A stretch of 64,000 nucleotides of DNA from Escherichia coli. GTDB taxonomy: Bacteria > Pseudomonadota > Gammaproteobacteria > Enterobacterales > Enterobacteriaceae. The notes below the pieces were generated by a model that saw only the letters and a list, made by a program, of their open reading frames with translations, searched no databases and was not told the DNA's origin. Position numbers and translations under genes: made by a program. The stretch is taken from assembly GCF_003019035.1 (NCBI RefSeq), contig NZ_CP027447.1; one strand, written 5' to 3'. This document shows positions 1 through 64,000 of the stretch, piece by piece; the stretch's first letter is position 1, and the number at the start of each line of letters is the position of its first letter.

Positions 1-48
1 CGTAAACGCCTTATCCGCCCTACGGGGTAGTGCTGTTCGTATGAGGCG
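1..48. repeat. Partial REP-like (repetitive extragenic palindromic) element at window edge, 3' of fbaB
   Basis: GC-rich imperfect palindrome resembling E. coli REP units (..ACGCCTTATCCG..CCTACGG..) immediately downstream of the fbaB stop; truncated by window start. Confidence 0.45.
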
Positions 49-50
49 TA

Positions 51-1103
51 TCAGGCAATAGTAATTTTGCTATCGAGATAAACGTCCTGCACGGCGTTAA
101 TCAGTTTCACGCCGTCAGCCATCGATTTCTTGAACGCCTTACGTCCAAGAATCAGCCCCATTCCGCCAGCGCGTTTGTTGATAACCGCAGTACGCACTGC
201 ATCGCTGAGGTCAGTTTCACCGCCCGCAGCACCGCCGGAGTTTATCAACCCAGCCCGGCCCATATAGCAGTTAGCTAACTGATAACGCACCAGATCAATC
301 GGGTTTTCGCTGGTCAATTTGCTGTAGACGCGATCGTCGGTATAACCGTAATTAATCGCTTTATAGCCGCCGTTATTTTCCGCCATTTTTTGTTTAACGA
401 TATCTGCACCTATGGTCGCCGCCAGATGGTTTGCCTGACCGGTCAGGTCGGCGGAAACATGGTAATCAACGCCATCTTTCTTAAAGGCGGAGTTACGCAA
501 ATAGGCCCACAGCACTGTCACCATGCCCAGCTCGTGCGCACGTTCAAAAGCCGCAGAAATTTCTTCAATCTGGCGACGTGACTCTTCCGAGCCAAAATAG
601 ATAGTCGCCCCAACCGCCACCGCGCCCATATTGAACGCCTGCTCCACGCTGGCATACAGCGTTTGATCGTAGGTATTCGGGTAACTTAGCGTCTCGTTGT
701 GATTAAGTTTGACGAGGAATGGAATGCGATGCGCGTAACGCCGCGATACCGATGCCAGCACGCCGTAAGTTGACGCCACGCAGTTACAGCCCGCTTCGAT
801 CGCCAGTTCAACAATGTTTTTCGGGTCAAAGTAGAGCGGGTTAGCGGCAAATGAAGCTCCGGCAGAGTGCTCAACGCCCTGGTCAACCGGCAGAATAGAA
901 AGATATCCTGTGCCAGCCAGACGCCCGGTGTTGTACAACGTCTGCATATTACGTAACACCGCTGGCGGGCGATTATTGTCAATCATCACGCGGTCTACGT
1001 AGTCATGTCCGGGGAGATAAAGCTGGTCAGAAGGAATAGTCATACAACGGTGCTGTAAAAGGTTGTCGGCGTCTTTGCCAAGCAACTGCGCAATATCTGT
1101 CAT
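51..1103 (-). CDS. fbaB: Fructose-bisphosphate aldolase, class I (350 aa)
   Basis: ORF 51..1175(-); mature protein begins [20 protein letters not shown] as recalled for E. coli FbaB; internal ATG (1101-1103) chosen over the upstream in-frame ATG at 1175. Confidence 0.93.
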
Positions 1104-1359
1104 TACTATGCTCCCGTAAATTCCGATTGGATATCGGCTATGGATTGTCCTGGCCCGCCTTTTGCGGGCAATCATAATCCTGGTCGTTACGGGCGAGTTT
1201 TTCCATCTTTTGGATGTTTTTTCAGCGTTTTCTGTTGGCTCGATTCATCAGAAAAAATGTTACAGCGGTCAAGCTTTCACCGCAAAGGTATTTAAAAGGT
1301 ATTATTAAGTGGTATTGTCATCGCGTACCTTACATTACCTGTCATGAAGGAATTAAAAG

Positions 1360-2637
1360 ATGAAAACAACAGCAAAGCTGTCGTTCATGATGTTTGTTGA
1401 ATGGTTTATCTGGGGCGCGTGGTTTGTGCCATTGTGGTTGTGGTTAAGTAAAAGCGGTTTTAGTGCCGGAGAAATTGGCTGGTCGTATGCCTGTACCGCC
1501 ATTGCGGCGATCCTGTCGCCGATTCTGGTTGGCTCCATCACTGACCGCTTTTTCTCGGCACAGAAAGTGCTGGCGGTATTGATGTTCGCTGGTGCGGTGC
1601 TGATGTATTTCGCTGCGCAACAGACCACTTTTGCCGGCTTCTTCCCGTTACTGCTGGCCTACTCGCTAACCTATATGCCGACCATTGCGCTGACTAACAG
1701 TATCGCTTTTGCCAACGTGCCGGATGTGGAGCGTGATTTCCCGCGCATTCGTGTGATGGGCACTATCGGCTGGATTGCCTCTGGTCTGGCATGTGGATTC
1801 TTGCCGCAAATGCTGGGTTATGCCGATATCTCACCGACGAACATCCCGCTGCTGATTACCGCCGGAAGTTCTGCTCTGCTTGGTGTGTTTGCGTTTTTCC
1901 TGCCCGACACGCCACCAAAAAGCACCGGCAAAATGGATATTAAAGTCATGCTCGGCCTGGATGCGCTGATCCTGCTGCGCGATAAGAACTTCCTCGTCTT
2001 TTTCTTCTGTTCATTCCTGTTTGCGATGCCACTGGCGTTCTATTACATCTTTGCCAACGGTTATCTGACCGAAGTTGGCATGAAAAACGCCACTGGCTGG
2101 ATGACGCTCGGCCAGTTCTCTGAAATCTTCTTTATGCTGGCATTACCGTTTTTTACCAAACGCTTTGGTATCAAAAAGGTATTATTACTTGGTCTGGTCA
2201 CCGCTGCGATCCGCTATGGCTTCTTTATTTACGGTAGTGCGGATGAATATTTCACCTACGCGTTACTGTTCCTCGGCATTTTGCTGCACGGCGTAAGTTA
2301 CGATTTTTACTACGTTACCGCTTACATCTATGTCGATAAAAAAGCCCCCGTGCATATGCGTACCGCTGCGCAGGGGCTGATCACGCTCTGCTGCCAGGGC
2401 TTCGGCAGTTTGCTCGGCTATCGTCTTGGCGGTGTGATGATGGAAAAGATGTTCGCTTATCAGGAACCGGTAAACGGACTGACTTTCAACTGGGCCGGGA
2501 TGTGGACTTTCGGCGCGGTGATGATTGCCATTATCGCCGTGCTGTTCATGATTTTTTTCCGCGAATCCGACAACGAAATTACGGCTATCAAGGTCGATGA
2601 TCGCGATATTGCGTTGACACAAGGGGAAGTTAAATGA
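1360..2637 (+). CDS. yegT: Nucleoside:H+ symporter-family (NupG/XapB-like MFS) transporter, 425 aa
   Basis: Long hydrophobic polytopic ORF; GAAGGA RBS ~9 nt upstream of ATG; recalled as E. coli YegT. Confidence 0.9.
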   Translation: MKTTAKLSFMMFVEWFIWGAWFVPLWLWLSKSGFSAGEIGWSYACTAIAAILSPILVGSITDRFFSAQKVLAVLMFAGAVLMYFAAQQTTFAGFFPLLLAYSLTYMPTIALTNSIAFANVPDVERDFPRIRVMGTIGWIASGLACGFLPQMLGYADISPTNIPLLITAGSSALLGVFAFFLPDTPPKSTGKMDIKVMLGLDALILLRDKNFLVFFFCSFLFAMPLAFYYIFANGYLTEVGMKNATGWMTLGQFSEIFFMLALPFFTKRFGIKKVLLLGLVTAAIRYGFFIYGSADEYFTYALLFLGILLHGVSYDFYYVTAYIYVDKKAPVHMRTAAQGLITLCCQGFGSLLGYRLGGVMMEKMFAYQEPVNGLTFNWAGMWTFGAVMIAIIAVLFMIFFRESDNEITAIKVDDRDIALTQGEVK

Positions 2638-3638
2638 AAACAGAACGTATTCTCGGTGCTCTTTATGGGCAGGCGTTAGGGGATGCGATGGGGATGCCCT
2701 CCGAGCTTTGGCCGCGCAGTCGCGTCAAAGCACACTTTGGCTGGATTGACCGTTTTCTGCCTGGGCCAAAGGAGAATAACGCAGCCTGTTATTTTAACCG
2801 CGCCGAATTCACCGACGATACCTCGATGGCGCTGTGTCTGGCGGATGCGTTACTGGAACGTGAAGGCAAGATCGATCCGGATCTGATTGGGCGTAATATT
2901 CTCGACTGGGCGCTGCGTTTCGACGCCTTTAACAAAAACGTACTAGGTCCGACCTCGAAGATTGCGCTTAACGCCATTCGCGACGGTAAACCCGTTGCTG
3001 AACTGGAAAATAACGGCGTGACCAACGGCGCAGCGATGCGCGTCTCGCCATTAGGTTGTTTGCTTCCGGCGCGCGATATTGACTCTTTTATTGATGATGT
3101 GGCGCTGGCCTCCAGCCCGACACATAAATCCGATCTGGCGGTTGCGGGGGCGGTAGTCATCGCATGGGCGATTTCTCGTGCCATTGACGGAGAAAGCTGG
3201 TCAGCGATTGTTGATTCACTGCCTTCAATTGCGCGACATGCTCAACAAAAACGCATCACTACCTTCAGCGCCTCACTGGCAGCACGTCTGGAGATTGCGC
3301 TGAAAATTGTGCGCAATGCCGATGGCACCGAATCCGCCAGCGAACAGCTTTACCAGGTCGTTGGCGCAGGTACCAGCACTATTGAGTCCGTTCCGTGCGC
3401 CATTGCGCTGGTTGAACTGGCACAAACCGACCCGAACCGTTGCGCCGTCCTGTGCGCTAACCTTGGCGGCGACACAGACACCATCGGTGCTATGGCGACG
3501 GCAATTTGTGGCGCGTTGCATGGCGTTAACGCTATCGATCCTGCGTTAAAGGCGGAACTGGATGCAGTAAATCAGCTTGATTTCAACCGCTATGCCACGG
3601 CGCTGGCGAAATATCGTCAACAACGGGAGGCGGTATGA
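2634..3638 (+). CDS. yegU: ADP-ribosylglycohydrolase-family protein, 334 aa
   Basis: ATG overlaps yegT stop (ATGA, translational coupling); recalled as E. coli YegU (ADP-ribosylglycohydrolase family). Confidence 0.9.
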   Translation: MKTERILGALYGQALGDAMGMPSELWPRSRVKAHFGWIDRFLPGPKENNAACYFNRAEFTDDTSMALCLADALLEREGKIDPDLIGRNILDWALRFDAFNKNVLGPTSKIALNAIRDGKPVAELENNGVTNGAAMRVSPLGCLLPARDIDSFIDDVALASSPTHKSDLAVAGAVVIAWAISRAIDGESWSAIVDSLPSIARHAQQKRITTFSASLAARLEIALKIVRNADGTESASEQLYQVVGAGTSTIESVPCAIALVELAQTDPNRCAVLCANLGGDTDTIGAMATAICGALHGVNAIDPALKAELDAVNQLDFNRYATALAKYRQQREAV

Positions 3639-4600
3639 GCGGCGCGCGATTACACACGCTGCTGCCTGAATTAACCACGCGTCAGTCGGTGATGGTCGTC
3701 GGCGCGGCGGTCATTGACGTGATCGCCGACGCTTATGCCCTCCCCTGGCGTGGGTGCGATATCGAACTGAAACAGCAGAGCGTTAACGTTGGCGGCTGCG
3801 CACTGAATATTGCCGTGGCGTTAAAGCGCCTCGGCATCGAAGCGGGTAATGCCTTGCCGCTCGGTCAGGGCGTGTGGGCGGAGATTATTCGCAACCGGAT
3901 GGCAAAAGAGGGCTTAATCAGCCTGATCGATAACGCCGAAGGCGATAACGGCTGGTGTCTGGCGCTGGTTGAGCCGGATGGTGAACGCACGTTTATGTCG
4001 TTCAGCGGTGTGGAAAATCAATGGAATCGCCAATGGTTGGCGCGATTAACCGTTGCACCTGGCAGCCTGCTCTATTTTTCCGGTTATCAACTGGCCTCGC
4101 CCTGCGGCGAATTGTTAGTGGAATGGCTGGAAAAGCTGCAAGACGTGACGCCGTTTATCGATTTTGGCCCACGTATTGGCGATATCCCGGATGCATTACT
4201 GGCGCGGATCATGGCCTGTCGACCTTTAGTATCACTCAATCGTCAGGAGGCTGAGATTGCCGCCGAACGTTTTGCTTTATCCGCAGAGATAACAACACTT
4301 GGCAAGCAATGGCAGGAGAAATTTGCCGCGCCGTTGATCATTCGTCTCGATAAAGAGGGCGCATGGTATTTCAGCAACGACGCTTCTGGCTGCATTCCGG
4401 CATTTCCAACGCAAGTTGTAGACACCATTGGGGCGGGCGACAGTCATGCCGGCGGCGTACTTGCCGGGCTGGCCTCTGGTCTGCCACTGGCGGATGCCGT
4501 ATTACTGGGCAATGCAGTGGCGTCGTGGGTTGTCGGGCATCGGGGCGGTGATTGTGCGCCAACGCGCGAGGAACTACTCCTCGCACACAAAAACGTATAG
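3635..4600 (+). CDS. yegV: PfkB/ribokinase-family carbohydrate or nucleoside kinase, 321 aa
   Basis: ATGA overlap with yegU stop; C-terminal DTIGAGDSHAGG motif typical of PfkB kinases. Confidence 0.9.
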   Translation: MSGARLHTLLPELTTRQSVMVVGAAVIDVIADAYALPWRGCDIELKQQSVNVGGCALNIAVALKRLGIEAGNALPLGQGVWAEIIRNRMAKEGLISLIDNAEGDNGWCLALVEPDGERTFMSFSGVENQWNRQWLARLTVAPGSLLYFSGYQLASPCGELLVEWLEKLQDVTPFIDFGPRIGDIPDALLARIMACRPLVSLNRQEAEIAAERFALSAEITTLGKQWQEKFAAPLIIRLDKEGAWYFSNDASGCIPAFPTQVVDTIGAGDSHAGGVLAGLASGLPLADAVLLGNAVASWVVGHRGGDCAPTREELLLAHKNV

Positions 4601-5320
4601 ATCGCTGCGACAGTGGCTGATGCTGTACTCAATAGGCCGTTGCTGTTGGTCAAGCGCCACTTGCTTGATCACCAGCACCGGTATTTTGCTATCTAACTGA
4701 ATATGTGACTGAAACTCGGCATCCGGCATCCGGGCGCTAACGCGGGAACGCGTACGTTGTGGGTAAATGTGCTGGCTGCGGAAGTAGTCATAAAGAGAAA
4801 TCCCGATGGCATCAACATCATGAATTAAATGTGCCGGAACCCACGATTCCTCAATCGATACCGCTTCTTCATCGACATAGCGAATACGCTTAAGCAAAAA
4901 GACATCACTTCCCGCTTCGACCGCCAGCTGCTGCGCAACTTCTTCGGGACATTTCACGACACGCTTGTTAACCCATAGCGTATCGGGCTTTTTCCCGCGC
5001 AATACCACCTGCTGAGAAAAACCTCGCGCTTCTTTCAACGAGTATTCGAAGATGTTGTTGATCTGCGTACCGTAACCACGCGAACGCGTCACCACGCCCT
5101 CTTCTTCCAGCGCCTGCATCGCCTTGCGCACCGTAATGCGCGAAACGCCGGTTAACTGACTTAAATCACGCTCACCGGGCAAAATATTGCCATGCTCCAG
5201 CACCCCGCTGCGCACGGCATTTTTTACCGTTTCGGCAAACTTAATATAAAGCGGCGTGTTATCCGCCGCTAAAATACGTTCGTTCAGTTGGGCAATCAGC
5301 TGGGTATGCGCTTGTTCCAT
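4574..5320 (-). CDS. yegW: GntR-family (HutC-subfamily-like) transcriptional regulator, 248 aa
   Basis: N-terminal winged HTH (..LPGERDLSQLTGVSRITVRKAMQALEEEGVV..) plus C-terminal effector domain; 3' end overlaps the yegV 3' end by 27 nt (convergent). Confidence 0.9.
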   Translation of the reverse strand: MEQAHTQLIAQLNERILAADNTPLYIKFAETVKNAVRSGVLEHGNILPGERDLSQLTGVSRITVRKAMQALEEEGVVTRSRGYGTQINNIFEYSLKEARGFSQQVVLRGKKPDTLWVNKRVVKCPEEVAQQLAVEAGSDVFLLKRIRYVDEEAVSIEESWVPAHLIHDVDAIGISLYDYFRSQHIYPQRTRSRVSARMPDAEFQSHIQLDSKIPVLVIKQVALDQQQRPIEYSISHCRSDLYVFVCEE

Positions 5321-5371
5321 TTGTCTTTTTCCTGCCGGGGAGTCTGGTGGGAGTATATCACTGCTTCTTAT

Positions 5372-6190
5372 TTAAGGCGTTTCTTTAATCCCATCAACGA
5401 ATCCCTGCAACTCCTCCTCTGTGCCATTAAACACATTAAAATCCACCGGACCATTAATGCCATCTACCTGCCCACGGTCGGAATGCTGCCAGAAGCGCCA
5501 GGCCATGCCGTCATTGTCCGGACGACGTTGATAGTAGTGAGCCACCCACCACGGATATTCATTGAAATAGCCCGCCAGATTCGTGTGATAAAAAACGGCT
5601 CCTGAGTAAATAATCGGCTTTTTCCCCGTACTTTTTTCGACCATTTTTAGCCACTGACTTACCCGCTTGCGTAATTCTTTTGCCGATAATTTTCCCCGTT
5701 CTTCTACGTCCAGCACGGCAGGGAAATCGCCTTGTGAGAAATCCACCGTTTGCAGAAATAATCTCGCCTGAACTGAAGCGGATACCGACGGGGAAAAATA
5801 ATGATACGCCCCGCGCAGCAGGCCATTTTCGCGGCTTAGTTGCCAGTTACGCGAAAAATAGGGGTCCACCAGCTTTTCGCCTTCCGTCGCCTTAATAAAA
5901 GCAAACTGTAAGCGGATACCGTTGTCGCGCATTTTTGCCACCCGCTGCCAGTCGATCCGCTCCTGCCAGCGCGAAACATCTATTCCGTGAATGGTGTAAC
6001 TGGCAGGAATGCGAATAGCAAAAGATTTGACTGGACGATAACCGTAGAAGTGGATGTAGTCTTTAATCTGAATTGCTGTCGAGTAGAAAAAATTCACCGT
6101 CTGACGCGGATAAATTGCAACGATGGAAATTAGCCCAAGAGCGCATAATAAAGCGGTGAATTTTTTTCGACTGGTGATTCTCAGCTGCAT
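5372..6190 (-). CDS. yegX: Glycoside hydrolase family 25 (lysozyme-like) protein with N-terminal membrane anchor/signal
   Basis: ORF 5372..6199(-); GH25-like protein recalled as YegX (272 aa); start set at ATG 6188-6190, alternative in-frame ATG at 6197-6199 gives 275 aa. Confidence 0.85.
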   Translation of the reverse strand: MQLRITSRKKFTALLCALGLISIVAIYPRQTVNFFYSTAIQIKDYIHFYGYRPVKSFAIRIPASYTIHGIDVSRWQERIDWQRVAKMRDNGIRLQFAFIKATEGEKLVDPYFSRNWQLSRENGLLRGAYHYFSPSVSASVQARLFLQTVDFSQGDFPAVLDVEERGKLSAKELRKRVSQWLKMVEKSTGKKPIIYSGAVFYHTNLAGYFNEYPWWVAHYYQRRPDNDGMAWRFWQHSDRGQVDGINGPVDFNVFNGTEEELQGFVDGIKETP

Positions 6191-6254
6191 TGGTTTCATC
6201 CCTGAATGTCAGCGCCAAAGACTGACAATAACCAAAGCAGCTATAGTAAGGTGC

Positions 6255-7055
6255 TCACCACCACGCGTGGAAGTGGTGAACCGGACCAATACCGTGACCA
6301 ACTTCCAGCGTGTCGGCCTGGGCTAACGCCGATGAAAGCCAGCTTTTTGCCTCCTGTACGGTGTCAGCCCAGTTTGTATGGCGCGGGCGTAGTGCAGCCA
6401 ACGCCGCAGAGAGCGTACAACCAGTGCCGTGGGTGTTTTTGGTCATAATGCGCGGTGCAGTAAATCGTTGTTCCCCCTCACGAGTAAACAGCCAGTCCGG
6501 GCTTTGCTCATCATCCAGATGACCACCTTTCATTAGCACTGCGCCACAGCCCATCGCCAACAGCGATCGCCCTTGTTCCAGCATTTCCTGTTCGGTGCGC
6601 GCGTGTGGCGCGTCGAGCAAGGCGGCTGCTTCGGGCAAGTTTGGCGTTATTAATGAAACATGTGGCAATAATCGACTGCGTAGCGTGGCAACTGCCGAAG
6701 GTGAAAGCAGCGGGTCGCCGCTTTTTGCCAGCATAACGGTGTCGAGTACCACGTTTTGGATCTGATAACGTTGCAACCGTTCTGCCACCGCTTCAACAAT
6801 ATCGGTTTCCGCCAGCATACCGATTTTAGTGGTATCGATTCGCACATCGCTGAACACCGAATCGAGCTGGGCGGCGACAAAATCAGGCTCAATGCGATAC
6901 ACCAACTGTACGCCACGGGTATTTTGCGCCACCAGTGCAGTAATCACTGAGCAACCATAAGCGCCAAGTGCCGAGAAGGTTTTAAGATCGGCCTGAATCC
7001 CCGCACCACCACTCGGATCAGTACCGGCAATCGTCAGAGCGTTAATTCGTTTCAT
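6255..7055 (-). CDS. thiD: Hydroxymethylpyrimidine / phosphomethylpyrimidine kinase, 266 aa
   Basis: Ribokinase-fold protein ([25 protein letters not shown]..); start ATG overlaps thiM stop (ATGA); recalled as ThiD. Confidence 0.95.
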
Positions 7056-7840
7056 GCCTGCACCTCCTGCGTCAATTGCCAGAGCGCATCAAGGAAATGT
7101 GGAACAAAACTGCCTGGCCCCTCGCTTCTGGCGACTGCGCGTTCTCCAGCTTGTTTCATCCAGTGACAGGCAAATGCGATATTTTCCAGCGTATCGCCTG
7201 GTAGCGCACAACAGGCAGCGACAACCGCCGATAGTGCACAGCCAGTTCCTACCACTTTGGTCATTAACGGATCGCCACCGTGAATGCCAATGATACGATG
7301 TCCATCGGTAACATAATCCACCTCGCCAGTGACCACGACAATTGCGCCAGTTTCCCGTGCCAGTGTTTGTGCAGCAGGTATCGCGTTAGCTGCGGCATCA
7401 GTGGTATCCACTCCCCGTCCACCATTAGCAACGCCAGCTAATGCCATGATTTCCGAAGCATTACCACGTATGGCGGTTGGCTTATGGGACAGAAGTTCCA
7501 CACAAAAACGGCGGCGATAATCGAGCGCACCAACCGCAACCGGATCAAGCGTCCAGGGCATTTGTGATCGTGTTGCTTGCTCAACGGCAGCACTCATCGC
7601 TTGCGCTCGTGGCTGCGTCAGCGTGCCAACGTTAATCAACAAGGCACTGGCGATAGCCGCAAACTGACTGGCCTCTTCGGTTTCGATAACCATTGCTGGC
7701 GATGCACCGAGCGCCAGCAAGGTATTGGCAGTAAAGGTTTGCACCACATCGTTGGTCATACAGTGCACAAGAGGGGAATGTTGGTGAAAAAGGTGTAACG
7801 CGTGCGCAGATTGCGCTGAACTCAGCAGGTCGACTTGCAT
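7052..7840 (-). CDS. thiM: Hydroxyethylthiazole kinase, 262 aa
   Basis: 262-aa ORF with AGGAG RBS; preceded by a canonical TPP riboswitch; recalled as ThiM. Confidence 0.95.
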
Positions 7841-7975
7841 AGTTTGCTCCTGCCATAACGTGAAGAAGCAATGACCTGGTGGTCCGTGACTTCCCTACGC
7901 TGGCATTATCCAGATCAGGTGATACGGGTATTTCTCAGCCTTTACGCAGAAGGGCACCCCGAGTCGTTTGGTTGC
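7841..7975 (-). promoter_or_regulatory. thiM 5' leader containing TPP (THI-box) riboswitch
   Basis: Minus-strand leader reads ..GGGGUGCCCUUCUGCGU.AAGGCUGAGAAAUACCCGUAUCACCUGAUCUGGAUAAUGCCAGCGUAGGGAAGUCACGGACCACCAGGUCAUUGCUUCUUCACGUUAUGGCAGGAGCAAACUAUG, the well-known thiM TPP aptamer with CUGAGA box and SD-sequestering expression platform. Confidence 0.9.
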
Positions 7976-8062
7976 GATAATAAATCGCAGAGGAGGATGG
8001 TAATGTCCAGCGCACGCGTTGTAAACGGGGAAAAACGGCGGTATTACAATAACGTTGTGAAA

Positions 8063-8335
8063 TTATTTGATATAAGAATCCAGCACCTTCAGAACGACAT
8101 CCAGATCTTCTTCACGTTTTAGCTCATCCCCCTGGTGAACGATGTGTTCCGTCAGATGGCCTTTAATCACTTCCCGCATCAGACCGTTTACCGCGCCACG
8201 GATAGCAGCAATCTGTTGTAAAACTGCAGCGCATTCATGCGGTTCGTCGAGCATTTTCTTGAGCGCCACGACCTGGCCCTGAATCTTACTGGCACGCGCT
8301 TTCAGTTTCTGTTTATCACGGATGGTATGAGACAT
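8063..8335 (-). CDS. rcnR: Ni(II)/Co(II)-responsive transcriptional repressor (CsoR/RcnR family), 90 aa
   Basis: 90-aa all-helical ORF divergent from rcnA; recalled as RcnR. Confidence 0.93.
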
Positions 8336-8383
8336 GGCAACACCTGGTTAACAAGAATATGAAAAATCATAGCACTATTAATC

Positions 8384-8418
8384 TACTGGGGGGTAGTATC
8401 AGGTACTGGGGGGGAGTA
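8384..8418. promoter_or_regulatory. Two tandem RcnR operator sites (TACT-G6/7-N-AGTA) in the rcnR-rcnA divergent promoter region
   Basis: TACTGGGGGGTAGTA (8384-8398) and TACTGGGGGGGAGTA (8404-8418): G-tract flanked by TACT/AGTA inverted repeat, matching the described RcnR recognition motif. Confidence 0.8.
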
Positions 8419-8455
8419 GAATCAGATTGCCGAATTAATACTAAGAATTATTATC

Positions 8456-9280
8456 ATGACCGAATTTACAACACTTCTTCAGCAAGGAAACGCCTGGTTC
8501 TTCATCCCCAGCGCCATCTTACTTGGTGCGCTTCATGGCCTGGAACCGGGGCACTCAAAAACGATGATGGCGGCGTTTATCATCGCCATCAAAGGCACCA
8601 TTAAACAGGCGGTGATGCTCGGACTGGCAGCAACCATTTCGCATACCGCAGTGGTCTGGTTAATTGCCTTTGGCGGGATGGTGATCAGCAAACGCTTTAC
8701 TGCTCAATCAGCAGAACCGTGGCTCCAGTTGATTTCCGCAGTGATCATTATTAGCACCGCGTTCTGGATGTTCTGGCGTACCTGGCGCGGCGAACGCAAC
8801 TGGCTGGAGAATATGCACGAGCATGATCATGAGCATCATCACCACGATCACGAAGATCACCACGACCATGGACATCATCACCATCACGAACATGGCGAGT
8901 ATCAGGATGCCCATGCACGAGCCCATGCCAATGACATTAAACGACGCTTTGATGGTAGAGAGGTCACCAACTGGCAAATTTTGCTATTTGGCTTAACCGG
9001 TGGCCTTATCCCCTGCCCGGCAGCAATTACCGTGCTGTTGATTTGCATTCAGTTGAAAGCCCTGACACTGGGCGCAACACTGGTCGTCAGTTTCAGCCTC
9101 GGCCTGGCGTTAACGCTTGTCACCGTAGGCGTTGGCGCAGCAATCAGCGTTCAGCAGGTCGCAAAACGCTGGAGCGGATTTAACACTCTCGCTAAACGCG
9201 CTCCCTATTTTTCCAGTCTGTTGATTGGCTTAGTTGGTGTGTATATGGGCGTACATGGCTTCATGGGCATAATGCGATAA
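8456..9280 (+). CDS. rcnA: Nickel/cobalt efflux membrane protein with His-rich cytoplasmic loop, 274 aa
   Basis: Polytopic membrane ORF with central His-rich segment (HEHDHEHHHHDHEDHHDHGHHHHHEHG) encoded by CAT/CAC-rich DNA ~8820-8900. Confidence 0.95.
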   Translation: MTEFTTLLQQGNAWFFIPSAILLGALHGLEPGHSKTMMAAFIIAIKGTIKQAVMLGLAATISHTAVVWLIAFGGMVISKRFTAQSAEPWLQLISAVIIISTAFWMFWRTWRGERNWLENMHEHDHEHHHHDHEDHHDHGHHHHHEHGEYQDAHARAHANDIKRRFDGREVTNWQILLFGLTGGLIPCPAAITVLLICIQLKALTLGATLVVSFSLGLALTLVTVGVGAAISVQQVAKRWSGFNTLAKRAPYFSSLLIGLVGVYMGVHGFMGIMR

Positions 9281-9490
9281 CTCAATCCTTTAGGCTTGCA
9301 TGTTATCTTCAGGATTCTTAAATCAGCTATTTCCGCTGACTCTCTGCTCGCTAAGGATGCTTTTAGGGCATCCTTTCATTTACACTTTTTACGAAATCAT
9401 GGGATCACTAACAAAATATCGCTTGTCAGTTATATTGTATGGCAGGAAAGATATGCGACTGATATTACAGATCCCCAAAGTGGAGAGTTT

Positions 9491-9829
9491 ATGACCATTA
9501 AAAATAAGATGTTGCTGGGTGCGCTTTTGCTGGTTACCAGTGCCGCCTGGGCCGCACCAGCCACCGCGGGTTCGACCAATACCTCGGGAATTTCTAAGTA
9601 TGAGTTAAGCAGTTTCATTGCTGACTTTAAGCATTTCAAACCAGGTGACACCGTACCAGAAATGTACCGTACCGATGAGTACAACATTAAGCAGTGGCAG
9701 TTACGTAACCTGCCCGCGCCTGATGCCGGGACGCACTGGACCTATATGGGTGGCGCGTACGTGTTGATCAGCGACACCGACGGTAAAATCATTAAAGCCT
9801 ACGACGGTGAGATTTTTTATCATCGCTAA
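9491..9829 (+). CDS. rcnB: Periplasmic Ni/Co homeostasis protein (112 aa, signal peptide)
   Basis: ORF-track entry 9296..9829 is an N-terminal extension; real start ATG 9491 preceded by GTGGAGAG RBS; product MTIKNKMLLGALLLVTSAAWA.. has a signal peptide; recalled as RcnB/YohN. Confidence 0.9.
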   Translation: MTIKNKMLLGALLLVTSAAWAAPATAGSTNTSGISKYELSSFIADFKHFKPGDTVPEMYRTDEYNIKQWQLRNLPAPDAGTHWTYMGGAYVLISDTDGKIIKAYDGEIFYHR

Positions 9830-9855
9830 AAAAAGCCCCCTCGGAGAGAGGGGGA
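9830..9855. terminator. GC-rich hairpin (CCCCCTC-GGAGA-GAGGGGG) between convergent rcnB and yehA; likely rho-independent terminator, strongest for the minus-strand (yeh) transcript
   Basis: 7-bp G/C stem 9836-9842 / 9848-9854 with 5-nt loop; A-tract on plus strand 5' side gives U-tract after the hairpin on the minus strand. Confidence 0.6.
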
Positions 9856-9910
9856 AATGCAAACACCTTGTTATTTTTTATTATTAGCCACTTGCTCGTC
9901 TTGCTTATTA

Positions 9911-10945
9911 TTAGTCGTATTTCACATTGATTAATGCGGTTGCCTCCAGTGCGCCAGATTTAACTTTGTTTGTATCGTAAACGTAGTAACTGGCCGTTAT
10001 CGGAATTGAAACCGTTGTATCTGTAAGTTTTGACTTTGCCGCAATTTCTTTTAAATTTGTATATCCTTTACTGCTGTTAGTGATATTTAAAAGTGTGACT
10101 GGCGTACCATTACTTTCAAGAATAAATCCTACGCCATTATCTTCCGCACCTTTCAGGATCGTGTTGCTGTTGGTTAACAAGTCAGAACTTGATAAATACA
10201 CCTGCATTTTCCGTGATGTTTGATTTTGTTGACCTAATAAGTTTTTACAACGCAGAACAATATCCCCTTTGTTACTATTTATTGTTGCTTTGTTACCTGT
10301 AGCTGGTAATTGTGAAACGGGAATACTCTCTAAAGTAATTAATAAATCGTCCGGTTTGCAGGTTGTGGTTATCGGGTTGTATGACAATGTCAGATTAAAG
10401 GAATAGACACCTGCATTTTGTGCCAATGCATTTCTGTAGCTATTTACACATGCATCCCATGACTTACCACCTAATAAACACAGTAGAAATTGTACTGCGG
10501 CACTCCCGCGTGTCGATGATGAAGCACTGGATAATGTCGCAACTCCATTAATCATCACTGAACCACCGCCTCCCGCAGAAACATTCACTTTTGCATTACT
10601 GGCCGCAGGTGTCACCGTTACCGAATAACCACTGGTGAAACTGGTCTGATTATTTGACAACGTAATGTTGTTTTTATTGGTCCATTCAAAATGTAAATTT
10701 AATTTAATGGTATCGTTATAAAGTCCAACAATAATATCCGACGGGCTCATAGGGGTGATAGTATTTGTACTCACGCATGACGAATCATTAAAATTATGCT
10801 CATATGTCGCCATTTGTGTTTGAGTAAGTGAAAAATCCCCCTGAACAACCAAATTGTGCTGAACAGATAACTCACTATAACATGCCGCATAGCTCACAGG
10901 CATAACCATCATCATTACTATAAATAGCATTATGCGAATTTCCAT
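9911..10945 (-). CDS. yehA: Fimbrial adhesin-like / tip subunit of Yeh chaperone-usher fimbriae, 344 aa
   Basis: Signal peptide, Ser/Thr/Asn-rich, AT-rich codon usage; last gene of yehDCBA cluster; recalled as YehA. Confidence 0.88.
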   Translation of the reverse strand: MEIRIMLFIVMMMVMPVSYAACYSELSVQHNLVVQGDFSLTQTQMATYEHNFNDSSCVSTNTITPMSPSDIIVGLYNDTIKLNLHFEWTNKNNITLSNNQTSFTSGYSVTVTPAASNAKVNVSAGGGGSVMINGVATLSSASSSTRGSAAVQFLLCLLGGKSWDACVNSYRNALAQNAGVYSFNLTLSYNPITTTCKPDDLLITLESIPVSQLPATGNKATINSNKGDIVLRCKNLLGQQNQTSRKMQVYLSSSDLLTNSNTILKGAEDNGVGFILESNGTPVTLLNITNSSKGYTNLKEIAAKSKLTDTTVSIPITASYYVYDTNKVKSGALEATALINVKYD

Positions 10946-10960
10946 AGAACCACCTGACTA

Positions 10961-13441
10961 TTACTGGCAAATATAATTTCTACTTTCATCAATCTCTTTA
11001 CCGAAGGTGATTGTGCATGAAAGCCCTTGTTGCTTATCAATTGCCACATTAACCGATGGCGGTACTTCATTGGTGCGAATAAATAACTGGCTTCCCTGGC
11101 CGACAACACCAATATTATGACCATGGATATCATTGACTTCATAACCAAACGTTAATGGTTGCCCATCCGCTCTTAACGCTTTTATAAACCATGGCTTGCG
11201 CTGATCGGTATCAAAATTAACCAGTACAACCGCGCCGCGATAAGGGGCGGCAATTTTCCGGTTGCCACGTAATTCTGCTTCGCTATCGCTTTGTGACACA
11301 TCCAACATCAGGTAATTTTCCCGATAAGGTGTCATTCCGTCATATACCACCACTCCATTACGGTTTGTTGTGTGATATTTTTGCCCATTGACATAAGCAT
11401 CTTTAATTCCTGGCGCATTCATCACAGCAAACGTTTCAGAAAGACGGTTTGCCAGATTAACGCCACCCGACCAGGCGACAATGCCCCCTGAAACACTGGC
11501 TCCAGCCTGTCGATAAGCACTCGACTGACTATAACTGCCATTCACTGTCGCAACCGGCGCGTTCCAGGTTAAATTCGCCCCAGCTGTCGTTTCATTTCCC
11601 TGATACTGATAACTCAGGTTGACCCCATAGTTAAACTGATCCCGGCTTCCAACGGTTCCTGATAATCCCGTATTATTTGAGGCAACCCCCTGATCATCAA
11701 ACGTCGTTGAGTTAGACATATATATTTGCCGACGAGGCGTCGTAACGTCATCACCCCAATCAAAGGGAATCGATATAAAAATATTAAAACGTTTCTCTTC
11801 ATGATGATTCTCGTCATAAGCCTGGCTTGCCGCGAGGGTATAGCTTATCCGTCGTAGGTTGTTGGAATAACTCAACTGATAATCCTTACTACTGCCGCTA
11901 CGCCCCCAGTAATCTCGCCATAACGTACTTAATGACACAGAACCCCAGCCTTCTGGCAATGACTGGCTCATATTAGCAGAAAAGCTATTTTTACGGCCAA
12001 AATCGTTCTGGTAATAATCGGCAATGTCATAGATATCGTTTTCATCACGGCGATAATTATCTTTATTGTTTGCCCAAACGTGATCGTTAAATGTCCGGTA
12101 ATCACGCGACGAATAACGCCAGGCCGCCAGACCAAAACGCGTCGACGTTTGGCTCACAAATTTGTTGTAGGCAATTTGATAACTTTGCCCGTCAAACACA
12201 TCGCCGTTGTCTTGTTTACTATGCGACTTCGTGGCATCGACGGAAATGGCACCAATGCGTGTATTCCAGCCAGTCCCCAAAGTGAACGCGTAATAATTAT
12301 TCGCGACCATCGATCCGCCATACAGCGTCAATAAGTTATTAAAACCATACTGATAACCCGCCTGAACAAAATCACTTTGTTTGCTCGCCCCTTCAATATG
12401 GCTACGACCTGCCGCAAAATCATATTTCGACACGCCGGGTTGCAGCATATTCGGCACTGCTGCATAAGGCACCAGATAGGTGGTTACCGAACCGTCCGCC
12501 TCTTTCACGCTGACATCAAGATCTGCTCCACCACCGGCCAACTGCAAATCTGTAATCGCAAACGGGCCAGGAGGAACCTCTTTCTGATAAACCACAAAAC
12601 CGTTCTGTTCAATAGTTACCAGCGCGTTACTCTGAGCAATCCCCTGCACCCGTGGCGTAAAATTCTGTTTCGAGTTAGGCAACATCTGCATATCACGAAA
12701 CAACCGCACACCGCTGAAGCGAACAGAATCAAAAATATCGCTTGATGTGTACATATCACCCACGCGAAGCGTGCCGAGAAGTTGGGCAAATCCACGTTCC
12801 AGATACAGGGTATTGCTTTTCCACACCCCTGGATTGCTATTTGTTTTACTGAAACTGGCATCAGAATGCAGTTGCCACCCCAGTAAGTTTAACCCGCTGT
12901 TAAAACGTACATATGTACTCTTGCTATTACCCGACGCTTTATAGTCGCTGTAATACTGACTCACATAATAAGAGGTATAAAACGCATTAATACCCCGCTC
13001 CCAGTTTTCCGGTGGAACATAGCCACTTTCCAGTTCTTCCACCCACGCCTGCGGGACACTGAAATCGAGACGAAAAACTCCGATATCCCAGGTATAGCTC
13101 CCACCCTGAACAAGTTGCTCAAATGTTAAACATTGCTTACCGCTGGCAAAGTTATCGGTATTAATGCCTAACCGCTTGATAATTTCCCTTGATAAACATG
13201 TTTCTTGCGGGTTGTCTTTAACAATAATCTCATATTTCCCGCGCCATTGCTTATTGACATAAATATCGATGTCATACTGCCCCGGCAAGGGTTGATTATC
13301 ATCAAGACGAATATTTGCAACCTGCTGGTCTTTCATTCCACCTATCATAAAATGGGTATCAAAGGTTTCTTCAGCTGCATAAGCTTCAATGCCGAGCAAT
13401 AACGCTACGATTGCTGATGCAAGTGGGGTCATTCTCAACAT
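10961..13441 (-). CDS. yehB: Outer-membrane fimbrial usher protein, 826 aa
   Basis: ORF-track start (TTG at 13456) rejected; ATG at 13439-13441 gives MLRMTPLASAIVALLLGIEAYA.. signal peptide; large beta-barrel usher-type protein. Confidence 0.9.
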   Translation of the reverse strand: MLRMTPLASAIVALLLGIEAYAAEETFDTHFMIGGMKDQQVANIRLDDNQPLPGQYDIDIYVNKQWRGKYEIIVKDNPQETCLSREIIKRLGINTDNFASGKQCLTFEQLVQGGSYTWDIGVFRLDFSVPQAWVEELESGYVPPENWERGINAFYTSYYVSQYYSDYKASGNSKSTYVRFNSGLNLLGWQLHSDASFSKTNSNPGVWKSNTLYLERGFAQLLGTLRVGDMYTSSDIFDSVRFSGVRLFRDMQMLPNSKQNFTPRVQGIAQSNALVTIEQNGFVVYQKEVPPGPFAITDLQLAGGGADLDVSVKEADGSVTTYLVPYAAVPNMLQPGVSKYDFAAGRSHIEGASKQSDFVQAGYQYGFNNLLTLYGGSMVANNYYAFTLGTGWNTRIGAISVDATKSHSKQDNGDVFDGQSYQIAYNKFVSQTSTRFGLAAWRYSSRDYRTFNDHVWANNKDNYRRDENDIYDIADYYQNDFGRKNSFSANMSQSLPEGWGSVSLSTLWRDYWGRSGSSKDYQLSYSNNLRRISYTLAASQAYDENHHEEKRFNIFISIPFDWGDDVTTPRRQIYMSNSTTFDDQGVASNNTGLSGTVGSRDQFNYGVNLSYQYQGNETTAGANLTWNAPVATVNGSYSQSSAYRQAGASVSGGIVAWSGGVNLANRLSETFAVMNAPGIKDAYVNGQKYHTTNRNGVVVYDGMTPYRENYLMLDVSQSDSEAELRGNRKIAAPYRGAVVLVNFDTDQRKPWFIKALRADGQPLTFGYEVNDIHGHNIGVVGQGSQLFIRTNEVPPSVNVAIDKQQGLSCTITFGKEIDESRNYICQ

Positions 13442-13456
13442 AGGCAGCTCCTGCAA

Positions 13457-14131
13457 TTAAATTTTGTCACTAATATAGTTGCCATGGTCATCGATAATGG
13501 TCAGATGCCAGTTATTCGCATTATTACTTTTGACATTAATACTCTGACTTTCTAAGGGGGCAATCATAATAGTTTCATAATTGACTTTGACATTATTAGC
13601 TTTGACATCCGAAATCGTCACCCAATTTGCTGAGTCATTTTTTATCACCAATCCATTGCCACTGCGATTTACCCGTAACTTTTTAAATGTCGCTTTATTT
13701 ACCGGTGCAATACCCGCAGGCCGGTAAAACAATTTGATTCTGTTTTGCATTGCAAATTTCAGTGCATTCTTGCCCTCTTGCTCTGGACTATTTGGTGGAA
13801 TATCCAGAACATTCAGATAAAAAATGCTCTCTTTATTAGTGGGCAGTTTATTCGGCATAATTTTGATTTTTACTTGCTGCCCGGAATTTGCCCCTATTTT
13901 TGCCACTGGTGGCGTTAACATGAAAGGAACCTGAATTTTTTCTGGTGGTAACGACGTATCACCATCATCAATCCACGCCTGCAGCAGCGAAGAACGGTTT
14001 CCCTGATTCATCAACTGCACCATCACTTCTTTATTTTCTGCCGGGTAAATAATACGCGTCCCGTAGATAACAATACCGGCATGTGCAGGAAGGACCATAG
14101 AAGAAATGAGTAAAGCAAATAATCCTTTCAT
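13457..14131 (-). CDS. yehC: Periplasmic fimbrial chaperone (PapD-like), 224 aa
   Basis: Signal peptide MKGLFALLISSMVLPAHA followed by chaperone-like sequence; sits between major subunit and usher genes. Confidence 0.88.
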   Translation of the reverse strand: MKGLFALLISSMVLPAHAGIVIYGTRIIYPAENKEVMVQLMNQGNRSSLLQAWIDDGDTSLPPEKIQVPFMLTPPVAKIGANSGQQVKIKIMPNKLPTNKESIFYLNVLDIPPNSPEQEGKNALKFAMQNRIKLFYRPAGIAPVNKATFKKLRVNRSGNGLVIKNDSANWVTISDVKANNVKVNYETIMIAPLESQSINVKSNNANNWHLTIIDDHGNYISDKI

Positions 14132-14150
14132 CTTAATGCCTCTTAAATTA

Positions 14151-14180
14151 AAAGGCCGCCATGGGGATAGCGGCCATGTT
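14151..14180 (-). terminator. Putative intra-operon hairpin/attenuator between yehD and yehC
   Basis: GGCCGC..(9 nt)..GCGGCC hairpin (14155-14175); on the minus strand it is followed by a U-rich tract (plus-strand AAAA/TTAAATTAA); such partial terminators after the major pilin gene are common in fimbrial operons. Confidence 0.4.
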
Positions 14181-14211
14181 TATTACCTGGAGAAACTTGA
14201 AATTTTATTTA

Positions 14212-14754
14212 TTAATCCTGCGCCACACGCATAACCAGAGAAGATAACACATCACCTGATTGCACTGAATTATCTGTCAGCTTCAGGTATTTTGCTTTAA
14301 ACGGAATAGCATATTGACCTTCCGCTGTTTTATAACTCTCAATGTTAAAAGGTGCAGAAACATCCAGGACATCGCTGTTATCACCTAAATAGAGATAGTA
14401 CCCCACGGTATCGTTGCTACTGGCTATCGCCTTATCGTTTCCGGTTATTTTATCGTTGGTAATCAACGAGAGTTTTACACCAGCAACTTCTTTCGGACAG
14501 CTAATTTTTAACATGCTGCTGGTTACACCGACTGCATCATCATAGGTCGAGTATTTAGCTTTACCTTCAAAGACAGTGGTTGGTACAGTTGGCATATTAA
14601 TACTTACTGAATCGCCACCCGCTTCGAATTTACACGGAGATTCTGCAATATTCCCTTTAATGGTTAATGTTCCGGTATCAACGTCTGCGGCAAATACCCC
14701 AGCGCTCATAAAAAAAGAAGAAAAGACAGCGGCAGCAATAATTGAACGTTTCAT
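14212..14754 (-). CDS. yehD: Fimbrial major subunit-like protein, 180 aa
   Basis: Signal peptide MKRSIIAAAVFSSFFMSAGVFA, pilin-like size and conserved Cys pair; first gene of the cluster with long AT-rich upstream region. Confidence 0.9.
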   Translation of the reverse strand: MKRSIIAAAVFSSFFMSAGVFAADVDTGTLTIKGNIAESPCKFEAGGDSVSINMPTVPTTVFEGKAKYSTYDDAVGVTSSMLKISCPKEVAGVKLSLITNDKITGNDKAIASSNDTVGYYLYLGDNSDVLDVSAPFNIESYKTAEGQYAIPFKAKYLKLTDNSVQSGDVLSSLVMRVAQD

Positions 14755-15049
14755 AATATGTTCCTTAATAAAATTTATTTTTTGGTTGTTAAGAGTCTGT
14801 ATCTCTTGGAAACAAATTTCTCACATCAAAAAAGTTGCTGCAATGTAAACATATTGTTTTATTGATTTAAAACAAATTAACTATTGCAATATAAATACAA
14901 CAAATACTTAAGCATATTAAATATTTATCACATCTATTAATTAATGCGGATTTTTGTAAATGGTATTATTGATATCAATAAAAAAGCTGAAATCATTCAC
15001 ACGAATGATTTCAGCTTTCTAAATCCGATTAAAAAACCAGGGTGGCAAA

Positions 15050-15331
15050 TTAATCGTAGCGATTTAACACGATTCGACGTTTGCTATCGCTACCTGCAAC
15101 AACCACTTCTGTCGTTACACCTTTGACTGGCGAAGAAACCTGATGACGGGTATCAACATCATACGTTAACTGACCACAATGCTGTTGAGGTTGACCATTA
15201 ACCATAGCCATACTGCATGTTGGGGGACTGATCCTGCCATTAATCGTTAATGTGGCAGTCTGTGAAGAGAACGCGGGAGAAGCCATTCCATAGGCAAGAA
15301 AAATAATTCCTGACAGCCAGTACTTATTCAT
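15050..15331 (-). CDS. yehE: Small secreted protein of unknown function (93 aa) upstream of the yeh fimbrial genes
   Basis: Signal peptide MNKYWLSGIIFLAYGMASPAFS; recalled as YehE. Confidence 0.8.
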   Translation of the reverse strand: MNKYWLSGIIFLAYGMASPAFSSQTATLTINGRISPPTCSMAMVNGQPQQHCGQLTYDVDTRHQVSSPVKGVTTEVVVAGSDSKRRIVLNRYD

Positions 15332-15593
15332 TGAACGTTATCCCTGTAGTAAAGGTTATGCCTGGATAGAATGAGTGCATAACAAACTATAGCTGTACAT
15401 CCACTACACAGCCACGAAGGATGATAATGAAGCATTGCCTGTACGATCAATCGACTTTATAGAGTTTCGGACGAAGGTCCGCAGAATATTTGCAGCATTA
15501 AATAAGTGTTCATTAATGCGGCAAAAACAAATACACCGCATCAATGTAACATCTCTGCGGTGTATGAAAAACAACCAAAAAGGTTAATACGCG

Positions 15594-16703
15594 TTAGACC
15601 GCGCGGAAGGAAATCTCGCCAGGAATGACTTCTCCCTGCCAATAAAGCTGGGCTGCAACGCGGTCAGCCAGCTGGCGGTAGATAGCGGTAAATTCGCTCT
15701 CCGGACGGCTGATAACCGTTGGCGTGCCTTTATCGAGATCTTCACGTAAGGAGATGTGTAACGGCATCTGCCCCAGCAACTGCGTGTGGTATTTCTCGGC
15801 CAGTTTCTCTGCACCACCGGTACCGAAAATCGGTTCATGGTGACCACAGTTACTGCAAATATGCACACTCATGTTCTCGACAATACCGAGCACCGGAACC
15901 TCGACTTTCTCGAACATCACAATGCCTTTTTTCGCATCGATCAACGCAATGTCCTGCGGGGTGGTGACCACTACCGCGCCAGTTACTGGAATGTTTTGTG
16001 CCAGTGTCAATTGAATGTCACCGGTGCCTGGCGGCATATCAAGCACCAGATAGTCGAGATCCGGCCACAAGGTTTCCTGCAACATTTGCATTAACGCCTT
16101 GCTCGCCATCGGACCACGCCACACCATCGCATTGTCGTCAGTGACCAGATAACCAATTGAATTGGTTGCAAGGCCATGAGACATAATCGGTGCCATGTGG
16201 GTACCGTCCGGCGAAGTTGGACGCTGATTTTCTGCGCCCAGCATGGTGGGGATTGATGGGCCGTAGATATCGGCGTCCAGAATGCCGACTTTCGCCCCTT
16301 CCGCCGCCAGTGCCAACGCCAGGTTTACCGCCGTGGAAGATTTACCCACGCCGCCTTTACCGGAACTGACCGCAATGATGTTCTTCACGCCATTAATACC
16401 CGGCTGATTCTTCACGCGTTTTAAGGTGGCGATATTGTGCGACAGTTTCCAGTCGATAGCTTTCGCCCCGGTGATACGCAGCAGTTCGGCGCTACATTGC
16501 TCTTTTAACTCTTCGAACGCGCTATGCCAGACGAATGGCATAACCAGTTCCACATGCAACGTGTCGTCCATCCAGGCGACATGGTGCAACGCTTTCAGCG
16601 TGGTGAGGTTATGCTTCAGGGTTGGGTGCTGAAAATTGGCCAGTGTCCCGGCGACCATTGCGCGCAAGGCTTCTGGTGATTTGGCCTGGGATTGTTCGTT
16701 CAT
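15594..16703 (-). CDS. mrp: Fe-S cluster carrier P-loop ATPase (Mrp/ApbC/NBP35 family), 369 aa
   Basis: Deviant Walker A SSGKGGVGKSSTAVNLA and CxxC motif (CSNCGHH); divergent from metG. Confidence 0.95.
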   Translation of the reverse strand: MNEQSQAKSPEALRAMVAGTLANFQHPTLKHNLTTLKALHHVAWMDDTLHVELVMPFVWHSAFEELKEQCSAELLRITGAKAIDWKLSHNIATLKRVKNQPGINGVKNIIAVSSGKGGVGKSSTAVNLALALAAEGAKVGILDADIYGPSIPTMLGAENQRPTSPDGTHMAPIMSHGLATNSIGYLVTDDNAMVWRGPMASKALMQMLQETLWPDLDYLVLDMPPGTGDIQLTLAQNIPVTGAVVVTTPQDIALIDAKKGIVMFEKVEVPVLGIVENMSVHICSNCGHHEPIFGTGGAEKLAEKYHTQLLGQMPLHISLREDLDKGTPTVISRPESEFTAIYRQLADRVAAQLYWQGEVIPGEISFRAV

Positions 16704-16870
16704 CCCGACTCCTTATTTATAAAGATAACTTATCGCTATTAGTTTACCTGAAGTTAACAGCTAAGTACTTACCTAATAATGCATCATAAGATGCTTGCAC
16801 AGGACTTACGTAACCATGCCCCATTTGGTACTATCTAAGCCCTTTTCACTACAAAGAAGTAATGCCTACT

Positions 16871-18904
16871 ATGACTCAAGTCGCGAAGAAAATTCTGGTG
16901 ACGTGCGCACTGCCGTACGCTAACGGCTCAATCCACCTCGGCCATATGCTGGAGCACATCCAGGCTGATGTCTGGGTCCGTTACCAGCGAATGCGCGGCC
17001 ACGAGGTCAACTTCATCTGCGCCGACGATGCCCACGGTACACCGATCATGCTGAAAGCTCAGCAGCTCGGTATCACCCCGGAGCAGATGATTGGCGAAAT
17101 GAGTCAGGAGCATCAGACTGATTTCGCAGGCTTTAACATCAGCTATGACAACTATCACTCGACGCACAGCGAAGAGAACCGCCAGTTGTCAGAACTTATC
17201 TACTCTCGCCTGAAAGAAAACGGTTTTATTAAAAACCGCACTATTTCTCAGCTGTACGATCCGGAAAAAGGCATGTTCCTGCCGGACCGTTTTGTGAAAG
17301 GCACCTGCCCGAAATGTAAATCCCCGGATCAATACGGCGATAACTGCGAAGTCTGCGGCGCGACCTACAGCCCGACTGAATTGATCGAGCCGAAATCGGT
17401 GGTTTCTGGCGCTACGCCGGTAATGCGTGATTCTGAACACTTCTTCTTTGATCTGCCCTCTTTCAGCGAAATGTTGCAGGCATGGACCCGCAGCGGTGCG
17501 TTGCAGGAGCAGGTGGCAAATAAAATGCAGGAGTGGTTTGAATCCGGCCTGCAACAGTGGGATATCTCCCGCGACGCGCCGTACTTCGGTTTTGAAATTC
17601 CGAACGCGCCGGGTAAATATTTCTACGTCTGGCTGGATGCGCCGATTGGCTATATGGGTTCTTTCAAGAATCTGTGCGACAAGCGCGGCGACAGCGTAAG
17701 CTTCGATGAATACTGGAAGAAAGACTCCACCGCCGAGCTGTACCACTTCATCGGTAAAGATATTGTTTACTTCCACAGCCTGTTCTGGCCAGCAATGCTG
17801 GAAGGCAGCAACTTCCGCAAGCCGACCAACCTGTTTGTTCATGGCTATGTGACGGTGAACGGCGCGAAGATGTCTAAGTCTCGCGGTACCTTTATTAAGG
17901 CCAGCACCTGGCTGAATCATTTTGACGCCGACAGCCTGCGTTACTACTACACTGCGAAACTCTCTTCGCGCATTGATGATATCGATCTCAACCTGGAAGA
18001 TTTCGTTCAGCGCGTGAATGCCGATATCGTTAACAAAGTGGTTAACCTGGCCTCTCGTAATGCGGGCTTTATCAACAAGCGTTTTGACGGCGTGCTGGCA
18101 AGCGAACTGGCTGACCCGCAGTTGTACAAAACCTTCACGGATGCCGCTGAAGTGATTGGTGAAGCGTGGGAAAGCCGCGAATTTGGTAAAGCAGTGCGCG
18201 AAATCATGGCGCTGGCTGATCTGGCTAACCGCTATGTCGATGAACAGGCTCCGTGGGTGGTGGCAAAACAGGAAGGCCGCGATGCCGACCTGCAGGCAAT
18301 TTGCTCAATGGGCATAAACCTGTTCCGCGTGCTGATGACTTACCTGAAGCCGGTACTGCCGAAACTGACCGAGCGCGCAGAAGCATTCCTCAATACAGAA
18401 CTGACCTGGGATGGTATCCAGCAACCGCTGCTGGGCCACAAAGTGAATCCGTTCAAAGCGCTGTATAACCGCATCGATATGAAGCAGGTTGAAGCACTGG
18501 TGGAAGCGTCTAAAGAAGAAGTGAAAGCAGCTGCCGCGCCAGTTACTGGCCCACTGGCAGATGATCCGATTCAGGAAACCATCACCTTTGACGACTTCGC
18601 CAAAGTTGACCTGCGCGTGGCGCTGATCGAAAACGCAGAGTTTGTTGAAGGTTCTGACAAACTGCTGCGCCTGACGCTGGATCTCGGCGGTGAAAAACGC
18701 AATGTCTTCTCCGGCATTCGTTCTGCTTACCCGGATCCGCAGGCACTTATTGGTCGTCATACCATTATGGTGGCTAACCTGGCACCACGTAAAATGCGCT
18801 TCGGTATCTCCGAAGGCATGGTGATGGCTGCCGGTCCTGGCGGGAAAGATATCTTCCTGCTAAGCCCGGATGCTGGTGCTAAACCGGGTCATCAGGTGAA
18901 ATAA
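16871..18904 (+). CDS. metG: Methionine--tRNA ligase, 677 aa
   Basis: HIGH-type motif ([10 protein letters not shown]) and KMSKS motif ([10 protein letters not shown]); start set at ATG 16871 ([11 protein letters not shown]..) instead of upstream ATG 16862. Confidence 0.97.
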
Positions 18905-18913
18905 TCCCCCTTC

Positions 18914-18945
18914 AAGGCGCTGCATCGACAGCGCCTTTTCTTTAT
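18914..18945 (+). terminator. Rho-independent terminator of metG
   Basis: AAGGCGCTG-catcga-CAGCGCCTT hairpin (18914-18937) followed by TTCTTTAT. Confidence 0.8.
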
Positions 18946-19044
18946 AAATTCCTAAAGTTGTTTTCTTGCGATTTTGTCTCTCTCTAACCCGCATAAATAC
19001 TGGTAGCATCAGCATTCAACTGGATAAAATTACAGGGATGCAGA

Positions 19045-22000
19045 ATGAGACACTTTATCTATCAGGACGAAAAATCACATAAATTCTGGGCGGTGGAGCA
19101 GCAGGGAAACGAGTTGCATATCTGTTGGGGAAAAGTTGGCACCAAAGGGCAAAACCAAGTAAAAAGTTTTGCGGATGCTGCGGCAGCGGCAAAAGCGGAG
19201 CTTAAGCTGATCGCGGAGAAGGTGAAGAAGGGATATGTGGAGCAAGCGAAGGATAATTCTTTGCAACCTTCCCAAACGGTAACGGACTCTCTCAAGGTAG
19301 CGGACTTATCCACCATTATTCAGGAACAACCCTCTTTCGTAGCAGAAACCCGTGCGGCTGACAAAAATACAGATGCTGTTTTACCGTGGCTGGCAAAAGA
19401 TATTGCTGTCGTTTTTCCGCTTGAAGTCGTACCCACCACCTTAAGCCATCGCCGCTTTCCCGGAGATCCTGTTACACCTGTAGATAAATTAACCCAGTTA
19501 CGTCGCTTAGCCTGTGGCGTGTCGCAACGGGATAACAAAACAGCTACATTTGACTTCAGCGCCTGTACTTTAGAGTGGCAAAACTTCATCGCTCAGGCGA
19601 TCGATCTGATTAACAGCCCGAAAACGACAAAATTACCATCACCGGTAATGGCTGTACTCGCGGCACTTGAACTGCACTGCACGAGATATAAAGAGCGTGA
19701 GGATGTTATGGATCAGATTATTCAGGAAGGCGGTCTGGAATATGCTACTGATGTAATAATACATCTTCAACAAATATCTATTGAATGGGATTATGTCAAC
19801 AATAATATTGTTTTCCTGTCGTCTGGCATTTCACCTGATTACTTGCAGCAATATTCCAGCTTTGAATTACGCCTACGTAAACATTTATCACTGGCGGAAG
19901 AGTCTCTCTGGCAAAAATGTGCACAAAAACTTATTGCCGCAGTTCCACATATTCCAGAATGGCGGCAACCATTAATTGCTTTGTTATTACCCGAAAAACC
20001 AGAAATTGCACATGAAATTGCCCAGCGTCTACTGGGGCAAAAGAAATTACCCTCGCTTGAGTGGCTAAAAATAGTGGCGACTGATGAGCACATTCTTGCC
20101 TCATTAGAAAAATATCACGAGCCATATGCCATTTTTGATGATTACTATTGTGGTGCGATATGGTCAGCCACCGTATTACAGGAGCAAGGTGTTGCAGCCC
20201 TGCCCCGATTTGCACCCTATGTCGCAAGTGACTACTGCGCCGATGTGTTGAGTCATATCAATCATCCGTTCGCATTAACACTGCTTATACGTGTAGCCGG
20301 GCATACTAAACGCTGTCACGATCGAATGACGAAAGCCTGCGCTGCGTTCCCACACGCAGCACTGGCAGCACTGGCGGAACTTCTAGTGCAAAAAGAAGAG
20401 AATAGTTGGCGCATTATGCTAATGACGATGCTTATCTCGCAACCTACACTAGCAGAACAGGTCATTCCCTGGCTTTCGACACCCGCAGTTGCAGTGCTGA
20501 AATCATGCCAGCAACAACTGAAACAGCCCTCAAACCATGCCAGTGCCGATCTACTGCCGGCCATAGTAGTCTCCCCACCATGGCTTTCGAAAAAGAAAAA
20601 ATCGCCGATTCCGGTGCTTGATTTAGCACCGCTCAACCTCGAATCCATATGCACAATAACCGACACAGAAGCTAAAGAGTTTCAAACTCATTGGGACTGG
20701 GAACCGCATAAGCCAGGTGAAGGTGCTAAAGATTTCCTTTACTCGCTGGGGTATCGCCGCTGGGATTTTGACACATATAAATATATCGGCGCTTCTGACT
20801 CGGCAATTGACGCATGGGAACGTGAGGACTTCGCTACACTCATCCAAATGTTTAAAGCCCACCATGCACCGTATCAGGGGGAGTGGCATCTCAACTCACT
20901 TCCCTTTTTACCTATGCAAAAAGCGATTAAACTATGGGAATTTCTCAGCAAAGAGCCGCATACCGCGGTAAAACCTGTCATGCTTTATTTGCGACTGGCA
21001 GGTATGAGTGGTTTTCTACACTCGTTTTCACGCTACCCTCAAGAAGGTTTTGCGGTTGCTAATTATTTTGCCGCAACGGAACTGGCTCCTGCCGTCGCCC
21101 GCGCCTTTAACAAACTCAAAACTCTACGACAAGACGCCCGCACCTGGCTGCTGAAATATCCGGAACATGCCATTACCGGCCTGTTGCCTGCGGCACTCGG
21201 CAAAGCCGGTGAATCCCAGGATAACGCCCGTGCCGCTTTACGTATGTTGATTGAAAATGGTTATCCGTCATTACTGCAAGAAATCGCCCAGCGTTATAAC
21301 CAGCCGGAAGTAACCGATGCGGTGAACGCTCTACTTGCGCTCGATCCCTTAGATAATCACCCGACTAAAATCCCGACACTTCCGGCCTTTTATCAGCCAT
21401 CGCTCTGGACGCGCCCGGTATTAAAAGCAAACGCCCAATCACTGCCAGATAGCGCCCTCTTCCACCTCGGTGAAATGCTCCGCTTCCCTCAGGAAGATAC
21501 GCTGTATCCGGGGTTATTACAGGTGAAAGACGCCTGTACTGCCGACTCACTGGCTGAGTTTGCCTGGGATCTGTTTACCGCCTGGCAGACCGCTGGCGTG
21601 CCGTCGAAAGAGAGCTGGGCGTTCACTGCATTAGGTGTTCTTGGCAACGATGACACCGCCCGCAAACTGACGCCATTAATCCGCGCCTGGCCTGGCGAAT
21701 CTCAGCATAAACGTGCCACCGTTGGGTTGGATATTCTCGCTGCTATCGGCAGCGATATCGCCCTGATGCAGCTTAACGGCATCGCCCAGAAACTGAAATT
21801 CAAAGCCTTACAGGAGCGGGCGAAAGAAAAAATTGCCGACATTGCCGAAAGTCGCGAACTCACAGTGGCAGAACTTGAAGATCGGTTAGCACCGGATCTC
21901 GGTCTGGATGATAACGGTTCGCTGCTGCTGGATTTCGGGCCACGGCAGTTCACCGTCAGCTTTGATGAAACCTTAAAACCGTTTGTGCGTGATGCTTCCG

Positions 22001-22833
22001 GCAGCCGCCTGAAAGACTTGCCTAAACCGAACAAAAGCGATGATGAAACCCAAGCGAACGATGCAGTTAACCGCTACAAACTGTTGAAAAAAGATGCGCG
22101 TACCGTTGCCGCCCAGCAGGTAGCAAGGCTGGAATCCGCCATGTGCCTGCGCCGCCGCTGGTCGCCGGAAAACTTTCAGCTCTTCCTGGTTGAGCATCCG
22201 CTGGTTCGCCACTTAACCCGCCGTCTGATTTGGGGCGTTTATAGCACCGAAAACGAGCTACTGGCTTGCTTTCGCGTGGCGGAAGATAACAGCTACAGCA
22301 CCGCAGACGATGATCTTTTCACCCTGCCGGAAGGCGATATCTCTGTTGGCATTCCTCACGTTCTGGAAATATCACCCACGGATGCTGCCGCCTTTGGTCA
22401 ACTTTTTGCCGACTACGAACTGCTACCGCCGTTCCGCCAGCTCGACCGTAACAGTTACGCCCTGACAGAAGCCGAGCGCAACGCCAGCGAACTGACCCGC
22501 TGGGCAGGCAGAAAATGCCCGAGCGGTCGGGTAATGGGGCTGGCGAATAAAGGCTGGATAAAGGGCACCCCGCAGGATGGAGGCTGGATCGGCTGGATGA
22601 TCAAACCTCTCGGTCGCTGGTCGTTAATCATGGAAATCAATGAAGGATTTGCAGTTGGTATGTCGCCAGCCGAACTCAGTGCCGAGCAACTCTTAAGTAA
22701 GCTGTGGCTATGGGAAGGCAAAGCGGAAAGCTATGGCTGGGGGAGCAATTCAACACAGGAAGCGCAGTTCTCCGTACTCGATGCCATCACCGCCAGCGAG
22801 CTAATTAACGATATTGAAGCCCTTTTTGAATAA
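19045..22833 (+). CDS. molR: Giant WGR-like-domain protein (1262 aa); intact molR-type ORF (pseudogene fragments in K-12)
   Basis: N-terminus FWAVEQQGNELHICWGKVGTKGQ.. fits a WGR-like domain; paralogous to the adjacent yehI over most of its length; continuous 3789-nt ORF without frameshift. Confidence 0.85.
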   Translation: MRHFIYQDEKSHKFWAVEQQGNELHICWGKVGTKGQNQVKSFADAAAAAKAELKLIAEKVKKGYVEQAKDNSLQPSQTVTDSLKVADLSTIIQEQPSFVAETRAADKNTDAVLPWLAKDIAVVFPLEVVPTTLSHRRFPGDPVTPVDKLTQLRRLACGVSQRDNKTATFDFSACTLEWQNFIAQAIDLINSPKTTKLPSPVMAVLAALELHCTRYKEREDVMDQIIQEGGLEYATDVIIHLQQISIEWDYVNNNIVFLSSGISPDYLQQYSSFELRLRKHLSLAEESLWQKCAQKLIAAVPHIPEWRQPLIALLLPEKPEIAHEIAQRLLGQKKLPSLEWLKIVATDEHILASLEKYHEPYAIFDDYYCGAIWSATVLQEQGVAALPRFAPYVASDYCADVLSHINHPFALTLLIRVAGHTKRCHDRMTKACAAFPHAALAALAELLVQKEENSWRIMLMTMLISQPTLAEQVIPWLSTPAVAVLKSCQQQLKQPSNHASADLLPAIVVSPPWLSKKKKSPIPVLDLAPLNLESICTITDTEAKEFQTHWDWEPHKPGEGAKDFLYSLGYRRWDFDTYKYIGASDSAIDAWEREDFATLIQMFKAHHAPYQGEWHLNSLPFLPMQKAIKLWEFLSKEPHTAVKPVMLYLRLAGMSGFLHSFSRYPQEGFAVANYFAATELAPAVARAFNKLKTLRQDARTWLLKYPEHAITGLLPAALGKAGESQDNARAALRMLIENGYPSLLQEIAQRYNQPEVTDAVNALLALDPLDNHPTKIPTLPAFYQPSLWTRPVLKANAQSLPDSALFHLGEMLRFPQEDTLYPGLLQVKDACTADSLAEFAWDLFTAWQTAGVPSKESWAFTALGVLGNDDTARKLTPLIRAWPGESQHKRATVGLDILAAIGSDIALMQLNGIAQKLKFKALQERAKEKIADIAESRELTVAELEDRLAPDLGLDDNGSLLLDFGPRQFTVSFDETLKPFVRDASGSRLKDLPKPNKSDDETQANDAVNRYKLLKKDARTVAAQQVARLESAMCLRRRWSPENFQLFLVEHPLVRHLTRRLIWGVYSTENELLACFRVAEDNSYSTADDDLFTLPEGDISVGIPHVLEISPTDAAAFGQLFADYELLPPFRQLDRNSYALTEAERNASELTRWAGRKCPSGRVMGLANKGWIKGTPQDGGWIGWMIKPLGRWSLIMEINEGFAVGMSPAELSAEQLLSKLWLWEGKAESYGWGSNSTQEAQFSVLDAITASELINDIEALFE

Positions 22834-22842
22834 GGAAAGAGC

Positions 22843-25800
22843 ATGGACAAGGAATTACCGTGGCTGGCGGATAACGCGCAACTGGAACTGAAATATAAAA
22901 AGGGTAAAACACCACTCAGCCATCGCAATTGGCCGGGTGAACCGGTGCCTGTTATCACTGAAAGCATCATCCAGACACTGGGTGATGAATTGCTACACAT
23001 TGCTGAGAAGAAAAAAAACATTGTCTGGCGTTATGATAATTTTTCACTGGAGTGGCAGTCCGCCATCACGCAGGCCATCAACTTGATCGGCGAACACAAA
23101 CCCTCAATCCCGGCCCGGACAATGGCGGCGCTAGCCTGTATCGCGCAAAATGATAGCCAACAGTTACTCGACGAAATCGTCCAACAAGAGGGACTGGAAT
23201 ATGCGACTGAAGTGGTGATTGCACGCCAGTTTATTGTACGGTGTTATGAGAGTGATCCTCTGGTAGTAACATTGCAGTATCAGAAGGAGGACTATGGCTA
23301 TGGCTATGGCTATGGCTATGGCTATGGCTATGGTTATCGCTCAGAAACCTATAACGAATTCGATCTCCGACTGCGTAAGCATCTCTCTCTGGCAGAGGAA
23401 AGCTGCTGGCAGCGTTGCGCCGACAAACTCATTGCCGCACTGCCAGGACTACCCCAAGTTCGCCGTCCTTTTATTGCACTCATCCTCCCGGAAAAACCAG
23501 AAATCGCCAATGAGTTGGTAGGCCTTGAATGCCCGTGGACTCATTTTCATTCTAAGGAGTGGTTAAAAGTTGTTGCTACTGACCACAGGGCAGTGGGAAA
23601 ACTCGAACGCTACTGGAGCCAGGATATATTTAGCGATCGCGAAGCCAGCTACATGTCGCATGAAAACCACTTCGGCTACGCGGCCTGCGCCGCCCTTTTG
23701 CGCGAACAAGGAATTGCAGCCGTTCCACGCCTCGCGATGTATGCCCATAAAGAAGATTGCGGTAGCCTGCTGGTACAAATTAACCATCCGCAGGTCATCC
23801 GCACCCTGCTGTTAGTTGCTGATAAAAACAAACCCAGCCTGCAACGTGTGGCTAAATACAGTAAAAACTTCCCCCATGCGACGCTTGCCGCACTGGCAGA
23901 GCTTCTGGCGTTAAAAGAACCGCCTGCACGCCCTGGTTATCCAATCATCGAAGACAAAAAGCTGCCTGCACAGCAAAAAGCTCGAGATGAATACTGGCGT
24001 ACGCTGTTACAAACGCTGATGGCATCGCAGCCACAACTGGCAGAAGAGGTGATGCCGTGGTTAAGTACTCAAGCCCAGGCAGTGCTGAATAGTTATTTAT
24101 CGGCACCGCCCAAAACGGTTATTGATAGCACCGATAACATCCAAATGCCTGAAATCCTCGTTTCACCACCGTGGCGTAGTAAGAAAAAAATGACAGTTCC
24201 ACGTCTTGATTTGGCACCGTTCGAATTAACGCCGCAAGTTTACTGGCAACCAGGCGAACGAGAGAGGCTTGCCGCCACTGAGTCTGCCCGTTATTTCAGC
24301 ACGGAATCTCTTGCGGAACGCATGGAACAAAAAAGTGGACGAGTTGTATTACAGGAGCTGGGTTTTGGAGATGATGTATGGCTGTTTTTGAATTATATAC
24401 TCCCCGGAAAACTGGATGCTGCACGCAATTCACTCATTGTTCAGTGGCATTACTACCCAGGGCGGGTTGAAGAGATCATGAATGGCTGGAGCTCCCCGGA
24501 AGCTCAATTAGCAGAACAGGCGCTTCGCAACGGTCACGTAGAAGTGTTAATTAACATATGGGAAAATGACAGCTACTCACGCTATCGTCGGGAAAAGAGT
24601 ATCTGGAACCTGTATTTATTGGCGCAGTTGCCGCGTGAGATGGCTTTGACTTTCTGGCTACGTATCAATGAGAAAAAGCATCTGTCTGCGGGTGAGGACT
24701 ATTATCTCAGTATCTTCGGATTGGATGCTCTACCAGGTCTGCTGTTGGCTTTTTCACATCGTCCAAAAGAAACATTTCCATTAATTTTAAATTTCGGCGC
24801 AACAGAACTGGCCCTGCCCGTTGCCCGCGTCTGGCGACGTTTCGCGGCGCAGCGTGATCTGGCTCGCCAGTGGATTTTACATTGGCCGGAACATACAGCT
24901 ACTGCACTTATCCCTCTTGTCTTCACCAAATCCAGCGATAATAGCGAAGCTGCATTACTTGCCCTGCGTTTACTTTACGAACAGGGACATGGCGAGTTAC
25001 TGCAAACCGTGGCAAACCGCTGGCAGCGTACAGATGTGTGGCCTGCCCTGGAGCAATTACTTAAACAGAGTCCAATAGAGATTTACCCGACACGCATTCC
25101 AAAAGCCCCTGATTTCTGGCAGCCGGCAATGTGGTCCAGGCCGCGCCTTATCACGAATAATCAACCTGTTACCGATGACGCTCTGGAAATTATCGGCGAA
25201 ATGCTGTGCTTTACCCAGGGCGGACGTTTTTATAGCGGACTGGAACAACTGAAAACTTTCTGCCAGCCGCAAACGCTGGCAGCTTTTGCCTGGGATCTCT
25301 TCACCGCGTGGCAACAAGCTGGTGCTACCGCAAAAGACAACTGGGCATTTCTGGCGTTAAGTCTCTTTGGCGACGAAAGCACGGCACGGGATCTGACGAC
25401 ACAGATCCTTGCCTGGCCACAAGAGGGCAAATCTGCCCGTGCTGTCAGTGGTCTGAATATACTTACTCAGATGAATAATGATATGGCACTGATACAGCTG
25501 CATCATATATCGCAACGGGCGAAATCCCGCCCCTTACGTGATAACGCGGCGGAATTTCTTCAGGTGGTCGCAGAAAATCGTGGGCTAAGCCAGGAACAGT
25601 TAGCGGACAGATTAGTCCCAACACTGGGTCTTGATGATCCGCAGGCGTTGAGTTTTGATTTTGGTCCCCGGCAGTTTACCGTTCGCTTTGATGAAAACCT
25701 TAACCCGGTTATCTTTGATCAGCAAAACGTTCGCCAGAAAAGCGTTCCCCGGTTGCGCGCCGATGACGATCAACTGAAAGCGCCCGAGGCACTGGCCCGA

Positions 25801-26505
25801 CTAAAAGGGCTAAAAAAAGATGCCACTCAGGTGAGCAAAAACCTGCTCCCACGTCTTGAAACTGCCCTGCGCACCACCCGACGCTGGTCGCTGGCAGATT
25901 TTCATTCTCTGTTTGTTAATCATCCCTTTACCCGCCTGGTTACTCAGCGATTGATATGGGCGGTTTATCCGGCAAATGAACCGCGTCGTTTACTCAACGC
26001 CTTTCGTGTGGCCGCTGAGGGGGAGTTCTGCAATGAGCAAGATGAGCCAATTGACCTGCCTGCCGATGCTCTGATTGGCATTGCCCACCCGTTAGAAATG
26101 ACAGCAGAAATGCGCAGTGAATTTGCACAGCTTTTTGCCGATTACGAAATTATGCCGCCTTTTCGCCAGTTGACGCGGCGCACAGTGCTGCTCACGCCTG
26201 ACGAGTCAGCCAGTAATAGTTTGAATCGCTGGGAAGGTAAATCTGCTACCGTTGGGCAGCTTATGGGAATGCGATACAAAGGCTGGGAGTCAGGCTATGA
26301 GAACGCATTTGTCTATGACCTGGGCGAGTACCGGCTGGTCCTTAAGTTTTCATCCGGTTTTAACCACTACAATGTTGATAGCAAAGCGCTAATGAGCTTC
26401 CGTTCTCTTCATGTATACCGTGACAATAAATCTGTCACTTTTGCCGAACTTGATGTGTTTGATTTGAGTGAAGCGTTAAGCGCACCCGACGTCATTTTCC
26501 ATTAA
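22843..26505 (+). CDS. yehI: Giant uncharacterised protein (1220 aa), tandem paralog of molR; C-terminal region of the type annotated DUF4132
   Basis: AAGGAAAGA RBS; shares blocks with molR (..QEGLEYATEVVI.., ..DLRLRKHLSLAEES.., ..GPRQFTVRFDE.., ..LFADYEIMPPFRQL..); contains in-frame Tyr-Gly repeat. Confidence 0.88.
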   Translation: MDKELPWLADNAQLELKYKKGKTPLSHRNWPGEPVPVITESIIQTLGDELLHIAEKKKNIVWRYDNFSLEWQSAITQAINLIGEHKPSIPARTMAALACIAQNDSQQLLDEIVQQEGLEYATEVVIARQFIVRCYESDPLVVTLQYQKEDYGYGYGYGYGYGYGYRSETYNEFDLRLRKHLSLAEESCWQRCADKLIAALPGLPQVRRPFIALILPEKPEIANELVGLECPWTHFHSKEWLKVVATDHRAVGKLERYWSQDIFSDREASYMSHENHFGYAACAALLREQGIAAVPRLAMYAHKEDCGSLLVQINHPQVIRTLLLVADKNKPSLQRVAKYSKNFPHATLAALAELLALKEPPARPGYPIIEDKKLPAQQKARDEYWRTLLQTLMASQPQLAEEVMPWLSTQAQAVLNSYLSAPPKTVIDSTDNIQMPEILVSPPWRSKKKMTVPRLDLAPFELTPQVYWQPGERERLAATESARYFSTESLAERMEQKSGRVVLQELGFGDDVWLFLNYILPGKLDAARNSLIVQWHYYPGRVEEIMNGWSSPEAQLAEQALRNGHVEVLINIWENDSYSRYRREKSIWNLYLLAQLPREMALTFWLRINEKKHLSAGEDYYLSIFGLDALPGLLLAFSHRPKETFPLILNFGATELALPVARVWRRFAAQRDLARQWILHWPEHTATALIPLVFTKSSDNSEAALLALRLLYEQGHGELLQTVANRWQRTDVWPALEQLLKQSPIEIYPTRIPKAPDFWQPAMWSRPRLITNNQPVTDDALEIIGEMLCFTQGGRFYSGLEQLKTFCQPQTLAAFAWDLFTAWQQAGATAKDNWAFLALSLFGDESTARDLTTQILAWPQEGKSARAVSGLNILTQMNNDMALIQLHHISQRAKSRPLRDNAAEFLQVVAENRGLSQEQLADRLVPTLGLDDPQALSFDFGPRQFTVRFDENLNPVIFDQQNVRQKSVPRLRADDDQLKAPEALARLKGLKKDATQVSKNLLPRLETALRTTRRWSLADFHSLFVNHPFTRLVTQRLIWAVYPANEPRRLLNAFRVAAEGEFCNEQDEPIDLPADALIGIAHPLEMTAEMRSEFAQLFADYEIMPPFRQLTRRTVLLTPDESASNSLNRWEGKSATVGQLMGMRYKGWESGYENAFVYDLGEYRLVLKFSSGFNHYNVDSKALMSFRSLHVYRDNKSVTFAELDVFDLSEALSAPDVIFH
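23293..23334 (+). repeat. In-frame hexanucleotide microsatellite (TATGGC)6 + TATGGT encoding a (Tyr-Gly)n tract inside yehI
   Basis: Six perfect TATGGC units 23293-23328 plus one TATGGT, in the yehI reading frame; absent from the paralogous position in molR. Confidence 0.9.
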
Positions 26506-26510
26506 AACAC

Positions 26511-26542
26511 AGCGGGCAGTGATGCGACTGCCCGTTATTAAC
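26511..26542 (+). terminator. Hairpin downstream of yehI (possible terminator/attenuator)
   Basis: CGGGCAGT-gatgcg-ACTGCCCG stem-loop (26513-26534) followed by TTATTAAC. Confidence 0.5.
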
Positions 26543-26565
26543 ACGACCTGCCACCGGGGGAAGCG

Positions 26566-26886
26566 ATGATCGTGCAAAAAGAGCTGGTCACTATTTACGA
26601 TTATGAGGCCCCTGTACCTGAAGAGCCGTTTTCCTTCAGACTTGAGATCCATAAATGCTCTGAATTATTTACAGGTTCCATCTACCGGCTGGAGCGATTC
26701 CGGCTACATCCAACATTTCATCAACGTGATCGAGAGGATATCGACCCGCTAATAAATGATGCGTTGATTTATATAAGAGATGAGTTTATTGATGAGCGAA
26801 AATTACGGGGCGAATCACCAGAAACGGTAATAGCCATTTTTAATCGTGAACTACAGAATATATTCAACCAAGAAATAGAAAAATAG
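26566..26886 (+). CDS. yehK: Small acidic protein of unknown function, 106 aa
   Basis: ORF with GGGGGAAGCG upstream; no recognisable motif; recalled as YehK. Confidence 0.8.
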   Translation: MIVQKELVTIYDYEAPVPEEPFSFRLEIHKCSELFTGSIYRLERFRLHPTFHQRDREDIDPLINDALIYIRDEFIDERKLRGESPETVIAIFNRELQNIFNQEIEK

Positions 26887-26894
26887 CTTTATTA

Positions 26895-26920
26895 AAGGGG
26901 GGAAACGGTATTCCCCCTTA
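26895..26920. terminator. Bidirectional GC hairpin between convergent yehK and the small toxin-like gene
   Basis: GGGGGG-aaacggtatt-CCCCC stem-loop flanked by A/T; placed between the 3' ends of yehK (+) and the 29-codon ORF (-). Confidence 0.5.
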
Positions 26921-26940
26921 GATGCGTTTCAATTTGCCCG

Positions 26941-27030
26941 TTACTTCAACAAATCAATCAGCCGTAACAGAGCCACTAATAACTCCAGTACGGCAATGAG
27001 CACGGTTAACTTTTGTGTCAGCGTGTCCAT
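26941..27030 (-). CDS. zorO: 29-aa hydrophobic peptide, type I toxin-like (ZorO-like)
   Basis: Minus-strand ATG (27028-27030) with AAGGAGAG SD; translates to MDTLTQKLTVLIAVLELLVALLRLIDLLK, a single predicted TM helix; matches my recollection of ZorO from O157:H7; long structured 5' leader with an antisense target site. Confidence 0.65.
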   Translation of the reverse strand: MDTLTQKLTVLIAVLELLVALLRLIDLLK

Positions 27031-27211
27031 CCGCTCTCCTTATTAAGGAGCGCAACACCAGCATCTTACCCTTACACTGCCTGTCGATACTGGTTTACGT
27101 ATGTTGGACCACGATGTTGCACTCCGGATCAGGGCACTACCTGCGGCACCACCCGTCCGGTAGCCAGGACTTGAAATGGGTTCGATCCGGCGCAACGTCC
27201 CAACAGTCAGG

Positions 27212-27262
27212 ATTATAAATCTCATTATCTTAATTGCAACGGGGTCCACCGATGGTTATAAT
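27212..27262. promoter_or_regulatory. Back-to-back sigma70-like promoters sharing one palindromic -35 hexamer (TTGCAA): minus-strand promoter for the toxin mRNA and plus-strand promoter for the antisense sRNA
   Basis: Plus: TTGCAA (27234-27239) -17 nt- TATAAT (27257-27262); minus: TTGCAA -16 nt- TATAAT (complement of 27212-27217); the minus promoter predicts a ~170-nt 5' UTR for the toxin. Confidence 0.55.
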
Positions 27263-27268
27263 TCGTTC

Positions 27269-27352
27269 GTTGGAACACGATGTTGCACAGGCCGTGGTGT
27301 TAGGCCTGAAAGTAGTAAATAAAAGAACCTGCCTCACCAGCAGGTTTTTTTA
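27269..27352 (+). ncRNA. orzO: Candidate antitoxin sRNA (OrzO-like), ~80 nt, divergent from the toxin gene
   Basis: Starts ~7 nt after TATAAT; 5' seed GTTGGAACACGATGTTGCAC (27269-27288) is 19/20 identical to 27103-27122, so it is complementary to the toxin mRNA leader; internal hairpin CAGGCC..GGCCTG; ends in intrinsic terminator. Confidence 0.55.
27326..27352 (+). terminator. Rho-independent terminator of the candidate sRNA
   Basis: AACCTGC-ctcacca-GCAGGTT stem-loop followed by TTTTTTT. Confidence 0.8.
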
Positions 27353-27462
27353 TTTACTATGATCTGCTTTCCAGATATTTTCCGCTCAAACAACTAATGC
27401 GCCAAACATTTATTGCGCGTAAAATATCGTTTATTTCATTAATACATTTCAGGGATGAATAT

Positions 27463-28551
27463 ATGTCACCGCAGAATAATCATCTGCAGCGTCCGCCTGC
27501 CGCTGTGTTATACGCCGATGAACTGGCAAAATTAAAACAAAATGATCACGCACCTTGCCCGCCCGGTTGGCAGTTAAGTTTGCCTGCGGCCCGTGTTTTT
27601 ATCCTTGGCGACGAAGCACAAAATATTAGCCGTAAAGTCGTGATTAGCCCCTCCGCTGTCGAACGCATGTTAGTCACTCTCGCTACCGGGCGCGGTTTGA
27701 TGTTGGTGGGGGAACCTGGCACCGCAAAATCGCTCCTGTCTGAATTACTGGCAACCGCTATTAGCGGCGATGCCGGGTTAACCATCCAGGGCGGCGCATC
27801 TACTACTGAAGATCAAATCAAGTACGGCTGGAACTACGCCCTGCTTATCAACCATGGTCCGTCAACGGAAGCACTGGTCCCTGCCCCGCTTTACCAGGGA
27901 ATGCGCGACGGCAAAATCGTCCGTTTTGAAGAGATAACGCGTACACCGCTGGAAGTACAAGACTGTCTGTTAGGTATGCTTTCTGACAGGGTGATGACGG
28001 TGCCGGAGCTCACCGCTGAAGCCAGTCAGCTCTATGCGCGGGAAGGCTTTAATATTATTGCCACTGCCAATACCCGCGATCGCGGCGTCAATGAAATGAG
28101 TGCTGCGCTAAAGCGTCGTTTCGATTTTGAAACTGTCTTTCCGATTATGGATTTCGCTCAGGAGCTGGAGCTTGTCGCCAGTGCTTCGGCGCGTTTGCTG
28201 GCCCATAGCGGTATTCCGCATAAAGTGCCTGACGCGGTACTGGAGTTACTGGTCCGCACCTTCCGCGATCTGCGTGCCAACGGCGAAAAGAAAACGTCAA
28301 TGGATACACTAACAGCGATTATGTCCACCGCTGAAGCCGTGAACGTGGCCCACGCTGTGGGCGTCCGCGCCTGGTTTTTAGCGAATCGCGCAGGTGAGCC
28401 AGCCGATCTGGTGGACTGTATTGCCGGAACCATCGTCAAAGATAACGAAGAAGATCGCGCGCGTCTGCGCCGTTACTTCGAACAGCGAGTCGCCACACAT
28501 AATGAAGCTCACTGGCAGGCTTATTATCAAGCTCGCCACCGCCTGCCGTGA
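27463..28551 (+). CDS. yehL: MoxR-like AAA+ ATPase (CbbQ/NirQ/NorQ-type), 362 aa
   Basis: Walker A LMLVGEPGTAKS, Walker B-like KIVRFEEITR; start ATG 27463 (MSPQNNHLQRPP..) chosen over ORF-track 27397. Confidence 0.9.
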   Translation: MSPQNNHLQRPPAAVLYADELAKLKQNDHAPCPPGWQLSLPAARVFILGDEAQNISRKVVISPSAVERMLVTLATGRGLMLVGEPGTAKSLLSELLATAISGDAGLTIQGGASTTEDQIKYGWNYALLINHGPSTEALVPAPLYQGMRDGKIVRFEEITRTPLEVQDCLLGMLSDRVMTVPELTAEASQLYAREGFNIIATANTRDRGVNEMSAALKRRFDFETVFPIMDFAQELELVASASARLLAHSGIPHKVPDAVLELLVRTFRDLRANGEKKTSMDTLTAIMSTAEAVNVAHAVGVRAWFLANRAGEPADLVDCIAGTIVKDNEEDRARLRRYFEQRVATHNEAHWQAYYQARHRLP

Positions 28552-28561
28552 GGAAAGATGC

Positions 28562-30841
28562 ATGAGCGAGCCGTTAATTGTCGGCATCCGGCATCATAGT
28601 CCGGCCTGCGCCCGGCTGGTGAAATCGTTAATCGAAAGCCAGCGGCCACGATACGTGTTGATTGAAGGCCCGGCTGATTTTAATGACCGGGTAGACGAAC
28701 TGTTGTTAGCCCACCAGCTTCCGGTAGCTATTTACAGTTATTGCCAGTATCAGGATGGTGCGGCCCCCGGGCGTGGTGCCTGGACGCCATTTGCTGAATT
28801 TTCGCCGGAGTGGCAGGCGCTACAAGCCGCACGTCGTATTCAGGCACAAACTTACTTCATCGATTTGCCTTGCTGGGCACAAAGTGAAGAAGAGGACGAT
28901 TCGCCTGATACGCAAGAGGAAAGCCAGACCTTGCTGCTGCGTGCCACCCGCATGGATAACAGCGACACCCTGTGGGATCACTTGTTCGAAGATGAAAGCC
29001 AGCAAACTGCATTACCCTCTGCACTGGCGCACTATTTTGCCCAACTGCGGGGCGACGCCTCCGGCGATGCACTCAATCGTCAGCGCGAAGCCTTTATGGC
29101 CCGCTGGATTGCATGGGCGATGCAGCAAAATAATGGCGACGTATTAGTCGTCTGCGGAGGCTGGCACGCTCCGGCACTGGCAAAAATGTGGCGCGAATGC
29201 CCGCAAGAAATTAACACGCCAGAATTGCTCTTACTGGATGATGCCGTTACAGGTTGCTATCTCACGCCATACAGTGAAAAGCGCCTTGATGTGCTGGCAG
29301 GATACCTTTCAGGAATGCCTGCCCCGGTCTGGCAAAACTGGTGCTGGCGGTGGGGCTTGCAGCAGGCAGGTGAACAACTGCTGAAAACGGTTCTTACCCG
29401 TTTGCGCCAGCACCACTTGCCTGCTTCAACAGCGGATATGGCTGCCGCTCATCTGCATGCGATGGCACTGGCACAGTTGCGCGGTCATACACTACCGTTA
29501 CGCACTGACTGGCTGGATGCCATAGCAGGATCGCTGATTAAAGAAGCCCTGAATGCGCCGTTGCCGTGGAGCTATCGCGGCGTTATTCATCCCGATACCG
29601 ATCCGATTCTGCTAACGTTGATAGACACATTAGCGGGTGACGGATTCGGTAAACTTGCCCCTTCTACGCCACAACCGCCTCTGCCAAAAGATGTCACCTG
29701 CGAACTGGAACGTACCGCAATCTCTCTTCCGGCGGAGCTTACCTTAAATCGCTTTACCTCCGATGGACTGGCGCAAAGTCAGGTGTTACATCGGCTGGTA
29801 ATACTGGAGATCCCAGGGGTTGTGCGCCAGCAGGGAAGTACACTGACACTTGCAGGCAACGGTGAAGAACGCTGGAAATTAACCCGCCCGCTTAGCCAAC
29901 ATGCGGCATTAATTGAGGCCGCCTGCTTTGGTGCCACACTCCAGGAAGCCGCACGCCATAAATTAGAAGCCGATATGCTGGACGCGGGTGGAATCGGCAG
30001 TATCACCACATGTCTTAGCCAGGCGGCGTTAGCGGGTCTGGCGTCCTTCAGTCAACAATTACTGGAGCAACTTACATTATTAATCGCCCAGGAAAATCAG
30101 TTTGCCGAAATGGGCCAGGCGCTGGAAGTGCTATACGCCTTATGGCGGCTGGATGAAATTAGCGGTATGCAAGGCGCGCAGATATTACAGACGACGTTAT
30201 GCGCAGCTATCGATCGCACACTCTGGCTGTGTGAATCCAACGGCAGACCGGATGAAAAGGAGTTTCACGCTCACCTGCATAGCTGGCAAGCGCTTTGCCA
30301 TATCCTGCGCGATCTACATAGCGGCGTTAATTTACCCGGCGTTTCGCTTTCTGCGGCGGTAGCCTTACTGGAGCGCCGCAGTCAGGCGATTCATGCCCCG
30401 GCGCTGGATCGCGGCGCGGCTCTTGGCGCACTAATGCGTCTGGAACATCCCAACGCCAGTGCCGAAGCGGCGCTGACGATGCTGGCGCAGTTATCCCCGG
30501 CACAATCCGGCGAGGCGCTGCACGGTTTGCTGGCATTAGCCCGTCATCAACTGGCCTGTCAGCCGGCATTTATCGCCGGTTTCAGTAGTCATTTAAATCA
30601 ACTGAGTGACGACGATTTTATTAACGCCCTGCCCGATTTACGCGCGGCGATGGCCTGGCTACCACCACGAGAACGCGGGACGCTGGCGCATCAGGTGCTT
30701 GAGCATTACCAGCTCGCACAGCTTCCCATTTCAGCGCTGCAAATGCCGTTGCATTGTCCACCGCAAGCCATTGCACATCATCAACAACTCGAACAGCAGG
30801 CACTGGCATCGCTGCAACACTGGGGAGTTTTCCATGTCTGA
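28562..30841 (+). CDS. yehM: Large uncharacterised protein (759 aa), second gene of the yehLMPQ cassette
   Basis: ATG 10 nt after yehL stop with GAGGAAAGA RBS; Ala/Leu-rich, no motif I can recognise by eye; stop overlaps yehP start. Confidence 0.85.
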   Translation: MSEPLIVGIRHHSPACARLVKSLIESQRPRYVLIEGPADFNDRVDELLLAHQLPVAIYSYCQYQDGAAPGRGAWTPFAEFSPEWQALQAARRIQAQTYFIDLPCWAQSEEEDDSPDTQEESQTLLLRATRMDNSDTLWDHLFEDESQQTALPSALAHYFAQLRGDASGDALNRQREAFMARWIAWAMQQNNGDVLVVCGGWHAPALAKMWRECPQEINTPELLLLDDAVTGCYLTPYSEKRLDVLAGYLSGMPAPVWQNWCWRWGLQQAGEQLLKTVLTRLRQHHLPASTADMAAAHLHAMALAQLRGHTLPLRTDWLDAIAGSLIKEALNAPLPWSYRGVIHPDTDPILLTLIDTLAGDGFGKLAPSTPQPPLPKDVTCELERTAISLPAELTLNRFTSDGLAQSQVLHRLVILEIPGVVRQQGSTLTLAGNGEERWKLTRPLSQHAALIEAACFGATLQEAARHKLEADMLDAGGIGSITTCLSQAALAGLASFSQQLLEQLTLLIAQENQFAEMGQALEVLYALWRLDEISGMQGAQILQTTLCAAIDRTLWLCESNGRPDEKEFHAHLHSWQALCHILRDLHSGVNLPGVSLSAAVALLERRSQAIHAPALDRGAALGALMRLEHPNASAEAALTMLAQLSPAQSGEALHGLLALARHQLACQPAFIAGFSSHLNQLSDDDFINALPDLRAAMAWLPPRERGTLAHQVLEHYQLAQLPISALQMPLHCPPQAIAHHQQLEQQALASLQHWGVFHV

Positions 30842-31970
30842 ACTGAACGATCTTCTGACCACCCGTGAGCTACAACGCTGGCGATTAATTCTTGGCGAAG
30901 CGGCAGAAACGACGCTTTGTGGGCTGGATGACAACGCCCGGCAGATAGACCACGCGCTGGAGTGGCTGTACGGGCGCGATCCTGAACGGCTCCAGCGTGG
31001 TGAACGCTCTGGTGGATTAGGTGGCTCAAATCTCACCACCCCTGAGTGGATCAACAGTATTCACACGCTGTTTCCGCAACAGGTGATTGAGCGACTGGAA
31101 AGCGATGCCGTACTGCGCTACGGCATTGAAGATGTGGTGACGAATCTCGACGTGCTGGAACGTATGCAGCCTTCTGAAAGCCTGCTACGCGCCGTTTTGC
31201 ACACCAAACATCTGATGAATCCCGAAGTACTGGCTGCCGCCCGCCAGATAGTGCGCCAGGTTGTTGAAGAAATTATGGCTCGACTGGCAAAGGAAGTTCG
31301 TCAGGCTTTTTCTGGTGTCCGCGATCGCCGTCGCCGCTCATTTATTCCACTGGCGCGAAACTTTGATTTCAAAAGTACTCTGCGCGCCAACCTGCAACAC
31401 TGGCACCCGCAACACGGCAAGTTGTATATCGAATCCCCCCGCTTTAACAGCCGCATTAAACGCCAAAGCGAACAATGGCAACTGGTCTTACTGGTTGATC
31501 AAAGCGGATCAATGGTGGACTCGGTGATCCACTCAGCGGTGATGGCGGCCTGTTTATGGCAGTTACCCGGTATTCGTACCCATCTGGTGGCGTTTGACAC
31601 CAGCGTGGTTGATCTCACGGCAGACGTTGCCGATCCGGTAGAGTTATTAATGAAAGTGCAATTAGGCGGCGGAACCAATATCGCCAGTGCCATGGAATAT
31701 GGTCGGCAACTTATTGAACAACCAGCGAAAAGCGTCATTATCCTCGTGAGTGATTTTTATGAAGGGGGTTCATCATCATTGCTGACGCATCAGGTGAAAA
31801 AGTGTGTCCAGAGCGGCATCAAAGTGCTGGGGCTGGCAGCGCTCGACAGCACCGCAACGCCTTGCTATGACCGCGATATGGCCCAGGCGCTGGTTAATGT
31901 TGGCGCACAAATAGCCGCAATGACACCGGGTGAACTGGCTACCTGGCTTGCGGAGAATTTGCAGTCATGA
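30834..31970 (+). CDS. yehP: von Willebrand factor A (VWA) domain protein with MIDAS motif, 378 aa
   Basis: ATGTCTGA overlap with yehM stop; MIDAS-like LVLLVDQSGSM (DxSxS); ORF-track 5' extension rejected. Confidence 0.9.
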   Translation: MSELNDLLTTRELQRWRLILGEAAETTLCGLDDNARQIDHALEWLYGRDPERLQRGERSGGLGGSNLTTPEWINSIHTLFPQQVIERLESDAVLRYGIEDVVTNLDVLERMQPSESLLRAVLHTKHLMNPEVLAAARQIVRQVVEEIMARLAKEVRQAFSGVRDRRRRSFIPLARNFDFKSTLRANLQHWHPQHGKLYIESPRFNSRIKRQSEQWQLVLLVDQSGSMVDSVIHSAVMAACLWQLPGIRTHLVAFDTSVVDLTADVADPVELLMKVQLGGGTNIASAMEYGRQLIEQPAKSVIILVSDFYEGGSSSLLTHQVKKCVQSGIKVLGLAALDSTATPCYDRDMAQALVNVGAQIAAMTPGELATWLAENLQS

Positions 31971-33967
31971 ATTCACTACGTCCGGAATTATTAGAACTGA
32001 CGCCGCAGGCCCTGACGGCGTTAAGCAATGCCGGTTTTGTTAAGCGCAGTCTTAAGGAACTGGAAAATGGCAACGTCCCGGAAATCAGCCATGAGAACGG
32101 CGCTTTAATCGCCACCTTCAGTGACGGTGTCCGTACCCAACTGGCGAGCGGTCAGGCACTGAAAGAGGCCCGGTGCAGTTGCGGGGCCAGCGGCATGTGC
32201 CGCCATCGCGTGATGCTGGTGTTAAGTTATCAGCGACTTTGCGCCACCACTCAGCCCACGGAAAAAGAAGAAGAGTGGCAGCCTGCAATCTGGCTGGAAG
32301 AACTGGCTACCCTGCCCGATGCCACCCGCAAACGTGCACAGGCGCTGGTCGCTAAAGGCATCACCATTGAGTTATTCTGTGCGCCGGGCGAAATTCCCTC
32401 AGCCCGCTTACCGATGAGTGACGTGCGTTTTTATTCCCGCAGCAGCATTCGCTTCGCCCGCTGTGATTGCATTGAAGGAACGCTGTGTGAACATGTCGTA
32501 CTGGCGGTACAGGCCTTTGTCCAGGCCAAAACTCAGCAGGCGGAATTTACTCATTTAATCTGGCAGATGCGCAGCGAACACGTCACATCATCTGACGATC
32601 CGTTTGCCAGCGAAGAAGGCAACGCGTGTCGTCAATATGTTCAGCAATTAAGCCAGGCATTATGGCTTGGCGGCATCAGCCAGCCGCTTATTCACTACGA
32701 GGCCGCTTTCAGCCGCGCGCAGCAAGCGGCAGAGGCCTGCAACTGGCGCTGGGTGAGTGAGTCACTACGACAGCTACGGGCAAGCGTTGATGCCTTCCAC
32801 GCCCGCGCCAGTCACTATCATGCCGGAGAATGCTTACGTCAGCTTGCGGTATTAAACAGTCGATTAAATTGCGCACAAGAGATGGCGCGCCGCGACAGTA
32901 TCAGTGAAGTTCCTCCCATGCCGTGGCGAACGGTGGTTGGCGCAGGCATTGCTGGCGAAGCAAAGCTTGATCATTTGCGGCTGGTGTCGCTAGGTATGCG
33001 TTGCTGGCAGGATATTGAGCAGTATGGTTTACGCATCTGGTTTACCGATCCCGACACCGGCAGTATTTTGCACCTTTCGCGCAGTTGGCCGCGAAGTGAA
33101 CAGGAAAACTCACCGGCAGCGACGCGTCGGCTGTTGAGTTTTCAGGCAGGCGCGCTGGCGGGTGGACAAATTGTTTCACAGGCAGCGCGTCGCAGTGCCG
33201 AAGGCGAACTGCTATTCGCGACCCGCAACCGCTTAAGTAGCGTTGTGCCGCTGTCGCCAGACGCCTGGAAAATGCTGAGTGCGCCGCTGCGCCAGCCAGG
33301 CATTGTGGCTTTACGTGAATATTTACGCCAGCGTCCCCCCGCCTGCATACGACCACTCAACCAGGTCGATAACTTATTTATTCTGCCAGTCGCTGAGTGT
33401 ATTTCACTCGGTTGGGATAGCAGCCGCCAGACACTGGATGCGCAGGTAATCAGCGGCGAAGGTGAAGATAACGTGCTGACATTATCCCTACCAGCCTCTG
33501 CCTGTTCGCCCTTTGCTGTTGAACGCATGGCGGCGCTTTTGCAACAAACAGACGACCCCGTGAGTCTGGTTTCTGGCTTTGTCAGCTTTGTAGAGGGGCA
33601 ATTGACACTGGAACCACGGGTGATGATGACAAAAACCCGCGCCTGGGCGCTGGACGCAGAAACTGCGCCTGTAGCACCGCTACCTTCTGCCAGCGTTTTG
33701 CCTGTGCCGTCTACCGCTCATCAGTTGCTGATGCGCTGCCAGGCGTTACTTATTCAACTGCTCCATAACGGCTGGCGCTATCAGGAACAGAGTGCTATTG
33801 GTCAGGCAGAGTTGCTGGCGAATGACCTCACCGCGGTGGGTTTTTATCGGCTGGCACATGTGTTGGGACAATTTCGTAATACAGAAAGCGAGGCACGGGT
33901 AGAAGCAATGAATAACGGTGTTTTGCTTTGCGAACAATTATTCCCCATGCTTCAGCAACAAGGATGA
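31967..33967 (+). CDS. yehQ: SWIM zinc-finger protein, 666 aa
   Basis: ATGA overlap with yehP stop; two CxCxnCxH SWIM-type motifs (ARCSCGASGMCRHRV and ARCDCIEGTLCEHVV) in the N-terminal third. Confidence 0.88.
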   Translation: MNSLRPELLELTPQALTALSNAGFVKRSLKELENGNVPEISHENGALIATFSDGVRTQLASGQALKEARCSCGASGMCRHRVMLVLSYQRLCATTQPTEKEEEWQPAIWLEELATLPDATRKRAQALVAKGITIELFCAPGEIPSARLPMSDVRFYSRSSIRFARCDCIEGTLCEHVVLAVQAFVQAKTQQAEFTHLIWQMRSEHVTSSDDPFASEEGNACRQYVQQLSQALWLGGISQPLIHYEAAFSRAQQAAEACNWRWVSESLRQLRASVDAFHARASHYHAGECLRQLAVLNSRLNCAQEMARRDSISEVPPMPWRTVVGAGIAGEAKLDHLRLVSLGMRCWQDIEQYGLRIWFTDPDTGSILHLSRSWPRSEQENSPAATRRLLSFQAGALAGGQIVSQAARRSAEGELLFATRNRLSSVVPLSPDAWKMLSAPLRQPGIVALREYLRQRPPACIRPLNQVDNLFILPVAECISLGWDSSRQTLDAQVISGEGEDNVLTLSLPASACSPFAVERMAALLQQTDDPVSLVSGFVSFVEGQLTLEPRVMMTKTRAWALDAETAPVAPLPSASVLPVPSTAHQLLMRCQALLIQLLHNGWRYQEQSAIGQAELLANDLTAVGFYRLAHVLGQFRNTESEARVEAMNNGVLLCEQLFPMLQQQG

Positions 33968-34091
33968 AATAGTGCTTTTTATTAAGAGTTCTACTCCTGT
34001 TCCGGACTGCTCACGCCACAGTATTAGGCATATCCTATATAGCCCCTGGTGAGAGTCACCAGTTCCTTGATTAAATAAAATGGAGTTTTAC

Positions 34092-34553
34092 ATGAAGGCT
34101 TTCAATAAGCTGTTTTCCCTTGTTGTTGCATCTGTTCTGGTTTTCTCTCTTGCTGGCTGCGGTGACAAAGAAGAATCAAAGAAATTCAGCGCCAATCTGA
34201 ACGGCACTGAAATTGCCATTACCTATGTCTACAAAGGTGACAAGGTGCTTAAGCAATCTTCTGAAACCAAAATTCAATTTGCCTCCATTGGTGCAACCAC
34301 CAAAGAAGATGCCGCCAGGACACTTGAGCCGTTAAGCGCCAAATACAAAAACATCGCGGGTGTTGAAGAAAAATTAACCTATACCGATACCTACGCGCAG
34401 GAAAACGTGACTATTGATATGGAAAAAGTGGATTTTAAAGCCCTGCAGGGTATTTCAGGAATCAACGTTTCTGCTGAAGATGCCAAAAAAGGTATCACTA
34501 TGGCGCAAATGGAACTGGTGATGAAAGCCGCTGGTTTTAAAGAAGTGAAATAA
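34092..34553 (+). CDS. yehR: Lipoprotein of unknown function (DUF1307-type), 153 aa
   Basis: GGAG RBS 6 nt before ATG 34092; lipobox LAGC after signal peptide (MKAFNKLFSLVVASVLVFSLAGCGDKE). Confidence 0.88.
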   Translation: MKAFNKLFSLVVASVLVFSLAGCGDKEESKKFSANLNGTEIAITYVYKGDKVLKQSSETKIQFASIGATTKEDAARTLEPLSAKYKNIAGVEEKLTYTDTYAQENVTIDMEKVDFKALQGISGINVSAEDAKKGITMAQMELVMKAAGFKEVK

Positions 34554-34559
34554 TCTGTC

Positions 34560-34584
34560 GGCGGCCATGTTTCGCATGGCCGCC
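34560..34584. terminator. Bidirectional hairpin between convergent yehR and yehS
   Basis: Perfect 10-bp stem GGCGGCCATG / CATGGCCGCC with 5-nt loop TTTCG. Confidence 0.6.
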
Positions 34585-34593
34585 ATACCCGTC

Positions 34594-35064
34594 TTAGCTT
34601 TTCTTCACATGCTGGCGCGCTGCCAGTCCACGCAGAAAATAACGTAAAAATTGATCGCCGCATTCGCGGAAGTTTTTATGATCCGGTGCACGCATCATCG
34701 CCGTAATTTCCGGCATCGAAACGCGGAACTGCTGTTCGGTGAGGATCGCCAGAATGTCATCGGTTTTAAGCGAAAACGCGATGCGTAATTTTTTCAGCAC
34801 GATGTTGTTATTAATGCGACGTTCCGGCTCCAGTGCCGGAGCAGACTCATCCTTGCCGCGTTTTTCATAAATCAGGCCATTGAGGAATGAAGACAAAACA
34901 ATGTCCGGACAACGCTGAAAACCCTCTTCGTCTTCTTTACGTAGCCAGACGGCGATCTGTTCCGCGGTGGCTTCGACATTACCCAGCGCCAGAATACGCA
35001 CCAGGTCATTATTATTGGCTTTCAAAATGTAGCGCACGCTGCGCAGAATATCGTTACTTAGCAT
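34594..35064 (-). CDS. yehS: Cytoplasmic protein of unknown function (DUF1456-type), 156 aa
   Basis: Start at ATG 35062-35064 (MLSNDILRSVRYILK..) rather than ORF-track extension; recalled as YehS. Confidence 0.85.
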   Translation of the reverse strand: MLSNDILRSVRYILKANNNDLVRILALGNVEATAEQIAVWLRKEDEEGFQRCPDIVLSSFLNGLIYEKRGKDESAPALEPERRINNNIVLKKLRIAFSLKTDDILAILTEQQFRVSMPEITAMMRAPDHKNFRECGDQFLRYFLRGLAARQHVKKS

Positions 35065-35110
35065 GAGGCCTTCAGGTGTTGATGAGGCAAAAAGCCATTT
35101 TAGCAGTCTT

Positions 35111-35830
35111 TTACAGGCCAATCGCCTCTTTTAAGCTTTTCAGATAACGGCGGCTGACCGGCACGGTTAAGCCATTACGCAAAATCAACTCGGCCTGACC
35201 GTTATCTTCCAGACGAATCTCCTGTAAATGCGCGAGGTTAACCAGATACTGACGATGGCAGCGCAGTAGTGGTGTACGACTCTCCAGGGTACGTAATGTC
35301 AGTTCGGTAAAGCCCTCTTTCCCTTCGTGACTGGTAACGTAGACACCGCTCATCCGACTGCTGACAAATGCCACATCTTTCATTTGCAGCAAATAAATCC
35401 GACTATGCCCCGTACAAGGGATAAATTTCAGCGCCTGTTGATTTTCCGGTAACAACGAAACATCCTGCTTGCTGCGCTCCAGACGCAATCGCGCCAGCGT
35501 TTTCTCCAGTCGCGCTTCATCAATTGGCTTCAGCAGATAATCAAAGGCATGTTCTTCAAAGGCTTTAATGGCGTATTCATCAAACGCGGTGAGAAAAACA
35601 ATATACGGACGATGTTCCGGGTCGAGCATCCCCACCATTTCCAGACCACTGATGCGCGGCATCTGGATATCGAGGAACAGCACATCCGGGCGCAGTTTAT
35701 GCACCGCGCCGATCCCTTCCACGGCGTTTGAACACTCACCAACGATTTCAATATCGCTCTGCTCCTGCAAAAATACGCGCAGGTTCTCCCGTGCTAACGG
35801 TTCATCATCGACAATTAAGACTTTAATCAT
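35111..35830 (-). CDS. btsR: LytTR-family response regulator (pyruvate-responsive two-component system), 239 aa
   Basis: Receiver domain [17 protein letters not shown].. plus C-terminal LytTR DNA-binding domain; 4-nt overlap with btsS stop. Confidence 0.92.
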
Positions 35831-37512
35831 GCCTCGTCCCTCCATGGTAGTCGTAACGTTATTCGGGTGTAACTATCAGGCTCACAGGCGACGCTTATCC
35901 CATAGTCATCGCCAAACCGTTCACGTAAACGCTTATCCACCAGATTCATCCCCAGCCCACTGGCATTGGTTACCGGTTGATACAAACCGGCATTGTCTTC
36001 GATCTCCAGCATCAAATGTTGCCCCTCACGTCGGGCGCTGATTGCCACTCGCCCTGTATCCAGCAGTTGTGATGTCCCATGTTTAATGGCGTTTTCCACT
36101 ATCGGTTGCAGGGTAAACGCGGGCAATTGCTGCTGGGATAATTCTTGCGGAATAGCAATGTTGACCTGCAACCGCGACTGGAAGCGCGCCTTTTCAATTT
36201 GCAGATAAGCGTTCACATGTTCAATTTCGTCGGCGAGAGTAACAAACTCCGAAGGCCGCTTTAAGTTTTTGCGGAAAAAAGTGGAAAGATACTGCACCAG
36301 CTGGCTGGCCTGTTCGCTGTCGCGGCGGATCACCGCTTTAATGGTGTTAAGCGCATTAAACAAAAAATGGGGATTCACCTGGGCGTGAAGCAGTTTGATC
36401 TCTGACTGGGTGAGCATCGCTTTTTGCCGCTCATATTGCCCGGCGAGGATCTGCGCCGAAAGCAGTTGCGCAATCCCCTCACCCAGCGTGCGATTGATTG
36501 AACTGAATAAACGGTTTTTGGCTTCATACAATTTGATGGTACCCATCACTCGCTGATTTTCACCACGCAACGGAATGACCAGCGTCGACCCCAGTTTGCA
36601 TTGCGGATGCAAAGAGCAACGGTAAGGCACTTCGTTGCCATCAGCGTAGACCACTTCACCGGTTTCAATCGCTTTTAAGGTGTAAGTCGAAGAAATCGGT
36701 TTGCCGGGTAAATGGTGGTCGTCACCAATTCCGGTAAAGGCCAGCAATTTCTCTCGATCGGTAATCGCGACTGCACCAATATCCAGCTCCTGATACAGCA
36801 CCTGTGCCACTTTCATGCTGTTCACTTCGTTAAACCCCTGACGCAAAATGCCTTCCGTCGAGGCCGCCACTTTCAGCGCAGTGGCAGAAAAAGCTGAAGT
36901 GTATTTTTCAAACATCGCGCGTTTATCGAGCAATATACGCATAAACAGTGCCGCGCCGACGGTATTGGTGACCATCATTGGCGCAGCAATATTACTCACC
37001 AGACGCACCGCATCTTCATAAGGTCGGGCGATCGCCAGGATGATCAACATTTGCACCATTTCAGCGACGAACGTAACGGCACCGGCGGTAATGGGGTTAA
37101 AGACTTTATCAGTGCGCCCGCGACGGATCAGGATGCTGTGTACCAGGCCGCCGAGCAATCCTTCAACGATGGTCGAGATCATGCAACTTAGCGCGGTCAT
37201 GCCCCCCATCGAATATCGATGTAACCCGCCGGTCAGACCAACCAGCCCACCGACGACCGGACCGCCGAGTAAGCCGCCCATTACCGCGCCTATCGCACGG
37301 GTATTGGCAATAGAATCGTCAATGTGCAACCCAAACCAGGTGCCCATGATGCAGAAGATGGAAAAGACGATGTAGCAGAGAAATTTATGCGGCAGACGAA
37401 CCGTGACCTGCATTAACGGTATGAATAATGGCGTTTTACTCATTAACCACGCAATGACTAAAAAAACGCACATCTGCTGAAGCAGCAGCAACACCAGATT
37501 AAAATCGTACAT
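35827..37512 (-). CDS. btsS: LytS-type sensor histidine kinase (5TM Lyt-GAF-HisKA/HATPase), 561 aa
   Basis: N-terminal polytopic membrane domain, C-terminal kinase motifs (..[16 protein letters not shown].., ..[18 protein letters not shown]..); start ATG 37510-37512. Confidence 0.92.
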
Positions 37513-37733
37513 ACCCGCAAACCACACTTCCCTTTAAAACGCGTAACATACATTGCCTGCGTTTAACTTTCTTTGAACTCTTGCAGAAAAATGAGAATTC
37601 GTGAGTATGATCACTCAAAATCGCCTGGCAAAAATAAAATCACCCTATAGATGCACAAAAAACGGGCAAAACTACCTGGTTCGCAAAACTGCGTCTAAAG
37701 TTAAACCGGGACCTCGCGAGCAAGGGTGAGACG

Positions 37734-38465
37734 ATGGCGCTTTACACAATTGGTGAAGTGGCGTTGCTTTGTGATATTAACCCTGTCACGTTACGCGCGT
37801 GGCAGAGGCGTTACGGATTGCTGAAACCGCAACGGACAGACGGCGGTCATCGGCTGTTCAACGATGCCGATATTGACCGGATCCGCGAGATCAAACGCTG
37901 GATCGACAACGGCGTGCAGGTCAGCAAAGTTAAAATGCTGCTCAGTAATGAAAATGTTGATGTGCAGAACGGCTGGCGCGATCAGCAAGAAACATTACTG
38001 ACTTACCTGCAAAGCGGCAATCTGCATAGCCTGCGAACGTGGATCAAAGAGCGCGGTCAGGATTACCCCGCCCAGACACTCACCACGCACCTGTTTATTC
38101 CACTGCGCCGACGGCTTCAGTGCCAACAACCGACTCTCCAGGCGCTGCTGGCGATCCTCGACGGCGTACTGATCAACTACATCGCCATCTGTCTGGCTTC
38201 GGCGCGCAAAAAACAGGGTAAAGATGCACTGGTGGTTGGCTGGAATATTCAGGATACCACTCGTCTGTGGCTGGAGGGCTGGATTGCCAGTCAACAAGGA
38301 TGGCGCATTGATGTCCTCGCCCACTCGCTCAATCAACTACGCCCTGAACTGTTCGAAGGTCGTACATTGCTGGTGTGGTGCGGTGATAATCGAACCTCCG
38401 CCCAACAGCAGCAACTCACCAGTTGGCAGGAACAAGGCCATGATATTTTCCCACTCGGCATTTAA
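37734..38465 (+). CDS. mlrA: MerR-family transcriptional regulator (curli/csgD activator), 243 aa
   Basis: N-terminal MerR HTH YTIGEVALLCDINPVTLRAWQRRYGLL; recalled as MlrA/YehV. Confidence 0.92.
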   Translation: MALYTIGEVALLCDINPVTLRAWQRRYGLLKPQRTDGGHRLFNDADIDRIREIKRWIDNGVQVSKVKMLLSNENVDVQNGWRDQQETLLTYLQSGNLHSLRTWIKERGQDYPAQTLTTHLFIPLRRRLQCQQPTLQALLAILDGVLINYIAICLASARKKQGKDALVVGWNIQDTTRLWLEGWIASQQGWRIDVLAHSLNQLRPELFEGRTLLVWCGDNRTSAQQQQLTSWQEQGHDIFPLGI

Positions 38466-38524
38466 TGATTCGTTAACAAATGCGCTTTACTGTACAATCC
38501 TTTCGTTAACATAAGGAGTGCATT

Positions 38525-38632
38525 ATGCGCATAGCTAAAATTGGGGTCATCGCCCTGTTCCTGTTTATGGCGTTAGGCGGAATTGGTGGCGTCATGCTCG
38601 CAGGTTATACCTTTATTTTGCGTGCTGGCTGA
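38525..38632 (+). CDS. yohO: Small membrane protein, 35 aa
   Basis: AAGGAG RBS; translates [35 protein letters not shown] (single TM helix); 3' end overlaps the 3' end of yehW by 20 nt. Confidence 0.75.
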
Positions 38633-39344
38633 ACGCCTGCACCAGCCTTTCAAACAGGCGGTCTGCGATGATCGCCGCCAGTGCCACCAGTAATGCCCCC
38701 TGGATCACATACGCGGTATTAAATCCGCTAAGCCCGATGATGATCGGCGTACCCAGCGTGCTGGCCCCTACCGTTGAGGCGATCGTCGCCGTACCAATGT
38801 TGATAATCACCGAAGTTCGCACGCCCGCCAGAATCACCGGAGCCGCCAGCGGTAGCTCGACCTTACGCAGTCGCTGACCACGACTCATTCCCATACCTTT
38901 CGCAACTTCTGTCACGCTGGCATCAATCGCTCCCAGCCCGGCAAGTGTCGCCTGCAGGACGGGTAGCACACCGTAAAGGATCAAGGCGATAATCGCCGGT
39001 TGCAGGCCAAAGCCGATCACCGGAACGGCAATCGCCAGCACTGCAACGGGCGGAAAAGTCTGCCCAACGGCAGCAATAGTTTCCACCAGTGGGCGAAATT
39101 CCGCGCCCCACGGGCGAGTAACAATAATTCCTGCACCAGTGCCAATGATCACCGCAAACAAACTCGAAATTCCCACCAGCCAGAAATGAGCCAGTGCCAG
39201 AGCTGCAAAACTTTCTTGCTGATAAACGGGGCGTGGCAGTTGTGGGAACAAGGCAGCAAACAGCGGCTGGCTGTAAGGCAGCCAGAAAATCAGTGCCACA
39301 AACAAAGCAATGAGCCAGAACAGCGGATCGCGCAACATCTTCAT
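38613..39344 (-). CDS. yehW: Osmoprotectant ABC transporter permease, 243 aa
   Basis: Polytopic permease; operon yehZYXW on minus strand. Confidence 0.93.
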
Positions 39345-39348
39345 ACGC

Positions 39349-40275
39349 TTACGCCTCCACCAGCAGATCCTGAAAATGCAGCGTGCCGCAAGGCTGGCCC
39401 TGCGTGTTCATCACCGGCAGCACCTCGCATCCCCGCGCGACAAACAGGGAGAGCGCATCGCGTAGCGTCATCTCTTCTGCCAGTGCCTCACCTTCTGCAC
39501 GTTCTTCGCGACGCACGTAATCCGCCACACTACGTAACGAAAGCAGGCGCACACCCAGTTCACTACGTCCAAAAAACTGGCGAACAAAATCATTCGCCGG
39601 ACGAGTCAGCATCGTCAGCGGATTGCCCTGCTGCACCACTTCACCGTGATCCATCAATACCAGATGTTCTGCCAGCCGTAGCGCCTCATCAATATCATGA
39701 GTGACCAGCACAATAGTGCGCCCCAGCAAACGGTGAATGCGCGTCATCTCTTGTTGCAACGCGCCGCGCGTTACCGGGTCCAGTGCGCCAAAAGGTTCAT
39801 CCATCAGTAAGACTTGCGGATCGGCAGCCAGTGCGCGCGCCACTCCCACACGTTGCTGCTGACCACCGGAAAGCTGATGCGGATAACGCTCACGTAAATT
39901 TGACTCCAGCCCCAGTAGCGCCATTAATTCGTCGATACGATCGTCAATCCTCGCCCGCGACCATTTTTGTAATTGCGGCACGGTAGCGATGTTTTGCGCC
40001 ACGCTCCAGTGGGGAAACAGGCCAATAGATTGAATGGCATAGCCCATCCGGCGGCGCAACTCCAGCACTGGCAGCGAGCGAATTTCTTCTCCGGCAAAGC
40101 GGATCACGCCACTGTCATGCTCCACCAGGCGGTTAATCATTTTCAGAGTGGTGGATTTACCGGAGCCTGATGTACCAATCAGCACTGAAAAACTCCCCTC
40201 CTGAAAATTGAGATTGAGATCGTTAACGGCTTTTTGTGCGCCGAACAGTTTGCTGACATGGCTAAATTCAATCAT
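39349..40275 (-). CDS. yehX: Osmoprotectant ABC transporter ATP-binding protein with C-terminal CBS-like region, 308 aa
   Basis: Walker [13 protein letters not shown] signature LSGGQQQRV, Walker B LLMDEPF. Confidence 0.95.
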
Positions 40276-41425
40276 TACGTTTCACCTTCAGCAGTGCGAT
40301 AAGCAAATCGAACAGCGCGTCGGTAAGCACCGCCAGAACAATTACCGGGATCACCCCCAGCAACACTAAATCAATGGCACTGCTTAGCAGCCCCTGGAAA
40401 ACCAGCGCACCAAAACCGCCTGCGCCGATTAACGCTGCAATCACCGCCATACCTACAGTTTGCACCATCACCACCCGCAGGCTGCGCAGAAATACCGGTA
40501 ACGCCAGCGGTAACTGAACATGCAGGAATCGCTGCGCCCCGCTCATCCCCATCGCTCTGGCGCTCTCCAGCACATCGCGCGGGATCTGGTTCAAGCCGAC
40601 TACCACGCCGCGCACCAGCGGCAGCAAGGCATAGAGCACCAGCGCAATCAGTGCGGGTGTCATTCCGGTTCCTGCTATGCCCAGCTTACCCAGCCACGGA
40701 AAGGCCGTCACCAGCGCGGCAAGCGGCGCAATCAACAGGCCAAAGAGCGCCACCGAAGGCACGGTCTGAATGACATTGAGTAGCGAAAAAATCGCCCCCT
40801 GCCGCGCGGTGGAAAAGTAGCACCAGACGCCCAACGGCACACCAATCACTAACGCAGGCAGCACCGCACCAAACAGCAACGTCAGATGTTGCGCCAGCGC
40901 GTCATCAAACACATCCTGACGGTTGGCGTATTCTTTCATTAGCGAGAGATCGTTAAGCACGCCGGAATACAGCAACCACAGCGGAATGATGGCAATCTGC
41001 ATATGCAACAACCAGCGCCACAGCGGATGCGTGGAGATTCGTCGGATGGCATCGCTACAGGCAAGCAATGCCAGCGCCGCAGCCAGCCAGAAACCACTGC
41101 CGAGGCTGGTACGCGCCAGCGCACTGCCATTTTGCGCCAGTTGTGTCGCCGCCTTTCCAGCTCCCCACACCAGCAATACGAAGACGAATTGCGCCAGAAT
41201 GAGTGCAAAAATGCTGCCTTTTTTAGCGGGAATAACACAGGCTGTCAGCCAGGCGCAACCAACGCCCACCAGCATCCAGATCGTTTGCGGCCACAGCTGC
41301 CAGAGATGGCGCCCCTCACCCGAAACTAAACGATTAGGCGCGTAACTGATAAACGGCAGCGCCGCTGCGATTGCCGTCAGCAACAGCAGCAGCGCCAGAA
41401 CAGGATTAATACGTAGATAAGTCAC
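40268..41425 (-). CDS. yehY: Osmoprotectant ABC transporter permease, 385 aa
   Basis: Polytopic permease; 8-nt overlap with yehX start. Confidence 0.93.
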
Positions 41426-41431
41426 GGGAAA

Positions 41432-42349
41432 TTACTTCGTCCACCCTTTTTGTTTCAGGTAGTCGGCAGCCACTTTTTTGGCATCCAGTCCTTCAACTGC
41501 AATGCTGGCATTCAGTTGCTGCAATGTTTTTGCATCGAGGCTGGCGAAGACTGGCTGTAGCCACTGTGCCATTTGCGGATACTCCTTCAGCACCGACTCA
41601 CGCACCACTGGTGCAGGCGCGTAGATAGGCTGCACGCCTTGCGGATCGCTTAAGGTTTGCAACCCCAGTGCCGCGACCGGACCGTCAGTGCCGTAAGCCA
41701 TTGCGGCATTAACGCCAGAAGTTTGCTGGGCAGCGGCCTTGATCGTTACCGCCGTGTCGCCACCAGCCAGTGACAGCAACTGATCCTGACCGAGCTTAAA
41801 GCCATAGGCTTTTTCAAAGGCGGGTAACGCATCGGCGCGTTCGATAAACTCTGCTGAGGCAGCCAGTTTGAAGGTGCCACCCTCTTTCAGATAACGACTC
41901 AGGTCAGCAAGCGAAGTGAGTTTGTTTTTCTCTGCCACATCCTGACGCACGGCGATGGTCCAGGTGTTATTTGCAGGCGCGGGCGTCAGCCAGATTAACT
42001 TGTTTTGCTCTGCATCGAGTTTTTTGACTTTCTCATAGCCTTGCTGCGCGTTTTTCCATGCCGTATCGTTTTCATCTTTAAAGAAAAACGCGCCATTGCC
42101 AGTATATTCCGGATAGATATCCAGCTCACCAGAAGTGATCGCCCCGCGCACTACGGGAGTCGTTCCCAATTGCACTTTATTTACCGTAGGAACGCCGTGA
42201 CTTTCCAGCACCTGCAAAATGATATTGCCGAGCAGCGCGCCTTCGGTATCGATTTTTGAACCGACTTTAACGGGGGAAGCCGCGTGCAGCGGCAGGCTCA
42301 CGGCTGCCAACAAAACCAGTGAACCTGCCCAGACCTTTGAGAGTGGCAT
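41432..42349 (-). CDS. osmF: Periplasmic glycine betaine-binding protein of ABC transporter, 305 aa
   Basis: Signal peptide MPLSKVWAGSLVLLAAVSLPLHA; first gene of yehZYXW operon. Confidence 0.93.
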   Translation of the reverse strand: MPLSKVWAGSLVLLAAVSLPLHAASPVKVGSKIDTEGALLGNIILQVLESHGVPTVNKVQLGTTPVVRGAITSGELDIYPEYTGNGAFFFKDENDTAWKNAQQGYEKVKKLDAEQNKLIWLTPAPANNTWTIAVRQDVAEKNKLTSLADLSRYLKEGGTFKLAASAEFIERADALPAFEKAYGFKLGQDQLLSLAGGDTAVTIKAAAQQTSGVNAAMAYGTDGPVAALGLQTLSDPQGVQPIYAPAPVVRESVLKEYPQMAQWLQPVFASLDAKTLQQLNASIAVEGLDAKKVAADYLKQKGWTK

Positions 42350-42497
42350 GATGCTTTCCTCAATCTTTTACTGTTGTTTTCAGCGAATTAAGAGAAAAGC
42401 ATAGTTGATAATGGCGGGGTTAGCCTGAGCGGAAGGAATCAGTTGCAGAATCAGATAAATACTTAAAGGGCGCAAACGTCGCGCCCTTGCTAAAGCA

Positions 42498-44795
42498 TTA
42501 CAGCAACTCAAACTCGCCTTTCTTAACGCGTGCGGAATCAGTGCCGATAAAGACATTGAACTTGCCAGACTCGGCGTCATATTTCATCTGTTGATTCCAG
42601 AACTTCAGCGCCTCGATATCAATCGGGAAGCTGACGGTCTGGGTTTCGCCCGGTTTCAGGGTGATTTTCTCAAAGCCTTTCAGCTGTTTTACCGGGCGAC
42701 TCATGGAAGCCGTCACATCCTGCAGGTACATCTGAACTACCGTCGCCCCTTCGCGCTTACCGGTGTTCGTCACCTGCACGCTGGCGGTCACTTTGCCGTC
42801 ACGCTTCATGGTCGGCGCAGAAAGTTTCACATCAGAGACGGTGAAAGTGGTATAGCTCAGACCATAGCCGAACGGATAAAGCGCCCCGTTAGCTTCATCA
42901 AAATAACGCGAAGTGTATTTGTTCGGCTTGTCGGCATTATACGGGCGACCGGTATTCAGATGACTGTAGTACACCGGGATCTGCCCGACAGAACGCGGGA
43001 AGGACATCGGCAGCTTGCCGGACGGGTTGTAATCGCCAAACAATACATCGGCAATTGCATTACCGCCTTCAGTCCCCGCAAACCAGGTTTCCAGAATCGC
43101 ATCCGCCTGCTGATCTTCTTTCACCAGCGCCAGCGGACGCCCGTTCATCAGCACCAGCGCCAGCGGTTTACCGGTGGCTTTCAGCGCCGCAATCAAGTCA
43201 CGTTGGCTTTGCGGAATAGTGATATCGGTACGGCTGGAGGCCTCGTGCGCCATCCCCTGAGCTTCACCGACCACAGCCACCACCACATCAGATTGCTTCG
43301 CGGTTTGCACCGCTTCATCAATCATCTCTTGCGGCGAGCGCGGATCAACTTTGACCGCCTCTTCATACTGATTCAGGAAATCGATAATGCCTTTGTCACT
43401 GGTAACGTTCGCCCCTTTGGCATACAGCACTTTACCGTTTTCGCCGACGGCGTTTTTAATCCCGGTCAGTACGGTCACAGATTGATCGGCAACACCGGCT
43501 GCTGACCAGCTGCCCATCACGTCACGTTTGCTGTCCGCCAGTGGCCCTACCACCGCAATGGTTGCCGTTTTTTTCAGCGGCAGCGTTTCAAGACGGTTTT
43601 TCAGCAACACCAGGCTTTCGCGCGCCACTTCACGCGCTTCTTTGCGGTGCAGGCGGCTTTCGGCATTGGTATCCACCGGGTCAGACTCTTTCGGACCGAG
43701 ATGGCTGTACGGGTCGTTAAACAACCCCATATCATATTTAACGTTCAGTACATGACGGGCAGCGTCATCCAGCTCTTCCATCGTCACTTTGCCGGATTTG
43801 ATCAACCCAGGCAGATACTTCGAGTAATACTCGTCGCTCATACTCATGTTGATGCCGGATTTCAGCGCCACGCGCACCGCATCTTCCGGGTCTGCCGCCG
43901 TGCCATGTTTAATCAGCTCTTTGATTGCGCCGTGATCGGAAACGGTGATGCCTTTAAAGCCCCACTGGTCGCGCAGAACATCTTTCAGCAGCCAGGAGTC
44001 GGAGGTGGCTGGCGTGCCGTTCAGCGAGTTCAGCGCCACCATCACCGCGCCGCTGCCTGCGTCCAGCCCCGCTTTGTACGGCGGCATATAATCATTAAAC
44101 AGGCGCTGCGGACTCATATCGACGGTGTTGTACTCTTTACCGCCTTCTACCGCGCCGTATGCGGCAAAGTGTTTGACGCTGGTCATCACCGAGTAGCGAT
44201 CTGCCGGGCTTTTACCCTGCATCGCTTCCACCATGGTTTTGCCCATTATTGAGGTGAGATACGTATCTTCGCCAAAACCTTCGGAAGCACGTCCCCAGCG
44301 CGGATCGCGCGAGACATCGACCATCGGTGCCCAGGTCATGTTCAGGCCATCATCTGCCGCTTCATAAGCAGAGACACGCCCGACTGTTTTCACTGCATCG
44401 AGGTTAAAAGACGAGGCCAGACCGAGGCTAATCGGGAACACCGTGCGCTGACCGTGCAGCACGTCGTAAGCAAAGAAAAGAGGAATTTTCAGGCGGCTTA
44501 ATTCCATCACCTGATCCTGCATGGCGCGGATATCCTGACGGGTTACGGTGTTGAAAATCGCCCCAACCTGACCGTCTTTGATCATCTCGCGGATCGCCTC
44601 TTTCGGGTTATCCGGGCCGACGCTGATTAAGCGCAGCTGACCAATTTTCTCATCAACTGTCATTTTCTTAAGCAGTTCGGTGACGAACGCATCCCGCGCT
44701 TCGGGCGTTAATGGATGGTTGCCGAATAAATCATCCGCCAGTGCTGGCTGCAGGGCCAGACTCACCGCGATTCCTACTGAACATAGCCATTTCAT
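42498..44795 (-). CDS. bglX: Periplasmic beta-glucosidase (GH3), 765 aa
   Basis: Start at ATG 44793-44795 (MKWLCSVGIAVSLALQPALA signal peptide), ORF-track extension rejected; GH3 two-domain architecture. Confidence 0.95.
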   Translation of the reverse strand: MKWLCSVGIAVSLALQPALADDLFGNHPLTPEARDAFVTELLKKMTVDEKIGQLRLISVGPDNPKEAIREMIKDGQVGAIFNTVTRQDIRAMQDQVMELSRLKIPLFFAYDVLHGQRTVFPISLGLASSFNLDAVKTVGRVSAYEAADDGLNMTWAPMVDVSRDPRWGRASEGFGEDTYLTSIMGKTMVEAMQGKSPADRYSVMTSVKHFAAYGAVEGGKEYNTVDMSPQRLFNDYMPPYKAGLDAGSGAVMVALNSLNGTPATSDSWLLKDVLRDQWGFKGITVSDHGAIKELIKHGTAADPEDAVRVALKSGINMSMSDEYYSKYLPGLIKSGKVTMEELDDAARHVLNVKYDMGLFNDPYSHLGPKESDPVDTNAESRLHRKEAREVARESLVLLKNRLETLPLKKTATIAVVGPLADSKRDVMGSWSAAGVADQSVTVLTGIKNAVGENGKVLYAKGANVTSDKGIIDFLNQYEEAVKVDPRSPQEMIDEAVQTAKQSDVVVAVVGEAQGMAHEASSRTDITIPQSQRDLIAALKATGKPLALVLMNGRPLALVKEDQQADAILETWFAGTEGGNAIADVLFGDYNPSGKLPMSFPRSVGQIPVYYSHLNTGRPYNADKPNKYTSRYFDEANGALYPFGYGLSYTTFTVSDVKLSAPTMKRDGKVTASVQVTNTGKREGATVVQMYLQDVTASMSRPVKQLKGFEKITLKPGETQTVSFPIDIEALKFWNQQMKYDAESGKFNVFIGTDSARVKKGEFELL

Positions 44796-44990
44796 ATGGA
44801 TTTTTCTTCCTCTGTTGCCCGACGTGGCAGCGAAAATGGTGCAAAAACCGTAGTTTGCCATAAGCATGATGGAGAGAGAAAAAGAATGCTCAGTTTATTG
44901 TCTGAATTTTCAAAATATTCACTCGCTGAATTGTCATACAAGGCGCTATTCTAGTTTGTGATATTTTTTCGCCACCACAAGGAGTGGAAA

Positions 44991-46706
44991 ATGTCTTCCA
45001 TGACAACAACTGATAATAAAGCCTTTTTGAATGAACTTGCCCGTCTGGTCGGTCATTCACACCTGCTCACCGATCCCGCAAAAACGGCCCGCTATCGCAA
45101 GGGCTTCCGTTCTGGTCAGGGCGACGCGCTGGCTGTCGTTTTCCCTGGCTCACTACTGGAATTGTGGCGGGTGCTGAAAGCCTGCGTCACCGCCGACAAA
45201 ATTATTCTGATGCAGGCCGCTAATACAGGTCTGACCGAAGGATCGACGCCAAACGGTAACGACTATGATCGCGATATCGTGATCATCAGCACCCTGCGTC
45301 TCGACAAGCTGCACGTACTCGGTAAGGGCGAACAGGTGCTGGCCTATCCGGGCACCACGCTCTATTCACTGGAAAAAGCCCTCAAACCGCTGGGACGCGA
45401 ACCGCACTCGGTGATTGGATCATCGTGTATAGGCGCATCGGTCATCGGCGGTATTTGTAACAACTCCGGCGGCTCGCTGGTGCAGCGTGGCCCGGCGTAT
45501 ACCGAAATGTCGTTATTCGCGCGTATAAATGAAGATGGCAAACTGACGCTGGTGAACCATCTCGGGATTGATCTGGGCGAAACGCCGGAGCAGATCCTTA
45601 GCAAGCTGGATGACGATCGCATCAAAGATGACGATGTGCGTCACGATGGTCGTCACGCCCACGATTATGACTATGTCCACCGCGTTCGTGATATTGAAGC
45701 CGACACGCCCGCACGTTATAACGCCGATCCGGATCGGTTATTTGAATCTTCTGGTTGCGCCGGGAAGCTGGCCGTCTTTGCGGTACGTCTTGATACCTTC
45801 GAAGCGGAAAAAAATCAGCAGGTGTTTTATATCGGCACCAACCAGCCGGAAGTGCTGACCGAAATCCGCCGTCATATTCTGGCTAATTTCGAAAATTTGC
45901 CGGTTGCCGGGGAATATATGCACCGGGATATCTACGATATTGCGGAAAAATACGGCAAAGACACCTTCCTGATGATTGATAAGTTAGGCACCGACAAGAT
46001 GCCGTTCTTCTTTAATCTCAAGGGACGCACCGATGCGATGCTGGAGAAAGTGAAATTCTTCCGTCCGCATTTTACCGACCGTGCAATGCAAAAATTCGGT
46101 CACCTGTTCCCCAGCCATTTACCGCCACGCATGAAAAACTGGCGCGATAAATACGAGCATCATCTGCTGTTAAAAATGGCGGGCGATGGCGTCGGTGAAG
46201 CCAAATCGTGGCTGGTGGATTATTTCAAACAGGCCGAGGGCGATTTCTTTGTCTGTACGCCGGAGGAAGGCAGCAAAGCGTTTTTACACCGTTTCGCCGC
46301 TGCGGGCGCAGCAATTCGTTATCAGGCGGTGCATTCCGATGAAGTCGAAGACATTCTGGCGCTGGATATCGCTCTGCGGCGTAACGACACCGAATGGTAT
46401 GAGCATTTACCGCCGGAGATCGACAGCCAGCTGGTGCACAAGCTCTATTACGGCCATTTTATGTGCTATGTCTTCCATCAGGATTACATCGTGAAAAAAG
46501 GCGTGGATGTGCACGCGCTGAAAGAACAGATGCTGGAACTGCTGCAGCAGCGTGGCGCGCAATACCCTGCCGAACATAACGTCGGTCATTTGTATAAAGC
46601 ACCGGAGACGTTGCAGAAGTTTTATCGCGAGAACGATCCGACCAACAGTATGAATCCGGGGATCGGTAAAACCAGTAAGCGGAAAAACTGGCAGGAAGTG
46701 GAGTAA
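44991..46706 (+). CDS. dld: FAD-dependent D-lactate dehydrogenase (quinone), 571 aa
   Basis: AGGAG RBS before ATG 44991 (MSSMTTTDNKAFLNELARLVG..). Confidence 0.95.
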   Translation: MSSMTTTDNKAFLNELARLVGHSHLLTDPAKTARYRKGFRSGQGDALAVVFPGSLLELWRVLKACVTADKIILMQAANTGLTEGSTPNGNDYDRDIVIISTLRLDKLHVLGKGEQVLAYPGTTLYSLEKALKPLGREPHSVIGSSCIGASVIGGICNNSGGSLVQRGPAYTEMSLFARINEDGKLTLVNHLGIDLGETPEQILSKLDDDRIKDDDVRHDGRHAHDYDYVHRVRDIEADTPARYNADPDRLFESSGCAGKLAVFAVRLDTFEAEKNQQVFYIGTNQPEVLTEIRRHILANFENLPVAGEYMHRDIYDIAEKYGKDTFLMIDKLGTDKMPFFFNLKGRTDAMLEKVKFFRPHFTDRAMQKFGHLFPSHLPPRMKNWRDKYEHHLLLKMAGDGVGEAKSWLVDYFKQAEGDFFVCTPEEGSKAFLHRFAAAGAAIRYQAVHSDEVEDILALDIALRRNDTEWYEHLPPEIDSQLVHKLYYGHFMCYVFHQDYIVKKGVDVHALKEQMLELLQQRGAQYPAEHNVGHLYKAPETLQKFYRENDPTNSMNPGIGKTSKRKNWQEVE

Positions 46707-46711
46707 TAATT

Positions 46712-46737
46712 ACGGATGGCAGAGTATCGCCATCCGT
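46712..46737. terminator. Bidirectional terminator hairpin between convergent dld and pbpG
   Basis: ACGGATGGC-agagtatc-GCCATCCGT perfect 9-bp stem. Confidence 0.65.
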
Positions 46738-46744
46738 CATTCAT

Positions 46745-47677
46745 TTAATCGTTCTGTGCCGTCTGCCCCGCCGCCGCCATTTGGGCGGCTTTTTGTTTTT
46801 TATAGCTCAACGCTGCTGCCGGAACAGGCATCACTTTACCGGTTTCAATCCAGGTACGCAGGCGGCTGGCATCGGCAAAATGGGTATATTTGCCAAACGC
46901 GTCCATTACTACCAGCGCCACCGGTTTATTATTGATAACCGTACGCATCACCAGACAATGGCCCGCCGCATTGGTAAAGCCGGTTTTGGTTAACTGAATA
47001 TTCCAGTTATCGCGATACACCAGATGGTTAGTATTGCGGAACGGCAGCGTATACGTCGGGTTAGAGAAGGTTGCCATATCTTCCCGGGTGGTACTTAACT
47101 GCCCGATCAACGGATATTGTTTGCTGGCAATGAGCAGTTTGGTTAAGTCACGGGCAGTTGAAACGTTATGCACCGACAATCCGGTAGGTTCAACAAAGCG
47201 CGTGTTGTTCATTCCGAGCGATTTCGCTTTCGCATTCATTGCCTTAATAAAGGCTTTGTAACCACCGGGATAATGGTGCGCAAGGCTTGCCGCCGCGCGG
47301 TTTTCTGAAGACATCAGCGCCAGCAACAGCATATCTTTACGGCTGATTTCGCTGTTCAGTCGTACGCGCGAATAGACCCCTTTCATCTCCGGCGTCTGGC
47401 TGATATCCACTTTTAGTTTTTCATCCAGCGGCAGTCGTGCATCCAGCACAACCATCGCGGTCATTAATTTGCTGATAGACGCAATCGGACGCACCAGATC
47501 CGGGTGGTTCGAATAGATCACTTTGTTAGTATTCAGATCAACAATCATCGCGCTACCGGAAGCAATTTCCGGTTGTGACGCGGTGGTAGCGGCTGCCGTT
47601 TTCGCAACGGCCTGCGGTGCAAAAGGCACAGCCAGCATCAGGGCCAGGCTAAATAAAGAAACTCGAAATTTCGGCAT
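46745..47677 (-). CDS. pbpG: D-alanyl-D-alanine endopeptidase (PBP7), 310 aa
   Basis: Signal peptide [25 protein letters not shown]; SxxK active-site motif (ASISKLMT). Confidence 0.95.
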
Positions 47678-47850
47678 GATGAGCATTCAGATAGTGGTTC
47701 ACGCGCACGGGTTGCGCACCGCCGGAGTAAGGATTTACTGAGGCTAGCGACGCCATCATAACGAGCAAAAAGTGCGATCGTCAAAGAAGAATCGTGAGGA
47801 AATGCTGCATTGCTGACATTTACGCCAGCAATGCAGCGCAAAAGAACTTT

Positions 47851-48438
47851 CTAGAACAAACGATAACCGTAGCCCCATAGTATAACGGTAAGGGCGAGCA
47901 GCACTTCCAGCACCAGCACGCCTATCGCCAGTGTCGAACTGGAGAAGCTAAGTCCTTCCTCTTTGTTGATATTCAGGAAGCTCGGAATACCGAGATACAG
48001 CAGGTAGCCGGTGTAAAACAGCGCCACCGTGCCGACCAGCGCACACAACCAGACCAGCGGGTAAAGCGCCACCAGACCGCTTAAAAACAGCGGAGTTGCA
48101 ACGTAGCCCGCGAAGACCATGCAGTGCGCAAGTGACGGACGCTGCGGATAATTGCGCGCCATCCACCAGATGACCCGCCCCATCACCGCGACCCCAGCCA
48201 GCATAACGCCATAAAACAAGACAGCCAGCGCCAGTCCGGTAAACCAGGATAACTTCAGGATAGTGCCATCGCCAAAATTCCAGCCAATCTGTGTAGTGCC
48301 AATGAAGGCGCAAATCACCGGAATCGCCGCCATCAGCAAAACGTGGTGGGTGTAGTGATGAGAAATCGTTTCGTTTTCGCGATTAATCACCTGCATTTCA
48401 CGATCGGGATGGGAAAACAGTCCCCAGACATGGCTCAT
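47851..48438 (-). CDS. yohC: Inner-membrane protein (Yip1-like), 195 aa
   Basis: Polytopic membrane ORF; start at ATG 48436-48438 (MSHVWGLFSHPDREMQ..). Confidence 0.85.
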   Translation of the reverse strand: MSHVWGLFSHPDREMQVINRENETISHHYTHHVLLMAAIPVICAFIGTTQIGWNFGDGTILKLSWFTGLALAVLFYGVMLAGVAVMGRVIWWMARNYPQRPSLAHCMVFAGYVATPLFLSGLVALYPLVWLCALVGTVALFYTGYLLYLGIPSFLNINKEEGLSFSSSTLAIGVLVLEVLLALTVILWGYGYRLF

Positions 48439-48607
48439 ACCGCCCCCTTGTTGTGAGTTCATGAACCTGACAGTTCAAGTATAAGTCAGCTTGTGATTAT
48501 TTTTTGTTCGCTCATGTAATTTGCACCGTCTGATGTACGTCCTTTTTCAGCGTGAATGATTCACAGGGTGTATGCTTACAGGCAAGCAAAGGGAGACAGA
48601 CTGTCCT

Positions 48608-49186
48608 ATGGATCTCAATACACTCATCTCACAATATGGTTATGCCGCGCTGGTTATCGGTAGCCTGGCGGAAGGTGAAACCGTGACTTTGCTGGGAGGC
48701 GTTGCGGCACATCAGGGGCTATTAAAGTTCCCGCTGGTGGTACTTTCTGTGGCGCTTGGCGGCATGATTGGCGACCAGGTGCTTTATCTGTGCGGGCGGC
48801 GGTTTGGCGGCAAGCTGTTACGCCGTTTCTCGAAACATCAGGATAAAATTGAGCGGGCGCAGAAACTTATCCAACGCCATCCGTATCTGTTTGTCATTGG
48901 TACGCGTTTTATGTATGGCTTTCGGGTCATTGGCCCGACGCTGATTGGTGCCAGCCAGCTGCCGCCGAAAATCTTTCTGCCGCTGAATATTCTCGGCGCA
49001 TTTGCCTGGTCGCTGATTTTTACCACTATCGGTTACGCTGGTGGGCAGGTGATTGCGCCGTGGTTGCACAATCTCGACCAGCATTTGAAGCACTGGGTCT
49101 GGTTGATTCTGGTCGTGGTTCTGGTGGTAGGCGTGCGCTGGTGGCTGAAACGGCGCGGGAAGAAAAAGCCGGATCATCAGGCGTAA
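48608..49186 (+). CDS. yohD: DedA-family inner-membrane protein, 192 aa
   Basis: Start at ATG 48608 (MDLNTLISQYGYAALVIGSLAEGE..); DedA-type sequence. Confidence 0.88.
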   Translation: MDLNTLISQYGYAALVIGSLAEGETVTLLGGVAAHQGLLKFPLVVLSVALGGMIGDQVLYLCGRRFGGKLLRRFSKHQDKIERAQKLIQRHPYLFVIGTRFMYGFRVIGPTLIGASQLPPKIFLPLNILGAFAWSLIFTTIGYAGGQVIAPWLHNLDQHLKHWVWLILVVVLVVGVRWWLKRRGKKKPDHQA

Positions 49187-49194
49187 AACCATTG

Positions 49195-49285
49195 CCCTGG
49201 ATAAGGTGTTCGCGCCGCATCCGACATCCGGTGCACCATGCCTGATGCGACGCTGGCGTGTCTTATCTGGCCTAACCCATTGAAA
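49195..49285. repeat. BIME: two REP units in inverted orientation, between convergent yohD and yohF
   Basis: ..GGATAAGGTGTTCGCGCCGCATCCGACATCCGG.. and ..GCCTGATGCGACGCTGGCGTGTCTTATCTGGCCTAAC.. match the E. coli REP consensus. Confidence 0.8.
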
Positions 49286-49305
49286 TAACCACGCACCTCA
49301 CTGCG

Positions 49306-50067
49306 CTATTCTGGGTTGAACTGCGGATTCGCCAACATAAAGCCGCCATCCACTATCAACGACTGCCCGGTGGTGTAATTTGCGCCCTCCGAACAAAGCC
49401 ATACCACCAGGCTGGCAATCTCATGCGTTGTGCCAAAACGTCGCAAGGGAATCGAAGGCTCCGCGTCAGGCTTCACGTCGCCGCCATCCATGCCGTTCAT
49501 TGGCGTGGCGATCGCCCCAGGTGCGACTGCGTTCACCAAAATTTTATGCCTGACCAGCTCCAGCGCCATTGCTTTGGTTAACCCGCCGAGCGCATGTTTA
49601 GCGGCTGTGTAGGCGCTGGCATCCGGCAGCGGCGTATGTTCATGTACCGATGTAATGTTGATGATGCGACCGCCCTGCCCTTGTTTCACCATCTGACGAG
49701 CCGCAATTTGCGAGCATAAAAATGCGCCATCGACATCAACGGTAAAAATCTTGCGCCACTCATCGAAAGCCATATCAAGAAACGGCGCTTTGGTCATTGC
49801 GCCCGCATTATTCACCAGCACATCAATACGCCCCAGCCGTTGAATAAGTTTCTCCAGCGCCAGTGCCCCTTCTGGTAGATTGCCGAGATCCAGTTGCACG
49901 ATCTCCGCACGTACGCCGTAGCTAACTACCTCACGCGCGGTATCTTTTGCCCCTTCTTCATCTGAGTGCCAGGTAATGCCAATATCAAACCCCTGCTGCG
50001 CCAGTAATAACGCGCACTCTTTGCCGATCCCCGAATCGGAGGCGGTAATTATCGCGACCTGTGCCAT
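49306..50067 (-). CDS. yohF: Short-chain dehydrogenase/reductase (SDR), 253 aa
   Basis: Rossmann motif TASDSGIGKE; start ATG 50065-50067 (MAQVAIITASD..). Confidence 0.9.
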   Translation of the reverse strand: MAQVAIITASDSGIGKECALLLAQQGFDIGITWHSDEEGAKDTAREVVSYGVRAEIVQLDLGNLPEGALALEKLIQRLGRIDVLVNNAGAMTKAPFLDMAFDEWRKIFTVDVDGAFLCSQIAARQMVKQGQGGRIINITSVHEHTPLPDASAYTAAKHALGGLTKAMALELVRHKILVNAVAPGAIATPMNGMDGGDVKPDAEPSIPLRRFGTTHEIASLVVWLCSEGANYTTGQSLIVDGGFMLANPQFNPE

Positions 50068-50119
50068 CGAATTCTCCACTTAACGCTCAACAAACGTTAA
50101 GTATAGAAGGCGCATATCA

Positions 50120-51556
50120 TCAGCGTTTGTAACCCCCGCCCAGCGCACCGGTGAGTTGAATGGAAGCATCCAGCCACTGTCCCTGCAAGAGCAGACCATT
50201 GGCCCGCTCACGCAGCGCGGGGATTCTGGCTTCGCTGACGCGGGAACCAGCAATGATGCCCGCGTTAAAGCGCGCCTGCGCAAGACCTACCACACGCAAG
50301 GCATCGTGCTCAATTTGCGCCTGATGCTGGTTTTTCTCCGCCAGTGTCTGAACCTGGCTGGCCGCCCGCGCCACGTCATTTACCGCTTCAACCACCGCTT
50401 TGTTGTAGCTGGCGATAGACAAGTTGCTTTCGGCTTTTGCAATATCGAGGTTGGCGTTAAGACGACCACTATCGAAAATGGGTAGCGTCAGGCCTGCCGT
50501 AACGCCCATTTGCTGCGCGGAATGACGGAACAGATCGCTTAAGTGCAACGCATCCTGTTGCAGGAAGGCCATCAGGTTGATGTCAGGATAAAATGCCGCT
50601 TTTGCCGCATCAATAGTGCTTAACGATGACTCAACGTACCAGTGCGCCGCCTGCAAATCTGCCCGCCGGGCCAGTAAGGAGTACCCCAGTTCATCAGGAA
50701 GCTGGCTTGCCACTTTCGGCAACGCGACCGGATTAAGCTTCAATGCCTTTGTCTGGTGATTTGTAAGTGCGCTTAACCGTGCCTCAATAATTTTCATTTT
50801 CCCCGCGACATCGTTGAGCTGCTGCCGGGTTTTGCTGGCATTAATATCGGTTTCCACACCTTCAACTGCAGAAGTAATCCCGTTCTGATATAGCTGGCGA
50901 TCGGTGGCGATAATGGTGTTCTGCTCTTTTTCGATTTGCTGTAAGACCGTGTTTAACGCCGCCTGGGTTTGCCACTCCCAGTACAGGCGGGCTACGCTGC
51001 CAGCCAGCAATTGGCGGGTTTGCTCGCGTTCCGCCGCCCGTGCTTTAACCGTACCGAGGCGAGCAGTAACCTCCGCCCGATTCTTTCCCCAGATATCGAG
51101 ATGCCAGCCCGCCGTTAAGCCAAAAGTACCGTTGGTGTACCACGGACCGGTCGTACCTGCGGCAGGATCGTTCAGAGCAAACGGCCCCATTAACCCTTCT
51201 GCAGACATTTTTTGCCGCTCCATATCCGCAGAAAAGTCGATCTGCGGACCATCCTGAGTGGCAACTGCCTTCGCCTGGGCTTCAGCCAGCTGAATGCGCT
51301 GTTCAGCCACCTGCATATCCGGTGCGTTCTGTAGTGCGTTATTAATTAATGAGGTGAGTTGATTATCGTGATACTCCAGCCACCATTGGCTGTCTGGCCA
51401 ACCATTTTTCAGCGCCGTGGGTAATGCGGTGTCAACTTGTGTCGCGGGTGTTTGCTGGCTTAACGCCTGGCGGGTTTCATGCATAGGCGCACACCCGGCC
51501 AGCATCAGTAACAGCGGAAAACAGGCGATGGCTGGATAAAAAGAATCACGATTCAT
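50120..51556 (-). CDS. mdtQ: Outer-membrane efflux lipoprotein (OMF/NodT family), intact ~478 aa
   Basis: Continuous ORF; start at ATG 51554-51556 gives signal peptide with lipobox (..FPLLLMLAGC); recalled as a pseudogene in K-12 but uninterrupted here. Confidence 0.85.
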   Translation of the reverse strand: MNRDSFYPAIACFPLLLMLAGCAPMHETRQALSQQTPATQVDTALPTALKNGWPDSQWWLEYHDNQLTSLINNALQNAPDMQVAEQRIQLAEAQAKAVATQDGPQIDFSADMERQKMSAEGLMGPFALNDPAAGTTGPWYTNGTFGLTAGWHLDIWGKNRAEVTARLGTVKARAAEREQTRQLLAGSVARLYWEWQTQAALNTVLQQIEKEQNTIIATDRQLYQNGITSAVEGVETDINASKTRQQLNDVAGKMKIIEARLSALTNHQTKALKLNPVALPKVASQLPDELGYSLLARRADLQAAHWYVESSLSTIDAAKAAFYPDINLMAFLQQDALHLSDLFRHSAQQMGVTAGLTLPIFDSGRLNANLDIAKAESNLSIASYNKAVVEAVNDVARAASQVQTLAEKNQHQAQIEHDALRVVGLAQARFNAGIIAGSRVSEARIPALRERANGLLLQGQWLDASIQLTGALGGGYKR

Positions 51557-51779
51557 GGGGGAATAATCAGGTAAGAAAAGGTGCGCGGAGATTACCGTGT
51601 GTTGCGATATATTTTTTAGTTTCGCGTGGCAATACATCAGTGGCAATAAAACGACATATCCAGAAAAATATACACTAAGCGAATGATATCTTCCGATTTA
51701 TCTTAATCGTTTATGAATAGCGGCAAAGGGCTTCGTTTTTTCCTATACTTATTCAGCACTCACAAATAAAGGAACGCCA

Positions 51780-51863
51780 ATGAAAATTATACTCTGGGCT
51801 GTATTGATTATTTTCCTGATTGGGCTACTGGTGGTGACTGGCGTATTTAAGATGATATTTTAA
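51780..51863 (+). CDS. yohP: Small membrane protein, 27 aa
   Basis: AAGGAA RBS; translates MKIILWAVLIIFLIGLLVVTGVFKMIF (single TM helix). Confidence 0.8.
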   Translation: MKIILWAVLIIFLIGLLVVTGVFKMIF

Positions 51864-52230
51864 AAATCAGATATGGCATATAAGTTGTCAGGTCAGTAAC
51901 TCGATATTTTGTGTACTTGATTTACAAACAGCTCCGGTGTTGGTGGCGTCAAAATCGCTGAAGCGTTCCCCGAAGGCCGGGGCAGCCCACATGGATGTGG
52001 GCTGAGGGCGCGTCTTACAAGGACGTTACCTCGCGCCCGACCCGGTAGCCGAAGGGGATAAGCTGAAGGTACCGCGCAGCGGCGATTTTGTTCGCCAGAG
52101 CCCGGGGGTGCAGGGGGAGGAGGCGATTGTCCTCCCCCTGCGCGCTCCTTGCGCCAGTGGCAATATGTGGCTTAGCTCATGAAAGGAGCGCAACAAGATG
52201 ATGAAGCTAAATAAGCGATTCATTGTCTCA

Positions 52231-52265
52231 GATAAGCTGCGATTCCACTATTATCGCAGCTTATC
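52231..52265. repeat. Perfect 12-bp inverted repeat spanning the dusC stop codon
   Basis: GATAAGCTGCGA-ttccactatta-TCGCAGCTTATC; 3' arm lies inside the last codons of dusC; no flanking T-tract on either strand. Confidence 0.6.
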
Positions 52266-53201
52266 GATATCAATTGCCTGAATAGCCCTTGCAATATCAG
52301 GGGAATTATTCAACACCCGAACATGCTGAAATAATTCTGTTGCTTCATCGTATTCTTTACGCAAATAACTCAACCACTGTTTAATCCGCGCTACGTGATA
52401 TAACCCGGTATCGCCCTGCTTTTCCAGACGGGTATATTTTTGCAGCAAAGCAACCACCTCCGGCCACGGCATTCGCGGTTCGTTATATTTCACCACACGG
52501 CTCAGGTTGGGAATATTGAGCGCCCCGCGACCAATCATCACCGCGTCACAGCCGCTGATCGCCATACACTGTTGCGCGCTCTGCCAGTCCCAGATTTCAC
52601 CGTTGGCAATCACCGGAATATTCAGCCGTTGGCGAATCTCACCAATCGCCTGCCAATCAATATGCTCCGCGCGGTAACCCTGCTCTTTTGTCCGCCCATG
52701 CACCACCAGCTCCGTAGCGCCAGCCTGTTGAACCGCATCGGCGATTTCAAATTTCTTCTCACCGCTGTCCCAGCCCAGACGCACTTTCACACTGACGGGC
52801 AAATGCGCCGGTACAGCTTCGCGCATCGCTTTTGCACCCTGATAGATGAGTTCAGGATCTTTGAGTAACGTCGCCCCACCGCCGCTACCGTTAACCGTTT
52901 TCGACGGGCAGCCGCAATTGAGATCCACGCCCCAGGAACCTAACTCGACTGCACGGGCGGCGTTCTCTGCCAGCCATTGTGGGAACTGGCCTAACAACTG
53001 CACGCGCACCAGCGTACCGGATGGTGTCCGGCTGGCGTTTTGTAGCTCAGGGCAAATGCGATGAAAGACTTTTACCGGCAGCAGTTGATCCACCACGCGG
53101 ACAAACTCGGTGATGCACAGATCGTAGTCGTTAACTTCGGTCAGTAATTCCCGCACCAGAGAGTCAAGCACACCCTCCATCGGAGCCAGTAACACACGCA
53201 T
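52251..53201 (-). CDS. dusC: tRNA-dihydrouridine synthase C, 316 aa
   Basis: Start at ATG 53199-53201 ([33 protein letters not shown]..), ORF-track extension rejected; Dus-family TIM-barrel sequence. Confidence 0.93.
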
Positions 53202-53403
53202 ATCATCACCCGCCAAAAAATGAGGCGCTATGTTAGCGCCTATGGTCAGCGGATTAAAGGTCTGCAAAGAGGGATTGCTGCAAACTGCAATCCCTCTCTA
53301 TGCTTGATGTATGCCTGAGTTCGCTGCGCATTGTGTAATACCGGGGAGCGAAAAAATAAGCGCTGATTTCTTAATGTGATCGGTAGCACGTTTTACGAAT
53401 TAA

Positions 53404-54530
<1,127 letters not shown>

Positions 54531-54534
54531 AATT

Positions 54535-54600
54535 TGCGATGCGTCGCGCATTTTTGATGTAAGTTTCACGCGTTGCATAATTAATGAGATTCAGATCACA
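54535..54600 (+). promoter_or_regulatory. cdd promoter region with CRP-binding sites
   Basis: TGCGATGCGTCGCGCA (54535-54550) and TGAGATTCAGATCACA (54585-54600) fit the CRP half-site pattern TGTGA-N6-TCACA; the second is followed by TATAAA -10-like hexamer. Confidence 0.7.
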
Positions 54601-54659
54601 TATAAAGCCATAACGGGTTCGTAAACTGTTATCCCATTACATGATTATGAGGCAACGCC

Positions 54660-56655
<1,996 letters not shown>

Positions 56656-56848
56656 TATTTTCCCTTTTCTGTTAATTATTGAGAATAATTATTACTTCAC
56701 TTAATAAGCTGCGGATATAACATTCTGAACCGCAGCTATTTGTGAATCCTTTCACAGTTTAAATTTCCCCACGCGCATAGCCTTAATATCAGCACGCAAT
56801 ATTTATTTAGCGTTCGCCTTAATTACTCATAGCATTAAGGAAGATCAC

Positions 56849-58087
56849 ATGCCGCAACAAAATTATCTGGATGAACTCACTCCGGCTTTTACGCCTTTAC
56901 TGGCGATTAAAGAAGCCTCTCGCTGTTTATTATGTCATGACGCTCCCTGTAGTCAGGCTTGCCCGGCGCAAACTGACCCAGGGAAATTTATCCGCTCAAT
57001 TTATTTTCGTAATTTTAAAGGTGCTGCCGAGACAATTCGCGAAAATAATGCCCTCGGTGCCGTTTGTGCCAGAGTGTGCCCGACGGAGAAATTATGCCAA
57101 AGCGGTTGTACACGTGCCGGTGTTGATACTCCCATTGATATCGGTCGCTTACAGCGTTTTGTTACTGATTTTGAACAACAAACCGGGATGGAAATTTATC
57201 AGCCCGGTACTAAAACGCTCGGCAAAGTCGCGATTATTGGCGCGGGTCCTGCCGGATTGCAGGCCAGTGTGACACTGACAAACCAGGGTTATGACGTCAC
57301 GATCTATGAGAAAGAAGCACAACCCGGTGGCTGGTTGCGTAACGGCATTCCGCAATTCCGGTTACCGCAATCGGTGCTGGATGCAGAAATCGCCCGTATA
57401 GAAAAAATGGGCGTGACCATTAAATGCAATAACGAAATCGGTAACACACTCACCCTGGAGCAGCTGAAAGCGGAAAACCGCGCGGTACTGGTCACCGTGG
57501 GGTTATCGAGCGGTTCGGGGCTACCACTGTTTGAGCATAGCGACGTTGAGATTGCCGTCGACTTCCTGCAACGTGCACGACAGGCGCAAGGCGATATCAG
57601 CATTCCACAAAGCGCATTAATTATCGGCGGCGGTGATGTCGCGATGGACGTAGCCAGCACGCTGAAAGTTCTCGGCTGTCAGGCGGTAACCTGCGTAGCG
57701 CGTGAAGAGTTAGATGAGTTTCCGGCAAGCGAAAAAGAGTTTGCCAGCGCCCGGGAGTTGGGCGTTTCGATCATCGATGGATTTACACCTGTAGCCGTGG
57801 AAGGCAATAAAGTCACCTTTAAGCATGTTCGTTTACCAGGTGAACTAACGATAGCGGCGGACAAAATTATTCTCGCCGTCGGTCAGCATGCCAGACTGGA
57901 TGCCTTTGCGGAGTTAGAGCCGCAGCGTAACACCATCAATACACAAAATTACCAGACCCGCGATCCGCAAGTCTTTGCTGCTGGCGATATTGTTGAGGGT
58001 GACAAAACCGTGGTCTATGCCGTGAAAACCGGGAAAGAAGCCGCCGAGGCGATTCATCACTATTTAGAGGGAGCTTGCTCATGTTAA
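56849..58087 (+). CDS. preT: NAD-dependent dihydropyrimidine dehydrogenase subunit PreT, 412 aa
   Basis: AAGGAAGA RBS; N-terminal Cys cluster and GAGPAG dinucleotide-binding motif. Confidence 0.93.
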
Positions 58088-59316
58088 CGAAAGATCTTTC
58101 GATTACTTTTTGCGGCGTGAAGTTTCCCAACCCGTTCTGCCTCTCTTCTTCGCCTGTAGGCAACTGCTATGAGATGTGTGCCAAAGCCTACGACACAGGC
58201 TGGGGCGGCGTGGTGTTTAAAACGATCGGCTTTTTTATCGCCAACGAAGTCTCGCCGCGTTTTGATCATCTGGTGAAAGAAGATACCGGTTTTATCGGCT
58301 TCAAAAATATGGAGCAGATTGCTGAACATCCGTTGGAAGAGAATCTGGCCGCCCTGCGTCGGCTGAAAGAAGATTACCCGGACAAAGTATTGATCGCTTC
58401 AATCATGGGCGAAAATGAGCAGCAATGGGAAGAGCTGGCGCGTCTGGTGCAAGAAGCTGGCGCGGATATGATCGAGTGTAACTTCTCCTGTCCGCAAATG
58501 ACTTCTCATGCGATGGGTAGCGATGTCGGGCAAAGCCCGGAGCTGGTAGAAAAATATTGTCGGGCAGTAAAACGTGGTTCCACGCTGCCAATGCTGGCGA
58601 AGATGACGCCGAATATCGGTGATATGTGCGAAGTGGCGCTGGCGGCGAAGCGCGGCGGCGCAGATGGCATTGCGGCGATTAACACCGTTAAATCCATCAC
58701 CAATATCGATCTTAATCAGAAAATCGGTATGCCGATCGTTAACGGTAAATCGAGTATTTCCGGATATTCCGGTAAAGCGGTAAAACCGATCGCCCTGCGC
58801 TTCATTCAGCAAATGCGTACCCATCCAGAACTGCGCGATTTCCCGATCAGCGGTATCGGCGGCATTGAAACCTGGGAAGATGCGGCGGAGTTTTTATTGC
58901 TCGGTGCAGCGACGTTGCAGGTGACCACCGGCATTATGCAGTACGGGTATCGGATAGTGGAAGATATGGCAAGCGGGTTGTCGCATTATCTCGCCGATCA
59001 AGGGTTTGATTCGTTGCAGGAGATGGTAGGTCTGGCGAATCACAATATTGTCCCGGCGGAAGATTTAGACCGCAGTTATATTGTCTATCCCCATATCAAT
59101 CTTGATAAATGTGTTGGCTGTGGACGCTGTTATATTTCCTGTTACGACGGCGGTCACCAGGCGATGGAATGGAGCGAGAAAACCCGCACACCGCATTGTA
59201 ATACCGAGAAATGCGTGGGTTGTCTGCTTTGTGGTCACGTCTGCCCGGTGGGTTGTATTGATCTCGGAGAAGTGAAGTTTAAGAAAGGCGAGAAAGAACA
59301 CCCGGTAACGTTGTAG
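58081..59316 (+). CDS. preA: NAD-dependent dihydropyrimidine dehydrogenase subunit PreA, 411 aa
   Basis: Start ATG 58081 overlaps preT 3' end by 7 nt; DHOD-like barrel plus C-terminal 2x[4Fe-4S] motifs ([23 protein letters not shown]). Confidence 0.93.
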
Positions 59317-59319
59317 AAC

Positions 59320-59375
59320 CCGCGTCACATCCGGCATTTGGCACCGAATGCCGGATGCAGCGCATCCGGCAATAC
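59320..59375. repeat. REP-like paired hairpins between convergent preA and mglC
   Basis: CCGGCATT-tggcaccg-AATGCCGG and GCCGGATGC-agc-GCATCCGGC palindromes. Confidence 0.6.
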
Positions 59376-59386
59376 CCATATTCACA

Positions 59387-60397
59387 TCATTTCTTACGCG
59401 CGTATTTCAGTGAATCCAGCGCTACGGCGAAGATAATAATCGCCCCTTTGATGATGTACTGCCAGTATGGGTTTACGCCGATATACGTCAGGCCATAGTT
59501 GATGACGGTAAAAATAATTACCCCGGTCACCACGCCAATCACCGTCCCCACACCGCCGCTGAACGATACGCCGCCCACCACGCACGCTGCGATAGCATCC
59601 AGTTCATACATAAAGCCGAGGTTGTTGGTGGCAGAGCCGATACGTCCGGCTTCTAACATCCCGCCGAAGGCATAGAACACACCAGACAACGCGTAGATCA
59701 TCAGCAGGTTCAGGCCGACGTTGACACCAGATACTTTCGCCGCTTCCGGGTTACCGCCAATGGCAAAAATGTTCTTACCGAAGCGGGTTTTGTTCCACAA
59801 CACCCAGACGAACGCCACCGCAATCAACGCGTAGAAGGTGATGTAAGAGAGACGGAAACTCCCCAGTGCGACAAAGCCCTGAGCAAAGGTAGAGAAGCCA
59901 CTGTCAAAACCAGAAATTGGCGACGCCCCGACAAAGTCGTAATAGAGCGAGTTGATGCCATAGACGATGATCATCGTGCCGAGCGTGGTAATGAACGGCG
60001 TCACGTTGAGATAGGCGATAATCAGACCGTTGATCAAACCGATCACCGCACCAATGGCACAGACAATCAGAATAACCAGCACAATCGGCATCGTCGCCAT
60101 TTCCGGGAATACTTTGTTAGCGTTATCCATGGACTGCAATAACGTCGCTGCCACCACGGCTGCCAGCCCTACCTGACGTCCCGCAGAAAGGTCGGTCCCC
60201 TGGGTGACAATTAACCCTGCCACACCAAGCGCGATAATAATACGCACCGATGACTGGGTGAGAATATTACTTAAGTTCAACAGACTTAAAAATGTTGGGT
60301 CCTGGAAAATAATAATTGCCAGCAAAACTAAAAGAACGACGTAAATACCGCCTTCTTTCAGGTAAGTAAGAAAACTTTTCTTATTTAACGCACTCAT
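59387..60397 (-). CDS. mglC: Galactose/methyl-galactoside ABC transporter permease, 336 aa
   Basis: Polytopic permease at end of mglBAC operon. Confidence 0.96.
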   Translation of the reverse strand: MSALNKKSFLTYLKEGGIYVVLLVLLAIIIFQDPTFLSLLNLSNILTQSSVRIIIALGVAGLIVTQGTDLSAGRQVGLAAVVAATLLQSMDNANKVFPEMATMPIVLVILIVCAIGAVIGLINGLIIAYLNVTPFITTLGTMIIVYGINSLYYDFVGASPISGFDSGFSTFAQGFVALGSFRLSYITFYALIAVAFVWVLWNKTRFGKNIFAIGGNPEAAKVSGVNVGLNLLMIYALSGVFYAFGGMLEAGRIGSATNNLGFMYELDAIAACVVGGVSFSGGVGTVIGVVTGVIIFTVINYGLTYIGVNPYWQYIIKGAIIIFAVALDSLKYARKK

Positions 60398-60412
60398 GGG
60401 AAGCCCCTAATC

Positions 60413-61933
60413 TTAAAGGTGCAAAGACGCAAGACGCAGAATTTCGCTTTGCGTTGTTGTTTTTGTATCGACAATTCCGGAAACGAGACCATTGCTCATG
60501 ACCAGAATACGGTCTGTTATCCCTAACAACTCTGGCATTTCGGAGGAGATAATAATAATCCCCTTGCCTTTCTTCGCCAGTTCGGCAATTAACTGATAAA
60601 TCTCAAACTTAGCCCCAACGTCAATACCGCGCGTCGGTTCATCGAGCATTAATATTTCTGGTTGCGTTAACAGCCAGCGACCAATAATCACTTTTTGCTG
60701 ATTACCACCGGAGAGCGAACCTATTTGCGTCCGATGACCTGGCGTTTTTACCCGCATCGAATCAATGACCCACTGGGTATCGCTTTTCATCCGCGAATTA
60801 TCCAGCAAGCCAACTTTATTTTTGTAGTTGCGAATATTGGAAATTAACGAGTTAAAACCGATATCCAAATAGGCATAAATTCCCGTTGAGCGGCGCTCCT
60901 CAGTTACCAGAGCAAATCCGTGGTTTATGGCTTCATTGGCATTATGGTTATTGATCTTTTTGCCGTGCAACGTAATGGTGCCAGCCGATTTCTCGCGAAT
61001 ACCAAATAACGTCTCAACAATATCGGTACGTTTCGCCCCCACCAGCCCGGCAATACCGAGGATCTCCCCTTTATGCAGATCAAACGAGACATCACGGATC
61101 GACGGCTGGCGCAGTGACGTCAGGTTACGCACCTCGAGGATGACTTCGCCCGGCTTGTTTTCTTTGTCAGGGAAACGCTGGTTAAGAGAACGCCCAACCA
61201 TCATGGCGATGATCTTGTCCATCGTCAGCCCTGCCAGCGGTTCGGTGGCGATCCACTGACCGTCGCGCAATACGGTAACTTCATCACATAACTGGAAGAT
61301 TTCTTCCATTTTATGCGAGATATAAACAATACCGCAGCCGCGCTCTTTTAATTTACGAATAATAGTGAACAGATGATTGACCTCTTTTTCGGTCAACGAA
61401 GAAGTCGGTTCATCCATAATCACAATTTTCGCGTTATAGGAAAACGCTTTGGCGATTTCGATCATCTGCATTTGCGAAACGGATAATGTGCCGACGCGCG
61501 CACGCGGATCGATATCAATATCCAGTTCATCAAAAATCGCTTTGGTTTCGCGGTACATTTTGTCCTGATCGACAAACATGCCTTTGGTGGGATATCGCCC
61601 CAGCCACATGTTATCCATCACCGAACGTTGTAATACCAGATTTAACTCCTGGTGTACCATCGAAATACCATTTTCCAGCGCTTCTTTGGCAGAATGGAAA
61701 TCGATCTCTTTACCCTGGAATAAAATGGTGCCGGAGTCTTTTTGATAAATACCAAACAGGCATTTTAATAATGTTGATTTTCCTGCGCCGTTTTCCCCCA
61801 TTAATGCATGGATAGAATGTGGCCGGACTTTTAAATTAACGTTATCAAGTGCCTTAACACCGGGAAAAGACTTGTTGATACCGCTCATTTCCAACAAGTA
61901 TTCCCCGGAAGACGGAGTCGTTGAGCTGACCAT
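60413..61933 (-). CDS. mglA: Galactose/methyl-galactoside ABC transporter ATP-binding protein (duplicated ABC domains), 506 aa
   Basis: Walker [11 protein letters not shown], second nucleotide-binding domain with LSGGNQQKV signature. Confidence 0.96.
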
Positions 61934-61993
61934 ATAATTTTACCTTGTTGGCCATACAATAAGGGCGCAGTAAACGACTGCGCCCAATCAGTC

Positions 61994-62992
61994 TTATTTC
62001 TTGCTGAATTCAGCCAGGTTGTCTTTATCTACGCCAACATAAGGTACGCGGACCACTTTGTTGTCGATTTTCCAGTTGGTGCCATCAGCCGCACCTTTGC
62101 CATCGGCCAGGTTTTTCGCCAAATCAAAGGTCGCTTTCGCCTGGTTGTTAGCATCGTTCAGTACGGTGCCCGCCAGTGCACCGGATTTCACCAGCGCCAG
62201 CGCTTCTGGCAGCGCATCGACGCCAAACACCGGAATGCTGGACTTGTTGTGTGCTTTCAGTGCTTCTACCGCGCCCATTGCCATCGCATCGTTGTTGGCG
62301 ATAACCACTTCGATTTTGTTGGCGTTCGGGCCAGACAGCCAGGCGTCCATCTTATCTTTCGCCTGAGCGGTGTCCCACATAGCGGTATCTAACTGTAACT
62401 GTTCAGTTTTGATGCCTTTGTCGTTCAATTCTTTAATCACGTAAGTGGTACGTGCTTCTGCATCCGGATGGCCCGGCTCACCTTTCAGCAGTACGAACTG
62501 AATCTGACCGTCTTTGTTCAGATCCCAACCCTGATTCGCCGCCCAGTGTTTAGCAATCAAATCGCCCTGAATAATGCCGGACTCTTTGGAGTCAGTGCCA
62601 ACGTAGTAGGCTTTGTCGTAGCTATCCAGCGCCTTACGAGACGGTTCTTTGTTGAAGAAAACCACCGGCACGTTTTGCCCACGCGCTTTCTCAATCACCG
62701 TACCCGCAGCTGCCGGGTCAACCAGGTTGATTGCCAGTGCCTTCACCCCTTTCGCCAGCAATACGTCGATCTGATCGTTCTGCTTGGACTGGTCATTCTG
62801 AGAATCATTCATCAGCAGCTGAACATCTGGCGCGGCTTTCGCATCTTGCTCAATAGCCTTGCGCACCACAGACATAAAGTTATCGTCGTACTTGTAGATT
62901 GTTACACCAATGCGAGTATCAGCAGCGTGTGCAGCGGCACCGAATAACATGCTGGCCATCACAGCAGACAGGGTTAACACCTTCTTATTCAT
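61994..62992 (-). CDS. mglB: Periplasmic D-galactose/D-glucose-binding protein, 332 aa
   Basis: Signal peptide [23 protein letters not shown]; recalled as MglB. Confidence 0.96.
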
Positions 62993-63240
62993 GGTATCTC
63001 CGGTTTTTCTTATGCAGGGTAGTGCTTGAGATAAATGCTCGGCGGGGCAGTAGAGTTAATGAAGTGTTACTGAACGCCGAAGCTCACTTTTTAAAATTCG
63101 TTCTTCCATGCCCGGTAACGCTCCAGAAAACGGCTTTAATTGTTGTTATGACGCTATTACCTCGGTGAAAGTGATTATTCACTGTTACATACGGGTTACA
63201 ACGTTAAAACGGTGCAATCATAGCTATCACATTGTTAAGA

Positions 63241-63262
63241 TACTGTGAAATCACTCACAGAT
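63241..63262. promoter_or_regulatory. Near-perfect CRP-binding site between galS 3' end and mglB
   Basis: TGTGA-aatcac-TCACA (63244-63259), a perfect match to both CRP half-sites; mglBAC is known to be cAMP-CRP dependent. Confidence 0.7.
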
Positions 63263-63271
63263 TGAAAGCGG

Positions 63272-64000
63272 TTACATCGCCTGATTTGTTGAGTTAGTGA
63301 TCGCCGCCGCATTCTGGCGTGTTGCGACAGAATGGCGACGCACTAACGTCGGCATAAAACAGTGGCTGGCACGAGGATCAATATTGCCTGCTGCCCCCAG
63401 CAAGGCCAGTTCGGTGGCTAATTTCGCCATTGAAGCAATGGGATAACGCACGGTCGTTAATTGCGGGTCGGTGTAACGGGCGATGGGAATATCATCGAAA
63501 CCGATGATGGAGAGATGTAACGGAATCGCAATGCCATTATCTTTTAATGCTGTCAGTGCGCCAGCGGCCATATTGTCGTTATAAGCAAATACAGCGGTAA
63601 GTTGTAGATTGCGCCCCAGCAGTTCAACCATCGCCGCCTCACCGCCCGGCATGTCAGGCGTGCCAGTGCCAATCCAACTTTCCGGCGGAATAATATCCTG
63701 CTCTTTCAACGCACTCATCCAGCCTGCTTTACGCATGGCGTCATCTTCAATGCCGTGGCTGGAAGAAAGATAACCAATACGTTGATGGCCGTTATTCAGC
63801 AACATGCGCGTCGCCATTCGGGCACCACTGAGATTATCCAGGCAAACGCAACGATGGGCGTACCCCGGCACAACGCGGTTGATTAACACCATACCGGGAA
63901 TGTTATCCATAAATTGTGCCAGTTCATCATCACTCAATGCTTTTGAGTGAACAATCAACGCATTACAACGCTGGCGAATTAACACCTCAATGGCATGACG
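63272..64000 (-). CDS. galS: LacI/GalR-family galactose isorepressor, C-terminal part (5' end beyond window)
   Basis: ORF 63272..63985(-) continues past the window edge; periplasmic-binding-protein-like effector domain of the GalR/GalS type. Confidence 0.85.

Follow-up and report, generated by a model that had tools for sequence, protein, structure and literature searches.

MolR and YehI of Escherichia coli: candidate adaptor subunits of a conserved MoxR-vWA module with a putative link to DNA damage

What do the giant proteins MolR and YehI do in Escherichia coli, and which partners might they work with? We found no function for molR in the searchable literature, although the gene has for years been listed as LexA-regulated, nor any functional work on yehI, yehM, yehP or yehQ; DUF5682 does not appear there at all. 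We examined a 64,000-nucleotide stretch of E. coli DNA (assembly GCF_003019035.1, contig NZ_CP027447.1; hereafter the window), in which molR and yehI lie 9 nt apart (Table 1). A sequence-only reading had regarded the two as products of an old tandem duplication that still share several sequence blocks. In a BLASTP comparison they aligned over 1190 columns, starting at MolR residue 110 and YehI residue 2, with 37% identity, 53% positives, 680 bits and E = 0. This similarity is far above chance, and the two proteins are homologs. The blocks (E/D)LRLRKHLSLAEES, GPRQFTV(S/R)FDE and LFADYE..PPFRQL were found in MolR and YehI alike; the block QEGLEYAT is exact in YehI, but MolR reads QEGGLEYAT. The paralogs are thus real, but a single duplication does not account for them, since genomes with three paralogs in the order A-B-yehI exist. 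Paralogy, domains and an intact molR are all annotated in RefSeq already; the pair itself is not new and, as a sequence observation, is ordinary.

Table 1. Features of the molR-yehI region and the downstream yeh genes, in window coordinates.
Feature	Positions	Strand	Description
Terminator-like hairpin after metG	18914..18937	+	9-bp stem, 6 GC pairs, then T run
LexA (SOS) box-like palindrome	19020..19035	.	CTGGATAAAATTACAG; 10 nt before molR ATG
molR-type gene	19045..22833	+	1262 aa; WGR, disordered linker, HEAT-like helical solenoid, DUF4132, C-terminal alpha+beta subdomain; intact
WGR domain (PF05406)	19060..19251	+	MolR aa 6-69; motif W28-G29-K30-V-G-T
Predicted flexible linker, WGR to body	19255..19419	+	MolR aa ~71-125; pLDDT 40-63
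Codon 275 of molR	19867..19869	+	TTA (Leu) here, TGA in K-12; first K-12 lesion
Central segment, deeply diverged alleles	20545..21145	+	aa ~500-700; directly 3' of invariant PPW motif
K-12 +1 G frameshift site	21878..21885	+	GATCGG(G)TTAGC; window ~21880, codon ~946; second K-12 lesion
DUF4132 (PF13569) of MolR	22000..22557	+	aa 986-1171; Pfam E 1.8e-51
yehI	22843..26505	+	1220 aa; paralog without WGR and linker
In-frame hexanucleotide repeat	23292..23341	+	(CTATGG) x 8.3; encodes (GY)n in YehI
DUF4132 of YehI	25732..26286	+	aa ~964-1148; Pfam E 1.2e-46; query began at aa 21
yehK	26566..26886	+	106 aa; GC 0.40; found only in Escherichia loci
yehL	27463..28551	+	MoxR-family AAA+ ATPase; Walker A GEPGTAKS
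yehM	28562..30841	+	DUF5682 protein; 759 aa; Pfam E 4.8e-97
yehP	30834..31970	+	vWA protein; intact MIDAS motif DQSGS
yehQ	31967..33967	+	two SWIM CxCx6CxH zinc-finger motifs, aa 69-80 and 166-177

The proposal that MolR starts with a WGR-like domain held up both in the Pfam search (E 3.7e-17, 62.6 bits) and in structure prediction. The protein begins MRHFIYQDEKSHKFWAVEQQGNELHICWGKVGTKGQ, and the modelled beta-sheet plus helix fold superposes on the WGR domains of PARP1 and PARP3 and on PDB 2ra8. Its motif has Lys for Arg, the consensus among MolR relatives being G-R-I-G-T. YehI, queried from aa 21, gave no WGR match in the Pfam search, and its N-terminus falls just past the equivalent of the MolR linker. 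Both proteins contain a practically complete DUF4132 domain (model positions 1-179 of 179 in MolR, where it was modelled at pLDDT >90, and 3-179 of 179 in YehI). The body of the proteins is predicted to be a HEAT/ARM-like alpha-solenoid, with stacked helical hairpins resembling those of known repeat proteins, and a profile run against PDB sequences matched only alphaRep and HEAT proteins; a UPF0102 protein with an E-value of 0.31, matching inside the helical region, was taken as noise. The (GY)n tract of YehI varies in length by strain: K-12 reads DYGYGYR, the window DYGYGYGYGYGYGYGYR, and SCU-301 has five GY more.

The suggestion that the pair be considered together with its yehLMPQ neighbours proved productive. 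YehL gives its name to one of seven MoxR subfamilies (PMC3893208), yehL and yehP are part of one overlapping operon, and the Walker A, MIDAS and both SWIM motifs are intact in the window. A first homologue search with the whole MolR protein returned E. coli only, and a 50%-clustered library was needed for wider reach. In 49 of 76 loci, a WGR-DUF4132 gene was then found beside homologues of yehL, yehM, yehP and yehQ that are colinear with it and share its strand. This count is biased upward because the loci were collected with the C-terminal half of MolR and represent its closest relatives (>=50% identity). In 46 cases the homologues follow immediately downstream, at a median gap of 120 nt. The taxa represented are Enterobacterales, Burkholderiales, Xanthomonadales, Neisseriales, Trichlorobacter and Mycolicibacterium. 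Approached from the YehM side, all three sampled contigs had the order WGR+DUF4132, AAA_5, DUF5682, VWA_CoxE, SWIM, in which AAA_5 is the label of the YehL orthologue and VWA_CoxE that of the YehP orthologue. Judged by gene order, the WGR-DUF4132 gene and yehL, yehM, yehP and yehQ appear to constitute a five-gene module in Proteobacteria and Actinobacteria. In Massilia and Duganella, 4-7 DUF4132 matches per locus accompany one yehLMPQ set; two distant DUF4132 proteins (P0241 and P0213) had no yehLMPQ neighbours. In E. coli the molR-yehI and yehLMPQ blocks are split by yehK and a toxin-antitoxin insertion, and yehLM is silenced by H-NS in K-12 (PMC3686432), so co-expression of the two blocks is not assured.

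Upstream of the array, the hairpin that follows metG probably sets this gene apart from the molR transcription unit. The palindrome next to the molR start codon differs from CTGT-N8-ACAG by one core mismatch and has an AT-rich spacer. One-mismatch sites of this type are no commoner in the window than chance predicts (22 found, 17.6 expected), and the case for a LexA box therefore rests on position and conservation: the same box precedes the first array gene in Escherichia whittamii, Klebsiella oxytoca and Escherichia sp. E1V33. In K-12, molR appears in a list of genes under LexA control whose SOS box is known (PMC6590174 Table 1, citing work from 2000-2001). No such box was found upstream of the other ~70 orthologues in a scan for CTGT-N8-ACAG with one core mismatch. 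Since the box was found in Escherichia and Klebsiella only, SOS control would be lineage-specific. In Deinococcus, the DUF4132 protein DRA0166 and the WGR protein DR2173 are controlled by DdrO/IrrE and induced by mitomycin C (PMC8533742).

Our preferred explanation, to which we assign roughly even odds (about 0.5), is that MolR and YehI serve as HEAT-repeat adaptors or sensors in a MoxR-vWA remodelling machine with a link to DNA damage. The DNA binding, the joining of the giants with YehLMPQ in one complex and the remodelling activity are what we infer; the homology, the domains, the WGR fold, the gene linkage, the varying copy number, the purifying selection and the LexA-box sequence are observed. 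The two giants would be scaffolds, each a long HEAT-like alpha-solenoid ending in the DUF4132 alpha/beta module, and would represent the variable, multi-copy subunits of the machine, with the YehL ATPase, the YehP vWA/MIDAS adaptor, YehM and YehQ as its engine. On MolR-type copies the PARP-like WGR domain, carried on a flexible tether, most likely attaches to nucleic acid at an end or nick. YehI may form pairs with MolR, or serve as an alternative adaptor that is not targeted to DNA. As the array sits behind a LexA box in Escherichia and Klebsiella, its proteins would be made there upon DNA damage. Such SOS induction of the array might be followed by docking of the solenoid onto a DNA lesion or end via WGR, by engagement of the DUF4132 scaffold or its client by the YehP MIDAS, and finally by remodelling or removal of a protein-DNA complex by an ATP-consuming YehL ring. 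It is tempting to go further, and much more tentatively, to propose that a giant plus YehLMPQ make up an undescribed, widespread five-component ATP-driven sensor of DNA ends or lesions, in which diversifying HEAT-repeat sensor subunits are interchangeable. If this were true, it would amount to a new SOS-linked pathway of protein-DNA clearance or a new chromosomal immune system, and the K-12 pseudogenes molR and yehQ would explain the gap in the literature.

The giants have a complex history. Erwinia and Serratia have a single copy, Escherichia and Klebsiella two or three, and Massilia up to about seven; the A-B-yehI arrangement is that of 1644 of 5426 E. coli genomes (~30%), and also of E. whittamii and K. 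oxytoca. Because the 5' end of the window's molR resembles paralog A (94% identity over the first 200 nt) and nt 400-1500 resemble paralog B (98-100% identity), the gene looks like an A/B recombinant from which the body of A was deleted. YehI is ~40% identical to every WGR-bearing relative, betaproteobacterial ones included, and MolR is 57% identical to its Variovorax orthologue; YehI may be either a fast-evolving copy that lost the WGR domain or an older paralog. Within molR, the ~600-bp central segment has 46-71% nucleotide identity to the K-12 and 41EC2-B alleles, with flanks at 91-100%, and the window's allele of it is carried by 649 of 5426 genomes. Positive selection was considered for this segment and rejected: compared with ECOR29, pS (0.54-0.68) is raised like pN (0.33), giving dN/dS of 0.24-0.46. 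Since pS is as high as pN, the segment probably represents old diverged alleles and not recent adaptive change. Between intact alleles dN/dS was 0.06-0.27 (molR 0.27, yehI 0.18, DUF4132 0.02-0.14) and below 1 everywhere, the central segment included, which clearly points to purifying selection. The dS of the locus is three times that of metG.

Some of these features also recommend a different reading, which we consider unlikely: an immune system against phages and mobile DNA, with the DUF4132 giants as diversified sensors, WGR detecting foreign DNA ends, and YehLMPQ as the ATP-driven switch or effector. The varying paralog number, the deeply diverged central segment and the elevated dS would fit it, as would the frequency of independent pseudogenes. 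The same can be said of the toxin-antitoxin modules that have been inserted into one and the same junction in E. coli and an unrelated contig from a metagenome, and of YehM, whose 53-60% identity between Actinobacteria and Proteobacteria suggests horizontal transfer. However, PADLOC-DB v2 models matched none of the eight proteins, and no effector domain (nuclease, NADase, protease or pore) was recognisable. Of 5426 E. coli genomes, 5410 contain the locus, which adjoins metG in all eight inspected, as it does in K. oxytoca and Escherichia sp. E1V33; it occurs in 0 of 50,697 phage records and in 31 of 72,556 plasmid records, several of which are chromosome-sized. The dN/dS values, below 1 even in the variable segment, also argue against it. 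The strong PHROG matches were set aside: the sequences are nearly identical ones from E. coli and probably represent host DNA caught at the borders of prophages.

MoxR proteins generally figure as maturation chaperones (PMC3893208), and the module could be a MoxR-vWA chaperone by which a client enzyme receives its metal or cofactor, with MolR and YehI as scaffolds and CoxD-CoxE, NorQ-NorD and CobS-CobT as models. In its favour, YehP orthologues match VWA_CoxE, GvpN and MadB are weak matches of YehL, and cobaltochelatase is a weak match of an extended ORF that overlaps yehP; it would also rescue the old molybdate label, under which some sources call MolR a 'molybdate metabolism regulator'. We find this quite improbable, as the label derives from a K-12 gene that is itself a pseudogene, the three sampled contigs have no conserved candidate client beside the module, WGR and SWIM indicate nucleic acid rather than a metalloenzyme, and control by DNA damage in two phyla does not fit. 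Deinococcus molybdenum genes, moreover, do not respond jointly with the DUF4132/WGR genes (PMC8533742).

It is equally worth asking whether the E. coli locus is a decaying remnant without current function, its intact state in the window being incidental. A K-12-type O16:H48 genome has molR annotated as 'frameshifted; internal stop', and we mapped both lesions (Table 1); in the window, as the sequence-only reading had stated, the gene is one continuous ORF. An intact 1262-aa MolR is common, forming several 90%-identity clusters each on at least 1000 contigs, and is thus ordinary in E. coli and not peculiar to the window's strain. Pseudogenes nevertheless occur somewhere in the module in six of eight inspected E. 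coli genomes, with two or three disrupted genes each in K-12 (molR and yehQ among them) and O157:H7, which suggests that the module is dispensable under many conditions. Tolerance of a transposon in the region by ST131 sublineages (PMC9334617) and the H-NS silencing of yehLM in K-12 point the same way. Against decay stand the purifying selection between intact alleles, with dN/dS down to 0.02 in parts of DUF4132, the conservation of the module across phyla, and the lack of any disruption among the seven genes in the window, SCU-301 and ECOR29; sequencing errors may also account for some 'frameshifts' in long-read assemblies. Taken together, this makes a functionless locus very doubtful. The idea that MolR is a transcription factor regulating molybdate metabolism, implied by the gene name, by source records of a 'MolR family transcriptional regulator' and by a review in which WGR is the part of 'MolR-like TFs' that binds DNA (PMC7824862), is hardly credible and was rejected: in the Pfam search WGR and DUF4132 were the sole matches, with no helix-turn-helix or other transcription-factor domain; the protein is a solenoid of 1262 aa with gene linkage to an ATPase module; and the K-12 copy is a pseudogene.

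The K-12 pseudogenes molR and yehQ are likely one reason why molR has lacked a function. This function is now testable: intact alleles are common, the module is conserved across phyla, and the natural strains ECOR29 and SCU-301 retain the complete set of components in intact form. If the module is a machine responding to DNA damage or foreign DNA, it would constitute a new branch of the SOS response and a bacterial role for a PARP-type WGR sensor.

How does the proposed adaptor-based machine compare with known systems? The WGR domain of MolR belongs to the same family (PF05406) as those of PARP1, PARP2 and PARP3, but the motif arginine is a lysine, no ADP-ribosyltransferase domain follows, and a disordered linker of ~50 residues tethers the domain to a HEAT solenoid. 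Bacteroides fragilis Q64V53 (PDB 2ra8), the other match of the WGR model, has 362 residues, lacks DUF4132 and gives no functional information. Deinococcus radiodurans DRA0166 and DR2173 have the same DUF4132 and WGR domains and are induced by DNA damage under DdrO/IrrE (PMC8533742), but there the two domains are on separate proteins from separate loci, and the regulator is DdrO, not LexA. With the MoxR-vWA pairs RavA-ViaA, CoxD-CoxE and NorQ-NorD, the yehLMPQ locus shares an AAA_5-type gene near a vWA gene with an intact MIDAS; the characterised MoxR systems lack its three obligate-looking partners, namely the DUF5682 protein, the double-SWIM protein and the WGR-DUF4132 giant. The closest AAA modules to that of YehL by sequence are those of midasin (Rea1/Mdn1; E 2e-9). 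Midasin is a single polypeptide of 4,700-5,000 residues acting on pre-ribosomes, whereas YehLMPQ and MolR are separate parts, and the analogy is architectural only: in midasin, a MoxR-like AAA unit, a long helical linker and a MIDAS together strip proteins from a nucleoprotein particle.

The window encodes two adjacent giant proteins, MolR and YehI, whose ORFs are separated by 9 nt and lie in the E. coli metG-molR-yehI locus, with metG upstream and yehK, yehL, yehM, yehP and yehQ downstream. BLASTP of both translations aligned the two proteins at 37% identity over 1190 columns (E = 0), and every shared sequence block quoted in the sequence-only reading was found in the translations, so that the homology proposed there stands. 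The aligned part begins at residue 110 of MolR and residue 2 of YehI, indicating that YehI corresponds to MolR without its first ~109 residues. Pfam placed a WGR domain at MolR aa 6-69 (E 3.7e-17), and DUF4132 close to the C-terminus of both MolR (E 1.8e-51) and YehI (E 1.2e-46). The motif itself reads W-G-K in MolR, not W-G-R; the Pfam match and the fold agree in supporting the MolR N-terminus as a WGR domain, as had been suggested. Invariant polar residues are concentrated in DUF4132, where they form no assignable motif; in MolR, the acidic residues that are invariant in the DUF4132 region are D904, D946 and D999. The observation of the pair is real and was read correctly. Its content is already in the RefSeq annotation, where the proteins are named 'WGR and DUF4132 domain-containing protein' and 'DUF4132 domain-containing protein YehI'. 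The historical labels 'molybdate regulator' and 'transcription factor' are without support in the sequence.

Features of the molR-yehI region, in window positions
Feature	Position	Strand	Remark
Low-GC stretch	14000-15500		GC 0.36-0.37
Terminator-like hairpin			after metG
LexA-box-like palindrome CTGGATAAAATTACAG	19020-19035		10 nt before molR ATG
molR-type ORF	19045-22833	+	1262 aa
molR central segment	20545-21145		600 bp, aa ~500-700
yehI ORF	22843-26505	+	1220 aa
yehI (CTATGG)n	23292-23341		in frame, encodes (GY)n
yehK	26566-26886		GC 0.40
zorO-orzO	26941-27030, 27276-27351	-, +	between yehK and yehL

The genomic context of the family points to a five-gene module, in which WGR-DUF4132 genes are accompanied by yehL (MoxR AAA+), yehM (DUF5682), yehP (vWA) and yehQ (double SWIM). 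The MolR family comprises 6028 representatives (E <=0.001, 50% clustering). Scanning one genome per species gave 76 loci for close relatives of the C-terminal half of MolR, and these loci were searched by tblastn with the window's YehL, YehM, YehP and YehQ. All four genes were present, colinear and on the same strand in 49 of the 76 loci, a count that is biased upward since these loci hold MolR's nearest relatives. They directly followed a DUF4132 gene in 46 of the 49 (median gap 120 nt), and in Burkholderia the homologues lie upstream of it. Seven more loci, mostly cut contigs, had partial sets. The linked taxa include Enterobacterales, Burkholderiales, Xanthomonadales, Neisseriales, Trichlorobacter and Mycolicibacterium. 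When the search was started in reverse from DUF5682 proteins, WGR+DUF4132, AAA_5, DUF5682, VWA_CoxE and SWIM were encountered in this order on all three sampled contigs, in agreement with the linkage seen from the MolR side. Two more distant DUF4132 proteins had no yehLMPQ neighbours. The Mycolicibacterium YehM orthologue shares 53-60% identity with proteobacterial ones (Lysobacter, Variovorax), and this unexpectedly high cross-phylum identity suggests that the module was transferred horizontally as a whole.

In the window the four engine genes look functional: YehL has the Walker A motif GEPGTAKS, YehP the MIDAS motif DQSGS and YehQ two SWIM motifs (CxCx6CxH), and the genes overlap or almost touch. 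At its longest, the yehL ORF begins at 27397 (384 aa), versus the RefSeq start at 27463 (362 aa), and its 22 additional codons (27397-27462) overlap the end of the OrzO region. The zorO-orzO locus is a single-copy type I toxin-antitoxin system, with the ZorO toxin as a 29-aa ORF (MDTLTQKLTVLIAVLELLVALLRLIDLLK) and the OrzO-P antitoxin RNA matching Rfam RF02083 at 98.9 bits. Its insertion accounts for the yehK-yehL gap of 576 nt, versus ~300 nt in K-12, and the arrangement has been described for O157:H7 (PMC2887945). The neighbours of the GC-poor yehK have a GC content of 0.50-0.55; yehK was found only in the Escherichia loci, and the annotation of 2 of 8 genomes gives it as frameshifted. GC also falls upstream of apbC, at that end of the yehABCD fimbrial operon which carries yehD/yehE. 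On a JGI metagenome contig (L090), a MazE/PIN toxin-antitoxin pair (8106-8779) sits between the WGR-DUF4132 and AAA_5 genes, the same junction as that of zorO-orzO in E. coli, and rmuC, a LexA-regulon member in E. coli, is found two genes upstream; this context may be a coincidence.

The number of genes of this family varies. A single WGR-DUF4132 gene is carried by Erwinia, Serratia, Edaphovirga and most betaproteobacteria. In Massilia and Duganella the loci are arrays that give up to 6-7 hits each, some of them beside a single yehLMPQ set. Three genes in the order A-B-yehI, with A and B as ancestral MolR-type paralogs, occur in Escherichia whittamii, Klebsiella oxytoca and many E. coli. Gene A is located between metG and the molR-type gene (41EC2, O157:H7, AVS0710), and 1644 of 5426 E. 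coli genomes (~30%) contain its body. K-12 shares the two-gene layout of the window. The first 200 nt of the window's molR match A at 94% and B at 86%, whereas nt 400-1500 match B at 98-100% and A at only 30-49%. We read this as the probable outcome of recombination between A and B at their similar WGR-coding 5' ends, by which the body of A would have been lost. In a rough neighbour-joining tree built on the C-terminal half, B clusters with the single Erwinia gene, with A as the sister of both. YehI forms a long branch, at about 40% identity to all the others, which would reflect either fast evolution after loss of the WGR domain or an older split, and its placement may be a long-branch artefact.

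In its central segment, molR shares 46-71% identity with other alleles, versus 91-100% in the flanks of the segment. The window's allele of this segment occurs in 649 genomes, and at least two or three deeply diverged classes exist in E. coli. Synonymous divergence in the segment is near saturation, and pN of 0.33 with pS of 0.54-0.68 against ECOR29 indicates old alleles, not recent positive selection. In the same comparison, overall dN/dS was 0.27 for molR and 0.18 for yehI, and 0.02-0.14 across DUF4132, values that denote purifying selection, and dS was 0.31 for the locus versus 0.096 for metG.

The contrast drawn earlier between an intact molR here and a disrupted one in K-12 was confirmed and could be mapped. 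A K-12-type genome has molR flagged 'frameshifted; internal stop', and alignment located a TTA to TGA change at codon 275, within the conserved ELRLRKHLSLAEES block, and one additional G, GATCGG(G)TTAGC, near codon 946; yehQ has an internal stop in this genome too. Intact molR is not unusual, since 1262-aa proteins form many 90%-identity clusters, several of them on at least 1000 contigs. The window's molR is 100% identical to that of strain SCU-301, and molR at >=95% nucleotide identity to this allele is limited to 139 of 5412 E. coli records. According to annotation, pseudogenes occur somewhere in the module in six of eight E. coli genomes (molR and yehQ in K-12; A, B and yehM in O157:H7; yehL and yehM in 41EC2; yehM in SJ3; yehK and yehP in AVS0710; yehK and yehM in HM670), a small sample in which some frameshifts may be assembly errors. 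The module is entirely intact in SCU-301 and ECOR29. The chief difference between the window and SCU-301 is the strain-variable (CTATGG)n tract of yehI, with 2-3 (GY) units in K-12, 7 in the window and 5 more in SCU-301. In ST131 sublineage L1a, the blaCTX-M-15 transposon TnMB1860 is inserted in the metG/DUF4132/yeh region, with disruption of DUF4132 genes in 184 isolates (PMC9334617).

The LexA-type box ahead of molR also precedes the first array gene of E. whittamii, K. oxytoca and Escherichia sp. E1V33, and none was found upstream of other MolR orthologues. The window shows no enrichment of one-mismatch LexA-type sites (22 observed versus 17.6 expected). A published list of LexA-regulated genes that have a known SOS box includes molR (PMC6590174), and yehL and yehM are up-regulated in K-12 hns/stpA mutants (PMC3686432).

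The reading with the best support takes MolR and YehI as adaptor or sensor scaffolds of a MoxR-vWA machine, for which we infer that it binds DNA, assembles as a complex and has remodelling activity. The WGR domain would serve as a tethered nucleic-acid-end sensor, and in Escherichia and Klebsiella the array would be under SOS control. The main rival is that the module is an immune system, as its diversity, arrays, pseudogenes and toxin-antitoxin neighbours might suggest. However, PADLOC matches none of it, no effector domain is recognisable, and the module is near-universal in E. coli, at a constant metG-adjacent site in every genome inspected, while being absent from phage records and rare on plasmids. 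A cofactor-insertion chaperone of the VWA_CoxE type is less likely, and so is simple decay. The value of the pair is that it leads to an uncharacterised, conserved, SOS-linked five-gene module, which can be studied in natural strains with intact copies. A comparable link to DNA damage is known from Deinococcus, where DRA0166 (DUF4132) and DR2173 (WGR) are controlled by DdrO/IrrE and induced by mitomycin C (PMC8533742).

What the first reader, a model, noticed from the sequence alone, without database searches (positions are those of the whole stretch)
19045..33967. Possible single functional island: WGR/DUF4132 giants + yehK + type I toxin + MoxR/VWA/SWIM cassette
All protein genes from molR to yehQ are on the same strand and are poorly characterised; only the small toxin-like gene is inverted. 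The domain set (nucleic-acid-binding WGR, SWIM zinc fingers, MoxR ATPase, VWA) resembles the component repertoire of NTP-dependent sensor-effector systems. If the linkage molR/yehI-like with yehLMPQ-like is conserved across taxa, the block may be one system rather than unrelated neighbours.
Basis: inference. Interest (0 to 1): 0.6.

Follow-up and report, generated by a model that had tools for sequence, protein, structure and literature searches.

The report
Conserved five-gene MoxR–vWA–DUF4132 system
Five uncharacterised E. coli gene families (molR/yehI plus yehL, yehM, yehP and yehQ) stay together as one cassette across at least five bacterial phyla, so they probably form one ATP-driven machine of unknown function, while the small yehK gene and the toxin gene between them are later Escherichia-only insertions.

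Summary
Window 19045-33967 is the E. coli molR–yehI–yehK–(zorO/orzO)–yehLMPQ block.

The central idea holds. Of 73 YehM (DUF5682) loci from other species with enough flank, 69 carry a DUF4132 gene within about 9 kb, and 67 of those are contiguous and co-oriented. The DUF4132 gene sits upstream of yehL in most taxa, downstream of yehQ in Burkholderia, and between yehM and yehP on Rhizobiaceae plasmids. The cassette occurs in Proteobacteria, Myxococcota, Actinomycetota and Bacillota.

The linkage runs mainly one way. Distant DUF4132 proteins stand alone. Distant MoxR–DUF5682–vWA cassettes carry SWIM+DUF5691 instead of DUF4132.

yehK and the ZorO–OrzO type I toxin–antitoxin are Escherichia-only inserts that split the cassette into two transcription units.

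New here:
- YehM has a ChaN/TraB/TIKI-like fold with an invariant GxxH…E…GxxH motif.
- YehQ has two invariant SWIM fingers.
- The YehL Walker motifs and the YehP MIDAS motif are intact.
- The published molR SOS box is conserved in three enterobacterial genera.

Function is inferred: a sensor–effector machine linked to DNA damage or nucleic acid. No match to known defence systems was found. I rate it a new variant of MoxR–vWA systems, of moderate interest.

The parts
19020..19035 (+). LexA (SOS) box CTGGATAAAATTACAG, 10 nt upstream of the molR start codon
   Evidence: Sequence and pattern search. The same box lies upstream of the first DUF4132 gene in E. coli GN04275, Klebsiella grimontii and Intestinirhabdus alba, against a background of 0.018 per 400 nt. 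molR is listed among genes with a known SOS box (PMC6590174).
19045..22833 (+). molR-like gene, intact here (1262 aa): WGR domain, about 900 aa of helical repeats, then the C-terminal DUF4132 module. Proposed sensor or adaptor subunit.
   Evidence: Pfam WGR 3.7e-17 and DUF4132 1.8e-51. The WGR region matches PDB 2ra8 at 4.6e-18. The C-terminal 600 aa model has pLDDT 90 and matches only HEAT-like repeats in the PDB.
22843..26505 (+). yehI, a tandem paralog of molR (1220 aa) with DUF4132 but no WGR. It starts 9 nt after the molR stop.
   Evidence: Pfam DUF4132 1.2e-46 with no WGR hit. Tandem DUF4132 paralogs are also present in Klebsiella, Massilia, Duganella and others.
26566..26886 (+). yehK (106 aa), a lineage-specific insertion that is not part of the conserved system
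   Evidence: No hit in Pfam, NCBIfam or PADLOC. tblastn hits only in Escherichia loci L002-L004. It has the highest dN/dS of the block, 0.23-0.33.
26941..27030 (-). zorO-type type I toxin ORF (29 aa), a lineage-specific insertion
   Evidence: ORF and peptide. ZorO is a 29-aa toxin (PMC6669753 abstract).
27031..27204 (-). zorO 5' untranslated region (about 174 nt), containing the OrzO target site at 27098-27122
   Evidence: A sigma-70-like promoter on the - strand at 27239-27212 puts the start about 174 nt before the ATG. This equals the published 174-nt UTR (PMC5397157). A 25-nt direct repeat links 27098-27122 to 27264-27288.
27212..27262 (.). Back-to-back divergent promoters for zorO (-) and orzO (+)
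   Evidence: Both score 10 of 12 consensus matches.
27276..27351 (+). OrzO antitoxin small RNA with its terminator hairpin (27326-27346) and T-run
   Evidence: Rfam RF02083, 98.9 bits, E 9.5e-16. Terminator-like hairpin found.
27463..28551 (+). yehL, a MoxR-type AAA+ ATPase (362 aa from the annotated start; a longer ORF begins at 27397)
   Evidence: Pfam AAA_5 6.6e-34. Walker A GEPGTAKS, Walker B VRFEEITR and the ATANTRDRG...KRRF motif are conserved at 90% or more in 79 sequences. dN/dS 0.02-0.06.
28562..30841 (+). yehM (DUF5682, 759 aa): N-terminal ChaN/TraB/TIKI/EreA-like domain followed by a HEAT-like solenoid. Proposed catalytic subunit.
30834..31970 (+). yehP, a CoxE-type von Willebrand A protein (378 aa) that overlaps yehM by 8 nt
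   Evidence: Pfam VWA_CoxE 1.1e-71. The MIDAS residues DQSGSM, GGGT and SDF are conserved at 90% or more in 75 sequences.
31967..33967 (+). yehQ (666 aa), with two SWIM zinc fingers and an unassigned C-terminal region. It overlaps yehP by 4 nt.
   Evidence: C70, C72, C78, H80 and C166 are invariant; C168, C174 and H176 are at least 90% conserved. Pfam SWIM E 0.0056. No PDB relative by sequence.

Best explanation
The block holds one conserved five-component system plus two unrelated insertions.

The system:
- one or more WGR–helical-repeat–DUF4132 proteins (MolR, with paralog YehI);
- a MoxR-type AAA+ ATPase (YehL);
- a DUF5682 protein with a ChaN/TraB/TIKI-like hydrolase-type domain and a HEAT-like tail (YehM);
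- a CoxE-type vWA protein with an intact metal-binding MIDAS site (YehP);
- a double-SWIM zinc-finger protein (YehQ).

Shown: the five families are inherited as a tightly packed, co-oriented cassette across phyla, and the motifs needed for ATP hydrolysis, metal binding and zinc binding are conserved.

Inferred mechanism:
1. The YehL ring and the YehP vWA partner form an ATP-driven remodelling core, as in other MoxR–vWA pairs.
2. The DUF4132 proteins dock through their conserved C-terminal module. Their WGR domain and variable N-terminal repeats act as sensors or adaptors for a nucleic-acid or DNA-damage-related cue.
3. YehQ contributes DNA or substrate binding.
4. YehM is the catalytic output, a metal-dependent hydrolase or protease.

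In Enterobacteriaceae the DUF4132 genes are under SOS (LexA) control. In Escherichia, yehK and a ZorO–OrzO type I toxin–antitoxin were inserted between the DUF4132 genes and yehL. The yehLMPQ part therefore has its own H-NS-silenced promoter.
For: Linkage:
- 80 YehM loci were retrieved from a one-genome-per-species collection. Of the 73 with at least 3 kb of upstream flank, 62 have a DUF4132 gene directly upstream of yehL on the same strand, mostly with a gap of 15-250 bp. Five Burkholderia loci have it directly downstream of yehQ, 2 have it divergent upstream, and 4 have none.
- The order is identical on a Bacillus mycoides plasmid and a Streptomyces linear plasmid.
- On a conjugative Sinorhizobium plasmid the DUF4132 gene lies between DUF5682 and vWA.
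- Three of five sampled DUF4132 representatives from metagenomes show the same cassette.
- No sixth gene family recurs in the flanks.
- Gene junctions overlap or are at most 10 nt apart in the window.

Co-inheritance: pairwise distance matrices correlate at r 0.89-0.975 within YehLMPQ and 0.72-0.80 between these and the DUF4132 C-terminus.

Active-site integrity: Walker A and B and the MIDAS motif are conserved at 90% or more. YehM carries an invariant GxRH…E…GGxH motif and a ChaN/TraB fold. YehQ has two SWIM fingers.

Sensor-like behaviour of the DUF4132 component:
- 1 to 3 or more tandem paralogs.
- The highest dN/dS among the five conserved families, 0.11-0.20.
- The N-terminal 700 aa of MolR are replaced in Escherichia sp. 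MOD1-EC7003 (dN 0.24-0.43), while the C-terminal 560 aa are conserved (dN 0.02-0.06).

DNA-damage link:
- An SOS box at 19020-19035 is conserved in three enterobacterial genera.
- molR is listed among genes with a known SOS box.
- A DUF4132 protein and a WGR protein of D. radiodurans are derepressed when the DNA-damage repressor DdrO is depleted.

Insertions: YehK occurs only in Escherichia. ZorO/OrzO is a characterised, autonomous type I toxin–antitoxin.
Against: - No experiment bears on function.
- No PADLOC defence model matches any of the seven proteins.
- The five annotated cassette neighbourhoods contain no recognisable defence genes.
- The block is core, not accessory, in E. coli: about 5,370-5,410 of 5,426 complete genomes. 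It keeps the same yehS/btsSR neighbours in Klebsiella and Intestinirhabdus.
- All genes are under purifying selection, with dN/dS at most 0.2 for the five conserved families.
- The α/β part of DUF4132 has no solved structural relative, so its docking role is a guess.
- In K-12 the two halves are regulated differently.
- The system appears dispensable. molR is disrupted in K-12, yehM and yehK are frameshifted in strain GN04275, and a successful ST131 clone carries a transposon in the DUF4132 region.
Confidence: 0.55

Rival explanations
1. It is an anti-phage or anti-plasmid immune system in the strict sense. The DUF4132 paralogs sense invader nucleic acid or proteins. The MoxR–vWA core then licenses YehM to cleave a host or invader target, giving abortive infection or growth arrest.
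For: - Patchy distribution across phyla and presence on plasmids, including a conjugative one.
- Paralog expansion and allelic replacement of the putative sensor region.
- H-NS silencing of yehLM.
- Frequent pseudogenes.
- Stand-alone DUF4132 genes sit next to Wadjet JetABCD plus a GIY-YIG nuclease, a RES toxin pair, and BrnT/VapC toxin–antitoxin genes.
- Its architecture is analogous to the MoxR–vWA conflict systems of Kaur et al. 2020 (PMC7159879).
Against: - No PADLOC hit.
- No defence genes beside any of the annotated cassettes.
- Fixed chromosomal position and near-universal presence in E. coli.
- No canonical toxic effector domain.
- dN/dS well below 1.
- Not mentioned in the Kaur et al. 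paper.
Confidence: 0.25
2. It is a housekeeping-type MoxR–vWA chaperone or maturation module, like CoxD/CoxE, NorQ/NorD, CbbQ/CbbO or RavA/ViaA. It would assemble or repair a large protein or metallo-cofactor complex. The HEAT-rich DUF4132, DUF5682 and SWIM proteins would be scaffolds or adaptors. The old name 'molybdate metabolism regulator' might reflect this.
For: - YehP belongs to the CoxE-type vWA family, and YehL matches MoxR/GvpN-type ATPases.
- Strong purifying selection on YehL and YehP.
- Stable vertical inheritance in Enterobacteriaceae.
- ChaN, the best structural match of YehM, is a haem-binding protein.
- The established behaviour of MoxR–vWA pairs (general knowledge).
Against: - No client enzyme gene is conserved next to the cassette.
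- Distribution is sparse: 270 relatives among about 100,000 species genomes under the pattern scan. This is odd for a maturation factor.
- SOS control, WGR and SWIM domains point to nucleic acids.
- The D. radiodurans study saw no change in molybdenum genes.
- The system is dispensable in successful clones.
Confidence: 0.17
3. The whole interval, including yehK and the ZorO toxin, is one functional island, with ZorO as the killing effector.
For: Physical contiguity in E. coli. A membrane toxin would be a plausible abortive-infection effector.
Against: - YehK and zor–orz are absent from every non-Escherichia cassette.
- ZorO–OrzO has its own divergent promoters and is a self-contained, characterised toxin–antitoxin.
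- The yehK–yehL spacer differs in length between E. coli strains, about 580 bp here and 780 bp in GN04275, measured to the annotated yehL start.
Confidence: 0.03
4. molR/yehI and yehLMPQ are unrelated neighbours.
For: Separate promoters and regulators in K-12. Many distant DUF4132 proteins stand alone.
Against: 95% co-occurrence from the cassette side in four phyla, with three different gene orders and overlapping junctions.
Confidence: 0.02

Closest known systems
MoxR AAA+ / vWA chaperone pairs (RavA–ViaA, CoxD–CoxE, NorQ–NorD, CbbQ–CbbO); the YehL branch of MoxR ATPases (from memory, Snider & Houry 2006)
   Same: An AAA_5 MoxR-type ATPase is encoded beside a CoxE-type vWA protein with an intact MIDAS site. 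The genes are in an operon with overlapping junctions.
   Different: Three further obligatory partners (DUF4132, DUF5682, SWIM) and no conserved client enzyme gene. My recollection is that the yehM/P/Q neighbours of YehL were noted before. The DUF4132 partner and the fold of YehM were, as far as I could find, not described.
MoxR–vWA ternary conflict systems (Kaur, Burroughs, Iyer, Aravind 2020, PMC7159879)
   Same: A MoxR plus vWA core with extra sensor-like components. Distribution is patchy, the accessory component is variable, and a peptidase-type output is proposed.
   Different: No VMAP or iSTAND component was detected and no effector is fused to the vWA protein. YehL matches the bpMoxR Pfam model only weakly (E 0.0024). 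The paper contains no mention of SWIM, WGR, YehL or MolR.
TIKI / TraB / PrgY / GumN / ChaN / erythromycin-esterase superfamily
   Different: No significant sequence match to solved members. It is fused to about 500 aa of helical repeats, and no activity is known.
PARP-type WGR domains
   Same: MolR residues 6-69 match Pfam WGR (3.7e-17) and the WGR of PDB 2ra8. The match to PARP3 is weak, E 0.043.
   Different: No PARP catalytic domain. The WGR is fused to helical repeats and DUF4132.
ZorO–OrzO type I toxin–antitoxin of E. coli O157:H7 (PMC3919570, PMC5397157)
   Same: A 29-aa toxin ORF, an OrzO RNA at 98.9 bits, a 174-nt 5' UTR, and an antitoxin target repeat.
   Different: A single copy here, whereas EHEC has the duplicated zorO–orzO / zorP–orzP locus (abstract of PMC3919570). 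It is an insertion, not a component of the conserved system.

Membership tests
MoxR-type AAA+ ATPase with vWA partner | AAA_5 / MoxR ATPase domain | tested here: met
   Pfam AAA_5 6.6e-34.
MoxR-type AAA+ ATPase with vWA partner | Conserved Walker A and Walker B motifs | tested here: met
   GEPGTAKS and VRFEEITR are conserved at 90% or more in 79 sequences.
MoxR-type AAA+ ATPase with vWA partner | Adjacent vWA gene with a MIDAS motif (DxSxS…T…D) | tested here: met
   VWA_CoxE 1.1e-71. DQSGSM, GGGT and SDF are conserved at 90% or more in 75 sequences.
MoxR-type AAA+ ATPase with vWA partner | ATPase activity and ring assembly; interaction with the vWA protein | not testable with these tools
   Needs biochemistry.
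MoxR–vWA ternary conflict systems (Kaur et al. 2020) | Third component of the VMAP / iSTAND type | tested here: not met
   No such Pfam or NCBIfam hit on any of the seven proteins. The paper does not mention these genes.
MoxR–vWA ternary conflict systems (Kaur et al. 2020) | Effector domain fused to the vWA protein | tested here: not met
   In YehP only the VWA_CoxE region (151-372) is assigned, and no effector domain is found.
Known anti-phage defence systems (PADLOC-DB 2.0) | Match to a defence-system protein model | tested here: not met
   No family matched any of the seven proteins at E up to 0.01.
Known anti-phage defence systems (PADLOC-DB 2.0) | Location in defence islands | tested here: inconclusive
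   Cassette neighbourhoods with annotation show no defence genes. Three stand-alone DUF4132 genes lie beside Wadjet, RES or other toxin–antitoxin genes. The sample is too small for statistics.
TIKI/TraB/ChaN/EreA superfamily (YehM N-terminal domain) | Shared fold | tested here: met
TIKI/TraB/ChaN/EreA superfamily (YehM N-terminal domain) | GxxH … E … GxxH metal-site signature (definition recalled from memory) | tested here: met
   R10, H11, E35, G199 and H202 are invariant and G8 is at least 90% conserved in 25 diverse sequences. Their spatial clustering in the model could not be checked.
TIKI/TraB/ChaN/EreA superfamily (YehM N-terminal domain) | Significant sequence-profile match to family members | tested here: not met
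   A profile search of the PDB finds no ChaN, TraB or EreA sequence at E up to 10. Precomputed Pfam for homologs lists only PF18934.
SWIM zinc finger | CxCxnCxH motif | tested here: met
   Two copies. C70, C72, C78 and H80 are invariant; of the second finger, C166 is invariant and C168, C174 and H176 are at least 90% conserved. Pfam SWIM E 0.0056 and 0.21.
Zor–Orz type I toxin–antitoxin | Small hydrophobic toxin ORF plus divergently transcribed Orz sRNA that pairs with a long 5' UTR | tested here: met
   29-aa ORF. RF02083 at 98.9 bits against a threshold of 60. Divergent promoters give a 174-nt UTR. 25-nt target repeat.
E. coli SOS (LexA) regulon | LexA box (CTGT-N8-ACAG type) at the promoter | tested here: met
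   CTGGATAAAATTACAG at 19020-19035, one mismatch. It is conserved in Klebsiella and Intestinirhabdus and listed in PMC6590174. The pattern alone is not significant in the window: 4 found against 2.4 expected.
E. coli SOS (LexA) regulon | Induction by DNA damage in a LexA-dependent way | not testable with these tools
   Relies on the cited literature.

The most novel reading that the evidence does not exclude
The E. coli core genome carries a previously unrecognised, SOS-linked, five-component ATP-dependent surveillance system. Interchangeable WGR–DUF4132 paralogs act as nucleic-acid or damage sensors that dock onto a MoxR–vWA engine. The engine then releases a TIKI/TraB-like protease (YehM) as the effector. 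This would be a new class of bacterial immune or stress-signalling machine, found from Bacillota to Myxococcota.
Probability: 0.25. Interest if true: 0.8.

Novelty: new variant of a known kind. Interest (0 to 1): 0.55.

Why it matters
About 15 kb of the E. coli chromosome, present in about 99% of complete genomes, has no assigned function. Showing that five of its seven protein genes form one conserved cassette turns scattered 'y-genes' into a single testable system. It gives specific handles for experiments:
- a candidate catalytic site in YehM;
- the ATPase and MIDAS motifs;
- two SWIM fingers;
- an SOS box;
- a variable sensor-like subunit.

If the system proves to be a nucleic-acid or damage-triggered machine, it would extend the MoxR–vWA theme to a new architecture. 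It would also assign roles to three domains of unknown function (DUF4132, DUF5682, and by extension DUF5691). The DUF4132 C-terminal region alone matches about 4,900 protein clusters at 50% identity.

Tried and rejected
1. PADLOC scan of all seven proteins: no hits.
2. NCBIfam: only weak GvpN, MadB or McrB-type ATPase hits and a WGR-only hit.
3. Sequence-profile searches of the PDB:
   - YehM gave only spurious helical matches to ATP synthase b.
   - YehQ gave nothing.
   - MolR matched only in its WGR domain.
5. I tested whether DUF5691 of the Rhizobium/Deinococcus variant is a diverged DUF4132, or whether YehQ is SWIM plus DUF5691. hhalign probabilities were at most 8%, so both ideas are rejected as unsupported.
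6. Search for a sixth conserved flanking gene: none. The recurrent gene downstream of yehQ in Xanthomonadales and Comamonas is simply rpoH.
7. SOS boxes or Cheo boxes upstream of cassettes outside Enterobacteriaceae: none beyond background.
8. Phage origin: no tblastn hit of the DUF4132 module in 50,697 phage records. Full-length PHROG matches look like host DNA caught in prophage predictions.
9. The homolog search with full-length MolR returned only E. coli variants and was uninformative for distant relatives.
10. Literature searches for DUF5682, DUF5691, yehQ and yehLMPQ found nothing relevant. 'yehL' hits were mostly an author name.
11. Excess synonymous divergence of the island: rejected. 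metG next door has the same dS, about 0.2, against a typical E. coli strain, so the low nucleotide identity reflects the strain plus a higher dN in molR and yehI.

Full report
**What is there**

The window is E. coli chromosome. The interval 19045-33967 is 100% identical to strain SCU-301, where it is annotated metG | DUF4132 protein (molR) | yehI | yehK | yehL | yehM | yehP | yehQ | yehR. ORF coordinates match the finding exactly.

Domain assignments were confirmed:
- MolR has WGR (residues 6-69) and DUF4132 (986-1171).
- YehI has DUF4132 only.
- YehL is an AAA_5/MoxR-type ATPase.
- YehP is a CoxE-type vWA protein.
- YehQ has a weak Pfam SWIM hit but two conserved CxCx5CxH fingers.
- YehK matches nothing.

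The only gene on the other strand is a 29-codon ORF at 26941-27030. Next to it is an OrzO-P antitoxin RNA at 27276-27351, scoring 98.9 bits against a threshold of 60.

**The type I toxin**

Back-to-back promoters at 27212-27262 place the toxin mRNA start about 174 nt before its ATG. This is the published length of the zorO 5' UTR (PMC5397157). A 25-nt direct repeat (27098-27122 and 27264-27288) makes the 5' end of OrzO complementary to that UTR. This is therefore an intact, self-contained ZorO–OrzO locus. It is a known element.

**Is the linkage conserved?**

I aligned diverse YehM (DUF5682) homologs. I then scanned one genome for each of about 100,000 species. This gave 270 relatives, of which 80 loci were kept with up to 10 kb of flank.

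tblastn and an HMM built from the DUF4132 proteins gave the following. Of the 73 loci with at least 3 kb of upstream flank:
- 62 have a DUF4132 gene directly upstream of yehL on the same strand, mostly with a gap of 15-250 bp.
- 5 Burkholderia loci have it directly downstream of yehQ.
- 2 Myxococcota loci have it divergent upstream.
- 4 have none, and two of these also lack yehP and yehQ.

The taxa include Gamma- and Betaproteobacteria, Myxococcota and Actinomycetota.

Annotated plasmid records add three points:
- Bacillus mycoides has the identical order DUF4132–AAA–DUF5682–VWA–SWIM.
- A Streptomyces linear plasmid has the same order with 4-nt overlaps.
- A conjugative Sinorhizobium plasmid has the DUF4132 gene in the middle, AAA–DUF5682–DUF4132–VWA–SWIM.

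Three gene orders with preserved contiguity and orientation are strong evidence of functional coupling. No sixth gene family recurs in the flanks. Distance matrices correlate at r 0.89-0.975 among YehL, M, P and Q, and at 0.72-0.80 between these and the DUF4132 C-terminus.

**Limits of the linkage**

The DUF4132 C-terminal region hits about 4,900 clusters at 50% identity. Of 24 non-Escherichia plasmid records with a DUF4132 hit, 15 also carry the DUF5682 cassette nearby. Nine do not: Embleya, two Rhodococcus, Novosphingobium, three Acetobacter, Fulvitalea and Chondrinema. Most of the unlinked ones are distant, at 21-37% identity.

Of five metagenomic or genomic DUF4132 representatives, three were linked, one was unlinked and one contig was too short.

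Conversely, distant DUF5682 cassettes in Rhizobium and Deinococcus read SWIM–DUF5691–AAA–DUF5682–VWA, with no DUF4132. I could not show that DUF5691 is related to DUF4132 or to YehQ.

The ancient core is therefore MoxR + DUF5682 + vWA + SWIM. The WGR–DUF4132 protein is the fifth component of one large clade, which includes E. coli.

**What is not part of it**

YehK is found only in Escherichia loci. In Escherichia the DUF4132-to-yehL gap is 1-1.5 kb; elsewhere it is mostly under about 250 bp, up to about 540 bp. yehK and zorO–orzO are therefore lineage-specific insertions.

They split the cassette into two transcription units.
- Published work shows the molR promoter is activated by BglJ–RcsB and is not repressed by H-NS (PMC3950696).
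- yehL and yehM are derepressed in an hns stpA mutant, with H-NS bound at the intergenic region (PMC3686432).

**Anatomy and inferred mechanism**

- YehL keeps its Walker A (GEPGTAKS), Walker B (VRFEEITR) and downstream arginine-rich motifs. YehP keeps a complete MIDAS motif (DQSGSM…GGGT…SDF). All are conserved at 90% or more across 75-79 sequences.
- R10, H11, E35, G199 and H202 are invariant even in the Bacillus, Rhizobium and Deinococcus homologs. From memory, GxxH…E…GxxH is the signature of the TIKI/TraB protease-like superfamily. There is no significant sequence match to solved members, so this is a fold-level inference.
- The MolR C-terminal 600 residues model well (pLDDT 90). Only the helical repeats find PDB matches, so the α/β DUF4132 part has no solved relative.

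The DUF4132 component behaves like a variable subunit:
- There are 1 to 3 or more tandem paralogs per locus. At least one usually carries WGR, and 68 of 87 full-length proteins do.
- It has the highest dN/dS among the five conserved families: 0.11-0.20, against 0.02-0.06 for YehL.
- In Escherichia sp. MOD1-EC7003 the N-terminal 700 residues of MolR are a replaced allele (dN 0.24-0.43), while the C-terminal 560 residues are conserved (dN 0.02-0.06).

I read this as a conserved docking module plus an exchangeable recognition module.

**DNA-damage link**

A LexA-type box, CTGGATAAAATTACAG, lies at 19020-19035, 10 nt before the molR ATG. The same box precedes the first DUF4132 gene in another E. 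coli strain, in Klebsiella grimontii and in Intestinirhabdus alba. It does not occur in the other loci, and the background is 0.018 per 400 nt. molR is listed among E. coli genes with a known SOS box (PMC6590174; PMC11039860).

Independently, a DUF4132 protein (DRA0166) and a WGR protein (DR2173) of Deinococcus radiodurans are strongly derepressed when the DNA-damage repressor DdrO is depleted. Together with the WGR and SWIM domains, this points to a cue related to nucleic acid or DNA damage.

**Defence system or not?**

Evidence for:
- Patchy, partly plasmid-borne distribution.
- Paralog turnover.
- H-NS silencing.
- Pseudogenes: molR in K-12, yehM and yehK in GN04275, and a transposon in the DUF4132 region of a successful ST131 clone (PMC9334617).
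- Stand-alone DUF4132 genes beside Wadjet, RES or other toxin–antitoxin genes.

Evidence against:
- No PADLOC hit.
- No defence genes beside the annotated cassettes.
- Near-universal presence in E. coli at a fixed position, shared with Klebsiella and Intestinirhabdus.
- Purifying selection throughout.
- No phage copies.

I therefore commit only to 'ATP-driven sensor–effector machine, probably responding to DNA damage or foreign nucleic acid'. I keep strict immunity and a chaperone role as rivals.

**Comparison with known systems and novelty**

The closest known kinds are the MoxR–vWA chaperone pairs and the MoxR–vWA ternary conflict systems of Kaur et al. 2020. That paper does not mention SWIM, WGR, YehL or MolR. 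Searches of the held library found no paper that treats these genes as a system.

The yehLMPQ neighbourhood of the YehL-type MoxR ATPase has, to my recollection, been noted before. As far as I could determine, the following have not been described:
- the conserved WGR–DUF4132 partner;
- its three alternative positions in the cassette;
- the TIKI/TraB-like fold of DUF5682;
- the double SWIM finger;
- the DUF5691 variant.

I rate it a new variant of a known kind, with moderate interest (0.55). The function remains inferential.

Noticed in passing
window 23292-23341 (inside yehI): A hexanucleotide tandem repeat (CTATGG, about 8 copies) encodes a (YG)n run: EDYGYGYGYGYGYGYGYGYRSE. The otherwise identical SCU-301 record has 12 units against 7 perfect units here, which explains the 30-bp length difference. 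Other Escherichia sequences examined have no such repeat. It looks like a slippage-prone, in-frame, length-variable tract.
   Followed up: partly
window 31701-31716 (inside yehP): A published +1 ribosomal frameshift cassette of K-12 yehP (GTGGAGTATGGTCGGC, PMC2790909) reads ATGGAATATGGTCGGC in this strain. The Shine-Dalgarno-like GGAG element is lost, so the proposed frameshift signal is not conserved here.
   Followed up: partly
L083 5518-12451 (Rhizobium plasmid); L084 4759-12805 (Deinococcus plasmid): A variant cassette, SWIM – DUF5691 – AAA – DUF5682 – VWA, has no DUF4132 gene. DUF5691 showed no detectable relationship to DUF4132 or YehQ by hhalign.
   Followed up: partly
L086 (Rhodococcus sp. 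USK13 plasmid), L091 (R. pyridinivorans plasmid), L085 (Acetobacter plasmid): Stand-alone DUF4132 genes lie beside a Wadjet JetABCD-like cluster and a GIY-YIG nuclease, beside a RES-domain toxin pair, and beside BrnT/VapC toxin–antitoxin genes with ParB and a DEAD-box helicase, respectively.
   Followed up: partly
L004 360-4118 (Escherichia sp. MOD1-EC7003 molR): The N-terminal about 700 codons are a very divergent allele (dN 0.24-0.43, dS saturated). The C-terminal about 560 codons are close to the window (dN 0.02-0.06). This is a mosaic gene, probably produced by recombination.
   Followed up: partly
window 16862-18904 (metG) and the whole block: This strain is unusually divergent at this locus. 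metG has dS 0.21 against E. coli GN04275, and only 96 of 5,638 matching records are at least 99% identical. yehR, just downstream, is almost identical (dS 0.01). The region appears to be a recombination mosaic.
   Followed up: no
L089 9983-10299 and 12178-14450 (E. coli GN04275): yehK and yehM are annotated as frameshifted pseudogenes in this bloodstream isolate. The yehK–yehL spacer is 780 bp, against about 580 bp to the annotated yehL start in the window, which suggests a different zor–orz copy number.
   Followed up: no
PHROG families phrog_20839, 36602, 36295, 30700, 33984, 31592, 29006: These 'phage' families match the E. coli MolR, YehI, YehK, YehM, YehP and YehQ proteins over nearly their full length with very high scores. 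Yet the DUF4132 module has no tblastn hit in 50,697 phage genomes. They are probably host genes swept into prophage predictions.
   Followed up: partly
L096 7103-15155 (metagenome/genome contig): A 1673-aa protein with two DUF4132-matching stretches stands alone. It is flanked by a ParA/Mrp-like ATPase and a DinG-like (DEAD_2/Helicase_C_2) helicase. In E. coli the Mrp-family gene apbC also lies two genes upstream of molR.
   Followed up: no
L020 10633-11526 and eight other Xanthomonadales/Comamonas loci: rpoH (sigma-32) lies about 180 bp downstream of the yehQ homolog on the same strand in nine loci. This is probably a lineage-specific neighbour.
   Followed up: partly

What the first reader, a model, noticed from the sequence alone, without database searches (positions are those of the whole stretch)
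23293..23334. In-frame (TATGGC)n microsatellite encoding a poly(Tyr-Gly) tract in yehI
Six perfect and one imperfect hexamer repeats lie in frame. Hexamer slippage would change protein length by Tyr-Gly units without a frameshift, so this is a length-variable linker rather than an on/off switch. The paralogous position in molR has an unrelated linker, so the repeat is lineage-specific. A Tyr-Gly repeat is unusual in a cytoplasmic-looking bacterial protein.
Basis: seen in the sequence. Interest (0 to 1): 0.5.

Follow-up and report, generated by a model that had tools for sequence, protein, structure and literature searches.

The report
Variable Tyr-Gly repeat in E. coli yehI
A six-base DNA repeat inside the E. 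coli gene yehI adds or removes Tyr-Gly pairs in a floppy protein loop and varies from 2 to 12 copies between strains; it is a real but ordinary coding microsatellite with no evidence yet of a function.

Summary
Window 23293-23334 is (TATGGC)6+TATGGT, in frame as codons 151-164 of yehI (22843-26505, 1220 aa).

The copy number varies between strains. K-12 and about 97% of roughly 4,700 complete E. coli genomes carry 2 units. Other genomes carry 3, 4 (57 genomes, including two ST648 strains), 5, 6, 7 (16 genomes, including SMS-3-5, ST354), 8, 9 or 12 units. All ten expanded alleles checked have an intact ORF.

Every expanded allele I sequenced carries the same upstream codons, AAG-GAG-GAC (Lys-Glu-Asp). 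This suggests one origin followed by continuing change.

Genomes with nearly identical flanks differ in copy number:
- The window (7 units) and strain SCU-301 (12 units) differ by 2 SNPs in 64 kb.
- Two ST354-type genomes with 8 and 9 units show 0 SNPs in 20 kb.

This fits replication slippage. The tract falls in a low-confidence loop of an otherwise confident AlphaFold model, at the most indel-rich spot of the family alignment. The paralogue MolR and the Klebsiella orthologues lack it.

It cannot act as an on/off switch. It is not one of the ten generic E. coli MLVA loci. Whether loop length matters for function was not tested. Interest is modest: a new member of a known kind.

The parts
23293..23334 (+). 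Core array: (TATGGC)6 + TATGGT. It encodes (Tyr-Gly)7, residues 151-164 of YehI.
   Evidence: Only the number of TATGGC units changes between alleles. The last unit is always TATGGT.
23335..23340 (+). Degenerate eighth unit TATCGC (Tyr-Arg). It forms the fixed 3' boundary of the array.
   Evidence: It is present unchanged in every allele with 2 to 12 units.
23284..23292 (+). Codons AAG GAG GAC (Lys-Glu-Asp) just upstream of the array. This haplotype marker is linked to every expanded allele examined.
   Evidence: Every allele with 3 or more units and the TATCGC boundary has AAGGAGGAC (21 fetched loci from 12 genomes, plus one metagenome contig). All 31 two-unit alleles have GACGAGGAT, AACGAGGAC or AACGAGGAT.
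22843..26505 (+). yehI ORF, 1220 aa. DUF4132 domain at residues 964-1148. The N-terminal helical domain carries the repeat loop.
   Evidence: PF13569, 160 bits against a cutoff of 27; RefSeq annotation; structure model.
19045..22833 (+). molR-like paralogue, 1262 aa (WGR + DUF4132), 37% identical to YehI. It lacks the YG tract at the aligned position.

Best explanation
The feature is an in-frame hexanucleotide microsatellite (VNTR) in yehI. Its ancestral state is a two-unit motif, TATGGC-TATGGT-TATCGC (YGYGYR), which is stable in nearly all E. coli. In one yehI haplotype the TATGGC unit was duplicated. The resulting pure array now gains and loses whole units by slipped-strand mispairing during replication, giving alleles of 3 to 12 units. 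Each unit adds one Tyr-Gly pair to a disordered surface loop in the N-terminal helical domain of YehI, between a beta-hairpin (residues 131-146) and a helix (172-183). The reading frame is never disturbed, so the change is only in loop length and not in expression. The variation is most likely neutral or nearly neutral.

Shown: the array, its frame, the allele series, the near-identical flanks and the position in the model. Inferred: slippage as the mechanism, and near-neutrality.
For: 1. Allele series. Sequenced alleles of 2, 3, 4, 5, 6, 7, 8, 9 and 12 units differ only by whole TATGGC units. The terminal TATGGT-TATCGC is always kept.

2. Frequencies among about 4,700 complete genomes. The top-60 ranking shows 16 genomes with 7 units, 4 with 8, 2 with 9, 1 with 6, 3 with 5 and 1 with 12. 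A 224-bp four-unit query gives 57 records at >=99% identity, which means exactly 4 units. It gives 24 records at 95-99% (mostly 3 or 5 units) and 4,635 at 90-95% (mostly 2 units). Of 59 evenly spaced records with full-length matches, 57 have 2 units. The first spread sample gave 55 of 58. Of 28 metagenome contigs, 27 have 2 units and one has 3.

3. The repeat changes faster than point substitution.
- Window (7 units) vs SCU-301 (12 units): 2 SNPs in 64 kb.
- 702/18 (8 units) vs GN03551 (9 units): 0 SNPs in 20 kb.
- 702/18 vs EC17CM2 (5 units): 1 SNP in 20 kb.
- IMT16316 (4 units) vs 806883-9-2019 (5 units): 3 SNPs in 20 kb.

4. Longer arrays look less stable. In the SMS-3-5-type haplotype, 8 of 24 genomes depart from the modal 7 units. 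In the four-unit haplotype, 2 of about 59 depart.

5. The expanded arrays are pure, with no synonymous interruptions. This argues for recent mutational growth rather than old protein-level selection.

6. All expanded alleles carry the same upstream Lys-Glu-Asp codons, consistent with a single origin.

7. Tolerance to length change. The AlphaFold2 model of residues 1-440 has mean pLDDT 82.7 and pTM 0.83. Residues 152-165 are below pLDDT 50 and have no secondary structure. In a family alignment this is the most length-variable segment.

8. Literature. E. coli O157 hexanucleotide VNTRs mutate by slippage, in single and multi-unit steps including +5 units, and rates are reported to correlate with repeat number (PMC3777172).
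Against: No slippage event was observed directly. Everything rests on comparing assemblies. The near-clonal pairs were chosen because they differ, so any rate estimate is biased upward. Isolates are not independent: three n=8 dog isolates and two n=9 isolates look like single clones. The 7 versus 12 difference between the window and SCU-301 could include an assembly error in one of them. Neutrality is assumed, not tested. YehI has no known function, and a Gly-Tyr tract is not inert chemically: synthetic GYGYGYG peptides self-assemble (PMC8163036).
Confidence: 0.72

Rival explanations
1. The tract is a selected 'tuning knob'. Loop length changes YehI activity or a partner interaction, for example with the neighbouring YehL (MoxR-type AAA+), YehM, YehP (VWA) and YehQ (SWIM) proteins. 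Copy-number variants are then kept because different lengths are favoured in different niches.
For: Expanded alleles persist in successful lineages. Seven units occur in 16 genomes from humans, chickens, water and a pangolin. Four units occur in 57 genomes. The ten expanded alleles checked keep an intact ORF. The gene sits beside a conserved MoxR/VWA/SWIM gene set.
Against: About 97% of genomes do well with two units. The arrays are codon-pure, which indicates recent growth. The tract lies in a low-confidence loop at the least conserved part of the family. yehI is a pseudogene in several strains, which suggests weak constraint. No copy number is associated with a host or source in the lists seen.
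Confidence: 0.15
2. The allele differences come mainly from homologous recombination, by import of yehI segments that carry different array lengths, rather than from slippage in place.
For: The locus is mosaic. The window is identical to the SMS-3-5 haplotype across about 22-25 kb but about 2% divergent on both sides. So an expanded yehI segment has moved between backgrounds at least once.
Against: Genomes with 0-3 SNPs over 20-64 kb still differ in copy number. Import of a foreign segment would bring SNPs with it. Recombination explains how the expanded haplotype spread, not the series of unit numbers within it.
Confidence: 0.06
3. The tract gives length-dependent self-association. Beyond some length the (Tyr-Gly)n loop drives YehI into assemblies, a prion-like or condensate-like behaviour.
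For: Synthetic GYGYGYG heptapeptides form amyloid-like fibrils (PMC8163036; related titles). The window allele contains that heptapeptide several times over. The tract is exposed and disordered in the model.
Against: There are no data on YehI. A 14-24 residue loop anchored at both ends in a 1,220-aa folded protein differs greatly from a free heptapeptide. Codon purity argues for recent, unselected growth.
Confidence: 0.05
4. The copy-number differences are sequencing or assembly artefacts, or the repeat is an on/off phase-variation switch.
For: Long-read-only assemblies can miscount short repeats. SCU-301 is the only 12-unit record.
Against: The same counts recur in many independent assemblies: 16 genomes with 7 units and 57 with 4. 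A 42-72 bp array is shorter than a short read. A 6-bp unit cannot shift the frame, and the ten expanded alleles checked are intact. The array is 450 bp inside the ORF, not in a promoter.
Confidence: 0.02

Closest known systems
Hexanucleotide VNTR loci used for E. coli O157:H7 MLVA typing (for example O157-10 and the Vhec loci)
   Same: 6-bp units in a tandem array. Whole-unit gains and losses are attributed to slipped-strand mispairing. Multi-unit jumps occur, and instability rises with copy number (PMC3777172). The yehI array shows the same allele-ladder behaviour among near-clonal genomes.
   Different: The yehI array is short and fixed (2 units) in most E. coli, so it is informative only in one haplotype. 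No mutation rate has been measured for it. I did not check whether any O157 or other scheme uses it. I found no paper linking yehI and VNTR.
CVN007, a locus of the generic E. coli MLVA scheme (GECM-10), lying in rcnA in this same window
   Same: An in-frame coding tandem repeat that changes the length of a low-complexity protein segment without a frameshift. Both published primers match the window exactly at 8716 and 9064. The 18-bp His-codon repeat is at 8837-8893.
   Different: 18-bp unit, a different gene, and already used for typing. The yehI repeat is not bracketed by any of the ten GECM-10 primer pairs.
Simple-sequence contingency loci (phase-variable genes of Haemophilus, Neisseria, Campylobacter)
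   Same: A repeat tract inside a gene whose length changes by slippage (general knowledge).
   Different: Contingency loci switch expression on and off, because the unit is not a multiple of three or the tract lies in a promoter. They usually affect surface or restriction-modification genes. Here the unit is 6 bp and in frame, inside a cytoplasmic-looking DUF4132 protein, and the alleles checked stay intact.
Prion-inspired (X-Tyr)n polar peptides such as GYGYGYG
   Same: The same alternating Gly-Tyr sequence.
   Different: Those are free synthetic heptapeptides. Here the tract is a loop within a large folded protein, and no assembly behaviour has been shown.

Membership tests
Bacterial coding VNTR / microsatellite evolving by slippage | Head-to-tail copies of a short unit, more than chance gives | tested here: met
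Bacterial coding VNTR / microsatellite evolving by slippage | Copy number differs between strains while flanks are conserved, and changes are whole units | tested here: met
   Alleles of 2, 3, 4, 5, 6, 7, 8, 9 and 12 units with flanks 0-4 mismatches apart. 0-3 SNPs per 20 kb and 2 SNPs per 64 kb between genomes that differ in copy number.
Bacterial coding VNTR / microsatellite evolving by slippage | Instability increases with the number of pure units | tested here: inconclusive
   Two units are fixed in about 97% of genomes. In the four-unit haplotype 2 of about 59 are variant. In the seven-unit haplotype 8 of 24 are variant. The direction is as expected, but the genomes are not independent samples.
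Bacterial coding VNTR / microsatellite evolving by slippage | Length variants arise within a clonal culture | not testable with these tools
   Needs read-level or amplicon data.
Phase-variable contingency locus (on/off switch) | A unit change shifts the reading frame or alters a promoter, so that expression toggles | tested here: not met
   The unit is 6 bp and lies 450 bp inside the ORF. The ten expanded alleles checked are annotated as intact ORFs.
Generic E. coli MLVA loci (GECM-10: CVN001-004, 007, 014-017, CCR001) | Locus bracketed by the published primer pair | tested here: not met
   Primers from PMC8143711 were searched in the window with up to 3 mismatches. Only the CVN007 pair matches, at 8716 and 9064, 14 kb away.
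YehI / MolR DUF4132 proteins | Pfam PF13569 above the gathering score, and the gene order metG - molR - yehI - yehK - yehLMPQ | tested here: met
   160 bits against a cutoff of 27. RefSeq annotation of SMS-3-5 and SCU-301.
Anti-phage defence systems catalogued in PADLOC | A match of YehI, MolR, YehK or YehL to a PADLOC model | tested here: not met
   No hits at E<=0.01.
Self-assembling (Gly-Tyr)n polar-zipper sequences | Alternating Gly-Tyr stretch of at least 7 residues | tested here: met
   Residues 151-165 are YGYGYGYGYGYGYGY.
Self-assembling (Gly-Tyr)n polar-zipper sequences | Self-assembly in the context of the native protein | not testable with these tools
   Needs experiments.

The most novel reading that the evidence does not exclude
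The (Tyr-Gly)n loop is a length-dependent functional element and not a passive passenger. Beyond a threshold length it changes YehI self-association or partner binding, as the amyloid-forming GYGYGYG peptides hint. Slippage would then give certain phylogroup F lineages a heritable, reversible dial on a poorly understood MoxR/VWA/SWIM-linked system.
Probability: 0.07. Interest if true: 0.6.

Novelty: new member of a known kind. Interest (0 to 1): 0.3.

Why it matters
E. coli has few long simple repeats. A coding hexamer array that changes between genomes only 0-3 SNPs apart over 20-64 kb could serve as a cheap high-resolution marker within the ST354 and ST648 lineages of phylogroup F, which include multidrug-resistant clones. 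It also gives a natural allele series for one loop of YehI, a 1,200-residue protein of unknown function beside the yehLMPQ genes. That series could be used to ask whether the loop matters. Otherwise this is a textbook case of an ordinary process. It shows a short imperfect motif staying stable until one extra perfect unit pushes it past the slippage threshold.

Tried and rejected
- Literature. No paper in the library mentions yehI, Escherichia coli and VNTR together. The yehI + 'tandem repeat' hits were irrelevant. A search for the repeat string found only unrelated primers and the GYGYGYG peptide papers.
- Known MLVA locus. All ten GECM-10 primer pairs were tested. None brackets the repeat.
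- Defence-system membership. No PADLOC hits for YehI, MolR, YehK or YehL.
- Fold of the N-terminal domain. Foldseek against the PDB found nothing significant. The best matches were ARM/PUF-type solenoids at E about 0.08 and TM about 0.2.
- Word-indexed protein search of the N-terminal 419 residues. It returned mostly truncated or chimeric E. coli fragments. These were useful only as extra tract variants. The exhaustive representative search was more useful: only 123 clusters.
- Metagenome scan for 7 or more units: zero hits. A broader scan gave 28 contigs, 27 with 2 units and one with 3.
- Source strain. I first took the window to be SMS-3-5. It is not. Outside the 5' part of yehI it is about 2% divergent from SMS-3-5 and essentially identical to SCU-301.
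- RNA element. Rfam found none overlapping the repeat.

Full report
OBSERVATION. Window 23293-23334 reads TATGGC six times and then TATGGT. A degenerate TATCGC follows. Tandem Repeats Finder reports the array as 23292-23341, period 6, 8.3 copies, score 86, the highest score in the window. The array lies in frame in the ORF 22843-26505 (1220 aa). It encodes YGYGYGYGYGYGYG-YR at residues 151-166. A three-unit probe has 5 hits in the window and none in 100 dinucleotide-preserving shuffles. No other hexamer reaches three perfect tandem copies in the 64 kb, against 0.005 expected per simulated window.

WHAT THE GENE IS. RefSeq annotates the ORF as yehI, a 'DUF4132 domain-containing protein', in near-identical genomes. 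Pfam finds DUF4132 at residues 964-1148 (160 bits, cutoff 27). The gene order is metG, an intact molR-like paralogue (WGR + DUF4132, 1262 aa), yehI, yehK, yehL (AAA_5, MoxR-like), yehM (DUF5682), yehP (VWA), yehQ (SWIM). None of YehI, MolR, YehK or YehL matches a PADLOC defence model. The function of YehI is unknown.

SOURCE OF THE WINDOW. The 642 bp around the repeat differ by one base from SMS-3-5 and its relatives. Over 20-30 kb, however, the window is about 2% divergent from SMS-3-5 on both sides of a shared 22-25 kb segment. Only strain SCU-301 is >=99% identical over window 25000-34000. Across the whole 64 kb the window differs from SCU-301 by two SNPs (12245 and 14839) plus 30 bp in the repeat. 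No complete genome in the collection is an exact match.

COPY NUMBER ACROSS E. COLI. I read the array in fetched sequences. The counts are below.
- K-12: 2 units (TATGGC TATGGT).
- Other strains: 3, 4, 5, 6, 7, 8, 9 and 12 units.
- Alleles of 4 or more units differ only in the number of TATGGC units.
- All alleles end in TATGGT-TATCGC.
- Three units occur in two forms: TATGGC TATGGT TATGGT and TATGGC TATGGC TATGGT.
- A divergent allele class reads TATGGC TACGGT TATGGC TCC GCG (YGYGYGSA).

Frequencies come from three sources. The 60 best records for the window query hold 16 genomes with 7 units, 4 with 8, 2 with 9, 1 with 6, 3 with 5 and 1 with 12, followed by a long run with 4 units. A 224-bp four-unit query, in which one unit of difference costs 2.6% identity, gives 57 records at >=99%, 24 at 95-99% and 4,635 at 90-95%. 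Of its 59 evenly spaced rows with full-length matches, 57 have 2 units. The first evenly spaced sample gave 55 of 58. An independent scan of metagenome contigs gave 27 of 28 with 2 units and one with 3. A scan for 7 or more units found none. So about 97% of E. coli carry 2 units and about 2-3% carry an expanded array. These tallies are inferred from alignment lengths and identity bands, not from reading every sequence.

WHICH LINEAGES. Every allele with 3 or more units and the TATCGC boundary has the codons AAG-GAG-GAC (Lys-Glu-Asp) directly upstream. Every two-unit allele has Asp-Glu-Asp or Asn-Glu-Asp codons (21 expanded loci from 12 genomes plus one metagenome contig, and 31 two-unit loci). 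This points to one origin of the expanded state. SMS-3-5 (7 units) is ST354. IMT16316 and Ecol_881 (4 units) are ST648. A reference title cited in the paper places the ST648 complex within phylogroup F.

TEMPO AND MECHANISM. Genomes that are almost identical around the locus differ in copy number:
- 702/18 (8 units) vs GN03551 (9 units): 0 SNPs in 20 kb.
- 702/18 vs EC17CM2 (5 units): 1 SNP in 20 kb.
- IMT16316 (4 units) vs 806883-9-2019 (5 units): 3 SNPs in 20 kb.
- Window (7 units) vs SCU-301 (12 units): 2 SNPs in 64 kb.

The array therefore changes on the time scale on which a 20-64 kb region collects zero to three substitutions. Departure from the modal count is commoner in the seven-unit haplotype (8 of 24 genomes) than in the four-unit one (2 of about 59). 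It is absent at two units. This is the direction expected if instability grows with the number of pure units. The genomes are not independent, so I rate this point inconclusive. The arrays are codon-pure, which argues for recent mutational growth. These properties match slipped-strand mispairing as described for E. coli O157 hexanucleotide VNTRs. Those loci show single and multi-unit steps, including +5 units, and rates that are reported to correlate with copy number (PMC3777172). Recombination has moved the expanded yehI segment between backgrounds at least once, as the mosaic shows. It cannot explain different counts on identical flanks.

POSITION IN THE PROTEIN. MolR aligns with YehI at 37% identity. 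At this point it reads '...GISPDY', then a gap, then 'LQQYSSFELRLRKHLSLAEES'. It has no YG tract. An exhaustive search found only 123 representative clusters for the N-terminal 419 residues. In an alignment of 39 homologues plus YehI, the tract lies in the most length-variable segment. That segment sits between the conserved helix 'EYATEVVIARQFI' and the conserved helix 'FDLRLRKHLSLAEE'. YGYGYR, or xGYGYR, is present in all Escherichia-like YehI sequences down to about 75-83% identity. The 50%-identical orthologues, named Klebsiella oxytoca and K. spallanzanii by their sources, read 'NVWRSCTY' instead. An AlphaFold2 model of residues 1-440 built on a 28-sequence alignment is confident overall (mean pLDDT 82.7, pTM 0.83). 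Residues 152-165 fall below pLDDT 50, without secondary structure, between a beta-hairpin (131-134, 141-146) and helix 172-183. Foldseek finds no significant PDB match for the domain. The tract is thus an exposed, probably disordered loop within a helical domain. Such a place tolerates insertions.

INTERPRETATION. The best-supported reading is a slippage-driven, in-frame coding microsatellite whose length variation is neutral or nearly so (confidence about 0.7). The shown steps are the array, the frame, the allele ladder, the near-clonal pairs, the haplotype linkage and the loop position. Slippage and neutrality are inferred. An on/off switch is excluded by the 6-bp unit and the intact ORFs. 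Artefact is unlikely because the same counts recur in many independent assemblies. A selected 'tuning knob' cannot be excluded (about 0.15). A speculative variant is length-dependent self-association, suggested by the amyloid-forming synthetic peptide GYGYGYG. I give it about 0.05.

COMPARISON WITH WHAT IS KNOWN. The locus behaves like the hexanucleotide VNTRs used for MLVA typing. It is not one of the ten generic E. coli MLVA loci. I searched the published primers in the window, and only the CVN007 pair matched, 14 kb away in rcnA. I found no paper linking yehI to a VNTR. I therefore file it as a new member of a known kind.

VERDICT. The feature is ordinary in kind. Its main practical value is as a possible fine-scale marker in ST354- and ST648-type lineages and as a natural allele series for one loop of an uncharacterised protein. 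Interest 0.3.

Noticed in passing
window 8716-9084 (repeat at 8837-8893): Both published primers of the generic E. coli MLVA locus CVN007 match here exactly. They bracket an 18-bp His-codon tandem repeat (CATCACCACGATCACGAA, 3.2 copies) that lies in rcnA by RefSeq coordinates. The 369-bp amplicon corresponds to allele 3 by the published formula.
   Followed up: partly
window 26941-27030 (-) and 27276-27351 (+): The yehK-yehL intergenic region holds a 29-aa hydrophobic ORF (MDTLTQKLTVLIAVLELLVALLRLIDLLK). It also holds an Rfam OrzO-P antitoxin RNA match (98.9 bits, gathering score 60). This matches the type I toxin-antitoxin described between yehI and yehL in O157:H7 (z3289/z3290; PMC2887945). 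It appears here as a single copy.
   Followed up: partly
window 19045-22833: The molR-like paralogue is intact here (1262 aa, WGR + DUF4132). It is interrupted by IS1 in strain EC332 (L019) and frameshifted in WB61 (L023). The gene seems dispensable in some lineages.
   Followed up: partly
window about 22000-25000 versus its flanks: Mosaic structure. The window is identical to the SMS-3-5 (ST354) haplotype over the 5' part of yehI but about 2% divergent on both sides. It matches SCU-301 over all 64 kb apart from 2 SNPs. This suggests a recombination tract carrying the expanded repeat.
   Followed up: partly
L004, L005, L006 (yehI of strains SMN152SH1, APEC17, Z1323CEC0019): yehI is annotated as a pseudogene (frameshift or internal stop) in these strains. 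L005 and L006 carry a divergent allele class (YGYGYGSATYNDFD, units TATGGC TACGGT TATGGC) that aligns to only half of the 642-bp query.
   Followed up: no
window 27397-33967 (yehL, yehM, yehP, yehQ): Downstream genes encode a MoxR-type AAA+ protein (AAA_5, with a weak bpMoxR hit), a DUF5682 protein, a VWA protein and a SWIM zinc-finger protein. Of the four, only YehL was scanned against PADLOC, and it had no hit. The N-terminal domain shared by YehI and MolR has only 123 representative clusters in 1.8 billion proteins and no PDB fold match.
   Followed up: partly
P0001, P0009, P0016, P0019, P0037, P0050 (protein database entries): Several database 'proteins' join the YehI N-terminus to YehL, YehP or other sequences. 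They are probably deletions or misassemblies in draft or metagenome contigs and should not be read as real fusions.
   Followed up: no

What the first reader, a model, noticed from the sequence alone, without database searches (positions are those of the whole stretch)
26941..27352. Type I toxin-antitoxin-like locus (29-aa hydrophobic toxin with long 5' leader plus divergent antisense sRNA), absent from K-12 as far as I recall
A minus-strand 29-codon ORF with a strong SD (AAGGAGAG) encodes MDTLTQKLTVLIAVLELLVALLRLIDLLK, a single amphipathic or TM helix typical of type I toxins; it matches my recollection of ZorO. About 240 nt upstream on the opposite strand, a promoter-sRNA-terminator unit carries a 20-nt seed that is 19/20 identical to a segment of the toxin 5' leader (27269-27288 vs 27103-27122), so it would base-pair with it. 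The sRNA has a classic layout: single-stranded seed, internal hairpin, A-rich linker, intrinsic terminator. The K-12 yehK-yehL spacer, as I recall it, lacks this, which implies a strain-variable insertion.
Basis: partly seen in the sequence, partly recalled or inferred. Interest (0 to 1): 0.65.

Follow-up and report, generated by a model that had tools for sequence, protein, structure and literature searches.

The report
Known zor/orz type I toxin-antitoxin locus

Summary
A 29-codon minus-strand ORF (26941-27030) encodes MDTLTQKLTVLIAVLELLVALLRLIDLLK. A divergent plus-strand promoter, sRNA and terminator unit spans 27269-27352. The first 20 nt of the sRNA match the toxin 5' UTR at 19 of 20 positions (27103-27122; 0.01 such matches expected by chance).

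The locus is the known zor/orz type I toxin-antitoxin system of the yehK-yehL spacer (Fozo 2010; Wen 2014, 2017; Shore 2024). The sRNA hits Rfam RF02083 (OrzO-P) at 98.9 bits against a gathering score of 60. The peptide is identical to ZorO. [quoted passage not shown]

- The regulatory RNA parts are OrzP/zorP-type (V1 = ACG), not O-type, although the peptide is ZorO.
- K-12 is not empty. It keeps an intact orzP gene, the zor promoter and roughly 30 nt of the UTR (published as OrzPmg).
- The polymorphism is therefore better read as a toxin deletion in K-12, not an insertion here.

The toxin part occurs in 3397 of 5426 complete E. coli genomes, and an orz gene in 5231. Novelty: already known. 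Interest is low.

The parts
26941..27030 (-). zor toxin ORF, 29 aa, MDTLTQKLTVLIAVLELLVALLRLIDLLK. It is identical to ZorO and contains the ALLRL motif required for toxicity.
   Evidence: ZorO/ZorP/ZorQ definitions in PMC11264685; ALLRL in PMC6669753
26895..26919 (-). G+C-rich hairpin just 3' of the zor stop codon (GGGGGAA...TTCCCCCC), the presumed zor terminator. It also lies just 3' of yehK on the other strand.
   Evidence: I2; present in the fold; not called by the simple terminator scan, so inferred
27036..27041 (-). Shine-Dalgarno AAGGAG (+164..+169 of the mRNA), buried in a local hairpin (arms 27033-27042 / 27044-27053).
   Evidence: unpaired probability 0.07; I5; same numbering as PMC5397157
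27031..27204 (-). zor 5' UTR, 174 nt if transcription starts at 27204 (7 nt after the -10).
   Evidence: length equals the published zorO UTR; the start site itself is inferred by homology
27103..27122 (-). Orz binding site in the zor 5' UTR (+83..+102; 73-92 nt upstream of the ATG). It is P-type (complement of GTTGGACCACGATGTTGCAC).
   Evidence: published position 72-92 nt upstream
27103..27132 (-). Equivalent of the EAP region (+73..+102). In the full-length mRNA it is predicted to pair with the mRNA's own 5' end (+1..+22). It includes the conserved GGAGUG motif at 27120-27125.
   Evidence: partners; 5' end:EAP pairing 0.90; PMC5397157 and PMC11264685
27212..27217 (-). zor promoter -10 hexamer TATAAT.
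   Evidence: conserved in 15 of 15 sampled units
27234..27239 (.). Palindromic -35 hexamer TTGCAA used by both divergent promoters (zor on -, orz on +).
27257..27262 (+). orz promoter -10 hexamer TATAAT.
27269..27352 (+). Orz antitoxin sRNA, about 84 nt, OrzP specificity class (V1 at +9..+11 = ACG). The Rfam model covers 27276-27351.
   Evidence: RF02083, 98.9 bits; +1 fixed by the published V1 numbering; published size about 85 nt
27269..27288 (+). Seed: 6 bp, one A.G mismatch at +7, then 13 bp with the zor UTR.
27288..27308 (+). Internal hairpin of the sRNA (CAGGCC / GGCCUG).
27320..27352 (+). Intrinsic terminator of the sRNA (13-bp stem, 7-nt loop, U-run).
   Evidence: I1

Best explanation
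The region is one intact copy of the zor/orz type I toxin-antitoxin locus in the yehK-yehL spacer of an E. coli chromosome.

Toxin side:
- The minus strand is transcribed from a TTGCAA/TATAAT promoter, starting near 27204.
- The mRNA has a 174-nt structured 5' UTR and encodes the 29-aa inner-membrane toxin ZorO.
- In the full-length mRNA the first ~22 nt pair with +73..+102 and the SD is buried in a hairpin, so translation is poor.
- Removal of the first ~28 nt exposes +73..+102 (the EAP, a putative ribosome standby region) and activates translation.

Antitoxin side:
- The plus strand, from a promoter that shares the same -35 hexamer, gives an ~84-nt sRNA of the OrzP class.
- Its 5' 20 nt pair with +83..+102 of the zor mRNA (19 bp with one mismatch).
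- This pairing blocks the standby region and triggers RNase III-dependent decay, so toxin is not made while the sRNA is present.

What is shown here: sequence identity of all elements, the complementarity, the predicted folds, the distribution across genomes, and co-variation of seed and target across alleles.

What is shown in the literature, for the EDL933 O-type pair: toxicity, rescue by the sRNA, RNase III dependence, processing and the EAP. Toxicity of Z3290/ZorP and expression of both sRNAs are also published.

What is inferred: that this P-type pair in this strain behaves the same way.
For: - Rfam RF02083 OrzO-P hit at 27276-27351, 98.9 bits against a gathering score of 60, E = 1.5e-16.
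- The peptide is identical to the yehK-proximal (zorO) copy of O157:H7.
- The genomic position is the same as in O157:H7 and as in Fozo 2010.
- The seed matches the target at 19 of 20 positions, with 0.01 such matches expected by chance.
- With a start at 27204, the UTR is 174 nt, the RBS is at +164-169 and the target is at +83-102. These are the published coordinates.
- V1 = ACG identifies the OrzP class.
- Across 15 units from 11 genomes there are four seed/target allele classes. Each cognate pair keeps 19 of 20 paired positions. Most non-cognate combinations keep 15-18 of 20, with runs of at most 9. This is natural compensatory variation.
- The pairing of 6 + 13 bp with one internal mismatch exceeds the experimentally defined minimum of 17 discontinuous bp.
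- The promoter hexamers and their geometry are invariant in 15 of 15 units although the spacers vary.
- The predicted fold reproduces 5' end:EAP pairing (0.90) and a sequestered SD (unpaired probability 0.07).
- The toxin segment is present in 3397 of 5426 complete E. coli genomes and an orz gene in 5231. This matches the published copy-number survey.
Against: - No expression or toxicity data exist for this strain.
- Direct repression of zorP-type mRNA by OrzP was not found in the papers read. Only the O-type pair and V1-swap mutants were tested.
- The physiological role is unresolved. A single chromosomal copy gave no aminoglycoside growth benefit, and the benefit of multicopy zor-orz is independent of toxicity.
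- The MFE of the sRNA puts part of the seed in a weak hairpin.
Confidence: 0.96

Rival explanations
1. It is the zorO-orzO pair proper, the experimentally characterised O-type allele of EDL933, rather than a P-type locus.
For: The peptide is identical to ZorO (T3, A20). The coding region and its 3' flank match O157 copy 1 at the four sites where the two O157 copies differ.
Against: The sRNA V1 is ACG, not GAA. The target is GTTGGACCACGATGTTGCAC, identical to the zorP target of O157. The promoter spacers and the sRNA body match copy 2/orzP. Coding-region polymorphisms are mosaic across seed classes, so they do not define the class. Six of seven sampled P-type units encode the ZorO peptide. OrzP does not repress zorO experimentally, so the class matters for specificity.
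Confidence: 0.02
2. The single copy is a recombinant formed by unequal crossover between a tandem zorO-orzO/zorP-orzP pair, joining the zorO coding region to the zorP UTR and orzP.
For: In a comparison with O157:H7 only, the left part (CDS and 3' flank) looks like copy 1 and the right part (from the target onward) looks like copy 2. An identical stretch between them could host a crossover.
Against: With more genomes, the CDS sites vary independently of seed class. The P-type copy of a two-copy strain (O43 RM10042) also encodes the ZorO peptide. The O157 zorP T3S state is therefore the exception, and no recombination is needed. Published figures agree: 72.5% of all zor ORFs encode ZorO.
Confidence: 0.1
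3. The sRNA's main job is not, or not only, toxin repression. It acts in trans on other mRNAs, and the toxin is a dispensable passenger.
For: About one third of E. coli genomes (5231 - 3397 = 1834 of 5426) keep orz without the toxin segment. K-12 keeps an intact orzP with its promoter. It is expressed there, and its sequence is highly conserved in orz-only strains.
Against: No other target is known. Seed and target co-vary between alleles, which shows selection on the cognate interaction. Retention of an antitoxin after loss of the toxin is neutral and expected.
Confidence: 0.15
4. It is a decayed, non-functional remnant or a chance ORF and hairpin.
For: RefSeq annotates nothing here in any sampled genome, and NCBIfam has no model for the peptide.
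Against: All elements are intact: both promoters at 10 of 12, the SD, the 29-codon ORF, the target, the seed and the terminator. The Rfam score is far above threshold. The locus is conserved in thousands of genomes. The missing annotation reflects the absence of a model for a 29-aa protein, not absence of the gene.
Confidence: 0.01

Closest known systems
zorP-orzP (Z3290 / sRNA-2) of E. coli O157:H7 EDL933
   Same: Same yehL-proximal position. The seed (GTTGGAACACGATGTTGCAC) and target are identical, V1 = ACG, the promoter hexamers are the same, and the 5' UTR architecture is the same. The sRNA differs at only 2 positions, one in the hairpin loop and one in the linker.
   Different: The peptide here has T3 (ZorO sequence), whereas EDL933 ZorP has S3. 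Here the locus is single-copy, whereas EDL933 has a tandem pair.
zorO-orzO (Z3289 / sRNA-1) of EDL933, the experimentally dissected pair
   Same: The 29-aa peptide is identical. The 174-nt UTR, RBS position, EAP position, divergent ~85-nt sRNA acting through its 5' end, terminator and shared promoter geometry are all the same.
   Different: The seed/target allele differs (GAA versus ACG in V1, plus neighbouring positions). O-type has 18 contiguous pairs, whereas here there are 6 + 13 with an A.G mismatch. The internal sRNA hairpin sequence differs. OrzP does not cross-repress zorO.
OrzPmg, the orphan orzP of E. coli K-12 MG1655
   Same: The K-12 orz gene has the same seed. It differs from the window sRNA at 2 positions and is identical to the EDL933 orzP.
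   Different: K-12 has lost the toxin ORF, the SD and the Orz target. It keeps only the zor promoter and about 30 nt of the UTR. The window has the full pair.
tisB-istR1, shoB-ohsC and dinQ-agrB (divergently encoded type I systems of E. coli)
   Same: The sRNA is divergent rather than overlapping. Complementarity is short (18-21 nt) and lies in a long 5' UTR far upstream of the RBS. The mRNA is activated by 5' processing, with a standby-type translation mechanism.
   Different: No sequence homology was tested or claimed here, and the toxins are different. [quoted passage not shown]

Membership tests
zor/orz type I toxin-antitoxin locus | A 29-aa hydrophobic Zor peptide (ZorO, or a T3S/A20S variant) containing the ALLRL motif | tested here: met
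   The ORF at 26941-27030 translates to a peptide identical to the zorO product of O157:H7. Variant definitions are from PMC11264685 and ALLRL from PMC6669753.
zor/orz type I toxin-antitoxin locus | A divergently encoded ~85-nt sRNA that matches the Rfam OrzO-P covariance model | tested here: met
   RF02083 at 98.9 bits against a gathering score of 60, full-length match to model positions 1-76.
zor/orz type I toxin-antitoxin locus | [quoted passage not shown] At least 15 contiguous or at least 17 discontinuous pairs are needed. | tested here: met
   19 of 20 positions (6 + 13), located 73-92 nt upstream of the ATG.
zor/orz type I toxin-antitoxin locus | Chromosomal position between yehK (yehI) and yehL | tested here: met
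   The flanking ORFs are YehI, YehK and YehL. The context is the same in O157:H7, K-12 and 9 other genomes.
zor/orz type I toxin-antitoxin locus | Conserved promoter hexamers (-35 TTGCAA, -10 TATAAT) for both genes, RBS AAGGAG, and a 174-nt UTR | tested here: met
   Published conservation is in Table 3.
zor/orz type I toxin-antitoxin locus | Peptide toxic on overproduction; toxicity relieved by the cognate sRNA; RNase III-dependent | not testable with these tools
   Shown for EDL933 zorO/orzO, and toxicity was also shown for Z3290. Not shown for this strain, and not found for the P-type pair's repression.
OrzP specificity class (as opposed to OrzO or OrzQ) | V1 (+9..+11) = ACG in the sRNA, with a matching target | tested here: met
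   The seed GTTGGAACACGATGTTGCAC has ACG at +9..+11. The seed and target are identical to those of O157 copy 2.
ZorP protein variant | T3S substitution relative to ZorO | tested here: not met
   The window peptide has T3, so the protein is ZorO even though the RNA class is P.

The most novel reading that the evidence does not exclude
The toxin and antitoxin promoters are built back-to-back on a single palindromic -35 hexamer (TTGCAA, 27234-27239). The geometry -10/16 nt/-35/17 nt/-10 is invariant in all 15 sampled units of four allele classes, although the spacer sequences vary. Two RNA polymerases probably cannot engage the shared hexamer at once, so zor and orz transcription initiation could be mutually exclusive in each cell. 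That would be a transcriptional toggle layered on the known post-transcriptional control. I did not find this discussed in the papers read, but the promoter boxes are drawn in a published figure that I could not see.
Probability: 0.2. Interest if true: 0.35.

Novelty: already known. Interest (0 to 1): 0.08.

Why it matters
It matters little as a discovery. The locus was found in 2010, dissected mechanistically in 2014 and 2017, and surveyed across more than 2,000 E. coli genomes in 2024, including the single-copy state and the orz-only state of K-12.

Its practical value is for annotation:
- RefSeq/PGAP annotates neither the 29-aa toxin nor the sRNA in any of the 12 genomes inspected, and NCBIfam has no model for the peptide. 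The spacer therefore looks empty in standard annotation.
- The case shows that the protein name (ZorO) and the RNA specificity class (P) are decoupled in most strains. This matters when predicting which sRNA controls which toxin.

Tried and rejected
1. Hybrid or recombinant origin (zorO CDS joined to zorP UTR/orzP). A four-way alignment with O157 suggested it. It was rejected after sampling nine more genomes. CDS polymorphisms are mosaic across seed classes, and 6 of 7 P-type units encode the ZorO peptide.

2. An 'SD-mimic' switch. The EAP motif GGAGUGCAACA (+80-90) is complementary to the anti-SD strand UGUUGCGCUCC (+148-158) (I3). After removal of 28 nt it is predicted to pair with that strand in some molecules. 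However, this is a minority conformer (0.13-0.33) in P-type only and is absent in the experimentally probed O-type. Published probing found no change at the RBS on processing. I did not pursue it further.

3. NCBIfam search with the peptide returned no family.

4. A second, sub-threshold OrzO-P hit on the minus strand (27321-27431, 27.9 bits), and weak Thr/Trp leader hits. These are artefacts of the palindromic terminator.

5. 'Insertion in this strain' as the origin of the polymorphism. I rejected it in favour of deletion in K-12, because K-12 keeps the zor promoter, about 30 nt of the UTR and an intact orzP.

Full report
**Observation**

The region was read on both strands and ORFs were listed.
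- The minus-strand ORF at 26941..27030 is 29 codons, starts with ATG and encodes MDTLTQKLTVLIAVLELLVALLRLIDLLK.
- It is preceded by AAGGAG (27036-27041, minus strand), 5 nt before the ATG.
- The plus-strand 20-mer at 27269-27288 (GTTGGAACACGATGTTGCAC) recurs once in the 64-kb window, at 27103-27122, with one mismatch. A dinucleotide-preserving shuffle expects 0.01 such matches. The repeat extends to 22 of 25 positions.
- The two copies lie on the same DNA strand, and the two transcripts come from opposite strands. The plus-strand RNA is therefore complementary to the minus-strand mRNA.
- A consensus scan finds exactly two promoter-like sites in 26800-27500, both scoring 10 of 12. One is TTGCAA-17-TATAAT on the plus strand (27234-27262). 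The other is TTGCAA-16-TATAAT on the minus strand (27239-27212).
- The 84-nt plus-strand unit folds into an internal hairpin, an A-rich linker and a 13-bp terminator stem followed by U's. Its MFE is -28.9 kcal/mol, z = -3.3.
- Predicted duplex energy between its first 25 nt and the mRNA is -34.4 kcal/mol, against -20.6 +/- 2.6 for shuffled seeds.

**Identity**

- A covariance-model scan against Rfam gives a full-length hit of 27276-27351 (+) to RF02083, 'OrzO-P RNA antitoxin family'. The score is 98.9 bits against a gathering score of 60, E = 1.5e-16. It is one of only three Rfam hits in the whole window.
- The flanking ORFs are YehI, YehK and YehL.
- In E. coli O157:H7 the same yehK-yehL spacer is 1.24 kb and holds two tandem toxin/sRNA units, both hitting RF02083.
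- This is the locus discovered as Z3289/Z3290 'between yehI and yehL' by Fozo et al. 2010 (PMC2887945). [quoted passage not shown]
- Wen et al. 2014 renamed it zorO-orzO/zorP-orzP (PMC3919570).
- In the window the target lies 73-92 nt upstream of the ATG, and the sRNA starts 239 nt upstream of it.

**Mapping published landmarks**

Wen et al. 2017 (PMC5397157) report four landmarks for zorO:
- a 174-nt 5' UTR;
- the RBS at +164..+169;
- an 'exposed after processing' (EAP) region at +73..+102;

If the window mRNA starts at 27204, 7 nt downstream of the minus-strand TATAAT, the window reproduces these positions: the UTR is exactly 174 nt, AAGGAG falls at +164..+169, and the sRNA target falls at +83..+102.

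The conserved GGAGUG motif, which Shore et al. 2024 showed contributes to toxicity, is at +80..+85 (27120-27125).

Thermodynamic folding of the window mRNA reproduces the published logic:
- The first 22 nt pair with the EAP region (pairing probability 0.90).
- The SD is sequestered (unpaired probability 0.07).
- The mRNA 5' end (GUUGGGACGUUGC...) resembles the sRNA seed (GUUGGAACACGAUGUUGC...), and both pair with the same stretch.

**Which allele**

Wen 2014 define a 3-nt variable region V1 at +9..+11 of the sRNA: GAA in OrzO and ACG in OrzP. OrzP cannot repress zorO. That numbering fixes +1 at the G of GTTGG, which is window position 27269.
- The window sRNA has ACG.
- Its seed and target are identical to those of the yehL-proximal O157 copy, zorP/orzP.
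- The sRNA body differs from O157 OrzP at two positions only.
- The peptide, however, is the ZorO sequence (T3), not ZorP (S3).

I first suspected a zorO-CDS/zorP-UTR recombinant. Sampling nine more genomes showed that coding-region polymorphisms are mosaic across seed classes. Six of seven P-type units encode the ZorO peptide. This fits the published figure that 72.5% of all zor ORFs encode ZorO.

The correct description is therefore a single-copy P-class zor/orz locus encoding the majority ZorO peptide.

**Natural compensatory evidence**

The 15 units sampled from 11 genomes fall into four seed/target classes.
- Every cognate pair keeps 19 of 20 paired positions.
- Most non-cognate combinations keep 15-18 of 20, with contiguous runs of at most 9.
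- The exception is two classes that share a target.

This is the pattern expected if the interaction is under selection. The window pair (6 + 13 bp, with an A.G mismatch at sRNA +7) exceeds the experimentally defined minimum of 17 discontinuous pairs.

**K-12 and distribution**

That is only partly true.
- The K-12 spacer (JM83 and MG1655) has lost the toxin ORF, the SD and the Orz target.
- It retains the zor promoter, about 30 nt of the UTR and an intact orzP gene with its promoter. That gene hits RF02083 at 99.9 bits.
- This is published. Shore et al. 2024 named it OrzPmg, detected it by northern blot, and found orz-only loci in about 30% of genomes.
- The polymorphism is therefore better explained by deletion of the toxin than by insertion in this strain.

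In 5,426 complete E. coli genomes:

| State | Genomes | Share |
|---|---|---|
| Match to the whole-locus query | 5231 | 96% |
| Match to the toxin/UTR segment (median two copies) | 3397 | 63% |
| orz only | about 1834 | 34% |
| No match | 195 | 3.6% |

The published survey gave 3% with no match, about 30% orz-only, 25% with one copy and 42% with two.

**Mechanism and what is inferred**

For the EDL933 O-type pair the literature shows:
- ZorO overproduction causes growth stasis, membrane depolarisation, ATP loss and hydroxyl-radical production.
- OrzO rescues through its first 18 nt.
- Repression is Hfq-independent and largely RNase III-dependent.
- OrzO can also block translation by occupying the EAP region.

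Z3290 (ZorP) toxicity and expression of both sRNAs were shown in 2010. I did not find a direct OrzP-zorP rescue experiment. Function of this P-type pair is therefore inferred from homology, complementarity and the V1-swap experiments. The physiological role remains open.

**Verdict**

This is a correct identification of an already well-described system. The remaining open point I saw is that both promoters use one palindromic -35 hexamer in an invariant geometry. That could impose mutually exclusive initiation. This is speculative and may already be evident in published figures that I could not view.

Noticed in passing
window 23292-23341 (inside yehI): A hexanucleotide tandem repeat (CTATGG x 8.3) encodes (GY)7 at YehI residue 152. 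MG1655 YehI has (GY)2, giving 1210 aa against 1220 aa here. SCU-301 yehI is annotated 30 nt longer still. This is an in-frame, length-variable microsatellite in a DUF4132 protein.
   Followed up: partly
window 27234-27239: The divergent zor and orz promoters share one palindromic -35 hexamer, TTGCAA. The -10/16/-35/17/-10 geometry is invariant in 15 units of four allele classes, while the spacer sequences vary.
   Followed up: partly
window 27183-27204 (-) versus 27269-27288 (+): The zor mRNA 5' end (GUUGGGACGUUGC...) resembles the Orz seed (GUUGGAACACGAUGUUGC...). Both are predicted to pair with the same UTR stretch (+83..+102), so the mRNA leader acts as a built-in cis version of the antitoxin until it is processed off.
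   Followed up: partly
window 27115-27125 versus 27047-27057: In P-type UTRs the EAP motif GGAGUGCAACA is complementary to the anti-SD strand UGUUGCGCUCC. After removal of 28 nt it is predicted as a minority conformer that would free the SD. This is not predicted for O-type UTRs.
   Followed up: partly
L001-L012 (yehK-yehL spacers of 12 RefSeq genomes): Neither the 29-aa zor ORF nor the orz sRNA is annotated in any RefSeq record inspected, including MG1655. NCBIfam has no model for the peptide.
   Followed up: yes
L006, L007, L010 (Z247, IHE3034, M16807): yehK is annotated as frameshifted in several strains. In IHE3034, yehI and yehM are also annotated as frameshifted. The yeh operon next to the locus seems prone to pseudogenisation, or these are assembly errors.
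   Followed up: no
window 7875-7971 (-): TPP riboswitch (RF00059, 72 bits).
   Followed up: no
window 47682-47762 (-): Peptidase-S11 RNA motif (RF03039, 72.8 bits against a gathering score of 34.8).
   Followed up: no
window 8837-8893: An 18-nt tandem repeat x 3.2 (CATCACCACGATCACGAA), which would encode a His/Asp-rich repeat if it is coding.
   Followed up: no

Follow-up and report, generated by a model that had tools for sequence, protein, structure and literature searches.

The window analysed here is a 64,000-nt stretch of Escherichia coli DNA (contig NZ_CP027447.1 of assembly GCF_003019035.1). [quoted passage not shown] The flanking open reading frames match yehI, yehK and yehL, and the yehI/yehK-yehL intergenic site is as published (PMC2887945), the yehK-yehL site being the one at which zor-orz was discovered (Fozo 2010, PMC2887945). 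The defining features of the zor-orz family that can be read from sequence are all found at this site, namely an sRNA of Rfam family RF02083, a 29-aa toxin with its AAGGAG, the genomic location itself, the pairing between the two RNAs and the promoter hexamers. Of 5,426 complete E. coli genomes, 5,232 have the 541-bp region in part or in whole, and at least 80% of it is covered in 3,393. The literature on zor-orz that we have used is PMC2887945 (Fozo 2010), PMC3919570 (Wen 2014), PMC5397157 (Wen 2017) and PMC11264685 (Shore 2024); for zorO-orzO of strain EDL933 it was reported that overproduced ZorO is toxic and that the cognate Orz represses it (PMC3919570). In the neighboring yehI gene (22843-26505, plus strand), an in-frame (CTATGG) x 8.3 repeat at 23292-23341 encodes seven YG units, and YehI has 1220 aa in the window and 1210 aa in K-12, which has two YG units. 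YehI is a protein of unknown function, and the hexanucleotide microsatellite in its gene is both coding and variable.

The toxin ORF (MDTLTQKLTVLIAVLELLVALLRLIDLLK, 29 aa) lies on the minus strand at 26941-27030, and its product is identical to that translated from copy 1 of O157, which is zorO as assigned by primers EF511 and EF524. Its ribosome-binding site, AAGGAG, is at 27036-27041 (minus strand). For zorO a 5' UTR of 174 nt with the ribosome-binding site AAGGAG at +164 to +169 has been published (PMC5397157). The zor ATG begins at 27030, and the UTR length and the position of the ribosome-binding site both give G27204 of the minus strand as +1, with the 174-nt 5' UTR at 27031-27204. This +1 follows the final base of the minus-strand -10 by 8 nt, and O157 zorO has an equal spacing between -10 and ATG, so the start site can be transferred without an indel. 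A probable terminator hairpin, having a 7-bp G/C-rich stem and a weak U tract, is placed tentatively by its fold at 26898-26917 (minus strand), 10 nt past the stop codon of the convergent yehK; the consensus terminator scan made no call at this hairpin.

On the plus strand, the Orz sRNA extends over 84 nt (27269-27352), starts with GUUGGAACACGAUGUUGCAC and has a pairing box of the OrzP type, as indicated by Rfam, published primers and Term-seq. The match to Rfam RF02083 (OrzO-P) covers 27276-27351 and model positions 1-76, at 98.9 bits (E = 8e-17; gathering score 60). In the cloning primers EF537 (orzO) and EF541 (orzP), the AatII site at the vector +1 is joined to GTTGG (PMC3919570 Table S2), which gives G27269, 7 nt beyond the plus-strand -10, as the +1 of orz; the pairing region of OrzO is its first 18 nt (PMC3919570). 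A Term-seq 3' end of MG1655 maps to 2204485 (+), the base immediately after the terminator's U7 run (PMC7815308 supplement), and when moved from K-12 by alignment it places the 3' end of Orz at 27352 in the window. Northern blots showed an Orz of about 85 nt, which in EDL933 is plentiful in exponential phase and drops in stationary phase, and primer extension in EDL933 gave the start sites for the two toxin mRNAs and the two sRNAs (PMC2887945). Positions 27204 and 27269 are these EDL933 start sites carried to the window strain by alignment. The assignment of an sRNA to the plus strand and a toxin mRNA to the minus strand, which had been proposed by an earlier sequence-only reading of this DNA, is borne out by the RF02083 match and the 29-aa ZorO ORF.

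The intrinsic terminator of Orz was located by repeat search, terminator scan and fold as a 20/20-nt inverted repeat at 27313-27359, with a core stem at 27326-27346. Having an A-tract before it and a T-tract after it, and scoring on both strands, it looks bidirectional from its sequence. Rfam matches to OrzO-P on the minus strand (27.9 bits), Thr_leader and Trp_leader were rejected; all are far under their gathering scores and are spurious because the terminator is symmetric.

The locus resembles zorO-orzO and zorP-orzP of O157:H7 EDL933 in its site, toxin, sRNA family and 174-nt UTR geometry, and the promoter core ATTATA-16-TTGCAA-17-TATAAT is present in both EDL933-type copies. O157:H7, however, has two tandem zor-orz copies, whereas there is one in the window. 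In nucleotide sequence the window is closest (96.3%) to the yehL-proximal zorP/orzP copy of O157, with which it has the pairing box GGAACACGATGTTGCACA in common, yet its toxin carries T3 like ZorO, in contrast to S3 in ZorP. As read from sequence, the window allele (26941-27352) is a mosaic of zorP/orzP-like sequence and pairing box with a ZorO-type protein. Within the orz spacer the window and O157 copy 2 differ at 3 positions (CACCGATGGT versus CAGCCGTGGT). Other pairing boxes, GTTGAGATGCCATGTTGCAC and GTTGGGGCGCCATGTTGCAT, occur with the same invariant promoter core in loci L081 (916-1046) and L082 (927-1057), and are probably those of the published zorQ/orzQ type. K-12 MG1655 (L083 5346-5396) and BL21 (L002 842-892) have an orz-only remnant in which the zor promoter is complete and about 30 nt of the zor leader are left, and this zor promoter now points antisense to the 3' end of yehK. 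In BL21 the stem of the Orz terminator has a G-to-T change (cagcagttttt).

The 51-bp core from 27212 to 27262 reads ATTATA-AATCTCATTATCTTAA-TTGCAA-CGGGGTCCACCGATGGT-TATAAT on the plus strand. Sequence reading and promoter scan assign the palindromic TTGCAA at 27234-27239 as a -35 hexamer common to P-orz on the plus strand and P-zor on the minus strand. In the scan, the -10 of P-orz is TATAAT at 27257-27262 (plus strand), separated from the -35 by 17 nt, and the -10 of P-zor is TATAAT on the minus strand at 27212-27217 (ATTATA on the plus strand), with a spacer of 16 nt. The sequence-only reading had described this hexamer with spacers of 17 nt (plus) and 16 nt (minus), and was right as to both the coordinates and the symmetry. 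Each promoter scores 10/12 in the consensus scan, and the two are the sole promoter-like sites across 26000-28500. The palindrome is confined to 6 bp and its flanks are asymmetric. Against TTGACA, the hexamer has 4/6 matches on either strand; the registers one base off, GTTGCA and ATTGCA, have 3/6. The start sites are 65 bp apart and the -10 boxes 45 bp apart, and the -10 of either promoter is at about -52 to -58 of the opposite one. P-orz has the optimal 17-nt spacer and an upstream A+T content of 79% versus 50% for P-zor, which has an A+T-rich spacer; sequence by itself does not tell which promoter is the stronger.

Could such an arrangement be a chance juxtaposition of promoter-like hexamers having no function? 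The general frequency of promoter-like sequence in A+T-rich intergenic DNA is all that speaks for it. The pattern ATTATA-N15-18-TTGCAA-N15-18-TATAAT has one match in the 64-kb window and none in 100 dinucleotide-preserving shuffles. When the whole window was scanned for opposite-strand pairs of promoter-like sites using one -35 hexamer, by the same 9-of-12 criterion, the zor/orz pair was the only one found; block shuffles gave 0.005 such pairs per window, with a pair seen in 1 of 200 shuffles. The arrangement also fits the published start sites and the detected RNAs and is conserved across species, and transcript mapping refutes the chance explanation, to which we attach a negligible probability. 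Start sites inconsistent with the -10 boxes had been named in the sequence-only reading as what would speak against it, and the published ends, at 27204 and 27269, agree with both boxes. As a separate observation, TTGCAA is scarce in the window (18 occurrences against 37.9 expected; 99 of 100 dinucleotide-preserving shuffles have at least 18).

To assess conservation, orz-like loci were picked by the Orz terminator alone, blind to the promoter. The 11 loci comprise, among E. coli, the window, the two O157 copies, BL21, IHE3034 and the two copies of GPEC1165, and in addition two from Escherichia whittamii and one each from Escherichia sp. E1V33 and Escherichia sp. MOD1-EC7003. The core ATTATA-16-TTGCAA-17-TATAAT is exact in all 11 of these Escherichia loci. 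Among the distinct sequences the spacer lengths are constant, and 8/16 and 12/17 spacer positions (20/33 together) are variable as against 0/18 hexamer positions, a difference for which Fisher's exact test gives p ~1e-5, a rough value that overstates independence because the sampled loci are closely related. The sequences for this test were retrieved by a regular expression into which the architecture is written, which makes the hexamer invariance circular within this set, and the validity of the comparison rests on the terminator-only selection. A cross-species search with the terminator pattern AAAAGAACCTGC-N7-GCAGGTT proved too generic, returning 77 stretches of which 74 were unrelated terminators of other phyla and 3 were useful Escherichia loci; no locus from E. 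fergusonii or E. albertii came out of this search. In a much larger published set of 2,439 loci, the -35 TTGCAA is kept in 99.4% of cases for zor and orz alike, and the -10 TATAAT in 100% for zor and 99.8% for orz (PMC11264685 Table 3).

The conservation bears on the possibility that only one promoter uses TTGCAA while the other leans on its perfect -10, the -35 match being incidental. TTGCAA matches only 4/6 of TTGACA on each strand, a consensus -10 tolerates a weak -35, and there is a published tisAB promoter without an assigned -35, all of which could be accommodated by such an explanation. It is difficult to reconcile with the hexamer and the spacer lengths of 16 and 17 being invariant while the adjoining spacer bases vary, or with the alternative registers reaching 3/6 only. 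A hexamer that offers TTG on both strands must be TTGCAA. The off-consensus CAA of orz, in place of ACA, is the TTG of zor, so its retention is expected if both strands are read, and the persistence of CAA, instead of the stronger ACA, in 99.4% of the 2,439 loci would fit a constraint exerted by the minus-strand promoter. We regard use by a single promoter as highly unlikely. Hexamer conservation alone would not prove use of the element by both promoters. Taken with the start sites and the scan, we consider it very probable that the core is a divergent sigma-70 promoter region of the single-copy zor-orz in which TTGCAA is the -35 of both promoters.

An origin of the core in an ancient inverted duplication centred on TTGCAA was considered and rejected. 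In global alignment the two 70-nt arms are only marginally above shuffles (84 of 2,000 reached the score), and the transcribed 30 nt are not above them (874 of 5,000). Both transcripts begin with GUUGG (27204-27183, minus strand; 27269-27288, plus strand), and this common start is better explained by the pairing of both 5' ends with the same UTR site. The inverted repeat I2 (27105-27116 versus 27237-27248; 83% complementary over 12 nt) was treated as chance because the DNA of one arm is transcribed into neither RNA. The direct repeat D1 (27098-27122 versus 27264-27288), 88% identical over 25 nt, is the source of the complementarity between Orz and zor. Its orz-side copy takes in 5 nt of untranscribed DNA ahead of the Orz +1. 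The sequence hints that orz may have arisen by duplication of the target segment in the zor leader.

Control of the toxin is mainly post-transcriptional: the 5' end of Orz pairs with the zor UTR and RNase III cuts the duplex (PMC3919570, PMC5397157), and the full-length zor UTR does not allow translation before 28 nt have been removed from its 5' end, upon which the EAP at +73 to +102 is exposed (PMC5397157). By RNA duplex prediction, nt 1-20 of Orz form 19 pairs, with one internal A/G mismatch, with +84 to +103 of the zor UTR (27102-27121, minus strand), a target site within the published EAP. The threshold used in PMC11264685 for such a divergent sRNA is 15 uninterrupted pairs, or 17 if there is a single mismatch, and this duplex passes it. 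In the minimum free energy fold of the UTR, nt 1-22 of zor pair with nt 74-102, the site that Orz targets. The predicted duplex and the predicted fold of the window sequences fit the published post-transcriptional model. Pairing of the first 18-20 nt of Orz with +84 to +103 of the UTR would lead to RNase III cleavage and would block the standby or EAP site, and the zor 5' end would mask the Orz target in cis until processing. The 5' end of the zor mRNA may then be regarded as a cis mimic of the antitoxin, which fits the published processing model; in the accessible parts of the published text on processing, the sequence mimicry is not spelled out.

At the level of initiation, P-orz is expected to fire rightward from G27269 to give the 84-nt Orz antitoxin, and P-zor leftward from G27204 to give the toxin mRNA with its 174-nt 5' UTR. 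Sigma region 4 would need the same 6 bp at either promoter, so that one holoenzyme could be accommodated at a time. From the RNA polymerase footprint and the geometry of sigma region 4, mutual exclusion of polymerases at zor/orz is nearly certain. Judged by its sequence, the palindrome would be the minimal solution for placing two back-to-back promoters within 51 bp.

It is instructive to compare zor/orz with the bidirectional promoters described by Warman and Grainger, in which a pseudo-symmetric -10 is shared and the divergent start sites are close (PMC12825309). The two have in common that one short symmetric element is read both ways and that one orientation excludes the other, which for zor/orz follows from the geometry. 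They differ in that the Warman and Grainger class shares the -10 and has separate -35s, whereas zor/orz shares the -35 and has separate -10s; with two -10 boxes (27212-27217 and 27257-27262) and starts 65 bp apart, zor/orz lacks the shared -10 that defines the class. Separate divergent promoters are explicitly excluded from the bidirectional class (PMC12825309). The zor/orz arrangement falls between the two. The consensus scan and the EDL933-mapped starts, as transferred, show a back-to-back pair of divergent sigma-70 promoters, and zor/orz is best described as such a pair at the closest possible spacing.

Close divergent sigma-70 promoters at which a polymerase at one promoter affects the other include PR/PRM of lambda and 434, aroP P1/P3 and crp, and these are governed by repressors or activators that bind between or over the promoters. 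In the 51-bp core of zor/orz, by contrast with the type represented by lambda and 434 PR/PRM, no regulator site is known or evident. A literature search on mutual exclusion at 434 PR/PRM returned nothing relevant. Among toxin-antitoxin systems, shoB-ohsC and tisB-istR-1 are similar to zor-orz in having an sRNA that is divergent from the toxin gene, an sRNA 5' end that pairs with a short segment of a long toxin 5' UTR and a toxin mRNA that requires 5' processing. The published -35s of K-12 shoB (GTGACC, L003 614-609, minus strand) and ohsC (TTGTAA, L003 684-689), on the other hand, are about 70 bp apart, and among the three systems the shared -35 is specific to zor-orz. At K-12 shoB-ohsC (L003 663-690) there is also an unannotated minus-strand promoter-like sequence, TTTACA-16-TAGCAT (9/12), which overlaps the published ohsC -35 by 5 bp and faintly recalls what is seen at zor/orz.

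The main question then is whether exclusion has regulatory consequences. Under regulatory competition, with both promoters heavily occupied, an orz-bound polymerase would block zor and the reverse, the transcripts would be anticorrelated in single cells and a lowering of orz initiation would de-repress zor. The steric overlap is complete in that each polymerase would cover the -35 and the -10 of the other promoter; both promoters score 10/12 with perfect -10 boxes, on paper above typical promoters, and the Orz level is higher in exponential than in stationary phase (PMC2887945). For promoters sharing a -10, no measurable competition was found at basal activity and it became clear once one direction was strengthened or activated (PMC12825309); steric effects thus arise when one direction is highly active, and expression noise is then altered. 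With its perfect -10 boxes, competition is more plausible at zor/orz than at weak -10-sharing promoters. By analogy, however, the basal activity of all five tested -10-sharing bidirectional promoters was too low for competition (PMC12825309). ZorO produced from its native promoter elements was detected, though barely, even on a multicopy plasmid, and the known control is post-transcriptional. Orz is expressed also in MG1655, from an identical promoter, and K-12 makes Orz normally with the zor promoter kept, an observation made with that promoter present only. Regulatory competition is in our estimation possible, though doubtful.

Positive coupling is the converse explanation. Transcription drives supercoiling, as described by the twin-domain model, and negative supercoiling left behind each polymerase might help to open the opposite promoter, resulting in co-activation. 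The back-to-back geometry with start sites 65 bp apart makes this a natural expectation of the model, and PMC5175336, judging by its title and abstract, deals with how back-to-back promoters are coupled topologically. On the other hand, promoters with a consensus -10 usually depend little on supercoiling for opening, and the short transcripts (84 nt and about 315 nt) would generate little torsional stress, which render such coupling quite unlikely.

Returning to the shared -35 itself, we judge that its main role is to subject zor and orz to a common constitutive sigma-70 signal within a small unit inherited as one. Steric exclusion at zor/orz is probably of little consequence while neither promoter is heavily occupied, and the coupling of toxin and antitoxin transcription by competing polymerases, as put forward in the sequence-only reading, would be an extrapolation from the geometry. 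A distinct class of -35-sharing bidirectional promoters, with two near-consensus promoters in mutually exclusive initiation and anticorrelated bursts of toxin and antitoxin, is a rather unlikely extension of these observations.

The shared-promoter feature is real and functional, and the genes, start sites and hexamers of the system are already known from publications, the hexamers from a survey of more than 2,000 genomes. The arrangement had been offered as new in the sequence-only reading, but it is already contained in the legend of Fig. 1A of PMC3919570 and in Table 3 of PMC11264685. According to that legend, predicted -35 and -10 elements are marked by boxes in the figure of Wen 2014 (PMC3919570), and Shore 2024 lists TTGCAA as the -35 for both zor and orz, with identical conservation figures (PMC11264685). 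The accessible parts of the published zor-orz text contain no statement or test that both -35 boxes are the same 6 bp. A literature search for explicit "shared -35" wording returned noise only, and a dissection of the zor/orz promoters was not found in the literature.

In summary, a single TTGCAA hexamer very probably serves as the -35 of both the toxin and the antitoxin promoter at zor-orz. If -35-sharing promoters do form a class with mutually exclusive initiation, the toxin-to-antitoxin ratio would be set partly by the choice of orientation made by the polymerase, and the rules of polymerase competition that apply to bidirectional promoters would extend to a second geometry. Should the sharing measurably link the initiation of the toxin and antitoxin transcripts, a system regarded as post-transcriptionally controlled would gain a further level of control, at transcription.
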